Source: Haplodiscus bocki
Lineage: Eukaryota
Assembly: GCA_965655095.1 (NCBI GenBank)
Contig: OZ296655.1
Span: 89,838,001-89,902,000 of the forward strand
Direction: 5' to 3'
DNA: 64,000 bases
The position numbers were made by a program, and so were the translations under genes. This document shows, piece by piece, positions 1-64,000 of the stretch (position 1 is its first letter; each line of letters opens with the position of its first letter). The notes below the pieces were generated by a model that worked only from the letters and a program-made list of their open reading frames with translations, was not told the DNA's origin and made no database searches.

Positions 1-3000
1 GTCAAAACAGCATCTGAAATCTTTCTAAACTATCCGCAATCGTCATGTTTAGTCCGCATTGTTTTATTTACACACCTGCCCTCATAGCGTTTTCAAATTA
101 GGGATGTGTCAGATTTTTCCAAACCTCAGTTTCATAATCCCGAGACTTATCTCCGAGAAGCCATGTGACGTAACGTTCGCCTTCGAAGAATACACTATCC
201 TAACACGTTCTCGACCTATACCTATCCTTATGCTTTTCCGAAGTACCCCTTATCTTAAAACATTGTCGACGTAAACTCTATCTTACTACCTTGTCGACGT
301 GAACCAGTTTTTAATACGATGCCGAAGTATACCCAATTTTAAAACTTTCCCGAACTAGGTCCTATCTTAATACGTTGCCAATTTTTAGCCTATCCTAACA
401 TATTGCCGATCTTTAGCCCATCTTCATACGCTGCCGCCATATCTGAAGACCTTGCTGATCTAAAATGTTTCGTAATACAATACAAAAATATCTGTTCATA
501 TTGCCGAATTAGAGCCTATTTGAATAGGTTGCCGAACTGAAGCTAGTCTTACTACACTGCCACGCCATCTTGAAACATTTCTGGATTATGACATATCTTA
601 CAAACTTTAACCGAAGTATAGCTTATCCTAATACATTTCCATTGGACTTCAATGCAATCTGCTTCTGGAATTTGTCATCACCCAAACTTTAGGTCAATCT
701 TTATGCCAAGTAATTTATCAGAACAGCAACAGCAGTCATCCTAAACTAACCGTAGCCATCATGTTTAGTCCTCATTGTAACATTTACCCACCTGCCATCG
801 TAGCAGTTTCAAATCCGGGACTTGTCGGAAAGTTGATTACAATCCATCGGTTCCATAATCCCCGGACTACCCCCGAGAAACCATAAAGTATGACGTACGG
901 CTCGGAAGATTATCCTATCTTAAGACGTTCTGGACTCTACCTGTTTTAATACTTTTCGAGAGTACACCTTAACTTAACACATTTTCGACGTGTACACTAT
1001 TCTAAACGTTTATCGATGTGTATAAAATAATAATGCGTTGCCCAAGTATATCCTATCTGAACACTTTGCCAAAGTAAAGTCTGTCTTTTGATATTACGGA
1101 TTCACAGTCTGTCTTGATGCACTGCCGCCCTGTTTCACGACATTGCTGAACTACACCGTACTGTAATATATTACCAAACCATCTTAACACATTGTCGAAC
1201 AAAAACGTATCTCAATAAAATTGCTGAACTAAACCTAATCCGACTACATTCCACCTTATCTTAAAACACTCTCAGATTTTAACTTTTCCTGAAAACTAGC
1301 CGAAACATAGCTTATTAAAAAACACTCGCCTCGCATTTCAATGCATCATGATGCTGGAATCTGTCATCACCCAAACTTTAATTTAATCTCTTTGGAAAGC
1401 ATTATGTCAGAACAGCATCTGATTAAAACAGCAGTCATCCTAAACTAACTGCGGGCGTCATGTTTAATCCGCGTCGTATTTTTAACCCATCTGCCATCCT
1501 AGCAGTTTCAAATCCGCAGAATGTCGGAATTTTCATTACCAAACGCTAATTTCGCAATCCCGGGACTACTCCACGCGTACCCATGTAACATAGCCTACGG
1601 CTCCGAAGTATATCCTATCCAAACACGTTCTGGAACTATACCTACCCTACCTTAATACAGTTTCGAAGTACACCTTATCTTATTACAATGTCGACGTGTA
1701 CTTCATCCTATAAACCTTATCACGTTTACATTTTCCTAATCCGTTGCCGAAGTACAGCCTATTTTAGGACAATGCTTACCTATAACCTATCTTCATACAC
1801 TGCCACCCTATCTTAAACCATTGCCGAACTATAGAGTATCATATACATTACCAAACTATCTTAGCCCCTTGCCGAACTTTAGCTTTTCTTAAAAGATTGC
1901 CAAATTGAAGCTAATCTTAATACACTGCGACCCTATCTTATTACATTGCCGGATTAAACCCTATCCTAAAAACTTGCAGAAGCATAGCCTATCTCAATAC
2001 TTTACCTTCTCCTTTCAATGCAACAAGCTACGCAAATTTATCATTCCCCAAAAATTATAGCAACCTTTATGCAAACCAATAGGTCAAAGCAGTATCTGAA
2101 GTCATCCTACACTCTCCGCAGTTGTCATTTTTAGTCAGCATCAACTTGTTTACCCACCTATCGTCCTAGCAGTTCAAATCTGGGATATGTCGGAATTTTC
2201 AATACAAAACCTTAGTGTCAATACCCCGGAACTACCCGTTCGAAAAACCATGTAATCTAAGGTTCCGCTCCAAAGCATATACTATCTGAATACGATCTTG
2301 AACTATACCTATCTTACTTACCTTTCCGAATTACACCGTACCTTAGTACATCGTTCCCGTGTACACTATCTTAATACCTTGCCGAAGCTTACCCTATCCT
2401 GATTCGTTGCTGAATCAAAGCCTATCTCAACACATTGCCGGTCTATAGCCTATCTTGATACACTGCTGCCCTATCTTGAGACCTTGCCGATCTTTGGCCG
2501 CCTATCGTAATTTATTGTCGAATTGAAGCTGGTGTCAATAAACTGCCACCCTCCCTTGGTACATTGCCAAAGTAAAACCTATCCTGAATACTTGCCGAAG
2601 TGTAGCCTATCCTAATATATTTCCCTCAGTTTTCAATGCAACATGCTTAAGAAATTTCTCATCACCCAAACTTTAAATCAATCTTTATGCAAATCATTCA
2701 GTCAAAACAGTATCTGCAGTCGTTCTAAACTATATGCAGTCGTCATGTTTTTTTTAAAACGTATTAACTACCCATCTGCTGTTCTAGCAGATTCGAATTC
2801 GGTAGCTCGCGGAGTTTTCATTTCGAAACCTTAGTTCCATAATCCCGGGACAACCCCACGAGAAACCATGTATTATAGCGTACCGCTCGGTAGCAATTTC
2901 CTTTTTACACGTTCTGGAACTATACTAATCCCAAAAAAATTCCGAAGTACAGCTCACCTCATTATATTGTCGATGTGAACTCTATCATGTTACCTCGTCG

Positions 3001-5733
3001 AAGCGTACCACATCTTAATATGTTGCCAAAGTAAATCCTACTCAAGAGCTTTTCCGAAGTCAATATTGTCTTTATACGTTGCCAATCTAAAGGTTATCTA
3101 AACACGTTCAGGATCTATAGGCTATCTTGATACACTGCCGCCCTGTCTAGAGATATTGCCGAATTATAGCGTATCATCATGCATTACGGAATTATCAAGA
3201 CATATTTCCACTCTCTAGCCTGTCTTGATGCACCGCCGCCCTATCTTGAAACATTGCCGAAATATTGCGTATTGTAATACGTTTCCGAAGTATCTGAACA
3301 TAATGCCGAAATATAGTTTCTCTCAATAGGTTGCCCAACTGAAAGTTATCTTATTATACTGGCGCCCAATCTTAACACATTGCCGGATTATAACCTATCC
3401 TGAAAAATTGTCAAGGTTTAGCCTATCTTGATACATTCCCCTAGGATTTCAATGCAACTTGCAAAAAAAATTCTTCATCACGCAAACAAAAATCATTTTT
3501 TATGCAAAGTGTTGAATCGAAACAGTGTCTGCGGTCATTCCAAACTATCTGCAGGCCTCATCTTTAGTCCGCATTGTCCTTTTTAGCCACATGCCGTCCT
3601 AGCATTTTCAAATCCTGGATGTCGGAACTTGCATTGCTAAACCTTAGTTTCAGAAACCCGAGACTACCCTCCGACAAACCATGTAATCTAATGTGCCGCT
3701 CCTAGGTATATCCTATCATAAGATGTTCTGGAACTATACCTATCTTAATACATTTCTGAAGTACAACTTATCTTACTACAATGTTGAAGTGTACCCCATC
3801 TGAATACGTGGCCGATGTATAACTCTAATTCAAAACCTTTCAGAAGGATTTTCTATCTTATTACGTTGCCGAACTTCAGTCTATCTGATCACCTTGCCGA
3901 TCTATAGCCTATCCTGATTCACTTTTGCCCTGTCCAAAGACCTTGACAAACATAGCGTATCGTAATACATTACCAAACGATCTTAACACAATGCCGAATC
4001 ATAGAATGTCTCAATAAATTGCCGAACTGAAGACGATCCTGCTACAATGCCACCCGATGTATATCCATAATAACAGATTGCCGAACTGAAGATAACGCAA
4101 AAACTGCCACCCTATCTTCATACTTTGCCGTATTAGAATCTATCCTACAACTTTAGCCTATCTTAATGAAGCTTCATACAATAAAATCCTCCTGGATTTC
4201 AATGCAACATGCTACTGGAAATTTTCATCACTCAAACATTAAAACAATCTTAATGCAATTCATAGCATCTCATTGAATTGCTGAACTGAAGCTAATCCTA
4301 CTGCACTGCCACCCTATGCTGAAACAATACCAGATTATAACTTCTCCTGAAAAAGTGCCAAATGTAAAGCCTTTCTAAAAGTATTCCGCTCGGTTTTCAA
4401 TGCAATTTGCTAATGACCTTTGTAATCACGCAAAATTTATTTCAAAATTTATGCAAAGTGTTGAATCGAAACAGCATCCGGAGTCATTTTAATGTATCCG
4501 CAGGCGTCATGTTCAGTCCGCATCTTTTTTTACCCACCTGGCATCATAGCAGTTTGAAATCCGGGATTTGTAGTAAACTTCATTCTCAAACCTTAGTTTA
4601 AAAATCCGGGGACCATCTTCCGAGAAACCATGTAAACTATCCTACCGCTCCGAAGTATATGCTATGCTAATACGTTTCAAAACTCTGTCTATTTTAATGG
4701 GTTTCCAAAGTACAGCTTATCTTGGTAAATTGTCAAAACGTACACCTTTTTAAGACGTTGCCGAAGTATACCTTTCATCAAAACTTGTCGGAGGTGTCTG
4801 CTAACGTAATACGTTGCCGAGCTATAGTATATGTTAACACAATGCCGATCTGTAGCCTATCTTGATACTCTAACGCCCTATCTTAAGACATTGCTGATGT
4901 ATGGCGTATCTTATTACATTATCAAACTATCTGAACACAAGGCGGAACAATTGCATCTCTCAATAGATAGCCGAACTGAAGCTAATCTTATTATACTGCC
5001 ACCCTGTCTTATTACAAAGCCGGACTTTAACCTGTCCTGAAAAAATGCCGAAGTATAGCCTCTACTAATACATTCCTTTCGGATTTCAAAGCAAATGGCT
5101 AATGCACTCTGCCATCATCCAATTTTTATATCAATTCTTGTGAAAAGCGGTGAATCTAAACAGTATCTTCAACCATTCAGAACTACCCGCAGTCGTCATG
5201 TTTAGTCCGCATCGTGTTATTTACCCACCTGCCGTTCTAGTATTGTCAAATCCAGGATATGTCGCAAATTTCATCACTAAACTTTAGATTTGAAACGAGG
5301 GCATACCCTATGAGGAACCATGTAATCTAAGGTACCGCTCCGAAGTATATCCTAACCTAACTCGTTCTGGAAATAAACCTACCTTAATACTTTTACAAAG
5401 TACTGATTATCTTGATACATTGTCGAAATGTGCCCCGTTTTGGACGTTGCCGAAGTATACCCTACTTCAAAAATTTTCTGGAGTGTCTGCTAACGTAATA
5501 CATTGACAAGCTATAGTTTATCTTAACACAATGCCGATCTTTAGCCTATCTTGATACACTGCCGCCCAATCTTAAGATATTGCCGAACCACAGCGTATCG
5601 TAATTTCCATAATTTCAACACAATGTCGAACTCTAGCATAATTTGACAGCTTCCCTTCAGATTTCAAATCATCATGCAACAGAAATTTGTCAACACCCAA
5701 CTTTTAAATCAATTTTTCATGCGAAGCGATTTA
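1..5733 (+). repeat. Layer 1: divergent short monomers (about 580-815 bp) lacking the ~335 bp module
   Basis: Anchors at about 1, 717, 1406, 2083, 2701, 3516, 4465, 5154 and 5734. Each minisatellite block runs directly into ...(GGA)TTTCAATGCA, for example at 3444-3456 and 5080-5093. No AGCCAATCAG-containing module is seen before about 6390. Confidence 0.88.
2960..3440 (+). repeat. Representative internal minisatellite module (28 bp and 21 bp units), present in every monomer
   Basis: The 28-mer consensus is about TTGCCGAACTATAGCCTATCTTAATACA and the 21-mer about CTGCCGCCCTATCTTAAGACA. From about 3079 the units read 28,28,21,28,21,28,21,28,21,28,28,21,28,28. Confidence 0.9.
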
Positions 5734-6229
5734 GTCGAAACAGTTTTTGAAGTCACCCTAAATTGTCCAGAGGCATCATAAACCATCTCAATTGCTATTT
5801 TCATCCCTCTGCCGCCAAAGAAGTTTCAGAACCGTGATATGTCGAAGGTTTCATTACTAAACCACAGTTTCACGAAAAAGTAATATAACTTAAAGATCCG
5901 ATGTACTTCCTCTCCTAACACGATCTGGAACTATACCAATCTTAATACCTTACCGAAGTACTTTTTAACTTATTAAACTGTCGACGTGTCCTCTATCTTG
6001 TCAAACTGTACCTCAACCTAATACGTTGCCAAATTATTGTCCATCTCAACACACTGCCAGTCTATAGCCTATCTTGGTTCCTTGCCGCCCTTTGTCAAGA
6101 AATTGCCGAAATATATCATATCGTAATACATAACCAAACTGACTTAGCACTTTACCGATCTTAAGACTGTTTTCATACACTGCCGACCTATCTGAAGAAT
6201 TTGATGAGCTATAGCGTATTGTAATTCAT

Positions 6230-9200
6230 TACCAAACTATCCTAAAACTTTGCCGATCTAAGGCCAATCTGAAAAGATTGCTGAACCGACGTCAATCACA
6301 AAAACTGCTACCCCATCTCAGTACATTGCCGCGTTGTAACACATCCTAACTATTTGCCGAAGTTTAGCTTATCTTATTACAGTCCTCTCACGTTGCGTGA
6401 AAACTGTACTCAGCCGATCATAATCGAGCTATACGTAACACGAGGGCTGCCGAGTTAAATGGAGGTAACTTCGCGGCCCACATAAAAAGTCGGTTTTCTA
6501 TAGCTCTTCTTAATACATAGGGATCTTCAAAACTTGTAAAAAAACAAACAACCTAGTTCTTAAAACAGAGAAAGTAATTAGAATAGGGCAACCAGTCAAA
6601 GATTTTGACGCTGCAGAAAATTGTTGATTAGATGCTACAACAGGGAAAGCAATGAACTTTCAAAATGAGATCCCTTCCGTTCCCTTTGAAATCTTCGAAA
6701 AGCTGATTTTACAAGGTTTTGATTCACCTTCTTTGCAACATGCTACTGAAATTTATCATCATCCAAGCATTAAATCAATCTTTTCGCGCAACATGAAGTC
6801 AAAACAGTGTCTGAAGTCATATTAACTATCCGGAGGCGTCAAGTGTAGTCTGCATCATAGTTTATACACACCTGCCTTCCGAGCAGTTTCACTTCCGGGA
6901 TGTGTCGGGAAATTTCGTCACTAAATCTTAGGTTGGAAATGTCGGGACTACCCCTCAAGAAAATGTTTGAAAAAACCTATCGCTCCAAAGGGAAACCTAT
7001 TCTAAGACATTCTGCAACTATAACTATCCTATTGCATTTCCGAAGTACACGTTATCTTAAAATGATGTCAACGTATGCCCATTCCTAACGCTTTGTTGAT
7101 GCGTACCCTATGTTAATATACTGCCGAAGTATACGCTACTTTAAAACTTTCCCGAAGTATGTCCGAACTTAGTACGTTACAGATTTATAGCCAATCTTAA
7201 CACATTGCCAATCTATAGGCTATCTTTTCACACTGCTGCACTATCCTGAGACATTGCCGAACTAAAGGGTATCGTGGAACATTATGAACTGCCTTAACAA
7301 ATTGCTGAACCATAGCCTATCGCAATAGATTGCCAAACCAAAGGTAGCGAGAATGCACTGCCACAGTATCCTAACACATTGTCGGATTACAACCTATTCT
7401 TTGAAATTGCCTAAGTATAGCTTATATCATTGCACTCTTCTCGGATTTCGTAGAAAGTTATACTGAGCCAACCAAAATCGAGCAATATTTAAACCGAGGT
7501 CTCCTGACTAAAATGGAGGTCCCTCCTTGGCTCTCAGGACAAACCGGTCTTCTATGGCTTATCATATTACATGTGGATCTTCAAAACGTAAAACACAATA
7601 CAAAAAAGGGCCTTAGGACGAAGAAAAAATATCAGTAGAGGTCAACCAATCGAATTCTTCGACGCTGTTTAAAGATGTTGTTCATCAGCCACAACAATCA
7701 AGGCAAAAAAGTTCCCAATTGACATCCCTTCATATACAAGTAAAGCCTTCAAAGTTCAAATTTCACTAATATTTGATTTGACTTCAATGCAACACGCTAC
7801 TGAACTTTGTCATCACCCAAACTTTAAATCAATTTTTTCCAAAGGATGATGTATTAACAGTATCTGCAGTCGTCCTAAGCTATCCACAGGCGTTATAAGT
7901 AGTCTGCTTTGTAGAATTTACCAGCTTGACGTCCAAGGAGGCTGAAATTCGGGATGTGTCGGGATTTTTTAAAATAAACTTTGCATTCAAAAACCCTGGA
8001 ATACCCTCCGACAAACAATGTAATGTAACCTACCGCTTCGAAGTGAATCTCATTCTAACACGTTGCAGAACTATCCTATTACATTTCCGATGTACACATT
8101 ATCTTAAAACATTGTCAACGCCTACCTTATCTTAATGCTTTGTCGACGTGTATCATATCCTAGTACACTGCCGGAGTATACCCTACAATAAACTTTTCCG
8201 ATGTATATCTTAATACTTTTCTGAAGTACAACTCATGTCATGTTAATACAATATTGAAGTGTACCCCATCTGGATACGTTGCCGAAGTATACCCTAATTC
8301 AAACCTTTTCAGAAGCATCTCCCATAAAATTACGTTGCCGAACTTCGGTCTATCTTATCAGCTTGCCGATGTATAGACTATCTTGGTTCAGTGCCGCATT
8401 TTCTCAGGACTTTGCCGAAACGTAACGTAGTGTAATACATAACCAAACTATCTTACAACTTTGCCGATCTAAAGCCAATGTCATAAGATTGCTGAACCGA
8501 CGTCAATCACAAAAACCGCTACCCCATCTCAGTACATTGCCGGGTTGTAACACATCCTAACTATTTGCCGAAGTTTAGCTTATCTTTTTACAGTCCTCTC
8601 ACGTTGCGTGAAAACTGTACTCAACCGATCATAATCGAGCTATACGTAACCCGAGGGCTGTCGAGTTAATTGGAGGTAACTTCGCGGCACCCAGAAAAGT
8701 TCGATTTTGTTTAGTTCTTCCTAGTACATAGGATCTTCAAAACTTGTAAAAAAAACAAACAGTTTAGGCCTTAACACAGAGAAAGTAATTAGAATAGGGC
8801 AACCAGTCAAAGATTTTGACGCTGTAGAAAATTGTTGATTAGATGCTATAACAGGAAAAGCAATGGTTTTTCAAAATGATTTCCCTTCATTTACAATTGA
8901 AATCTTCAAAAACTAGATTTTACAGGGTTTCGATTTACCTTCATTCCAACTTTCTACTGAAATTTATCATCATCAAAGCATTAAATCAGTCGTTTTGCGA
9001 GACATGACGTTAAACAGTGTCTGAAGTAATGATGAACTGTCCAGAGGTGTCTTAATTAGTCCGCATCGTATTGTTTACCCACCTGCCGTCTGAGCAGATT
9101 CAAATCCGGGATCTGTCAGGAACTTTTACACCAAATCTGAGGTTCATAATCCCGGGAGCACCCTTCGAGAAACTGTGTGAATTAACCTGCCGCCGTAAAA

Positions 9201-10200
9201 TGAATCTTATCCTAAAACAATCTGGAACTATACCTATCCTTTTACCTTTCCGGAGTACACGTTATCTTAAAATGTTTTCAACGTATGCCCTATCTTAATG
9301 CTTTGTGGACGCGTACCCTATGTTAATATATTGCCGAAGTATACCCTACATTAAAACTTTCCGGAAGTATGTCCGACCTTAATACGTCACCGACCTATAG
9401 CCAATCATAACACATTGCCGATCTCTAGCCTATCTTGTCACAGTGCCGCCCCATCCTGAGACTTCTCCGAAATATAGCGTATAGTGAAACAGTACGAACT
9501 ACCTTAACAAATTGCTCAACTATAGCCTATCGCAATAGATTGCGAAACCAAAGCTGGCGTCAATGCACTGCCACACTATCCTAATACATTGCAGGATTAC
9601 AACCTGTTCTATGAAATTGCCTAAGTACAGCGTATATTATTGCATTCCTCTCGGCTTTCGTCAAAAGTTAAACTAAGCCAATCAGAATCGAGCAAAAATT
9701 AACCCACAGGCTCTCGACTAAAATGGAGGTCTGTCCTTGGCCCTCAGGACAAAACGGCTTTCTATGGTTTATCTTATTACATTGGATCTTCAAAATTTAG
9801 AAAACAATACAAGGAAAGAGCCTTAGGACGGAGAAAAAAATCAGAAGAGGTCAACCAATCGAAATCTTTGACGCTGCTGAAAAACGTTGTTCATTAGCCG
9901 TGACAATGAAGGCAAGAAACGTTCAAATTGACGTTTCCTTCATATCCAATTAAAGCCTTCAAAGTTCAAAACTTACTAGTTATTGAATTGACTTCACTGC
10001 AGCACGCTACTGATTTTTGTCATCGACCAAACTCTAAACACGTTCCAGAACTATAGCTATCCGTTTTCATTTCTGAAGTAAACATTATCCTAAAACAGTT
10101 TAAACGCTACCCTATCTTATTGCTTTGCCGACGTGTATCATAATTTACTACACTGCTGAAGTATAGCCTACAAAAAAACTTTTCCGAAGTATATCCGCCC
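6230..10200 (+). repeat. Older dimer duplication, period about 2210 bp
   Basis: GCTGAACCGACGTCAATCACAAAAAC...CAGTCCTCTCACGTTGCGTGAAAACTGTACTC is shared by about 6280-6411 and about 8491-8622. Anchors are at 6798/9009 and second modules at 7441/9651. It is visibly more diverged than the 1864 bp pair. Confidence 0.85.
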
Positions 10201-13043
10201 TTAATACGTTGCCGAATTACGGCCGATCTTAGCGCAGTGCCGATCAATAGCCCATCTTGATACATTGCCGCCCTATCTTAAGACATTCCCGAAGTATAGC
10301 GTATTGTGTTACATTACCAAACATTCAAGACATTGTCGAACTGTAGCATATGTTGTTAAAATCCCTGCGGATTTCAATGCATCATGGTACCGAAAATTGT
10401 CATGAACCGAACATTAAATCAACCTTCATGCAAAGAGATGAGTCGAAAAAGTTTCTGCAGTCATCCTAAACTGTCTGGAGGCGTCATAAACAGTCTGCTT
10501 TGCTATTTCCACCCTTTTGCCGCCGAAGCAGTTCCAGATCCGAAAAAAGTCCGAATTTTCGTTACTAAACCTCAGTTTCATAATCCCGGGATTACCATCC
10601 TGGAAACAAAGTAATAAAACGCAAAGCTCTGGAATACTTCCTGTCCTAACACGATCTGGAACTACACCTATCTTAAAATATTTCCGAACTACAACTTACC
10701 TTAATACATTGTCGACGTGTACTCTATCTTAATTTTTTGTTGACGTCTGCTTCATCTTAACACGTTGCCGAAGTCAACCCTACTTCAAAATTTTTCCGAA
10801 GTATATCCTATCCTAACACGTTCTACAACTAAACCTACATTAGTACCCTCCCGAAATACACCTTTTTTTTAAAAAATGTCAACGTGTACTTTGTCTTGAT
10901 ATCTTGTTGAATTGTTTCTCATTCTAATACATTGCCAGACTAAAGTCTATCTCCACATATTGCCGGTCTAAAGTCTATCTTGGTTCACTGCCGCTCTTTC
11001 TCAAGACATTGAGGAATTAAAAAATATCGTAATACATAACCAAAATATCTTAAGGGCATGCCGATCTTTAGCCTATCTTGACAAACTGCCGCCCTGTCTT
11101 GAGACCATGCCGATCTATAGCGTAATGTGAAACATTACCAAAATACTTTACCAATTCGCTGCACTGTAGCCCATCGCAATAGATTGCCAAATTAAAGCTA
11201 GCCTTGATGCACTGCCACAGTATCCCAACCTATTGTCGGATTATAACCTATTCTTTAAATTTGCCGAAGTTATGCTGACCTTAATTCTTTACCCGGTGAT
11301 TTCGCGAAAAGATTCCTCAGCCAATCAGAATCGAGCAAATAACCCGCGGGCTCTCGACTAAAAAGAAGGTCCCTCCTTGGCTCTCAGATCGAATTGGCTT
11401 TCTATAGCTTATCCTATTACATGCGGATCTTGAAAATTTACAAAACAATACATTAAAAGAGCTTAAGGACGGAGAAAAAAGTCAAAAGAGGTCAGCCAAT
11501 CGAAATCTTTGACGCTGTTGAAAAACGTTGCTCATCAGCCGTGACAATGAAGACAAAAAACTTTCAAATTTATATCCCTTCAAATCCCGTTAAAGCCTTC
11601 AAAGTTCAAAATTTACTAGTTCTTGAATTGGCTTCACTGCAGCATGCTACTGAAATTTGTCACCACCCAAAATTCAAATCAATCTTCCTCCAAAAAATGA
11701 TGTAATAACAGTATCTGCAGTCATGCTAAACTATCCACAGGCGTCAAATTTAGTCCGCATTGTAATATTTACCCACTTGCCGTGCAAGCAGTTTCAAAAC
11801 CGAAATTTGTCGGATTTTTCATAAGTAAATCTTAGTTTCATTACCCTCCGAGAAACTATAAAGTGTGACGTACGGCCAGGAAAAATATTCTACCCTAAAA
11901 CGTTCTGGAATCTACTTATCTTAATACTTTGGAGAACTAAGCCTATCTTATCATATTGCCGATTTACAGTCTATCTTGATACACTAGCGCCCTATCTTAA
12001 GATATTGCTGAACCATACCGTACTGTAATACATCAACAAACCATCTCAACACCTTGCCGAACTATAGCCAATCTCAATAAATTTGCCGAACTATAGCCTA
12101 TCTCAATAAATTTGCCGAACTATAGCTAATCTTACTACTCTGCCACTCTTTCTTAAACCATTGCCGGATTATAACCTATCCTGGAAACTAGCCGAAGAAT
12201 TGCCTATCTAAATACAATCCCCTCGAATTTCAGTTCATCATGCTGCTGGAATGTGTCATTACCAAAATTTAAATCAATCTTTCTGCAAAAGTTGAAGTGA
12301 AAATAGTATCTGCAGTCGTTGTACACAATCCACAGGCCTTACAATTAATCCGCATCGCAGAATTCAGCCACTTGTCATCCGAGCAGGTTGAGATTTGGAA
12401 TCTTCTAGGAGCTAATATGTCTGAACCTTCGGTTCAAACTCCCGGTACTACCCTCTGACGAAAAATGTATTTTAACCTACCGCTCTGAAAGATATGCTAT
12501 CTTGACACGTTCTGAAACTTTGCTATCATAATACATTTCCGAAGTACACCTTATATTACTACATTGTCGCTATGTACTCCATTGTAACACCTTGTCGACT
12601 GTACCGTATCTTGATACGTTGCCGATGTAAACTTTACATCAAAACTTTCCAGAAGTACACCGTATCCTAGTGCGTTGCCGAAATATAGTCTATCTTAAGA
12701 CATTGCCAATCGATAGACTATCCTGATCCTTTGCCGCCCTATCTTAAGACCTTGCCGAACAACAGCGAATTGTAGTAACTTACCGGATGATCTTAACATT
12801 TTGCCGACCGATAGCTCATCCAAAGACGTCGCCTGTCTTTCGCCTGTCTTGATACACTGACGCACTTACTTAAGACATTGCCGAAAAAAACGTATCGTAA
12901 TACATTAACAAACTATCTTACAATATTGCCGATCTGTAGCCTATCGATACACTGCCACCCTGTTTCAGGACTTTGCAGGAAAATAGCCTTTTCTAAATAA
13001 TTACCGAAGTTTAGCTTATTTCAATACGTTCCTCTGTGATTTC

Positions 13044-13378
13044 GCGAAAAGAGTCCTCAGCCAATCAGAATCGAGCATTTCCCAACCCGAGGGCTATTGA
13101 TTAAAATGGACGTATCTCCACTGCTTTAAGATTAAATAGGCTTTTTATAGTTTATCTTAGCACGAAGCGATCTGGAAATCTTCGAAACTATTTCAAAGAA
13201 CAGGCCTTAAAACCAATTGAATATTCAAAAGGGGTCAATCTGTCGAAGCTTTTGACGCTGCTGACAATTTTTACTGAAAATCCAAGACAGTGAATGCAAT
13301 AAACGCTGTGACTGACATCCCATCAATTAGAAGTGAAGTTTTTACAGCCAAATTTTAACTAGTTTTTGATTTGACTTC
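13044..13378 (+). repeat. Representative optional ~335 bp module (module B)
   Basis: It lies between GATTTC and AATGCA, which are adjacent in short monomers. Length is 335 bp here, 335 bp at 49170-49504, about 335 bp at 6397-6731, 334 bp at 19582-19915 and 332 bp at 11304-11635. Confidence 0.9.
13059..13068 (+). promoter_or_regulatory. CCAAT box (NF-Y consensus match AGCCAATCAG) in module B of the older monomers; function untested
   Basis: Exact AGCCAATCAG at 9676, 11319, 13059, 14923, 19597 and 20866. This is a motif match only. Confidence 0.3.
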
Positions 13379-16300
13379 AATGCAGCGTGCTACTGCAGGT
13401 TTTCATGACTCAGTTTTAATCAATCTTTTTGTAAAAGTTGATGTAAAAGCAGTATTTGCAGTCATCCTAAACCGTCCACAGGCTTCATAATTAGTCCGCA
13501 TTGTAACATGTACCCACTTGTCGTTCAAGCACTTTCATAGCCGGGATATGTCGGAAATTTCACTACTAAACCATAGTTTCAATACACCGGCAATACCCTC
13601 CGAGAAACCATAAGGTAGAACCTACTCTCGGAAGAATACCCTATCCTAGGACGTTCCGGTTTCTACCTATCTTAATATTTTTCCAAAGTACACCTTAGTT
13701 TAACACATTGTCGACTTATACTCAATTGTTTTAGCTTGTGGATGTGTATCATATCTTAATTCGTTGCCGAAGTATATCCTACATTAAAATTTTTTCCAAG
13801 TTTATCCAATCTTAATACTTTGCCGAACTAAAGCCTATATTATCATTTTGCCGATTTACAGTCTATCCTGATACACTGGCGCCCTATCTTAAGACATTGC
13901 TGAAACATACCGTGCTGTAATACATCAACAAACCATCTTAACACATTGCCGAACTTTAGCCTTTCTCAATAACTTTGCCGAACTATAGCTAATTTTACTA
14001 CTCTGCCACCCTATCTTAAACCATTGCCGGATTATAACCTGTCCTGAAAACTAGCCGAAGAATTGCCTATCTAAATACAGTCCCCTCGAATTGCAATGCA
14101 TCATGCTGCCGGAATTTGTCATCACCCAAACTTTAAATCAATCTTTTTCCAAGGTTTGAAGTCAAATTATTATCTGCAGTCTTTCTAAACAATCCACAGG
14201 CCTTACAACTAGGCTGCATTGTAGATATTAGCCACTTGTTGTCCGAGCAGGTTGAGATTTGGAATCTTCTAGGAGCTAATATGTCTGAACCTTCGGTTCA
14301 AACTCCCGGTACTACCCTCTGACGAAAAATGTATTTTAACCTACCGCTCTGAAAGATATCCTATCTTGACACGTTCTGAAACTTTGCTATCATAATAAAT
14401 TTCCGAAATACACCTTATATTATTACATTGTCGCTCTGTACTCCATTTTAACACCTTGTTGACTGTACCGTATCTTGATACATTGCCGATGTAAACTTTA
14501 CATCAAAACTTTCCAGAAGTACACCGTATCCTAGTGCGTTGCCGAAATATAGTCTATCTTAAGACATTGCCAATCGATAGACTATCCTGATCCTTTGCCG
14601 CCCTATCTTAAGACCTTGCCGAACAACAGCGAATTGTAGTAACTTACCGGATGATCTTAACATTATGCCGACCGATAGCTCATCCAAAGACGTCGCCTGT
14701 CTATCGCCTGTCTTGATACACTGACGCACTTCCTTAAGACATTGCCGAAAAAAACGTATCGTAATACATTAACAAACTATCTTACAATATTGCCGATCTG
14801 TAGCCTATCGATACACTGCCACCCTGTTTCAGGACTTTGCAGGAAAATAGCCTTTTCTAAATAATTACCGAAGTTTAGCTTATTTCAATACATTCCTCTG
14901 TGATTTCGCGAAAAGAGTCTTCAGCCAATCAGAATCGAGCATTTCCCAACCCGAGGGCTATTGATTAAAATGGACGTATCTCCACTGCTTTAAGATTAAA
15001 TAGGCTTTTTATAGTTTATCTTAGCACGAAGCGATCTGGAAATCTTCGAAACTATTTCAAAGAACAGGCCTTAAAACCAATTGAATATTCAAAAGGGGTC
15101 AATCTGTCGAAGCTTTTGACGCTGCTGACAATTTTTACTGAAAATCCAAGACAGTGAAAGCAATAGACGCTGTGACTGACATCCCTTCAATTAGAAGTGA
15201 AGTTTTTACAGCCAAATTTTAACTAGTTTTTGATTTGACTTCAATGCAGCGTGCTACTGCAGGTTTTCATGACTCAGTTTTAATCAATCTTTTTGTAAAA
15301 GTTGATGTAAAAGCAGTATTTGCAGTCATCCTAAACCGTCCACAGGCTTCATAATTAGTCCGCATTGTAATATGTACCCACTTGTCGTCCAAGCACTTTC
15401 ATAGCCGGGATATGTTGGAAATTTCACTACTAAACCATAGTTTCAATACACCGGCAATACCCTCCGAGAAACCATAAGGTAGAACCTACTCTCGGAAGAA
15501 TACCCTATCCTAGGACGTTCCGGTTTCTACCTATCTTAATATTTTTCCAAAGTACACCTTAGTTTAACACATTGTCGACTTATACTCAATTGTTTTAGCT
15601 TGTGGATGTGTATCATATCTTAATTCGTTGCCGAAGTATATCCTACATTAAAATTTTTTCCAAGTTTATCCAATCTTAATACTTTGCCGAACTAAAGCCT
15701 ATATTATCATTTTGCCGATTTACAGTCTATCCTGATACACTGGCGCCCTATCTTAAGACATTGCTGAAACAAACCGTGCTGTAATACATCAACAAACCAT
15801 CTTAACACATTGCCGAACTTTAGCCTTTCTCAATAACTTTGCCGAACTATAGCTAATTTTACTACTCTGCCACCCTATCTTAAACCATTGCCGGATTATA
15901 ACCTGTCCTGAAAACTAGCCGAAGAATTGCCTATCTAAATACAGTCCCCTCACATTGCAATGCATCATGCTGCCGGAATTGTTCATCACCCAAACTTTAA
16001 ATCAATCTTTTTCCAAGGTTTGAAGTCAAATTATTATCTGCAGTCTTTCTAAACAATCCACGGGCCTTACAACTAGGCTGCATTGTAGATATTAGCCACT
16101 TGTTGTCCGAGCAGGTCGCAATCCGCGATTTGTTGGGATTTATTCTGTCTAAACCTTCACTTCAAACTCACGGGACTACCGTCCGACAAAGAAAGTAAAA
16201 TAACCTACCGCTCTGAAAAGTATCATATCTTAACACGTTCTGCAACTCTATTTTATTACTACATTTTAGAATACTTTTAAGATAATACGTTATCTCATTA

Positions 16301-19300
16301 CATTGTCGCTCTCTACCCCATCTTTACACCTTGTTGACGTGTACCCTATTTTGATAGGTTGCCGATGTATACTCTACATCAAAACTTTCTCGAAGTATAT
16401 CGTATCCTAATGCGTTGCCAAAATATAGCCTATCTTAAGACATTGCCCCACGATAGCCTATCTTGATTCACTGCCGTCCAATCATTAGACAATGCCGAAC
16501 AGCAGCGTATGGTAGTACCTTTTCGAACGATCTTAGCATTTTGCCGATTTATAGCCCATCTAAACACATTGCCTGTCTACGGCCTGTCTTAATACACTAC
16601 CCCACTTCCTCAAGACACTTCCCAGTCATATTGTATTGTAATACATTACCAAAGTATGTTACACCATTGCCGATAAAAAGCCTATCTCGATACACTGCCA
16701 CCCTAACTTAGGACCTTGCCGGATTATAGCCCTTCTTCAAAGATCACCGAAGTTTAGCTTATCTTAATACATTCCCTTGCAACTTAGCGAAAATTACGGT
16801 CAGGTAATCCGAATCGAGCATTACGTAACTCCAGGGCTATTGATCTAAATGGACGTATCTCCACTGCTTTAAGATTAAATGGGCTTTGTTTAGTTTATCT
16901 TAGCACGAAGCGATCTGGAAAACTTCGAAACTATTTCAAAAAACAGGCCTTCAAACCAATTGAACACTCAAAAGAGGTCAATCAGTCGAAGCTTTTGACG
17001 CTGCTGACAATTTTTACTGAAAATCCAAGACAGTGAAAGCAATAAACGCTGTGACTGATATCCCTTCAATTCTAAGTGAAGTTTTTACAGCCAAATTTTA
17101 ACTAGTTTTTGATTTGACTTCAATGAAGAATGCACTTTTTCATCACCCAAAGTTTCAATCAATATTTTGCAAATGATGAAGTCAAAACAGTATCTGCAGT
17201 CATCCTAAGCCATCCACAGCCGTCACAAAGAAGCCGCATTGTAATAGTTCCCCACTTGCCGTCCGAGCACGTTGAAATCCGGGATGTGTCGGGATTTTTT
17301 GAGACCAAACCTTAGATTCAAAATCCCGGGACTACCCTCAAACAAACAATGTAATGTAACCTACCGCTCCGAAGTTAATCCTATCCTATGACATTCGGGA
17401 ACTATAGCTATCCTATAACTTTTCCGAAGTACACTTGATCCTGAAACATTGTCAATGTGTCAACGTCCTAATACTTTCTCAACGTGTACCGTATCTTAAT
17501 GTTTTGTCCACGCTTTCACTATTTTATCATACTGTCGAATTTTACCCTACAATAAAACTCTTCCGAAGTATACCCGACTATAACACAATGCCGAATTACG
17601 GCCAATCTTAACACATTGCCGATCAAAAGCCTATCTTGATACAAGGCCGGCCTATCTTAAGACATTGCCGAACTATAGCGTATAGTAAAACATTACCAAG
17701 ATTTCATCACATTGTCGAACTCTTGCATATCTTAATGAATTTCATTCGGATTTCAATGCATAATGCTACAAAAATTTGTCATCACCCAAACTTCAAATCA
17801 ACCTTCATGCAAAGCGGTGAGTCGAAACAGTTTCTGCAGTCATCGTAAACAGTGCGGAGGCGTCATAAGCAGTCTGAATATCTATTTCCACTCTTTTGCC
17901 ACCGAAGCAGTTCCAAATCCGGAAACCGTCGGAGTTCTATTACTTAACCTCAGTTTCATAATCCCGGGATTACCCTCCGAGAAAAAAGTAAAAAAACGTA
18001 ACGCTCTGGATTACTTCCTCTCCTAACACGATCTCGAACCACGCCTATCTTAGTACAATTCCGAACTACAATTTACCTTAGTACATTGTCGACATATACT
18101 CCATCTTATAACTTGGTCAAAATGTACCCTATCCTAATCCGTTGCCGATATATAGTCTATCTCAACACCTTGCCGATCTATAGCCCATCTTGTCACACCG
18201 CTGCCCTATCCTGAGACGTTGCCGAACTAAAGCGTATCGTGAAATTTTGTGAACTGCCTTAACGAATTGCTGAACCATAGCCTATCGTAATAGATTGCCC
18301 AGCCAAATCTAGCGGTAATGCACTGCCACAGTATGCTAATACATTGTCAGATTACAACCTTTTCTATAAAATTGCCTAAGTATAGCCTATATCATTGCAT
18401 TCTTCTCTCGTACTTCGTAGAAAATTATACTCAGCCAATCAAAATTGAGCATTTTTCATCCCACGCGATCTCGACTAAAATGGAGGTCCCTCCTTGGATC
18501 TCAGGTCAAACTGGTTTTTTTAGTTTATCTTATTACATATGGATCTTCAACACATAGAAAGCATTACAAAGAACTGAAGCTTTGATAGAAAAAAAATCAG
18601 AAGAAGTCCAGCAGACGAAGTCTTTATCGATGCTGAGAATTGTTGCTTATATGCAACGCATTGAATGCAATGAGCTTTCGGGATGTTATCCCGTCATTTC
18701 CATTTGCATTGTACAAAGCAGTTCTTCCTACTATTTTCGACTTCAATGCAACATGCTTCTGAAATTTGCCATCAACCCAAGTTCAAATCATTCTTCATGC
18801 AAAGCGATGAGTCGAAACAGTATCTGCACTCATCCAAAACTATCCAGAGGCGTCATATTTAGTCCGCGTCGTACTAGTTACTCACCATCCGTCCGAGCAG
18901 GTTCAATTCGAGGATGTGTTAGGATTTTTCAACAATAAACTTTAGGTTCACAATCTCGGGACTACCGTCCGAGAAACCATGTGATTTGACATGCCGCTCA
19001 GAAGTATACCCTACGCTAAGACGCTCAGGAACTGAAGCTTTCCTAAAACAATTCCGAAGTACAGAGTATCTCAAAACATTTTGAACGTGTACCCTATGGT
19101 AATGTTTTGTCAATGCGTACCCTATCTTAATGCTTTGTCGACGCCTTTGCTATCTTAATATACTGCCGAAGTATATCCTACATTGAAACTTTTCCGAAGT
19201 ATATCCAAACTTACTACGTTGCCGATATATAGCCAATCTTGATAAATTTAGAGTATCCTGATTCACTGCTGCTCTATCTTAATACAATGCTGAACAACAG

Positions 19301-22300
19301 CCTATGGTAGTACGTTACCGAACAATTTTAACACTCTGCCCAACTATAGCCCATCTAAACTGATCGCCTGTCCATAGCCTGTCTTGATATACTACCGTTT
19401 TTCCTTCAGACATTGCCGAACAAAACAGTAGCGTAATACTTTACCAAACTATCTTACAACATTGCTGGTCTGTAGCCTATCCTGATACACTGCCGCCCGG
19501 CTTTAAGACTTAGCAAAGATTTAGCCTTTCTTAAAAAATTACCGAAGTTTAGCTTATCTCAATACATTCCCCTGTGATTTCGCGAAAAGTGTCCTCAGCC
19601 AATCAGAATCGAGCATTACGTAACTCGAGAGATCTCGATTGAAATAGAGGTCGCTCTACTGACTTAGATCAAATTCGCTTTGCATAGTTTATCTCAGCAC
19701 ACAGCGATATGGATAACTTAGGTAATAAAACAAAAAACAGGCCTTAAATCAGAATAAAATTTCAGAAGGGGTCAATCAGGCGAAGCCTTTGACCCTGCCG
19801 ACAATTTTTCCTGAAAACCTAAGACACTGAAAGCAATAAACGTTGAGATTGACATGCCTTCAATTCTGATTGAAGTCTTTAGAGCTCAGTTTCCACTTCT
19901 TTTTGATTTGACTTCAATGCAGCATGCTACTGCATTTTGTCATCACCCAAACTCTTAATCAATCTTTTGGCAAAAGCTGAAGTCAAAACAGTATCTACAG
20001 TCATATTAAACTATCCATAAGCGTTATCAATACTCCGCACTGTAGTGTTTATCCACTTCCTGTCCAAGTTGGTTGAAATCCGGGATGTGCTAAGATTTTT
20101 CATCACTAAACCCTTAGCTTCGTAATGCCGGGTTTACCGTCCGAGAAACCATGTAATCTGACCTACCGCTCAGAAGTATATCCTATGCTAAGACGTTGTG
20201 GAAATAAACGATCCTAAAACGATTTCGAAGTACAGGTTATCTCAAAACATTGTAAACCTGTACCCTGTCGTAATGCTTTGTCGACGCGTACCCTATCTTA
20301 ATGCTTTGTCGACGCCTTTGCTATCTTAATATACTGCCGAAGTATATCCTACATTGAAACTTTTCCGAAGTATATCCAAACTTACTACGTTGCCGATATA
20401 TAGCCAATCTTGATAAATTTAGAGTATCCTGATTCACTGCTGCTCTATCTTAATACAATGCTGAACAACAGCCTATCGTAGTACGTTACCGAACAATTTT
20501 AACACTCTGCCGAATTACAGCTCATCTAAGCGGATCGCCTGTCCATAGCCTGTCTTGATATACTACCGTTCTTCCTTCAGACATTCGTAATACTACCTTA
20601 GGAGTTTGGGGAACTATAGCCCATTCTGATGCACCGCCGCCCTCTTTGAAGACCTTGCCGAACTTTGGGGTATCGTAAAACCTTACCGAACTGTCTTAAC
20701 ACATTGCCGAACTTTAGCCTATCTTGTTTGATTGCCGAATTGAAGCTAATCTTAATACACAGCCACTCTTTCTTGATACATTGTCGGAAAAAAAGTATCT
20801 TCTAAAACTACCGAAGTATAGCCTGTCCTATTACATTCACCTCGAAGTTCACGAAAGTTGTCTTTAGCCAATCAGAATCGAGCATTACATAACCCGAGGG
20901 CTCTCGACTAAAATGGAAGTCCCTTCACGGCTCTCAGATCAAAGCGGCTTTCTATTGCTCTTCTTATTACTTGGGGATCTTGAAAACATTGAAAACAATA
21001 CAAAAAACTTAGGCATTAACAAAGAAAAAACCAAACAGTCGCAGTATTTGACGCTGAAGTTAATCGTTGCCTACATGATTAAACAATGAGAGCAATGAAC
21101 TTTCAACAGGTTGTCCCTTTAATTCCAATTGAAGTCTTCAAAAACTGAATTTTACTAGGTCTTGATTTGTTTTCATTGCAACTTGCTACTGAATTTTTTA
21201 TTCTTTTAAACATTAAATCAATCTTTTGACAAAATATTAAGTCAAAACCTTGTCTGCAGTCATCCTAAACTATCTAGAGGCGTCATAATTAGTCAACATT
21301 GTTCTTCTTACGCACGTGTTGTCCTTGCAGTTTTAAATCCGGGGATATGTCGGATTTTTCACATTCTAAATTTAGTTTAAGGGTCCCGGGACTACCCTCC
21401 AAAAATCCATTAAACCTAACGCACCGCTTCGAATTTTATCTTATCTGAACACCTTCTGGAACTATAACTACCCTAAAATGTATCCAAAGTAAATGCTATT
21501 ATATTACATTATCAACGTTTACCCTAGCTTAATGCTTTTTCGACGTGTACCCCTAGTCAATACGTTGCAAAACTATACACCAATTGAAAACATATCCGAA
21601 GTAATTTATCTTTTATTACGTTCCAAAAAATAGCCTCTCTTCCGCATTATTGATCTATAGCATCTTTCGACATACTGTTCCCTATCTTGAGGCACTGCCG
21701 AACTATGGCGTATCCTTTTACATTACGAAACTAGTTTACCACATTGCCGATATTTAGCTTTTCTTGATTCAATGCCGCTCTGTTTTAGGACATTACCAAA
21801 TTATAGCGCAATGTAATACAAAATCAACCTACCTTAAAACATTGAAAAACGGTAGCCTATCTTAGAAAACTGCCGAGCTGAAGTTAATCTTAAAGAACTT
21901 CCACCCTGTTTTTACACAATCTCGGAAGAAAAACTTTCTAAGTATAGCCTCTTTTATTACAATCCCGTCGGATTTCGCATAATTGTTTTCAGCCAATCAC
22001 ATTCGATCATTACGTAACGTGAGAATTCTCGACTGAAATAGAGATCTTTTCACGGCTCTCACATCAAATTGGATCGATGTAGCATTTTTTAAAACATGGG
22101 AATCTTCAAAGCTTAAAAATGAATACAAACAAAATAGGCCTTGAAACAAAGAAAGTAAACAGAAGAGGTCAACCAGTTGAACTCTTTTACTCTTCGGATA
22201 CTCGTTGCTTACACAATAAAACAATGAAAGCAATAAACTTTCAATATGTTATCCCTTCAATTCCAATTGAAAACTTCAAAAACTAAATTCTACTAGGTCT

Positions 22301-25300
22301 TGATTCACATTAATTGCAACTTGCTACTGAATTTTTTCATCAATCAAACATTAAATCAATCTTATGACAAAATATCAAGTCAAAGCAGTGTGTGCATTCA
22401 TCCTAAACTATCCTGAGGCGTCATAATTAGTCCACATCGTTTTTGTTACGCACATGTTGTCCTTGAAGTTTCAAATCCGGGGATATGTCGGATTTTTCAT
22501 TTTTAAACCTTAGTTTAGGAGTCCCAGGACTACCCTCCGACAAACCATTAAGCTTAAAGTACCGCTTCGAAGTATATCTTATCTGAACACGTTCTGGAAC
22601 TAAAACTAACCTAAAATATATCCAACGGAAACGTTCTTTTATTACATCATCAACGTGTACCCTAGCTTAATGCTTTTTGGACGTGTACCCTTACTCAATA
22701 CGTTGCAGAACTATGACACATTTGAAAACTTTTCCGATGTTTTTCCTTTTTTACTACGTTCCGAAATACAGCCTATCTTCCACCTAGTTGATCTTTAGCA
22801 TCTTTCGATATACTGCTGCCTATCTTGAGGCATTGCCGAACTATAGCGTATACTTTTACATTACGAAACTATTTTACCACAATGCCGATTTTAGCCTCTC
22901 TTGATACAATGCCACTCTTTTTTAGGACATTACCAAAAAATAGCGTATTGTTATACAAAATCAACCTACCTCAAAACATTGACAAACGGTAGCCTATCTT
23001 ATAAGACTGCCGAGCTGAAACTAATCTTAAAGAACTTCCACACTGTCTTTACACTATCTCGGAAGAAAAACCTTCCCTAGTATAGCCTCTCTTATTAAAA
23101 TCCCGTCGGATTTCGCATAAGTGTTTTCAACCATTCAGAATCCATCATTACGTAACGCGAGGATTCTCGACTAAAATAAAGATCTTGTCGCGGCTCTCAC
23201 ATCAAACCGGTTTCATGTAGCTAATATTAAAACATGGGAATCTTCAAGACTTAGAAATCAATACAAACAAATTAGGCCCTAATTAAGAGAAGATAATCAG
23301 AAGAAGTCAACTAACGAAGTCTTTGACGCTGCAGATAAATGTTGCTTACATGCTGCAACAAAGAAAGTAATGAACTTTCGGAAGAATAACCCTTCAATTC
23401 CTAGTGAAATCTTCAAAGACTAAATTTTACTAGGTCTTGATTTACCTTCTTTGCAACTTGCTACTGAAATTTTTCATCATTTAAATATTAAATCAATCTT
23501 TTGGCAAAGTATCAAGTCAAAACAGTGTCTGCCGTCACCCTAAAATATCCAAAGGCGTCATAAATAGTCCACATCGTTCATCTTACGAACCTGTTGTCCT
23601 TTCATATTCAAATCCAAGATATGCCGGTTTTTTCGTTTTTAACGTTAGTTTAAGAGTCCCGGGACTACCCTCCGACAAACCGTTAAACCTAACGTACCGC
23701 GTGGAAGTATATCTTATCTGAATACGTTCTGGAACTATATCTACTCTAAAATATATCCAAAGTAACCCTTATTTTATTACATTATCAACTTGTACTCTAG
23801 CTTAATGCTTTTTGGACGTTTACCCTTACTCAATACGTTGCACAACTATACCCCATTTGAAAACTTTTCCGAATTATTTTTTTTCTTACGTTCCGAAATA
23901 TAGCCTATCTTCCTCCTTGTTGATCTATAGCATCTTTCGACATACTGTTCCCTATCTTGAGGCACTGCCGAACTATGGCGTATCCTTTTACATTACGAAA
24001 CTATTTTACGAAGTTGCCGACATTTAGCTTCTCTTGATTCAATGCCGCTCTGTTTTAGGACATTACCAGTTTATAGCGCAATGTAATACAAATTCAGCCT
24101 ACCTTAAAACATTGACAAACTATAGCCTATCTCAATAGATTGGCGAACTGGAGCTAATCTTAAAAACTGCCACCCTGTCTCTACACAGTCTCGGAAGATA
24201 AACCTTTCCATGTATAGCCTGTCTTTTTGCAATCCGTCGGTTTTCGCATAAGTGTTTTGAGCCATTCAGAATCGATCATTACGTAAGAATTTTCGACTGA
24301 AATAGAGATCTTTTCGCGGCTCTCACATCAAACCGCTTTCAAGTAGCATTTTTTAAAACATGGGAATCTTCAAAACCTAAAAATGAATACAAACAAAATA
24401 GGCCTTGAAACAGAGAAAAAAAACAGATGAGGTCAACCAGTTGAACTCTTTTACTCTTCAGATACTCGTTGCTTACAATATAAAACAATGAAAGCAATAA
24501 ACTTTCACAATGATATCCCTTCAATTCCAACTGGAAACTTCAAAGACAAAATTTTACTAGGTCTTGATTTACCTTCAATGCAACTTGGTGCTGAAATTTT
24601 CCATCAGTTAAACATTAAATCAATCTTTTGACAAAATATCTAGTCAAAACAGTGTCTGCAGTCATCCTAAACTATCGTGAGGCGTTTTAATTAGTCCACA
24701 TCGTTCAATTTACGCACATGTTGTCCTTGCAGTTTCAACTCCGGGGATATGCCGGATTTTTCGTTTTTAGCTTTAGTTTAAGAGTCCCGGGACTACCCTC
24801 CGACAAACCGTTAAACCTAACGTACCGCTTCGAAGTATATCTTATATGAATACGTTCTGGAACTATATCTACTCTAAAATATATCCAAAGTAAACCTTAT
24901 TTTATTACATTATCAACTTGTACTCTAGCTTAATGCTTTTTGGACGTTTACCCTTACTCAATACGTTGCACAACTATACCCTATTTGAAAACTTTTCCGA
25001 AATATTTTCTTTATTACGTTCCGAAATATAGCCTATCTTCCTCATTGTTGATCTATAGCATCTTTCGACATACTGTTCCCTATCTTGAGGCACTGCCGAA
25101 CTATGGCGTATCCTTTTACATTACGAAACTATTTTACGAAGTTGCCGACATTTAGCTTCTCTTGATTCAATGCCGCTCTGTTTTAGGACATTACCAATTT
25201 ATAGCGCAATGTAATACAAAATCAACCTACCTTAAAACATTGACAAACTATAGCCTATCTCAATAGATTGGCGAACTGGAGCTAATCTTAAAAACTGCCA

Positions 25301-27671
25301 CCCTGTCTCTACACAGTCTCGGAAGATAAACCTTTCCATGTATAGCCTGTCTTTTTGCAATCCGTCGGTTTTCGCATAAGTGTTTTGAGCCATTCAGAAT
25401 CGATCATTACGTAAGAATTTTCGACTGAAATAGAGATCTTTTCGCGGCTCTCACATCAAACCGCTTTCAAGTAGCATTTTTTAAAACATGGGAATCTTCA
25501 AAACCTAAAAATGAATACAAACAAAATAGGCCTTGAAACAGAGAAAAAAAACAGATGAGGTCAACCAGTTGAACTCTTTTACTCTTCAGATACTCGTTGC
25601 TTACAATATAAAACAATGAAAGCAATAAACTTTCACAATGATATCCCTCAAATTCCAACTGGAAACTTCAAAGGCTAAATTTTACTAGGTCTTGATTTAC
25701 CTTCAATGCAACTTGGTGCTGAAATTTTTCATCATTTAAACATTAAATCAATCTTTTGACAAAATATCTAGTCAAAACAGTGTCTGCAGTCATCCTAAAC
25801 TATCGTGAGGCGTTTTAATTAGTCCACATCGTTCAATTTACGCACATGTTTTCCTTGCAGTTTCAACTCCGGGGATATGCCGGATTTTTCGTTTTTAACT
25901 TTAGTTTAAGAGTCCCGGGACTACCCTCCGACAAACCGTTAAACCTAACGTACCGCTTCGAAGTATATCTTATCTGAATACGTTCTGGAACTATATCTAC
26001 TCTAAAATATATCCAAAGTAAACCTTATTTTATTACATTATCAACGTGTACCCTAGCTTAATGTTTTTTGGACGTGTACCCTTACTCAATACGTTGCAGA
26101 ACTATAACTCATTTGAGAATTTTTCCAAAGTATTTCCTGTTTTATTACGTTCCGAAGTTTAGCCTATCTTCCACAAAGTTGATGTTTAGCATCTTTCGAT
26201 TTACTGTTGCCTATCTTGAGACATTGCCTAACTATAGCGTATCCTTCTACAATACGAAACTATTTTACCACAATGCCGATTTTAGCCTCTCTTGATACAA
26301 TGCCACTCTTTTTTAGGCTATTACCAAAAAATAGCGTATTGTTATACAAAATCAACCTACCTCGAAACATTGACAAACGGTAGCCTATCTTATAAGACTG
26401 CCGAGCTGAAGCTAATCTTAAAGAACTTCCACCCTGTCTTTACACAATCTCGGAAGAAAAAATTTCCCTAGTATAGCCTGACTTATTACAATCCCGTCGG
26501 ATATCGCATAAGTGTTTTCAGCCATTCAGAATCCATCATTAGGTAACGCGAGAATTCTCGACTAAAATAGAGATCTTGTCGCGGCTCTCACGTCAAATCG
26601 GATTCATGTAGCTATTTTAAAAACATGGGAATCTTCAAGACATAAAAAACAATACCAAAAAATTAGGCCCTATTACGGAGAAGCTAATCAGAAGAAGTTA
26701 ACTAGCGAAGTCTTTGACGCTGCAGATAATTGTTGCTTACAAGCTGCAACAGTGAAAGTAATGAGCTTTCGGAAGAATAACCCTTCAATTCCTATTGAAA
26801 TCTTCTTAGACTAAAGTTCACTAGGTTTTGATTTACCTTCATTGCAACTTGCTACAGAAATTGTTCATCAATTAAACATTAAATCAAGCTTTATGGCAAA
26901 GTATCAAGTCAAAACAGTGTCTGCAGTCACCCTAAACTATCCAGAGGCGTCATAAATAGTCCACATTGTTCATCCTACGAACTTGTTGTCCTTGCAGTTT
27001 CAACTCCGGGGATATGCCGGCTTTTTCGTTTTTAACTTTAGTTTAAGAGTCCCGGGACTACCCTCCGACAAACCATTAAACCTAACATACCGCTTCGAAT
27101 TATATTTCATCTTAACACGTTCTGGAACTATAACTACCCTAAAATTATACAAAGTAAACGATATTTTCTTACATTATCAACGTGTACTCTAGCTTAATGC
27201 TTTTTGGACGTGTACCCTTACTCAATACGTTGCAGAACTATAACTCATTTGAGAATTTGTGCGAAGTAATTCCTGTTTTAATACGTTCCGAAATTTAGCC
27301 TATCTTCCATAATGTTGATCTTTAGCATCTTTCGATTTACTCTTTCCTATTTTGAGACATTGCCGAACTATAGCGTATCCTTTTACAATACGAAACATTT
27401 TACCATAATGCCGATTTTAGCCTCTCTTGATACAATGCCACTCTTTTTTAGGACCCTACCGAAAAATAGCGTAATTTTATACAAAATCAACCTATCTCAA
27501 AACATTGACAAACGGTAGCCTATCTTAAAAGACTGGCGAGCTGAAGCTAATCTTAAAGACCTTCCACCCTGTCTTTACACAATCTCGGAAGAAAAATTTC
27601 CCTAGTATAGCCTGTCTTATTACAATCCCGTCGGATTTCGCATAAGTGTTTCCAGCCATTCAGAATCAGTC

Positions 27672-27681
27672 ATTACGTAAC
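27672..27681. promoter_or_regulatory. PAR-bZIP/NFIL3-type site ATTACGTAAC (RTTAYGTAAY), representative copy; function untested
   Basis: ATTACGTAAC lies just downstream of the CCAAT-box position in most monomers from about 16.8 to 48.1 kb. This is a motif match only. Confidence 0.25.
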
Positions 27682-30600
27682 GCGAGAATTCTCGACTAAA
27701 ATGGAGATCTTGTCGCTGATATCACATCAAATCAGTTTCATGTAGCTAATTTTAAAACAAGGGAATCTTCAAGACGCAAAAACAATACAAACAAATTAGG
27801 CCCGAATACAGAGAAGATAATCAGAAGAAGTCAACTAGCAAAGTTTTTGACGCTGCAGATAATTGTTGCTTACATGCTGCAACAGTGAAGGTAATGAACT
27901 TTCGGAAGAATAACCCTTCAATTCCTATTGAAATCTTCATAGACTAAAGATCACTAGGTCTTGATTTACCTTCATTGCAACTTGCTACTGAAATTTTTCA
28001 TCAATTCAACAATAAATCAATCTTTTGGCAAAGTATCCAGTCAAAACAGTGTCTGCAGTCAACCTAAACTATCCAGAGGCGTCATAAATAGTCCACATTG
28101 TTCATCTTACGAGCTTGTTGTCCTTGCAGTTTCAAATCCGGGGTTATGCCGGGTTTTTCGTTTTTAACTTTAGTTTAGGAGTCCTGGGACTACCCTCCGA
28201 CAAACCATTAAACCTAACATACCGCTTCGAATTATATTTCATCTTAACACGTTCTGGAACTATAACTACCCTAAAAATATCCAAAGTAAACGATATTTTA
28301 TTACATTATCAACGTGTACTCTAGCTTAATGCTTTTTGGACGTGTACCTTTACTCAATACGTTGCGGAACTATAACTCATTTGAGAATTTGTCTGGATTA
28401 ATTCCTGTTTTAATACGTTCCGAAATTTAGCCTATCTTCCACAAAGTTGATGTTTAGCATCTTTCGATTTACTGTTGCCTATCTTGAGACATTGCCTAAC
28501 TATAGCGTATCCTTTTACATTACGAAACTATTTTACCACAATGCCGATTTTAGCCTCTCTTGATACGTTGCCACTCTTTTTTGGGACCTTACCGAAAAAT
28601 AGCGTATTGTTATACAAGATCAACCTACTTCAAAACAATGACAAACGGTAGCCTATCTTAAAAGACTGGCGAGCTGAAGCTAATCTTAAAGACCTTCCAC
28701 CCTGTCTTTACACAATGTCGGAAGAAAAATTTCCCTAGTATAGCCTGTCTTATTACAATCCCGTCGGATTTCGCATAAGTGTTTTCAGCCATTCAGAATC
28801 AGTCATTACGTAACGCGAGAATTCTCGACTAAAATGGAGATCTTGTCGCTGATATCACATCAAATCAGTTTCATGTAGCTAATTTTAAAACAAGGGAATC
28901 TTCAAGACGCAAAAAGAATACAAACAAATTAGGCCCGAATACAGAGAAGATAATCAGAAGAAGTCAACTAGCAAAGTTTTTGACGCTGCAGATAATTGTT
29001 GCTTACATGCTGCAACAGTGAAGGTAATGAACTTTCGGAAGAATAACCCTTCAATTCCTATTGAAATCTTCATAGACTAAAGATCACTAGGTCTTGATTT
29101 ACCTTCATTGCAACTTGCTACTGAAATTTTTCATCAATTCAACAATAAATCAATCTTTTGGCAAAGTATCCAGTCAAAACAGTGTCTGCAGTCAACCTAA
29201 ACTATCCAGAGGCGTCATAAATAGTCCACATTGTTCATCTTACGAGCTTGTTGTCCTTGCAGTTTCAAATCCGGGGTTATGCCGGGTTTTTCGTTTTTAA
29301 CTTTAGTTTAGGAGTCCTGGGACTACCCTCCGACAAACCATTAAACCTAACATACCGCTTCGAATTATATTTCATCTTAACACGTTCTGGAACTATAACT
29401 ACCCTAAAAATATCCAAAGCAAACGATATTTTATTACATTATCAACGTGTACTCTAGCTTAATGCTTTTTGGACGTGTACCTTTACTCAATACGTTGCGG
29501 AACTATAACTCATTTGAGAATTTGTCTGGATTAATTCCTGTTTTAATACGTTCCGAACTTCAGCCTATCTTCCACAAAGTTGATGTTTAGCATCTTTCGA
29601 TTTACTGTTGCCTATCTTGAGACATTGCCTAACTATAGCGTATCCTTTTACATTACGAAACTATTTTACCACAATGCCGAGTTTAGCCTCTCTTGATACA
29701 TTGCCACTCTTTTTTGGGACCTTACCGAAAAATAGCGTAATTTTATACAAAATCAACCTACCACAAAACATTGACAAACGGTAGTCTATCTTAAAAGACT
29801 GGCAAGCTGAAGCTAATCTTAAAGAACTTCCAACCTGTCTTTACACAATCTCGCAAGAAAAAATTTCCCTAGTACAGCCTGTCTTTTTACAATCCCGTCG
29901 GATTTCGCATAAATGTTTTCAGCCATTCAGAATCCATCATTACGTAACGCTAGAATTCTGGACTAAAATAGAGATCTTGTCGCGGCTCTCACATCAAATC
30001 GGATTCATGTAGCTATTTTAAAAACATGGGAATCTTCATGACATAAAAAACAATACCAAAAAATTAGGCCCTATTACGGAGAAGCTAATCAGAAGAAGTT
30101 AACTAGCGAAGTCTTTGACGCTGCAGATAATTGTTGCTTACAAGCTGCAACAGTGAAGGTATTGAACTTTCGGAAGAATAACCCTTCAATTCCTATTGAA
30201 ATCTTCTTAGACTAAAGTTCACTACGTCTTGATTTACCTTCATTGCAACTTGCTACTGAAATTTTTCATCAATTAAACATTAAACCAAGCTTTTTGGCAA
30301 AGTATCAAGTCAAAACAGTGTCTGCAGTCACACTAAACTATCCAGAGGCGTCATAAATAGTCCAAATTGTTCATCCTACGAACTTGTTGTCCTTGCAGTT
30401 TCAACTCCGGGGATATGCCGGATTTTTCGCTTTTAACTTCAGTTTAAGAGTCCCGGGACTACCCTCCGACAAACCATTAAACCTAACATACCGCTTCGAA
30501 TTATATTTCATCTTAACACGTTCTGGAACTATAACTACCCTAAAAATATCCAAAGTAAACGATATTTTATTACATTATCAACGTGTACTCTAGCTTAATG

Positions 30601-31479
30601 CTTTTTGGACGTGTACCTTTACTCAATACGTTGCGGAACTATAACTCATTTGAGAATTTGTCTGGAGTAATTCCTGTTTTAGTACGTTCCGAAATTCAGC
30701 CTATCTTCCACAAAGTTGATGTTTAGCATCTTTCGATTTACTGTTGCCTATCTTGAGACATTGCCTAACTATAGCGTATCCTTTTACATTACGAAACTAT
30801 TTTACCACAATGCCGATTTTAGCCTCTCTTGATACATTGCCACTCTTTTTTGGGACCTTACCGAAAAATAGCGTATTGTTATACAAAATCAACCTACCTC
30901 AAAACATTGCCAAACGGTAGCCTATCTTAAAAGACTGGCGAGCTGAAGCTAATCTTAAAGAACTTCCAACCTGTCTTTACACAATCTCGGAAGAAAAAAT
31001 TTCCCTAGTACAGCCTGTCTTTTTACAATCCCGTCGGAGTTCGCATAAATGTTTTCAGCCATTCAGAATCCATCATTACGTAACGCTAGAGTTCTGGACT
31101 AAAATAGAGATCTTGTCGCGGCTCTCACATCAAATCGGATTCATGTAGCTATTTTAAAAACATGGGAATCTTCAAGACATAAAAAACAATACCAAAAAAT
31201 TAGGCCCCATTACGGAGAAGCTAATCAGAAGACGTTAACTAGCGAAGTCTTTGACGCTAGAGATAATTGTTGCTTACATGCTGCAACAGTGAAAGTAATG
31301 AACTTTCTGAAGAATAACCCTTGAATTCCTACTGAAATCTTCAAAGACTAAATTTCACTAGGACTTGATTTACCTTCTTTGCAACTTGCTACTGAAGTTT
31401 TTCATCATTTAAACTTTAAATCAATCTTTTGGCAAAATATCAAGTCAAAACAGTGTCTGCAGTCACCCTAAACTATCCA

Positions 31480-34400
31480 GAGGCGTCATGAATAGTCCAC
31501 ATCGTTCATTTTACGAACTTGTTGTCCTTGCGGTATCAAATCCGGGGATATGCCGGATTTTTCGTTTTTAACTTTAGTTTAAGAGTCCCGGGACCACCCT
31601 CCGTCAAACCATTAAAAGTAACGCACCGCTTCGAATTATATTTTATCTGAGCACGTTCTGGAACTATAAAAACCCTAAAAATATCCGGAGTAAACGATAT
31701 TTTATAATATTATCAATGTGTACTCTAGCTTAATGCTTTTTGGTCGTGTACCCTTACTCAATACAATGCAGAACTATACCTCATTTGAAAACTTTTCCGA
31801 AGTAATTTTTTTACGTTCCAAAATTTAGCCTATCTTCCACAAAGTTGATCTTTAGCATCTTTCGATTTACTGTTGCCTATCTTGAGACATTGCCGAACTA
31901 TAGCGTATCCTTTTACATTACGAAACTATTTTACCACAATGCCGATTTTATCCTCTCTTGATACAATGCCACTCTTTTTTAGGACCTTACCGAAAAATAG
32001 CGTATTGTTACACAAAAACAACCTACCTCAAAACATTGCCAAACGGTAGCCTATTTTAAAAGACTGGCGAGCTGAAGCTAATCCTAGAGAACTTCCAACC
32101 TGTCTTTACACAACCTCGGAAGAAAAAAGTTCCCTAGTACAGCCTGTCTTATTACAATCCCGTCGGATTTCGCATAAATGTTTTCAGCCATTCAGAATCC
32201 ATCATTACGTAACGCTAGACTTCTGGACTAAAATAGAGATCCTGTCGCGGCTCTCACATCAAATCGGATTCATGTCTCTAATTTCAAAACATGGGAACCT
32301 TCCAGACTTGAAAAACAATACAAACGAATTTGGCCCTAATACGGAGAAGATAATCAGAAGAAGCCAACTAGCGAAGTCTTTGACGCTGCAGATGATTGTT
32401 GCTTACATGCTGCAACAGTGAAAGTAATGGACTTTCTGAAGAATAACCCTTCAATTCCTACTGAAATCTTCAGAGACGAAATTTCACTAGGACTTGATTT
32501 ACCTTCTTTGCAACTTGCTACTGAAATTTTTCATCATTTAAACATTAAATCAATCTTTTGGCAAAGTATCAAGTCAAAACAGTGTCTGCAGTCACCCTAA
32601 ACTATCCAGAGGCGTCATAAATAGTCCACATTGTTCATTTTACGAACCTGTTGTCCTTGCAAATTTAAATCCGGGAATTTGCCGGATTTTTCGTTTTTAA
32701 CTTTAGTTTAAGAGTCCCGGGACCACCCTCCTTCTAACCAATAAACCTAACGTACCGCTTCGAATTATATTTTATCTAAGCACGTTCTGGAACTATATAT
32801 ACCCTAAAAATATCCAGAGTAAACGATATTTTATTATATTATCAACGTGTACTCTAGCTTAATGCTTTTTGGACGTGTACCCTTACTCAATACAATTCAG
32901 AACTATACACCATTTGAAAACTTTTCCGAAGTAACTTTTTTTATTACGTTCCGAAATTTAGCCTATCTTCTACATAGTTGATCTTTAGCATCTTTCGATT
33001 TACTGTTGCCTATCTTGAGACATCGCCGAACTATAGCGTATCCTTTTACATTACGAAACTATTTTACCACAATGCCGATTTTATCCTCGCTTGATACAAT
33101 GCCACTCTTTTTTAGGACCTTACCGAAAAATAGCGTATTGTTACACAAGAACAACCTACCTCAAAACATTGCCAAACGGTAGCCTATCTTAAAAGACTGG
33201 CGAGCTGAAGCTAATCTTAAAGAACTTCCACCCTGTCTTTACACAATCTCGGAAGAAAAAATTTCCCTCGTATAGCCTGTCTTATTACAATCCCGTCGGA
33301 TTTCGCTTAAATGTTTTCAGCCATTTAGAATCCATCATTACGTAACGCGAGAATTCTCGACTAAAATAGAGATCTTGTCGCGGCTCTCACATCAAATCGG
33401 GTTCATGTAGCTAATATTGAAACATGGGAATCTTCAAGACTTAAAAAACAATACAAACAAATTTGGCCCTAATACGGAGAATATAATCAGAAGAAGTCAA
33501 CTAGCGAAGTCTTTGACGCTGCAGATGATTGTTGCTTACATGCTGCAACAGTGAAAGTAATGGACTTTCTGAAGAATAACCCTTCACTTCCTACTGAATT
33601 CTTCAAAGACTAAATTTCAGTAGGTCTTGATTTACCTTCTTTGCAACTTGCTACTGAAATTTTTCTTCGTATAAACATTAAATCATCTTTTTGGAAAAAT
33701 ATCAAGTCAAAACAGTGTCTGCAGTCATCCTAAACTACCCAGAGGCGTCATGAATAGTCCACATCGTTCATTTTACGAACTTGTTGTCCTTGCGGTATCA
33801 AATCCGGGGATATGCCGGATTTTTCGTTTTTAACTTTAGTTTAAGAGTCCCGGGACCACCCTCCGTCAAACCATTAAAAGTAACGCACCGCTTCGAATTA
33901 TATTTTATCTGAGCACGTTCTGGAACTATAAAAACCCTAAAAATATCCGGAGTAAACGATATTTTATAATATTATCAATGTGTACTCTAGCTTAATGCTT
34001 TTTGGTCGTGTACCCTTACTCAATACAATGCAGAACTATACCTCATTTGAAAACTTTTCCGAAGTAATTTTTTTACGTTCCAAAATTTAGCCTATCTTCC
34101 ACAAAGTTGATCTTTAGCATCTTTCGATTTACTGTTGCCTATCTTGAGACATTGCCGAACTATAGCGTATCCTTTTACATTACGAAACTATTTTACCACA
34201 ATGCCGATTTTATCCTCTCTTGATACAATGCCACTCTTTTTTAGGACCTTACCGAAAAATAGCGTATTGTTACACAAAAACAACCTACCTCAAAACATTG
34301 CCAAACGGTAGCCTATTTTAAAAGACTGGCGAGCTGAAGCTAATCCTAGAGAACTTCCAACCTGTCTTTACACAACCTCGGAAGAAAAAAGTTCCCTAGT

Positions 34401-36003
34401 ACAGCCTGTCTTAATACAATCCCGTCGGATTTCGCATAAATGTTTTCAGCCATTCAGAATCCATCATTACGTAACGCTAGACTTCTGGACTAAAATAGAG
34501 ATCCTGTCGCGGCTCTCACATCAAATCGGATTCATGTCTCTAATTTCAAAACATGGGAACCTTCCAGACTTGAAAAACAATACAAACGAATTTGGCCCTA
34601 ATACGGAGAAGATAATCAGAAGAAGCCAACTAGCGAAGTCTTTGACGCTGCAGATGATTGTTGCTTACATGCTGCAACAGTGAAAGTAATGGACTTTCTG
34701 AAGAATAACCCTTCAATTCCTACTGAAATCTTCAGAGACGAAATTTCACTAGGACTTGATTTACCTTCTTTGCAACTTGCTACTGAAATTTTTCATCATT
34801 TAAACATTAAATCAATCTTTTGGCAAAGTATCAAGTCAAAACAGTGTCTGCAGTCACCCTAAACTATCCAGAGGCGTCATAAATAGTCCACATTGTTCAT
34901 TTTACGAACCTGTTGTCCTTGCAAATTTAAATCCGGGAATTTGCCGGATTTTTCGTTTTTAACTTTAGTTTAAGAGTCCCGGGACCACCCTCCTTCTAAC
35001 CAATAAACCTAACGTACCGCTTCGAATTATATTTTATCTAAGCACGTTCTGGAACTATATATACCCTAAAAATATCCAGAGTAAACGATATTTTATTATA
35101 TTATCAACGTGTACTCTAGCTTAATGCTTTTTGGACGTGTACCCTTACTCAATACAATTCAGAACTATACACCATTTGAAAACTTTTCCGAAGTAACTTT
35201 TTTTATTACGTTCCGAAATTTAGCCTATCTTCTACATAGTTGATCTTTAGCATCTTTCGATTTACTGTTGCCTATCTTGAGACATCGCCGAACTATAGCG
35301 TATCCTTTTACATTACGAAACTATTTTACCACAATGCCGATTTTATCCTCGGTTGATACAATGCCACTCTTTTTTAGGACCTTACCGAAAAATAGCGTAT
35401 TGTTACACAAGAACAACCTACCTCAAAACATTGCCAAACGGTAGCCTATCTTAAAAGACTGGCGAGCTGAAGCTAATCTTAAAGAACTTCCACCCTGTCT
35501 TTACACAATCTCGGAAGAAAAAATTTCCCTCGTATAGCCTGTCTTATTACAATCCCGTCGGATTTCGCTTAAATGTTTTCAGCCATTTAGAATCCATCAT
35601 TACGTAACGCGAGAATTCTCGACTAAAATAGAGATCTTGTCGCGGCTCTCACATCAAATCGGGTTCATGTAGCTAATATTGAAACATGGGAATCTTCAAG
35701 ACTTAAAAAACAATACAAACAAATTTGGCCCTAATACGGAGAATATAATCAGAAGAAGTCAACTAGCGAAGTCTTTGACGCTGCAGATGATTGTTGCTTA
35801 CATGCTGCAACAGTGAAAGTAATGGACTTTCTGAAGAATAACCCTTCACTTCCTACTGAATTCTTCAAAGACTAAATTTCAGTAGGTCTTGATTTACCTT
35901 CTTTGCAACTTGCTACTGAAATTTTTCTTCGTATAAACATTAAATCATCTTTTTGGAAAAATATCAAGTCAAAACAGTGTCTGCAGTCATCCTAAACTAC
36001 CCA
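31480..36003 (+). repeat. Near-perfect tandem duplication of a 2262 bp dimer
   Basis: AGGCGTCATGAATAG lies at 31481/33743 and GCAGTCATCCTAAACTACCC at 33721/35983. The ORFs at 32418/34680 are identical. Confidence 0.93.
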
Positions 36004-39000
36004 GAGGCTTCAAAATTAGTCCACATCGTTCCTCCTACAAACTTGTTGTCGCTGCAGTTTCATATCCGGGGATGTGCCGGATTTTTCGTTTTTCAACTTT
36101 AGTTTAAGAGTCCCGGGACCACCCTCCATTAAACCATTAAACCTAACGTACCGCTTCGAATTATATTTTTTCTGAGCACGTTCTGGAACTATAAAAACCC
36201 TAAAAATATCCGGAGTAAACGATTTTTTTATATTATCAACGTGTACTCTAGCTTAATGCTTTTTGGACGTGTACCCTTACTCAATACAATTCAGAACTAT
36301 ACACCATTTGAAAACTTTTCCGAAGTAACTTTTTTTATTACGTTCCGAAATTTAGCCTATCTTCTACATAGTTGATCTTTAGCATCTTTCGATTTACTGT
36401 TGCCTATCTTGAGACATTGCCGAACTATAGCGTATCCTTTTACATTACGAAACTATTTTACCACAATGCCAATTTTAGCCGCTCTTGATACAATGCCACT
36501 CTTTTTCAGGACCTTGCCGAAAAATAGCGTATTTTTATACAAAATCAACCTACCACAAAACATTGACAAACGGTAGTCTATCTTAAAAGACTGGCAAGCT
36601 GAAGCTAATCTTAAAGAACTTCCACCCTGTCTTTACACAACGTCGGAAGAAAAAATTTCCCTAGTATAGCCTGACTTATTACAATCCCGTCGAATTTCGC
36701 ATAATTGTTTTCAGCCATTCAGAATCCATCATTACGTAACGCGAGAATTCTGGACTAAAATAGAGATCCTGTCGCGGCTCTCACATCAAATCGGATTCAT
36801 GTAGCTAATTTCAAAACATGGGAACCTTCCAGACTTGAAAAACAATACAAACAAATTTGGCCCTAATACGGAGAATATAATCAGAAGAAGTCAACTAGCG
36901 AAGTCTTTGACGCTGCAGATAATTGTTGCTGACATGCTGCAACAGTGAAAGTAATGAACTTTCTGAAGAATAACCTTTCACTTCCTACTGAAATCTTCAA
37001 AGACTAAATTTCACTAGGTCTTGATTTACCATCTTTGCAACTTGCTACTGAAATTTTTCATCGTATAAACATTAAATCAATTTTTTGGAAAAATATCAAG
37101 TCAAAACAGTGTCTGCAGTCATCCTAAACTACCCAGAGGCGTCAAAATTAGTCCACATCGTTCCTCCTACAAACTTGTTGTCGCTGCAGTTTCATATCCG
37201 TGGATGTGCCGGATTTTCCATTTTTCAACTTTAGTTTAAGAGTCTCGGGACTACCTTCCGAAAAACCATTAAACCTAACGTACCGCTTCGAATTATACTT
37301 TATCTGAACACGTTGTGGAACTATAACTACCCTTAAAAAAATCCAAAGTAAACGATATTTTATTACATTGTCAATGTGTACTCTAGCTCAATGCTTTCTG
37401 GACGTGTACCCTTACTCAATACGTTGCAGAACTATAACTCATTTGTGAGATTGTCCGAAGTATTTTTTGTTTTAATACGCTCCAAAATTTAGCCTATCTT
37501 CCACAATGTTGATCTTTAGCATCTTTCGATTTACTGTTGCCTATCTTGAGACATTGCCGAACTATAGCGTATCCTTTTACATTACGAAACTTTTTTACCA
37601 CAAAGCCATTTTTAGCCTCTCTTGATACAATGCCACTCTTTTTTAGGACCCTACCGAAAAATAGCGTAATTTTATACAAAATCAACCTATCTCAAAACAT
37701 TGACAAACGGTAGCCTATCTTAAAAGACTGGCGAGCTGAAGCTAATGTTAAAGAACTTCCAACCTGTCTTTACACAATCTCGGAAGAAAAACTTTCCCTA
37801 GTATAGCCTGTATTATTACAATCCCGTCGGATTCCGCATAAGTGTTTTCAGCCATTCAGAATCCATCATTACGTAACGCGACATTTCTCGACTAAAATAG
37901 AGATCTTGTCGCGGCTCTCACATCAATTCGGATTCATGTAGCTAATTTTAAAACATGGGAATCTTCAAGACTTGAAAAACAATACAAACAAATTTGGCCC
38001 TAATACGGAGAATATAATCAGAAGAAGTCAACTAGCGAAGTCTTTGACGCTGCAGAAAATTGTTGCTTACATGATGCAACATTGAAAGTAATGAACTATC
38101 TGAAGAATAACAATTCAATTCCTAATGAAATCTTCAAAGACTAAATTTCACTAGGTCTTGATTTACCTTCTTTGCAATTTGCTACTAAAAATTTTCATCA
38201 TTTAAACATTAAGTCAACCTTTTGGCAAAATATCAAGTCAAAACAGTGTCTGCTGTCACCCTAAACTATCCAGAGGCGTCATAAAAAGTCCACATCTTTC
38301 ATCTTATGAACCTGTTGTCCTTGCAAATTCAAATCCGGGTAATTGCCGGATTTTTCTTTTTTAACTTCAGTTTAAGTGTCCCGGGACCACCCTCCATCTA
38401 ACCATTAAACCTAACGTACCGCTTCGAATTATATTTCATCTGAGCACGTTCTGGAACTATAAAAACCTTAAGAATATCCGGAGTAAACGATTTTTTTATA
38501 TTATCAACGTGTACTCTAGGTTAATGCTTTTTGGACGTGTACCCTTACTCACTACGTTGCGGAACTATAACTCATTTGAGAATTTGTCTGGAGTAATTCC
38601 TGTTTTAATACGTTCAAAACTTTAGCCTATCTTCCACAATGTTGATCTTTAGCATCTTTCGATTTACTGTTGCCTATCTTGAGACATTGCCGAACTTTAG
38701 CGTATCCTTTTACATTACGAATCTATTTTACCACAATGCCAATCTTAGCCGCTCTTGATACAATGCCACTCTTTTTCAGGACCTTGCCGAAAAATAGCGT
38801 ATTTTTATACAAAATCAACCTACCACAAAACATTGACAAACGGTAGTCTATCTTAAAAGACTGGCAAGCTGAAGCTAATCTTAAAGAACTTCCAACCTGT
38901 CTTTACACAATCTCGCAAGAAAAAATTTCCCTAGTACAGCCTGTCTTTTTACAATCCCGTCGGATTTCGCATAAATGTTTTCAGCCATTCAGAATCCATC

Positions 39001-42000
39001 ATTACGTAACGCTAGAATTCTGGACTAAAATAGAGATCTTGTCGCGGCTCTCACATCAAATCGGATTCATGTAGCTAATTTCAAAACATGGGAACCTTCC
39101 AGACTTGAAAAACAATACAAACAAATTTGGCCCTAATACGGAGAAGATAATCAGAAGAAGTCAACTAGCGAAGTCTTTGACGTTGCAGATAATTGTTGCT
39201 GACATGCTGCAACAGTGAAAGTAATGAACTTTCTGAAGAATAACCCTTCACTTCCTACTGAAATCTTCAGTGACTAAATTTCACTAGGTCTTGATTTACC
39301 TTCTTTGCAACTTGCTACTGAAATTTTTCATCGTATAAACATTAAATCAATTTTTTGGAAAAATATCAAGTCAAAACAGTGTCTGCAGTCATCCTAAACT
39401 ACCCAGAGGCGTCAAAATTAGTCCACATCGTTCCTCCTACAAACTTGTTGTCGCTGCAGTTTCATATCCGGGGATGTGCCGGATTTTTCATTTTTCAACT
39501 TTCGTTTAAGAGTCCCGGGACTACCCTCCGAAAAACCATTAAACCTAACGTACCGCTTCGAATTATACTTTATCTGAACACGTTGTGGAACTATAAATAC
39601 CCTTGAAAAAATCCAAAGTAAACGATATTTTATTACATTGTCAATGTGTACTCTAGCTCAATGCTTTCTGGACGTGTACCCTTACTCAATACGTTGCAGA
39701 ACTATAACTCATTTGTGAGATTGTCCGAAGTATTTTTTGTTTTAATACGCTCCAAAATTTAGCCTATCTTCCACAATGTTGATCTTTAGCATCTTTCGAT
39801 TTACTGTTGCCTATCTTGAGACATTGCCGAACTATAGCGTATCCTTTTACATTACGAAACTTTTTTACCACAAAGCCATTTTTAGCCTCTCTTGATACAA
39901 TGCCACTCTTTTTTAGGACCTTACCGAAAAATAGCGTAATTTTATACAAAATCAACCTATCTCAAATCATTGACAAACGGTAGCCTATCCTAAAAGACTG
40001 GCGAGCTGAAGCTAATGCTAAAGAACTTCCAACCTGTCTTTACACAATCTCGGAAGAAAAAATTTCCCTAGTATAGCCTGACTTACTACAATCCCGTCGA
40101 ATTTCGCATAAATGTTTTCAGCCATTCAGAATCCATCATTACGTAACGCGAGAAATCTGGACTAAAATAGAGATACTGTCGCGGCTCTCACATCAAATTG
40201 GATTCATGTAGCTAATATTGAAACATGGGAATCTTCAAGACCTAAAAAACATTACAAACATATTAGGCCCTAATACGGAGAAGATAATCAGAAGAAGTCA
40301 ACTAGCGAAGTCTTTGACGCTGCAGATAATTGTTGCTGACATGCTGCAACAGTGAAAGTAATGAACTTTCTGAAGAATAACCCTTCACTTCCTACTGAAA
40401 TCTTCAAAGACTAAATTTCACTAGGTCTTGATTTACCTTCTTTGCAACTTGCTACTGAAATTTTTCATCGAATAAACATTAAATCAATTTTTTGGAAAAA
40501 TATCAAGTCAAAACAGTGTCTGCAGTCATCCTAAACTACCCAGAGGCGTCAAAATTAGTCCACATCGTTCCTCCTACAAACTTGTTGTCGCTGCAGTTTC
40601 ATATCCGTGGATGTGCCGGATTTTTCATTTTTCAACTTTAGTTTAAGTGTCCCGGGACCACCCTCCATTAAACCATTAAACCTAACGTACCGCTTTGAAT
40701 TATATTTTATCTGAGCACGTTCTGGAACTATAAAAACCCTAAAAATATCCGGAGTAAACGATTTTTTTATATTATCAACGTGTACTCTAGCTTAATGCTT
40801 TTTGGACGTGTACCCTTACTCACTACGTTGCGGAACTATAACTCATTTGAGAATTTGTCTGGAGTAATTCCTGTTTTAATACGTTCAAAACTTTAACCTA
40901 TCTTCCACAATGTTGATCTTTAGCATCTTTCGATTTACTGTTGCCTATCTTGAGACATTGCCGAACTATAGCGTATCCTTTTACATTACGAAACTATTTT
41001 ACCACAATGCAAATTTTAGCCGCTCTTGATACAATGCCACTCTTTTTCAGGACCTTGCCGGAAAATAGCGTATTTTTATACAAAATCAACCTACCACAAA
41101 ACATTGACAAAAGGTAGTCTATCTTAAAAGACTGGCGAGCTGAAGCTAATGTTAAAGAACTTCCACCCTGTCTTTACACAATCTCGGAAAAAAAATTTCC
41201 CTCGTATAGCCTGTCTTTTTAAAATCCCGTCGGATTTCGCTTAAATGTTTTCAGCCATTTAGAATCCATCATTACGTAACGCGAGAATTCTCGACTAAAA
41301 TAGAGATCTTGTCGCGGCTCTCACATCAAATCGGGTTCATGTAGCTAATATTGAAACATGGGAATCTTCAAGACTTAAAAAACAATACAAACAAATTAGG
41401 CCCTAATACGGAGAAGATAATCAGAAGAAGTCAACTAGCGAAGTCTTTGACGCTGCAGATAATTGTTGCTGACATGCTGCAACAGTGAAAGTAATGAACT
41501 TTCTGAAGAATAACCCTTCACTTCCTACTGAAATCTTCAAAGACTAAATTTCACTAGGTCTTGATTTACCTTCTTTGCAACTTGCTACTGAAATTTTTCA
41601 TCGTATAAACATTAAATCAATTTTTTGGAAAAATATCAAGTCAAAACAGTGTCTGCAGTCATCCTAAACTACCCAGAGGCGTCAAAATTAGTCCACATCG
41701 TTCCTCCTACAAACTTGTTGTCGCTGCACTTTCATATCCGTGGATGTGCCGGATTTTTCATTTTTCAACTTTAGTTTAAGAGTCCCGGGACCACCCTCCA
41801 TTAAACCATTAAACCTAACGTACCGCTTTGAATTATATTTTATCTGAGCACGTTCTGGAACTATAAAAACCCTAAAAATATCCGGAGTAAACGATTTTTT
41901 TATATTATCAACGTGTACTCTAGCTTAATGCTTTTTGGACGTGTACCCTTACTCACTACGTTGCGGAACTATAACTCATTTGAGAATTTGTCTGGAGTAA

Positions 42001-44659
42001 TTCCTGTTTTAATACGTTCAAAACTTTAGCCTATCTTCCACAATGTTGATCTTTAGCATCTTTCGATTTACTGTTGCCTATCTTGAGACATTGCCGAACT
42101 ATAGCGTATCCTTTTACATTACGAAACTATTTTACCACAATGCCAATTTTAGCCGCTCTTGATACAATGCCACTCTTTTTCAGGACCTTGCCGGAAAATA
42201 GCGTATTTTTATACAAAATCAACCTACCACAAAACATTGACAAACGGTAGTCTATCTTAAAAGACTGGCGAGCTGAAGCTAATGTTAAAGAACTTCCACC
42301 CTGTCTTTACACAATCTCGGAAAAAAAATTTCCCTCGTATAGCCTGTCTTTTTAAAATCCCGTCGGATTTCGCTTAAATGTTTTCAGCCATTTAGAATCC
42401 ATCATTACGTAACGCGAGAATTCTCGACTAAAATAGAGATCTTGTCGCGGCTCTCACATCAAATCGGGTTCATGTAGCTAATATTGAAACATGGGAATCT
42501 TCAAGACTTAAAAAACAATACAAACAAATTAGGCCCTAATACGGAGAAGATAATCATAAGAAGTCAACTAGCGAAGTCTTTGACGCTGCAGATGATTGTT
42601 GCTTACATGCTGCAACAGTGAAAGTAATGGACTTTCTGAAGAATAACCCTTCACTTCCCACTGAATTCTTCAAAGACTAAATTTCAGTAGGTCTTGATTT
42701 ACCTTCTTTGCAACTTGCTACTGAAATTTTTCATCATTTAAACATTAAGTCAATCTTTTGGCAAAATATCAAGTCAAAACAGTGTCTGCTGTCACCCTAA
42801 ACTATCCAGAGGCGTCATAAAAAGTCCACATCTTTCATCTTATGAACCTGTTGTCCTTGCAAATTCAAATCCGGGTATTTGCCGGATTTTTCGTTTTTAA
42901 CTTCAGTTTAAGAGTCTCGGGACCACCCTCCATCTAACCATTAAACCTAACGTACCGCTTCGAATTACATTTTATCTGAGCACGTTCTGGAATTATGAAT
43001 ACCCTAAAAATATCCAGAGTAAACGATATTTTATTATATTATCAACGTGTACTCTAGCTTAATGCTTTTTGGACGTGTACCCTTAGTCAATACAATGCAG
43101 AACTAGATCCCCTTTGAAAACTTTTCGGAAGTATTTTTTTTATTACGTTCCGAAATAAAGCCTATCTTCCGCATTGTTGATCTATAGCATCCTTCGATAT
43201 ACTGTTGCCTATCTTGAGACATTTCCAAAAAATGGCGTATCCTTTTATATTACGAAAATATTTTACCACAATGCCAATTTTAGCCGCTCTTGATACAATG
43301 CCACTCTTTTTCAGGACCTTGCCGGAAAATAGCGTATTTTTATACAAAATCAACCTACCACAAAACATTGACAAACGGTAGTCTATCTTAAAAGACTGCC
43401 GAGCTGAAGCTAATGTTAAAGAACTTCCACCCTGTCTTTACACATTCTCGGAAAAAAAATTTCCCTCGTATAGCCTGTCTTTTTAAAATCCCGTCGGATT
43501 TCGCTTAAATGTTTTCAGCCATTTAGAATCCATCATTACGTAACGCGAGAATTCTCGACTAAAATAGAGATCTTGTCGCGGCTCTCACATCAAATCGGGT
43601 TCATGTAGCTAATATTGAAACATGGGAATCTTCAAGACTTAAAAAACAATACAAACAAATTAGGCCCTAATACGGAGAAGATAATCATAAGAAGTCAACT
43701 AGCGAAGTCTTTGACGCTGCAGATGATTGTTGCTTACATGCTGCAACAGTGAAAGTAATGGACTTTCTGAAGAATAACCCTTCACTTCCCACTGAATTCT
43801 TCAAAGACTAAATTTCAGTAGGTCTTGATTTACCTTCTTTGCAACTTGCTACTGAAATTTTTCATCATTTAAACATTAAGTCAATCTTTTGGCAAAATAT
43901 CAAGTCAAAACAGTGTCTGCTGTCACCCTAAACTATCCAGAGGCGTCATAAAAAGTCCACATCTTTCATCGTATGAACCTGTTGTCCTTGCAAATTCAAA
44001 TCCGGGTATTTGCCGGATTTTTCGTTTTTAACTTCAGTTTAAGAGTCTCGGGACCACCCTCCATCTAACCATTAAACCTAACGTACCGCTTCGAATTACA
44101 TTTTATCTGAGCACGTTCTGGAATTATGAATACCCTAAAAATATCCAGAGTAAACGATATTTTATTATATTATCAACGTGTACTCTAGCTTAATGCTTTT
44201 TGGACGTGTACCATTAGTCAATACAATGCAGAACTAGATCCCCTTTGAAAACTTTTCGGAAGTATTTTTTTTATTACGTTCTGAAATAAAGCCTATCTTC
44301 CGCATTGTTGATCTATAGCATCCTTCGATATACTGTTGCCTATCTTGAGACATTTCCAAAAAATGGCGTATCCTTTTATATTACGAAAATATTTTACCAC
44401 ATTGCCGATAATTAGCTTCTCCTCATTCAATGCCGCTCTGTTTTAGGACATTACCGAAATATAGCGTAATGTAATACAAAATCAACCTACCTTAAAACAT
44501 TGACAAATTATAGCCTATCTCAATAAATTGGCGAACTGGAGCTGATCTTAAAAACTGCCATCCCGTTTTTACACAATCTCGGAAGATAAACCTTTCCATG
44601 TATGGCCTGTCTTTTTGCAATCCGTCGGTTTTCGCATAAGTGTTTTGAGCCATTCAGAA

Positions 44660-47600
44660 TCCATCATTACGTAACGCGAGACTTCTCGACTAAAATAGCG
44701 ATCTTGTCGCGGCTCTCACATCAAATCGGTTTCATGTAGCTAATTTTGAAAAATGGGAATCTTTAAGACCTAAAAGACAATACAAACAACTTAGGACCCA
44801 ATACAGAGAAGATAATCAGAAGAAGTCAACCAGCGACGTCTTTGACGCTGCAGATAATTGTTGCTTACATGCTGCAGCAGTGAAATCAATGAAGTTTGAA
44901 AAGATTAACCCTTCTATTCGAATTGAAGTCTTCAAAGACTAAATTTTACCAGGTCTTAATTTACCTTCTTTGCAATTTGCTTTTGGAATTTTTCATAATT
45001 TGAACATCAGTTCAATATTTGGCAAATTATCAAGTCAAAACAGTGTCTGCAGTCATCCTAAACTCTCCAGAGGCGTCATACTTCGTCCACATCGTTCCTA
45101 CTACAAAATTGTTGTCGCTGCAATTTCATATCCGGGGATTTGCCGAATTTTTCATTTTTTAACTTTAGTTTAATAGTCCCGGGACTACCCTCCGAAAAAC
45201 CATTAAACCTAACGTACCGCTTCGAATTATATTTTATCTGAATACAATCTGGAACTAAAACTACCCTAAAAATATCCAAAGTAAACGATATTTTATTACA
45301 TTATCAACGTGTACTCTAGCTTAAAGCTTTTTGGACGTGTACCCTTACTCAATACGTTGCAGATCTGTACCCCATTTGAAAACTTTTCCGAAGTAATTTT
45401 TTTTATTACGCTCCGAAATAAAGCCTATCTTCCGCATTGTTGATCTATAGCATCCTTCGATATACTGTTGCCTATCTTGAGACATTTCCAAAAAATGGCG
45501 TATCCTTTTATATTACGAAAATATTTTACCACATTGCCGATAATTAGCTTCTCTTCATTCAATGCCGCTCTGTTTTGCGACATTACCGAAATATAGCGTA
45601 ATGTAATACAAAATCAACCTACCTTAAAACATTGACAAATTATAGCCTATCTCAATAAATTGGCGAACTGGAGCTGATCTTAAAAACTGCCATCCCGTTT
45701 TTACACAATCTCGGAAGATAAACTTTCCCTAGTATAGCCTGTCTTACTACAATCCCCTCGGATTTCGCATAAGTGTTTTCAGCCATTCAGAATCCATCAT
45801 TACGTAACGCGAGACTTCTCGACTAAAATAGCGATCTTGTCGCGGCTCTCACATCAAATCGGTTTCATGTAGCTAATTTTGAAACATGGGAATCTTTAAG
45901 ACCTAAAAGACAATACAAACAAATTAGGACCCAATACAGAGAAGATAATCAGAAGAAGTCAACGAGCGACGTCTTTGACGCTGCAGATAATTGTTGCTTA
46001 CATGCTGCAGCAGTGAAAGCAATGAAGTTTGAAAAGATTAACCCTTCTATTCGAATAGAAATCTTCAAAGACTAAATTTTACCAGGTCTTAATTTACCTT
46101 CTTTGCAATTTGCTTTTGGAATTTTTCATAATTTGAACATCAGTTCAATATTTTGGCAAAGTATCAAGTCAAAACAGTGTCTGCAGTCATCCTAAACTCT
46201 CCAGAGGCGTCATACTTCGTCCACATCGTTCCTCCTACAAAATTGTTGTCGCTGCAATTTCATATCCGGGGATTTGCCGAATTTTTCATTTTTTAACTTT
46301 AGTTTAATAGTCCCGGGACTACCCTCCGAAAAACCATTAAACCTAACGTACCGCTTCGAATTATATTTTATCTGAATACAATCCGGAACTAAAACTACCC
46401 TAAAAATATCCAAAGTAAACGATATTTTATTACATTATCAACGTGTACTCTAGCTTAAAGCTTTTTGGACGTGTACCCTTACTCAATACGTTGCAGATCT
46501 GTACCCCATTTGAAAACTTTTCCGAAGTAATTTTTTTTATTACGCTCCGAAATAAAGCCTATCTTCCGCATTGTTGATCTATAGCATCCTTCGATATACT
46601 GTTGCCTATCTTGAGACATTTCCAAAAAATGGCGTATCCTTTCATATTACGAAAATATTTTACCACATTGCCGATAATTAGCTTCTCTTCATTCAATGCC
46701 GCTCTGTTTTGGGACATTACCGAAATATAGCGTAATGTAATACAAAATCAACCTACCTTAAAACATTGACAAATTATAGCCTATCTCAATAAATTGGCGA
46801 ACTTGAGCTGATCTTAAAAACTGCCATCCCGTTTTTACACAATCTCGGAAGATAAACTTTCCCTAGTATAGCCTGTCTTACTACAATCCCCTCGGATTTC
46901 GCATAAGTGTTTTCAGCCATTCAGAATCCATCATTAAGTAACGCGAGACTTCTCGACTAAAATAGCGATCTTGTCGCGGCTCTCACATCAAATCGGTTTC
47001 ATGTAGCTAATTTTGAAACATGGGAATCTTTAAGACCTAAAAGACAATACAAACAACTTAGGACCCAATACAGAGAAGATAATCAGAAGAAGTCAACCAG
47101 CGACGTCTTTGACGCTGCAGATAATTGTTGCTTACATGCTGCAGCAGTGAAATCAATGAAGTTTGAAAAGATTAACCCTTCTATTCGAATTGAAGTCTTC
47201 AAAGACTAAATTTTACCAGGTCTTAATTTACCTTCTTTGCAATTTGCTTTTGGAATTTTTCATAATTTGAACATCAGTTCAATATTTTGGCAAAGTATCA
47301 AGTCAAAACAGTGTCTGCAGTCATCCTAAACTCTCCAGAGGCGTCATACTTCGTCCACATCGTTCCTCCTACAAAATTGTTGTCGCTGCAATTTCATATC
47401 CGGGGATTTGCCGAATTTTTCATTTTTTAACTTTAGTTTAATAGTCCCGGGACTACCCTCCGAAAAACCATTAAACCTAACGTACCGCTTCGAATTATAT
47501 TTTATCTGAATACAATCTGGAACTAAAACTACCCTATAAATATCCAAAGTAAACGATATTTTATTACATTATCAACGTGTACTCTAGCTTAAAGCTTTTT

Positions 47601-48270
47601 GGACGTGTACCCTTACTCAATACGTTGCAGATCTGTACCCCATTTGAAAACTTTTCCGAAGTAATTTTTTTTATTACGCTCCGAAATAAAGCCTACCTTC
47701 CGCATTGTTCATCTATAGCATCTTTCGATATACTGTTGCCTATCTTGAGACATTTCCGAAATATGGCGTATCTTTTTAGATTACGAAAATCTTTTACCAC
47801 ATTGCCGATATTTAGCTTCTCTTGATTCAATGCAGCTCCGTTTTAGGACATTACCAAAATAAAGCGTAATGTAATTCAAAATCAACTTACCTTCAAAAAA
47901 TGACAAATTACAGCCTATCTCAATAAATTGGCGAACTGGAGCTAATCCTAAAAACTGCCACCCCGTCTTTACACAATCTCGGAAGATAAACTTTCCCTAG
48001 TATAGCCTGTCTTACTACAATCCACTCGGATTTCGCATAAGTGTTTTCAGCCATTCAGAATCCATCATTACGTAACGCGAGACTTCTCGACTAAAATAGC
48101 GATTCTGTCGCGGCTCTCACATCAAATCGGTTTCATGTAGCTAATTTTGAAACATGGGAATCTTTAAGACCTAAAAGACAATACAAACAAATTAGGACCC
48201 AATACAGAGAAGATAATCAGAAGAAGTCAACCAGCGACGTCTTTGACGCTGCAGATAATTGTTGCTTACA
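44660..48270 (+). repeat. Block of about 3 near-identical 1134 bp monomers of a distinct subfamily
   Basis: These monomers share CTTTAAGACCTAAAAGAC, AGGACCCAATAC, GAAGTTTGAAAAGATTAACC, TAATAGTCCCGGG and GCAGATCTGTACC. ORFs fall at 45076/46210/47344. Confidence 0.88.
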
Positions 48271-51200
48271 TGCTGCAACAGTGAAAGTAAGGAACTTTCG
48301 GAAGAATAACACTTCAATTCCTATTGAAATCTTCAAAGACTAAATTTCACTAGGTCTTGATTTACCTTCTTTGCAACTTGCTTTTAGAATTTTTCATAAT
48401 TTGAACATCAGTTCGATATTTCGGCAAAGTATCAAGTCAAAACAGTGTCTGCAGTCATCCTAAACTTTCCACAGGCGTCATAATTCTTCCACATCGTTCC
48501 TCCTACAAACTTGTTGTCGCTGCAATTTCATATCCGGGGATTTGCCGGATTTTTCATTTTTTAACTTTAGTTTAAGAGTCCCGGGACTACCCTCTGAGAA
48601 ACCATTAAACCTAACGTAACGCTTCGAACTATATCTTATCTGAACACGTTCTCGAAGTATATCTACCCTAAAGACATCCAAAGTAAACGTTATTTTATTA
48701 CATTATCAACGTGTAAACTAGCCTATTGCTTTTTGGACGTGTACCCTTACGTAATACGTTGCAGAAGTATACCCCATTTGAAATTTTTTCCGGAGTACTT
48801 TCTATTTTATTACGTTCCAAAATATAGCCTATCTTCCGCATTGTTGATCTATACTATCTTTCGACATACTGTTGCCTATCTCGAGACATTTCCGAAATAT
48901 GGCGTATCCTTTTACATTACGAAACTATGTAACCACAAAGCAAATATTTAGCCTCTCTTGATAAAATGCCGCTCTTTTTTAGGAAAATTTCAAAAAATAG
49001 CGTATTGTTATACAAAAACTACCTACCTCAAAACATTGAAAAACGGTAGCCTAACTTAAAAGACTGGCGAGCTGAAGCTAATGTTAAAGAACTTCCACCC
49101 TGTCTTTACACAATCTCGGAAAAAAATTTCCCTCGTATAGCCTGTCTTTTTACAATCACGTCGGATTTCGCATAAGTGTTTTCAGCCGTTCAGAGTTCAT
49201 CATTACGTAGCGCAAGAGTTCTCGATTGAAATAGAGATTTTGTCGCGACTCTCATATCAAATCGGTTTCATGTAGCTAATTTTAAAACATGGGAATCTTC
49301 AAGACTTAAAAAACAATACCAACAAATTAGGCCCTAACGCAGAGAAGATATTCAGAAGAAGTCAACTAGCGAAGTCTTCGACGCTGCAGATAATTGTTGC
49401 TTACATGCTGCAACAGTGAAAGTAAGGAACTTTCGGAAGAATAACACTTCAATTCCTATTGAAATCTTCAAAGACTAAATTTCACTAGGTCTTGATTTAC
49501 CTTCTTTGCAACTTGCTTTTAGAATTTTTCATAATTTGAACATCAGTTCGATATTTCGGCAAAGTATCAAGTCAAAACAGTGTCTGCAGTCATCCTAAAC
49601 TTTCCACAGGCGTCATAATTCTTCCACATCGTTCCTCCTACAAACTTGTTGTCGCTGCAATTTCATATCCGGGGATTTGCCGGATTTTTCATTTTTTAAC
49701 TTTAGTTTAAGAGTCCCGGGACTACCCTCTGAGAAACCATTAAACCTAACGTAACGCTTCGAACTATATCTTATCTGAACACGTTCTCGAAGTATATCTA
49801 CCCTAAAGACATCCAAAGTAAACGTTATTTTATTACATTATCAACGTGTAAACTAGCCTATTGCTTTTTGGACGTGTACCCTTACGTAATACGTTGCAGA
49901 AGTATACCCCATTTGAAATTTTTTCCGGAGTACTTTCTATTTTATTACGTTCCAAAATATAGCCTATCTTCCGCATTGTTGATCTATACTATCTTTCGAC
50001 ATACTGTTGCCTATCTCGAGACATTTCCGAAATATGGCGTATCCTTTTACATTACGAAACTATGTAACCACAAAGCAAATATTTAGCCTCTCTTGATAAA
50101 ATGCCGCTCTTTTTTAGGAAAATTTCAAAAAATAGCGTATTGTTATACAAAAACTACCTACCTCAAAACATTGAAAAACGGTAGCCTAACTTAAAAGACT
50201 GGCGAGCTGAAGCTAATGTTAAAGAACTTCCACCCTGTCTTTACACAATCTCGGAAAAAAATTTCCCTCGTATAGCCTGTCTTTTTACAATCACGTCGGA
50301 TTTCGCATAAGTGTTTTCAGCCGTTCAGAGTTCATCATTACGTAGCGCAAGAGTTCTCGATTGAAATAGAGATTTTGTCGCGACTCTCATATCAAATCGG
50401 TTTCATGTAGCTAATTTTAAAACATGGGAATCTTCAAGACTTAAAAAACAATACCAACAAATTAGGCCCTAACGCAGAGAAGATATTCAGAAGAAGTCAA
50501 CTAGCGAAGTCTTCGACGCTGCAGATAATTGTTGCTTACATGCTGCAACAGTGAAAGTAAGGAACTTTCGGAAGAATAACACTTCAATTCCTATTGAAAT
50601 CTTCAAAGACTAAATTTCACTAGGTCTTGATTTACCTTCTTTGCAACTTGCTTTTGGAATTTTTCATAATTTGAACATCAGTTCGATATTTTGGCAAAGT
50701 ATCAAGTCAAAACAGTGTCTGCAGTCATCCTAAACTTTCCACAGGCGTCATAATTCTTCCACATTGTTCCTCCTACAAACTTGTTGTCGCTGCAATTTCA
50801 TATCCGGGGATTTGCCGGATTTTTCATTTTTTAACTTTAGTTTAAGAGTCCCGGGACTACCCTCTGAGAAACCATTAAACCTAACGTAACGCTTCGAACT
50901 ATATCTTATCTGAACACGTTCTCGAAGTATATCTACCCTAAAGACATCCAAAGTAAACGTTATTGTATTACATTATCAACGTGTAAACTAGCCTATTGCT
51001 TTTTGGACGTGTACCCTTACGTAATACGTTGCAGAAGTATACCCCATTTGAAATTTTTTCCGGAGTACTTTCTATTTTATTACGTTCCAAAATATAGCCT
51101 ATCTTCCGCATTGTTGATCTATACTATCTTTCGACATACTTTTGCCTATCTCGAGACATTTCCGAAATATGGCGTATCCTTTTACATTACGAAACTATGT

Positions 51201-54200
51201 AACCACACAGCCAATATTTAGCCTCTCTTGATAAAATGCCGCTCTTTTTTAGGATATTATCAAAAAATGGCGTATTGTTATACAAAAACAACCTACCTCA
51301 AAACATTGAAAAACGGTAGCCTATCTTAAAAGACTGGCGAGCTGAAGCTAATGTTAAAGAACTTCCACCCTGTCTTTACACAATCTCGGAAAAAAAATTT
51401 CCCTCGTATAGCCTGTCTTTTTACAATCACGTCGGATTTCGCATAACTGTTTTCAGCCGTTCAGAGTTCATCATTACGTAGCGCAAGAGTTCTCGATTGA
51501 AATAGAGATTTTGTCGCGACTCTCATATCAAATCGGTTTCATGTAGCTAATTTTAAAACATGGGAATCTTCAAGACTTAAAAAACAATACCAACAAATTA
51601 AGCCCTAACGCAGAGAAGATATTCAGAAGAAGTCAACTAGCGATGTCTTCGACGCTGCAGATAATTGTTGCTTACATGCTGCAACAGTGAAAGTAAGGAA
51701 CTTTGGGAAGAATAACACTTCAATTCCTATTGAAATCTTCAAAGACTAAATTTCACTAGGTCTTGATTTACCTTCTTTGCAACTTGCTTTTGGAATTTTT
51801 CATAATTTGAACATCAGTTCGATTTTTTGGCAAAGTATCAAGTCAAAACAGTGTCTGCAGTCATCCTAAACTTTCCATAGGCGTCATAATTCTTCCACAT
51901 CGTTCCTCCTACAAACTTGTTGTCGCTGCAATTTCATATCCGGGGATTTGCCGGATTTTTCATTTTTTAACTTTAGTTTAAGAGTCCCGGGACTACCCTC
52001 TGAGAAACCATTAAACCTAACGTAACGCTTCGAACTATATCTTATCTGAACACGTTCTCGAAGTATATCTACCCTAAAGACATCCAAAGTAAACGTTATT
52101 TTATTACATTATCAACGTGTAAACTAGCCTATTGCTTTTTGGACGTGTACCCTTACGTAATACGTTGCAGAAGTATACCCCATTTGAAGTTTTTTCCGGA
52201 GTACTTTCTATTTTATTACGTTCCAAAATATAGCCTATCTTCCGCATTGTTGATCTATACTATCTTTCGACATACTGTTGCCTATCTCGAGACATTTCCG
52301 AAATATGGCGTATCCTTTTACATTACGAAACTATGTAACCACAAAGCCAATATTTAGCCTCTCTTGATAAAATGCCGCTCTTTTTTAGGACAATATCAAA
52401 AAATGGCGTATTGTTATACAAAAACAACCTACCTCAAAACATTGAAAAACAGTAGCCTATCTTAAAAGACTGGCGAGCTGAAGCTAATGTTAAAGAACTT
52501 CCACCCTGTCTTTACACAATCTCGGAAAAAAAATTTCCCTCGTATAGCCTGTCTTTTTACAATCACGTCGGATTTCGCATAAGTGTTTTCAGCCGTTCAG
52601 AGTTCATCATTACGTAGCGCAAGAGTTCTCGATTGAAATAGAAATTTTGTCGCGACTCTCATATCAAATCGGTTTCATGTAGCTAATTTTAAAACATGGG
52701 AATCTTCAAGACTTAAAAAACAATACCAACAAATTAGGCCCTAACGCAGAGAAGATATTCAGAAGAAGTCAACTAGCGAAGTCTTCAACGCTGCAGATAA
52801 TTGTTGCTTACATGCTGCAACAGTGAAAGTAAGGAACTTTCGGAAGAATAACACTTCAATTCCTATTGAAATCTTCAAAGACTAACTTTCACTAGGTCTT
52901 GATTTACCTTCTTTGCAACTTGCTTTTGGAATTTTTCATAATTTGAACATCAGTTCGATTTTTTGGCAAAGTATCAAGTCAAAACAGTGTCTGCAGTCAT
53001 CCTAAACTTTCCATAGGCGTCATAATTCTTCCACATCGTTCCTCCTACAAACTTGTTGTCGCTGCAATTTCATATCCGGGGATTTGCCGGATTTTTCATT
53101 TTTTAACTTTAGTTTAAGAGTCCCGGGACTACCCTCTGAGAAACCATTAAACCTAACGTAACGCTTCGAACTATATCTTATCTGAACACGTTCTCGAAGT
53201 ATATCTACCCTAAAGACATCCAAAGTAAACGTTATTTTATTACATTATCAACGTGTAAACTAGCCTATTGCTTTTTGGACGTGTACCCTTACGTAATACG
53301 TTGCAGAAGTATACCCCATTTGAAGTTTTTTCCGGAGTACTTTCTATTTTATTACGTTCCAAAATATAGCCTATCTTCCGCATTGTTGATCTATACTATC
53401 TTTCGACATACTGTTGCCTATCTCGAGACATTTCCGAAATATGGCGTATCCTTTTACATTACGAAACTATGTAACCACAAAGCCAATATTTAGCCTCTCT
53501 TGATAAAATGCCGCTCTTTTTTAGGACAATATCAAAAAATGGCGTATTGTTATACAAAAACAACCTACCTCAAAACATTGAAAAACAGTAGCCTATCTTA
53601 AAAGACTGGCGAGCTGAAGCTAATGTTAAAGAACTTCCACCCTGTCTTTACACAATCTCGGAAAAAAAATTTCCCTCGTATAGCCTGTCTTTTTACAATC
53701 ACGTCGGATTTCGCATAAGTGTTTTCAGCCGTTCAGAGTTCATCATTACGTAGCGCAAGAGTTCTCGATTGAAATAGAAATTTTGTCGCGACTCTCATAT
53801 CAAATCGGTTTCATGTAGCTAATTTTAAAACATGGGAATCTTCAAGACTTAAAAAACAATACCAACAAATTAGGCCCTAACGCAGAGAAGATATTCAGAA
53901 GAAGTCAACTATCGAAGTCTTCGACGCTGCAGATAATTGTTGCTTACATGCTGCAACAGTGAAAGTAAGAAACTTTCGGAAGAATAACACTTCAATTCCT
54001 ATTGAAATCTTCGAAGACTAAATTTCACTAGGTCTTGATTTACCTTCTTTGCAACTTGCTTTTAGAATTTTTCATAATTTGAACATCAGTTCGATATTTT
54101 GGCAAAGTATCAAGTCAAAACAGTGTCTGCAGTCATCCTAAACTTTCCACAGGCGTCATAATTCTTCCACATCGTTCCTCCTACAAACTTGTTGTCGCTG

Positions 54201-57200
54201 CAATTTCATATCCGGGGATTTGCCGGATTTTTCATTTTTTAACTTTAGTTTAAGAGTCCCGGGACTACCCTCTGAGAAACCATTAAACCTAACGTAACGC
54301 TTCGAACTTTATCTTATCTGAACACGTTCTCGAAGTATATCTACCCTAAAGACATCCAAAGTAAACGTTATTTTATTACATTATCAACGTGTAAACTAGC
54401 CTATTGCTTTTTGGACGTGTACCCTTACGTAATACGTTGCAGAAGTATACCCCATTTGAAATTTTTTCTGGAGTACTTTCTATTTTATTACGTTCCAAAA
54501 TATAGCCTATCTTCCGCATTGTTGATCTATACTATCTTTCGACATACTGTTGCCTATCTCGAGACATTTCCGAAATATGGCGTATCCTTTTACATTACGA
54601 AACTATGTAACCACAAAGCCAATATTTAGCCTCTCTTGATAAAATGCCGCTCTTTTTTAGGACAATATCAAAAAATGGCGTATTGTTATACAAAAGCAAC
54701 CTACCTCAAAACATTGAAAAACAGTAGCCTATCTTAAAAGACTGGCGAGCTGAAGCTAATGTTAAAGAACTTCCACCCTGTCTTTACACAATCTCGGAAA
54801 AAAAATTTCCCTCGTATAGCCTGTCTTTTTACAATCACGTCGGATTTCGCATAAGTGTTTTCAGCCGTTCAGAGTTCATCATTACGTTGCGCAAGAGTTC
54901 TCGATTGAAATAGAAATTTTGTCGCGACTCTCATATCAAATCGGTTTCATGTAGCTAATTTTAAAACATGGGAATCTTCAAGACTTAAAAAACAATACCA
55001 ACAAATTAGGCCCTAACGCAGAGAAGATATTCAGAAGAAGTCAACTATCGAAGTCTTCGACGCTGCAGATAATTGTTGCTTACATGCTGCAACAGTGAAA
55101 GTAAGAAACTTTCGGAAGAATAACACTTCAATTCCTATTGAAATCTTCGAAGACTAAATTTCACTAGGTCTTGATTTACCTTCTTTGCAACTTGCTTTTA
55201 GAATTTTTCATAATTTGAACATCAGTTCGATATTTTGGCAAAGTATCAAGTCAAAACAGTGTCTGCAGTCATCCTAAACTTTCCACAGGCGTCATAATTC
55301 TTCCACATCGTTCCTCCTACAAACTTGTTGTCGCTGCAATTTCATATCCGGGGATTTGCCGGATTTTTCATTTTTTAACTTTAGTTTAAGAGTCCCGGGA
55401 CTACCCTCTGAGAAACCATTAAACCTAACGTAACGCTTCGAACTATATCTTATCTGAACACGTTCTCGAAGTATATCTACCCTAAAGACATCCAAAGTAA
55501 ACGTTATTTTATTACATTATCAACGTGTAAACTAGCCTATTGCTTTTTGGACGTGTACCCTTACGTAATACGTTGCAGAAGTATACCCCATTTGAAATTT
55601 TTTCTGGAGTACTTTCTATTTTATTACGTTCCAAAATATAGCCTATCTTCCGCATTGTTGATCTATACTATCTTTCGACATACTGTTGCCTATCTCGAGA
55701 CATTTCCGAAATATGGCGTATCCTTTTACATTACGAAACTATGTAACCACAAAGCCAATATTTAGCCTCTCTTGATAAAATGCCGCTCTTTTTTAGGACA
55801 ATATCAAAAAATGGCGTATTGTTATACAAAAGCAACCTACCTCAAAACATTGAAAAACAGTAGCCTATCTTAAAAGACTGGCGAGCTGAAGCTAATGTTA
55901 AAGAACTTCCACCCTGTCTTTACACAATCTCGGAAAAAAAATTTCCCTCGTATAGCCTGTCTTTTTACAATCACGTCGGATTTCGCATAAGTGTTTTCAG
56001 CCGTTCAGAGTTCATCATTACGTAGCGCAAGAGTTCTCGATTGAAATAGAAATTTTGTCGCGACTCTCATATCAAATCGGTTTCATGTAGCTAATTTTAA
56101 AACATGGGAATCTTCAAGACTTAAAAAACAATACCAACAAATTAGGCCCTAACGCAGAGAAGATATTCAGAAGAAGTCAACTAGCGAAGTCTTCGACGCT
56201 GCAGATAATTGTTGCTTACATGCTGCAACAGTGAAAGTAAGGAACTTTCGGAAGAATAACACTTCAATTCCTATTGAAATCTTCAAAGACTAACTTTCAC
56301 TAGGTCTTGATTTACCTTCTTTGCAACTTGCTTTTGGAATTTTTCATAATTTGAACATCAGTTCGATATTTTGGCAAAGTATCAAGTCAAAACAGTGTCT
56401 GCAGTCATCCTAAACTTTCCACAGGCGTCATAATTCTTCCACATCGTTCCTCCTACAAACTTGTTGTCGCTGCAATTTCATATCCGGGATTTGCCGGATT
56501 TTTCATTTTTTAACTTTAGTTTAAGAGTCCCGGGACTACCCTCTGAGAAACCATTAAACCTAACGTAACGCTTCGAACTATATCTTATATGAACACGTTC
56601 TCGAAGTATATCTACCCTAAAGACATCCAAAGTAAACGTTAGTTTATTACATTATCAACGTGTAAACTAGCCTATTGCTTTTTGGACGTGTACCCTTACG
56701 TAATACGTTGCAGAAGTATACCCCGTTTGAAATTTTTTCCGGAGTACTTTCTATTTTATTACGTTCCAAAATATAGCCTATCTTCCGCATTGTTGATCTA
56801 TACTATCTTTCGACATACTCTTGCCTATCTCGAGACATTTCCGAAATAAGGCGTATCCTTTTACATTACGAAACTATGTAACCACAAAGCCAATATTTAG
56901 CCTCTCTTGATAAAATGCCGCTCTTTTTTAGGACAATATCAAAAAATGGCGTATTGTTATACAAAAACAACCTACCTCAAAACATTGAAAAACAGTAGCT
57001 TATCTTAAAAGACTGGCGAGCTGAAGCTAATGTTAAAGAACTTCCACCCTGTCTTTACACAATCTCGGAAAAAAAATTTCCCTCGTATAGCCTGTCTTTT
57101 TACAATCACGTCGGATTTCGCATAAGTGTTTTCAGCCGTTCAGAGTTCATCATTACGTAGCGCAAGAGTTCTCGATTGAAATAGAAATTTTGTCGCGACT

Positions 57201-60200
57201 CTCATATCAAATCGGTTTCATGTAGCTAATTTTAAAACATGGGAATCTTCAAGACTTAAAAAACAATACCAACAAATTAGGCCCTAACGCAGAGAAGATA
57301 TTCAGAAGAAGTCAACTATCGAAGTCTTCGACGCTGCAGATAATTGTTGCTTACATGCTGCAACAGTGAAAGTAAGGAACTTTGGGAAGAATAACACTTC
57401 AATTCCTATTGAAATCTTCAAAGACCAAATTTCACTAGGTCTTGATTTACCTTCTTTGCAACTTGCTTTTGGAATTTTTCATAATTTGAACATCAGTTCG
57501 ATATTTTGGCAAAGTATCAAGTCAAAACAGTGTCTGCAGTCATCCTAAACTTTCCACAGGCGTCATAATTCTTCCACATCGTTCCTCCTACAAACTTGTT
57601 GTCGCTTCAATTTCATATCCGGGGATTTGCCGGATTTTTCATTTTTTAACTTTAGTTTAAGAGTCCCGGGACTACCCTCTGAGAAACCATTAAAACTAAC
57701 GTAACGCTTCGAACAATATCTTATCTGAACACGTTCTCGAAGTATATCTACCCTAAAGACATCCAAAGTAAACGTTATTTTATTATATTATCAACGTGTA
57801 AACTAGCCTATTGCTTTTTGGACGTGTACCCTTACGTAATACGTTGCAGAAGTATACCCCATTTGAAAATTTTTCTGGAGTACTTTCTATTTTATTACGT
57901 TCCAAAATATAGCCTATCTTCCGCATTGTTGATCTATACTATCTTTCGACATTTTGTTGCCTATCTCGAGACATTTCCGAAATATGGCGTATCCTTTTAC
58001 ATTACGAAACTATGTAACCACAAAGCCAATATTTAGCCTTTCTTGATAAAATGCCGCTCTTTTTTAGGACAATATCAAAAAATGGCGTATTGTTATACAA
58101 AAACAACCTACCTCAAAACATTGATAAACGGTAGCCTATTTAGAAGACTGGCGAGCTGAAGCTAATGTTAAAGAACTTCCACCCTGTCTTTACACAATCT
58201 CGGAAAAAAAATTTCCCTCGTATAGCCTGTCTTTTTACAATCACGTCGGATTTCGCATAAGTGTTTTCAGCCGTTCAGAGTTCATCATTACGTAGCGCAA
58301 GAGTTCTCGATTGAAATAGAAATTTTGTCGCGACTCTCATATCAAATCGGTTTCATGTAGCTAATTTTAAAACATGGGAATCTTCAAGACTTAAAAAACA
58401 ATACCAACAAATTAGGCCCTAACGCAGAGAAGATATTCAGAAGAAGTCAACTAGCGAAGTCTTCGACGCTGCAGATAATTGTTGCTTACATGCTGCAACA
58501 GTGAAAGTAAGGAACTTTCGGAAGAATAACACTTCAATTCCTATTGAAATCTTCAAAGACTAACTTTCACTAGGTCTTGATTTACCTTCTTTGCAACTTG
58601 CTTTTGGAATTTTTCATAATTTGAACATCAGTTCGATATTTTGGCAAAGTATCAAGTCAAAACAGTGTCTGCAGTCATCCTAAACTTTCCACAGGCGTCA
58701 TAATTCTTCCACATCGTTCCTCCTACAAACTTGTTGTCGCTGCAATTTCATATCCGGGATTTGCCGGATTTTTCATTTTTTAACTTTAGTTTAAGAGTCC
58801 CGGGACTACCCTCTGAGAAACCATTAAACCTAACGTAACGCTTCGAACTATATCTTATCTGAACACGTTCTCGAAGTATATCTACCCTAAAGACATCCAA
58901 AGTAAACGTTATTTTATTACATTATCAACGTGTAAACTAGCCTATTGCTTTTTGGACGTGTACCCTTACGTAATACGTTGCAGAAGTATACCCCGTTTGA
59001 AATTTTTTCCGGAGTACTTTCTATTTTATTACGTTCCAAAATATAGCCTATCTTCCGCATTGTTGATCTATACTATCTTTCGACATACTCTTGCCTATCT
59101 CGAGACATTTCCGAAATATGGCGTATCCTTTTACATTACGAAACTATGTAACCACAAAGCCAATATTTAGCCTCTCTTGATAAAATGCCGCTCTTTTTTA
59201 GGACAATATCAAAAAATGGCGTATTGTTATACAAAAACAACCTACCTCAAAACATTGAAAAACGGTAGCCTATCTTAAAAGACTGGCGAGCTGAAGCTAT
59301 TGTTAAAGGACTTCCACCCTGTCTTTACACAATCTCGGAAAAAAAATTTCCCTCGTATAGCCCGTCTTTTTACAATCACGTCGGATTTCGCATAAGTGTT
59401 TTCAGCCGTTCAGAGTTCATCATTACGTAGCGCAAGAGTTCTCGATTGAAATACAGATTTTGTCGCGACTCTCATATCAAATCGGTTTCATGTAGCTAAT
59501 TTTAAAACATGGGAATGTTCAAGACTTAAAAAACAATACCAACAAATTAGGCCCTAACGCAGAGAAGATATTCAGAAGAAGTCAACTAGCGAAGTCTTCG
59601 ACGCTGCAGATAATTGTTGCTTACATGCTGCAACAGTGAAAGTAAGGAACTTTGGGAAGAATAACACTTCAATTCCTATTGAAATCTTCAAAGACCAAAT
59701 TTCACTAGGTCTTGATTTACCTTCTTTGCAACTTGCTTTTGGAATTTTTCATAATTTGAACATCAGTTCGATATTTTGGCAAAGTATCAAGTCAAAACAG
59801 TGTCTGCAGTCATCCTAAACTTTCCACAGGCGTCATAATTCTTCCACATCGTTCCTCCTACAAACTTGTTGTCGCTTCAATTTCATATCCGGGGATTTGC
59901 CGGTTTTTTCATTTTTTAACTTTAGTTTAAGAGTCCCGGGACTACCCTCTGAGAAACCATTAAACCTAACGTAACGCTTCGAACAATATCTTATCTGAAC
60001 ACGTTCTCGAAGTATATCTACCCTAAAGACATCCAAAGTAAACGTTATTTTATTACATTATCAACGTGTAAACTAGCCTATTGCTTTTTGGACGTGTACC
60101 CTTACGTAATACGTTGCAGAAGTATACCCCATTTGAAAATTTTTCTGGAGTACTTTCTATTTTATTACGTTCCAAAATATAGCCTATCTTCCGCATTGTT

Positions 60201-63200
60201 GATCTATACTATCTTTCGACATTTTGTTGCCTATCTCGAGACATTTCCGAAATATGGCGTATCCTTTTACATTACGAAACTATGTAACCACAAAGCCAAT
60301 ATTTAGCCTTTCTTGATAAAATGCCGCTCTTTTTTAGGACAATATCAAAAAATGGCGTATTGTTATACAAAAACAACCTACCTCAAAACATTGATAAACG
60401 GTAGCCTATTTAGAAGACTGGCGAGCTGAAGCTAATGTTAAAGAACTTCCACCCTGTCTTTACACAATCTCGGAAAAAAAATTTCCCTCGTATAGCCTGT
60501 CTTTTTACAATCACGTCGGATTTCGCATAAGTGTTTTCAGCCGTTCAGAGTTCATCATTACGTAGCGCAAGAGTTCTCGATTGAAATAGAAATTTTGTCG
60601 CGACTCTCATATCAAATCGGTTTCATGTAGCTAATTTTAAAACATGGGAATCTTCAAGACTTAAAAAACAATACCAACAAATTAGGCCCTAACGCAGAGA
60701 AGATATTCAGAAGAAGTCAACTAGCGAAGTCTTCGACGCTGCAGATAATTGTTGCTTACATGCTGCAACAGTGAAAGTAAGGAACTTTCGGAAGAATAAC
60801 ACTTCAATTCCTATTGAAATCTTCAAAGACTAACTTTCACTAGGTCTTGATTTACCTTCTTTGCAACTTGCTTTTGGAATTTTTCATAATTTGAACATCA
60901 GTTCGATATTTTGGCAAAGTATCAAGTCAAAACAGTGTCTGCAGTCATCCTAAACTTTCCACAGGCGTCATAATTCTTCCACATCGTTCCTCCTACAAAC
61001 TTGTTGTCGCTGCAATTTCATATCCGGGATTTGCCGGATTTTTCATTTTTTAACTTTAGTTTAAGAGTCCCGGGACTACCCTCTGAGAAACCATTAAACC
61101 TAACGTAACGCTTCGAACTATATCTTATCTGAACACGTTCTCGAAGTATATCTACCCTAAAGACATCCAAAGTAAACGTTATTTTATTACATTATCAACG
61201 TGTAAACTAGCCTATTGCTTTTTGGACTTGTACCCTTACGTAATACGTTGCAGAAGTATACCCCATTTGAAAATTTTTCTGGAGTACTTTCTATTTTATT
61301 ACGTTCCAAAATATAGCCTATCTTCCGCATTGTTGATCTATACTATCTTTCGACATTTTGTTGCCTATCTCGAGACATTTCCGAAATATGGCGTATCCTT
61401 TTACATTACGAAACTATGTAACCACAAAGCCAATATTTAGCCTCTCTTGATAAAATGCCGCTCTTTTTTAGGACAATATCAAAAAATGGCGTATTGTTAT
61501 ACAAAAACAACCTACCTCAAAACATTGAAAAACAGTAGCCTATCTTAAAAGACTGGCGAGCTGAAGCTAATGTTAAAGAACTTCCACCCTGTCTTTACAC
61601 AATCTCGGAAAAAAAATTTCCCTCGTATAGCCTGTCTTTTTACAATCACGTCGGATTTCGCATAAGTGTTTTCAGCCGTTCAGAGTTCATCATTACGTAG
61701 CGCAAGAGTTCTCGATTGAAATAGAAATTTTGTCGCGACTCTCATATCAAATCGGTTTCATGTAGCTAATTTTAAAACATGGGAATCTTCAAGACTTAAA
61801 AAACAATACCAACAAATTAGGCCCTAACGCAGAGAAGATATTCAGAAGAAGTCAACTATCGAAGTCTTCGACGCTGCAGATAATTGTTGCTTACATGCTG
61901 CAACAGTGAAAGTAAGGAACTTTGGGAAGAATAACACTTCAATTCCTATTGAAATCTTCAAAGACCAAATTTCACTAGGTCTTGATTTACCTTCTTTGCA
62001 ACTTGCTTTTGGAATTTTTCATAATTTGAACATCAGTTCGATATTTTGGCAAAGTATCAAGTCAAAACAGTGTCTGCAGTCATCCTAAACTTTCCACAGG
62101 CGTCATAATTCTTCCACATCGTTCCTCCTACAAACTTGTTGTCGCTTCAATTTCATATCCGGGGATTTGCCGGATTTTTCATTTTTTAACTTTAGTTTAA
62201 GAGTCCCGGGACTACCCTCTGAGAAACCATTAAAACTAACGTAACGCTTCGAACAATATCTTATCTGAACACGTTCTCGAAGTATATCTACCCTAAAGAC
62301 ATCCAAAGTAAACGTTATTTTATTATATTATCAACGTGTAAACTAGCCTATTGCTTTTTGGACGTGTACCCTTACGTAATACGTTGCAGAAGTATACCCC
62401 ATTTGAAAATTTTTCTGGAGTACTTTCTATTTTATTACGTTCCAAAATATAGCCTATCTTCCGCATTGTTGATCTATACTATCTTTCGACATTTTGTTGC
62501 CTATCTCGAGACATTTCCGAAATATGGCGTATCCTTTTACATTACGAAACTATGTAACCACAAAGCCAATATTTAGCCTTTCTTGATAAAATGCCGCTCT
62601 TTTTTAGGACAATATCAAAAAATGGCGTATTGTTATACAAAAACAACCTACCTCAAAACATTGATAAACGGTAGCCTATTTAGAAGACTGGCGAGCTGAA
62701 GCTAATGTTAAAGAACTTCCACCCTGTCTTTACACAATCTCGGAAAAAAAATTTCCCTCGTATAGCCTGTCTTTTTACAATCACGTCGGATTTCGCATAA
62801 GTGTTTTCAGCCGTTCAGAGTTCATCATTACGTAGCGCAAGAGTTCTCGATTGAAATAGAAATTTTGTCGCGACTCTCATATCAAATCGGTTTCATGTAG
62901 CTAATTTTAAAACATGGGAATCTTCAAGACTTAAAAAACAATACCAACAAATTAGGCCCTAACGCAGAGAAGATATTCAGAAGAAGTCAACTAGCGAAGT
63001 CTTCGACGCTGCAGATAATTGTTGCTTACATGCTGCAACAGTGAAAGTAAGGAACTTTCGGAAGAATAACACTTCAATTCCTATTGAAATCTTCAAAGAC
63101 TAACTTTCACTAGGTCTTGATTTACCTTCTTTGCAACTTGCTTTTGGAATTTTTCATAATTTGAACATCAGTTCGATATTTTGGCAAAGTATCAAGTCAA

Positions 63201-64000
63201 AACAGTGTCTGCAGTCATCCTAAACTTTCCACAGGCGTCATAATTCTTCCACATCGTTCCTCCTACAAACTTGTTGTCGCTGCAATTTCATATCCGGGAT
63301 TTGCCGGATTTTTCATTTTTTAACTTTAGTTTAAGAGTCCCGGGACTAGCCTCTGAGAAACCATTAAACCTAACGTAACGCTTCGAACTATATCTTATCT
63401 GAACACGTTCTCGAAGTATATCTACCCTAAAGACATCCAAAGTAAACGTTATTTTATTACATTATCAACGTGTAAACTAGCCTATTGCTTTTTGGACGTG
63501 TACCCTTACGTAATACGTTGCAGAAGTATACCCCGTTTGAAATTTTTTCCGGAGTACTTTCTATTTTATTACGTTCCAAAATATAGCCTATCTTCCGCAT
63601 TGTTGATCTATACTATCTTTCGACATACTCTTGCCTATCTCGAGACATTTCCGAAATATGGCGTATCCTTTTACATTACGAAACTATGTAACCACAAAGC
63701 CAATATTTAGCCTCTCTTGATAAAATGCCGCTCTTTTTTAGGACAATATCAAAAAATGGCGTATTGTTATACAAAAACAACCTACCTCAAAACATTGAAA
63801 AACGGTAGCCTATCTTAAAAGACTGGCGAGCTGAAGCTATTGTTAAAGAACTTCCACCCTGTCTTTACACAATCTCGGAAAAAAAATTTCCCTCGTATAG
63901 CCCGTCTTTTTACAATCACGTCGGATTTCGCATAAGTGTTTTCAGCCGTTCAGAGTTCATCATTACGTAGCGCAAGAGTTCTCGATTGAAATACAGATTT
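48271..64000 (+). repeat. Layer 4: highly homogenised young monomers (1134-1136 bp)
   Basis: All copies carry AGCCGTTCAGAGTTCATC, GTTCTCGAAGTATATC, GTGTAAACTAGCCTATTGC and CCTTACGTAATAC. Neighbours differ by only a few bases, and identical ORF translations repeat. Confidence 0.95.
56386..64000 (+). repeat. Dimeric HOR (2270 bp) with a superimposed tetrameric period (4540 bp)
   Basis: The ORF MKVRNFGK occurs only at 57366, 59636 and 61906 (step 2270). Private variants recur at a step of 4540: CTGAAGCTAT 59291/63831, CCCGTCTTTT 59361/63901, ATACAGATTT 59451/63991, TAAAACTAAC 57691/62231 and TATTATATTA 57781/62321. Confidence 0.92.

What the first reader, a model, noticed from the sequence alone, without database searches (positions are those of the whole stretch)
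1..64000. Layered age gradient recording the step-by-step assembly of a 1.13 kb macrosatellite; candidate centromere or pericentromere edge
Seen: left to right, the family goes from divergent short monomers, to mixed short and long, to fixed-length mosaic monomers, to near-identical monomers, to a dimer/tetramer HOR. There is no foreign insertion and no strand switch. Established: layered expansion, with old divergent monomers flanking a homogeneous HOR core, is the organisation of primate alpha-satellite centromeres. Inference: this is the flank of an expanding array whose core lies to the right. The monomer is unusually long and composite compared with the common 150-180 bp centromeric units, and ancestral-looking intermediates survive in order.
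Basis: partly seen in the sequence, partly recalled or inferred. Interest (0 to 1): 0.75.

Follow-up and report, generated by a model that had tools for sequence, protein, structure and literature searches.

The report
Satellite grown from a Maverick end
This is a real, layered tandem array of 1.13 kb units, but it is a small single-locus satellite (about 92 kb) that grew in place from the right end of a decayed virus-like jumping gene (a Maverick/Polinton); nothing in the sequence points to a centromere.

Summary
The window is 99.98% one tandem family on one strand. From left to right it has short diverged units, then mixed units, then 24 fixed-length units (81-89% like the rightmost ones), then units 98-100% alike. 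A rooted tree follows position.

The interpretation mostly fails. The young core starts at 48.4 kb and ends only 11.8 kb past the window. An 11-kb older layer follows, and the array stops at window coordinate 86,997. There are 87 units in all, about 92 kb. Every pattern and DNA search of the 1.5-Gb assembly finds full-length units and their diagnostic junction only at C8:89.83-89.93 Mb, 5.1 Mb from the chromosome end.

Directly to the left, in the same orientation, lies a decayed Maverick/Polinton. It has a protein-primed polymerase, an integrase and inverted ends. The long unit is colinear with that element's end: the last 213 bp of its last gene plus its right inverted repeat, including a 28-bp minisatellite. 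The "optional module" is therefore native Maverick sequence, not a captured piece.

I read it as a transposon-derived satellite amplified in place by unequal exchange.

The parts
1..6018 (+). Zone of short units (T anchors u7-u15, 579-945 bp). Each unit is the last ~40 bp of segment I, then T (inner part of the inverted repeat), then M (the 28-bp minisatellite). The outer repeat part and most of I are missing.
   Evidence: Neighbouring T anchors are 59-75% identical.
1..2404 (+). In-window part of copy 2 of a 4,169-bp segmental duplication. Copy 1 is at window coordinates -5937..-1769 and copy 2 at -1768..2404. It carries 1 kb of Maverick body plus five short units.
   Evidence: 99.98% identity with one gap. 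The Maverick body homology is repeated at -1768..-783.
6019..21173 (+). Mixed zone of short and long diverged units (u15-u29). It includes the first long units, at 6019-9164, which are sister to all the regular units in the tree.
12229..15957 (+). Two copies of a 1,864-bp long-plus-short unit pair, re-duplicated inside the old zone.
   Evidence: 97.4% identity. A spacing of 1864 dominates the k-mer counts at 12-15 kb.
21174..48366 (+). Middle layers: 24 fixed-length units (u30-u53, 1128-1141 bp) in sub-blocks A, B and C. At the T anchor they are 80-96% identical to the core.
   Evidence: Mean K2P is 0.13 within the layer and 0.14-0.17 to the core.
47462..48594 (+). Hybrid monomer at the left border of the core. 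It is C-like up to about column 750 and core-like (100%) after that.
   Evidence: Sliding-window identity.
48367..64000 (+). In-window part of the young core (u54-u78). The core runs on to window coordinate 76,753, for 25 units in all.
   Evidence: 98-100% pairwise identity, mean K2P 0.017.
56317..64000 (+). Local 4-unit block duplication (u61-64 against u65-68; it ends at 65,396, outside the window).
   Evidence: u62=u66 and u64=u68 are 100% identical, u63/u67 99.8%, u61/u65 99.0%.
52001..52540 (+). Anatomy of one example unit, segment M: a degenerate 28-bp minisatellite homologous to the minisatellite in Maverick inverted repeats.
   Evidence: Self-match at lag 28 is 0.41 against a median of 0.275. 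It matches 28-bp arrays inside Maverick ends on many chromosomes.
52541..52712 (+). Segment O': the outer part of the Maverick inverted repeat. Homology stops about 36 bp short of the element's terminus.
   Evidence: Alignment with four Maverick termini, including the resident element's left end read in reverse complement.
52727..52939 (+). Segment I: a relic of the 3' end of the Maverick's last gene (residues ~332-412 of a 449-residue frame, probably the double jelly-roll capsid protein).
   Evidence: 70-76% DNA identity to dispersed copies. tblastn gives 73 hits along the array. The capsid reading is a lead only.
52940..53136 (+). Segment T: the inner part of the Maverick inverted repeat. 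It was used as the anchor for cutting units.
   Evidence: Its first ~94 bp are present at both ends of a dispersed copy, in inverted orientation. In the resident element it directly follows I.

Best explanation
The array is a transposon-derived macrosatellite that arose in place from the right end of one resident Maverick/Polinton element.

Layout:
- The element lies at window coordinates -22,266 to about -4,950 (C8:89,815,735-89,833,050), in plus orientation, and is decayed.
- The element's native end reads I (3' end of its last gene), then T (inner inverted repeat), then M (28-bp minisatellite), then O (outer inverted repeat).
- The 1.13-kb unit is I-T-M-O', where O' lacks the last ~36 bp of the terminus. 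O' is joined head to tail to the next I.
- The ~0.7-kb unit is a second duplication frame holding only the tail of I, then T and M.

Inferred history:
- The length-variable minisatellite in the inverted repeat favoured misaligned replication or repair.
- Unequal exchange between homologous units then expanded the array.
- Newer variants were amplified again and again inside the array, which pushed older copies to both sides.
- The last burst made 25 units that differ by about 1.7%, with 2- and 4-unit block duplications.

The array is non-coding and I see no evidence of a cellular function.
For: Shown:
- Dispersed ~16-18 kb elements have inverted ends beginning AGTAGT. They have an rve integrase (Pfam E 2e-8). 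They carry an 828-residue frame whose homologues hold PF03175, the protein-primed polymerase B family.
- The DNA directly left of the array is colinear with such an element. tblastn finds every one of its frames there in order, fragmented. Its left terminus is at -22,266.
- The element's body runs without a break into I and then T, which is unit 1 of the array.
- Array units share the resident element's direct I-to-T junction. The two dispersed copies compared have about 600 bp more at that point.
- O' aligns with Maverick termini. I is a relic of the last frame.
- The O'-to-I junction occurs nowhere else in the 1.5-Gb assembly. All 13 candidates were scored: 12 are in the locus, and the one outside (C8:2.16 Mb) is a 96-bp match to I that does not span the junction.
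- The rooted tree is comb-like and follows position.
- O' in the core scores lower against Maverick ends (44-50 bits) than in the middle and old units (54-95 bits), which fits the core being the most derived.
- Both borders of the core are in-register hybrid monomers.

Rough support only:
- Contig word depth of core-type pieces is about 20 times that of low-copy pieces in two samples. This fits about 25 core copies.

Inferred: the role of the minisatellite, and unequal exchange as the driving process.
Against: - The original right terminus (the last 36 bp plus a target-site duplication) was not found. The array ends at monomer position 941, at the inner boundary of the inverted repeat, and a ~346-bp dispersed repeat follows. 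The first duplication event therefore cannot be reconstructed.
- All units are 30-40% diverged from the resident element's own T.
- Segment I of the units is no closer to the resident copy, which carries a 55-bp deletion there, than to the dispersed copies. A close relative of the resident element, rather than this exact copy, could have been the template.
- The tree rests on 228 columns and many of its forks are unresolved.
- The depths come from contigs, not raw reads, and the tool warns that they are not copy numbers.
Confidence: 0.8

Rival explanations
1. This is a centromeric or pericentromeric satellite, the edge of the functional centromere of this chromosome.
For: The architecture is layered, with a young core between older flanks, and block duplications are beginning. 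The neighbourhood is rich in Mavericks: 2 of 8 sampled 10-kb stretches to the right are Maverick. Chromosome-specific centromere repeats exist in some animals and plants (my own knowledge, not checked here).
Against: The array is about 92 kb with a 28-kb core, and it is bounded on both sides by ordinary sequence. The family is absent from every other contig of the assembly. It lies 5.1 Mb from the end of a 95-Mb chromosome. Layering is what any array evolving by unequal exchange is expected to show (my own knowledge, not tested here). Contig depth fits the assembled copy number.
Confidence: 0.05
2. The assembly has collapsed a much larger array, so the small size and the sharp layers are artefacts.
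For: Units that are 98-100% identical are hard to assemble. The 4,169-bp duplication at 99.98% could be an assembly error, or a sign of one. Only contigs could be laid, not raw reads.
Against: Core-type contigs have word depths of about 400-460 against about 19 for low-copy pieces in X1. In X4 the figures are about 850-1436 against about 55-70. That gives roughly 14-25 copies, against 25 assembled. There is no gap inside the array; the nearest is 8 kb beyond its end. Both borders of the core are clean in-register hybrids.
Confidence: 0.07
3. The array was seeded by repeated Maverick insertions into one another (the double-insertion route to tandem transposon dimers, PMC5932611) and not by internal duplication of one element's end.
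For: The genome has about 11,000 first-look candidates for the Maverick polymerase, and all 91 that were scored matched. A stray Maverick terminus fragment lies 730 bp beyond the array.
Against: Units lack the last ~36 bp of the terminus, and no target-site duplications are seen. All long units share one O'-to-I junction, which points to a single origin. Units hold about 1.1 kb of a 16-kb element. The array continues the resident element's body without a break.
Confidence: 0.06

Closest known systems
Transposon-derived satellite DNAs (reviewed in PMC9659126; mechanism study PMC5932611)
   Same: The monomer is homologous to part of a transposon. The inverted repeats and their internal tandem repeats are the favoured source, and expansion is ascribed to unequal exchange or repair (PMC9659126, section 2.2).
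   Different: The source is a Maverick/Polinton, a class the 2022 review does not mention at all (0 occurrences). The parent element is still attached, which gives a natural root for the tree. The unit is long (1.13 kb) and includes a relic of a gene.
LmiSat34-299 of the migratory locust (PMC4935994)
   Same: It is a satellite reported to be homologous to the coding sequence of a Polinton.
   Different: It was known only from read clustering, has a 299-bp unit, and has no locus structure or parent copy described. Here most of the unit is inverted repeat, and the whole array with its parent is resolved.
Layered alpha-satellite centromeres of primates
   Same: A young homogeneous core lies between older, more diverged layers on both sides, and the tree order matches position. 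The comparison with primates rests on my own knowledge.
   Different: The scale is 92 kb rather than megabases. It is one locus in the genome, there is no homogenised higher-order repeat, the unit is not nucleosome-sized, and there is no evidence of kinetochore function.

Membership tests
Maverick/Polinton element (the parent of the array) | [quoted passage not shown] | tested here: met
   Homologues of the 828-residue frame of a dispersed copy carry PF03175. tblastn finds that frame in the resident element at -21,183..-19,579, in pieces.
Maverick/Polinton element (the parent of the array) | Retrovirus-like (rve) integrase | tested here: met
   PF00665 at E 2e-8, 34.8 bits against a cut-off of 32.6, in a dispersed copy. 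tblastn hits in the resident element at -8,106..-7,279.
Maverick/Polinton element (the parent of the array) | Terminal inverted repeats and a length of 15-20 kb | tested here: met
   Dispersed copies are about 16-18 kb, with ends inverted to each other and termini beginning AGTAGT. The resident element's left inverted repeat is at -22,266..-21,775 or further in. Its right one is replaced by the array.
Maverick/Polinton element (the parent of the array) | Double jelly-roll capsid gene | tested here: inconclusive
   For the 449-residue last frame there is only a language-model lead: nearby clusters carry DJR-like_dom or Capsid_N. Pfam found nothing.
Maverick/Polinton element (the parent of the array) | 5-6 bp target-site duplication | tested here: inconclusive
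   The left flank was read. The original right terminus was not found.
Transposon-derived satellite | The whole monomer can be traced to a contiguous part of a transposon | tested here: met
   I-T-M-O' is colinear with the element's end. Only about 15 bp at the junction remain unassigned.
Transposon-derived satellite | Head-to-tail tandem array of many copies | tested here: met
   87 T anchors on one strand over about 92 kb.
Centromeric satellite | A large array at one site on each (or at least this) chromosome, with the family shared or megabase-sized | tested here: not met
   A single 92-kb locus, with no copies elsewhere.
Centromeric satellite | Bound by CENP-A/CENH3, with a kinetochore forming there | not testable with these tools
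   No chromatin data are available.
Centromeric satellite | A homogenised higher-order repeat core | tested here: not met
   Mean identity at lags 1-10 is flat at 97.9-98.6%. Only one 4-unit and one 2-unit block duplication exist.

The most novel reading that the evidence does not exclude
In this Maverick-laden animal genome, the minisatellite-bearing inverted repeats of Mavericks are a recurrent birthplace of kilobase-unit satellites. This locus would then be a rooted, ordered record of the whole path from provirus end to homogenised array. Such arrays could later be recruited as chromosome-specific centromere seeds or as small-RNA source loci against Mavericks.
Probability: 0.15. Interest if true: 0.6.

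Novelty: new member of a known kind. Interest (0 to 1): 0.4.

Why it matters
Satellites are often said to come from transposons, but the parent copy has usually been lost. Here the parent Maverick is still attached. The tree of units can therefore be rooted, the order of the layers can be read, and the first junction is defined to within about 15 bp. That makes the locus a clean small-scale model for how layered arrays form without any centromere function. It also adds Maverick/Polinton elements to the known sources of satellite DNA. For the scan, it shows that layering alone is no sign of a centromere.

Tried and rejected
- Tandem Repeats Finder cannot see the family because its longest period is 500 bp.
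- The first whole-genome DNA search skipped the near-identical copies as 'very common words'. I used exact-pattern searches and queries from older units instead.
- Rfam found no RNA family in three core units.
- Pfam found no host gene in the longest open frames of ten flank samples, only another Maverick.
- I first took the integrase hit for an LTR retrotransposon. No long direct repeats were found and the ends are inverted, so I rejected that.
- A search for the resident element's right terminus or a target-site duplication beyond the array found only a stray terminus fragment in left-end orientation.
- One search was sent with the wrong locus id. It still showed that a right-layer unit hits only this locus.
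- The organism could not be named. Earlier notes guess a coral; I did not test this.
- Raw reads were not on offer, so true depth, methylation and transcription are untested.
- I built no consensus and no repaired version of any Maverick copy.
Full report
**Setting.** The window is G000:C8:89,838,001-89,902,000, plus strand, on a 95,027,854-bp chromosome-scale contig of a 1.5-Gb animal assembly with 6,626 contigs. G+C is 36-40%, with a constant excess of C over G on the plus strand. All coordinates below are window coordinates. Negative values and values above 64,000 lie outside the window and were read from loci L001, L009, L010, L013-L017 and L002, joined into one 150-kb stretch.

**The observation.**
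- Spacings of 1128-1137 bp dominate among repeated 15-mers. Only 2 reverse-complement 15-mers are shared.
- A core unit (52001-53136) laid on the window shows four zones:
  - 1-6018: short units that lack positions ~540-908, 60-67% identical.
  - 6019-21400: short and long units mixed.
  - 21404-48594: 24 units of 1128-1137 bp, 81-89% identical.
  - 48595-64000: 13.6 units, 98.4-100% identical.
- The pairwise matrix shows blocks, not a smooth slope.
- I cut units at a 228-bp anchor, T, and found 87 anchors between -4,990 and 86,056.
- Identity to the core rises with position (Spearman 0.93 in the window). There is no trend inside the left zone (0.09), so the change is stepwise.
- 99.98% of the window is covered by at least two plus-strand hits to family units, and no minus-strand hit exists. 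There is no foreign insertion and no strand switch.
- The claimed higher-order repeat is one 4-unit block duplication (u61-64 against u65-68) and one 2-unit duplication. Mean identity at lags 1-10 in the core is flat at 97.9-98.6%.

**Extent of the array.**
- The array runs past the window, but not far. The core is u54-u78 (25 units, 48,367-76,753).
- Nine older units follow. At the T anchor they are 83-93% like the core.
- The array then stops at 86,997, at unit position 941.
- The only assembly gap nearby is at 95,257-95,456, which is 8 kb beyond the end.
- To the left, family pieces reach -4,990.
- The whole array is about 92 kb, and the window holds about two thirds of it.

**Is the family anywhere else?**
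- Two motifs of 35 and 37 bases that are invariant in the core, searched with up to 3 mismatches over the whole assembly, gave 43 and 56 hits. All lie in C8:89.861-89.925 Mb, and the reversed control patterns gave none.
- An old-unit query spanning the diagnostic O'-to-I junction gave 13 candidates, all scored. Twelve are in the locus. The one outside, at C8:2.16 Mb, is a 96-bp match to I that does not span the junction.
- The same junction query taken from a middle-layer unit hit only the locus, among the 40 of 77 candidates that were scored.
- A right-layer unit also hit only this locus, with 40 of 106 candidates scored.
- Outside the locus only two parts of the unit match: positions 31-241, as 28-bp minisatellites on many chromosomes, and positions 755-939, as single dispersed copies.

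**What the dispersed matches are.**
- The 755-939 matches lie in copies of one 16-18 kb element, 83-90% alike.
- Its ends are inverted relative to each other, and the termini begin AGTAGT.
- One copy has a 312-residue frame with an rve integrase domain (E 2e-8, above the Pfam cut-off).
- The same copy has an 828-residue frame on the other strand whose many homologues carry PF03175, the protein-primed polymerase B family.
- This is a Maverick/Polinton. The genome is full of them: 10,957 first-look candidates for PF03175, and all 91 that were scored matched. Two of eight 10-kb samples to the right of the array are Maverick.
- I compared the copies only. I built no consensus and no repaired version.

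**The parent element.**
- Directly left of the array, from -21,048 to -6,209, the DNA is colinear with a dispersed copy at 64-73% identity, in the same orientation as the array.
- tblastn places all fifteen frames of that copy there in order, but in pieces.
- The left terminus and inverted repeat are at -22,266 and inward, with a short stretch of the same minisatellite in inverted orientation.
- At its right side the body runs without a break into segment I (ending at -4,952), followed at once by T (from -4,956). That T is unit 1 of the array.

**Anatomy of the unit, in unit positions.**

| Segment | Positions | What it is |
|---|---|---|
| M | 1 to ~540 | Degenerate 28-bp minisatellite of the inverted repeat |
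| O' | ~541-712 | Outer part of the inverted repeat; homology to four Maverick termini stops about 36 bp short of the terminus |
| I | ~727-939 | Relic of the 3' end of the element's last frame (residues ~332-412 of 449); 73 tblastn hits along the array |
| T | 940-1136 | Inner part of the inverted repeat; its first ~94 bp are present at both ends of a dispersed copy |

- A language-model search suggests that the last frame is the double jelly-roll capsid protein. This is a lead only.
- The long unit is therefore the native order I-T-M-O', with O' joined to the next I.
- Units share the resident element's direct I-to-T junction. The two dispersed copies compared have about 600 bp more there.
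- Short units keep the last ~40 bp of I, then T and M.

**Polarity and mechanism.**
- A maximum-likelihood tree of T, rooted on the resident element's own T, is comb-like. Old units are basal. The first long units (6.7 and 8.9 kb) are sister to all 58 regular units (SH-aLRT 100). Then come the A types, then B together with u79-80 and u86-87 from the far side, then u43-48, then u81-85, then u51-53, then the core (96). Zone labels need 13 changes against 46.6 when shuffled.
- O' of core units scores lower against Maverick ends (44-50 bits) than that of the middle and old units (54-95 bits). This is independent support for the same polarity.
- Mean K2P is 0.017 within the core, 0.09-0.13 within the middle and right layers, and 0.11-0.18 between those layers and the core.
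- Neighbouring units in the old zone are only 59-75% identical.
- Both borders of the core are in-register hybrid monomers, as expected from unequal homologous exchange or gene conversion.
- The old zone is still being re-copied in larger blocks: 4,169 bp at 99.98% (including 1 kb of Maverick body), 1,864 bp at 97.4% and 2,211 bp at 83%.
- The role of the minisatellite as the trigger, and unequal exchange as the engine, are inferences.

**Is the assembly trustworthy here?** Only Logan contigs could be laid, and the tool warns that their depths are not copy numbers.
- Core-type pieces have word depths of about 400-460 in X1 and about 850-1436 in X4.
- Low-copy pieces of the family have about 19 in X1 and about 55-70 in X4.
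- That is roughly 14-25 fold, which fits the 25 assembled core units in two samples.
- A run of another organism label (X5) holds three 151-bp pieces that are 96-98% like the core, so a relative has the family too.

**What stays open.**
- The resident element's right terminus and target-site duplication were not found.
- The array ends at the inner boundary of the inverted repeat (unit position 941).
- About 47 bp beyond the end lies a ~346-bp dispersed repeat with about 5,500 first-look candidates.
- At 87,727-87,824 there is a stray Maverick terminus in left-end orientation.
- All units are 30-40% diverged from the resident T. I of the units is no closer to the resident copy, which has a 55-bp deletion there, than to the dispersed copies.
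- The exact template and the first event therefore cannot be reconstructed.

**Comparison with what is known.**
- Satellites derived from transposons, especially from their inverted repeats and internal tandem repeats, are well described (PMC9659126; PMC5932611).
- That review does not mention Mavericks.
- A locust satellite with homology to a Polinton coding sequence has been reported from read clustering (PMC4935994).
- I file this as a new member of a known kind.
- An unchecked first-reader note (s1-369318) reports another Maverick-born array elsewhere in this genome.

**Verdict.** The descriptive observation is right, and the layering is real and rooted.

Noticed in passing
window coordinates -5937..2404 (window 1-2404, plus L009): A 4,169-bp tandem duplication at 99.98% identity with one gap. 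It carries 1 kb of Maverick body plus five short units, inside the oldest zone. It is either very recent or an assembly error.
   Followed up: partly
L014:3727-3824 (window coordinates 87,727-87,824): A Maverick terminus fragment of about 100 bp, beginning AGTAGT, in left-end orientation, 730 bp beyond the array. No Maverick genes lie behind it.
   Followed up: partly
L014:3044-3390 (window coordinates ~87,044-87,390): A ~346-bp dispersed repeat about 47 bp past the array's end. It has about 5,500 first-look candidates genome-wide, 83-89% alike, which looks like a SINE or MITE.
   Followed up: partly
window coordinate 86,997 (L014:2997): The array ends at unit position 941, within a few bases of the inner boundary of the Maverick inverted repeat. 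By chance this would happen about 1 time in 100. It is unexplained.
   Followed up: no
whole genome G000: There are 10,957 first-look candidates for the Maverick polymerase family PF03175, and all 91 that were scored matched. Mavericks may make up a sizeable share of this genome.
   Followed up: partly
window 1-64000 and flanks: CpG observed/expected is 1.03-1.23 in the array and highest in the core. It is 0.79 in the resident and a dispersed Maverick and 0.82-0.96 in the flanks. The transition/transversion ratio among units is only about 0.85. There is no sign of methylation-driven decay in the array.
   Followed up: partly
L023:2345-5194 (C7, near 3.0 Mb), and L024-L027: The 28-bp minisatellite in Maverick inverted repeats varies from about 0.3 to 2.8 kb between copies. 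One compared copy has a 30-bp unit instead. Three loci also carry a repeat of about 51 bp next to it.
   Followed up: partly
run X5 (organism B), laid on window 48606-48756 and 51205-51473: Three 151-bp pieces from a run with a different organism label are 96-98% identical to core units, so a relative carries the family.
   Followed up: partly
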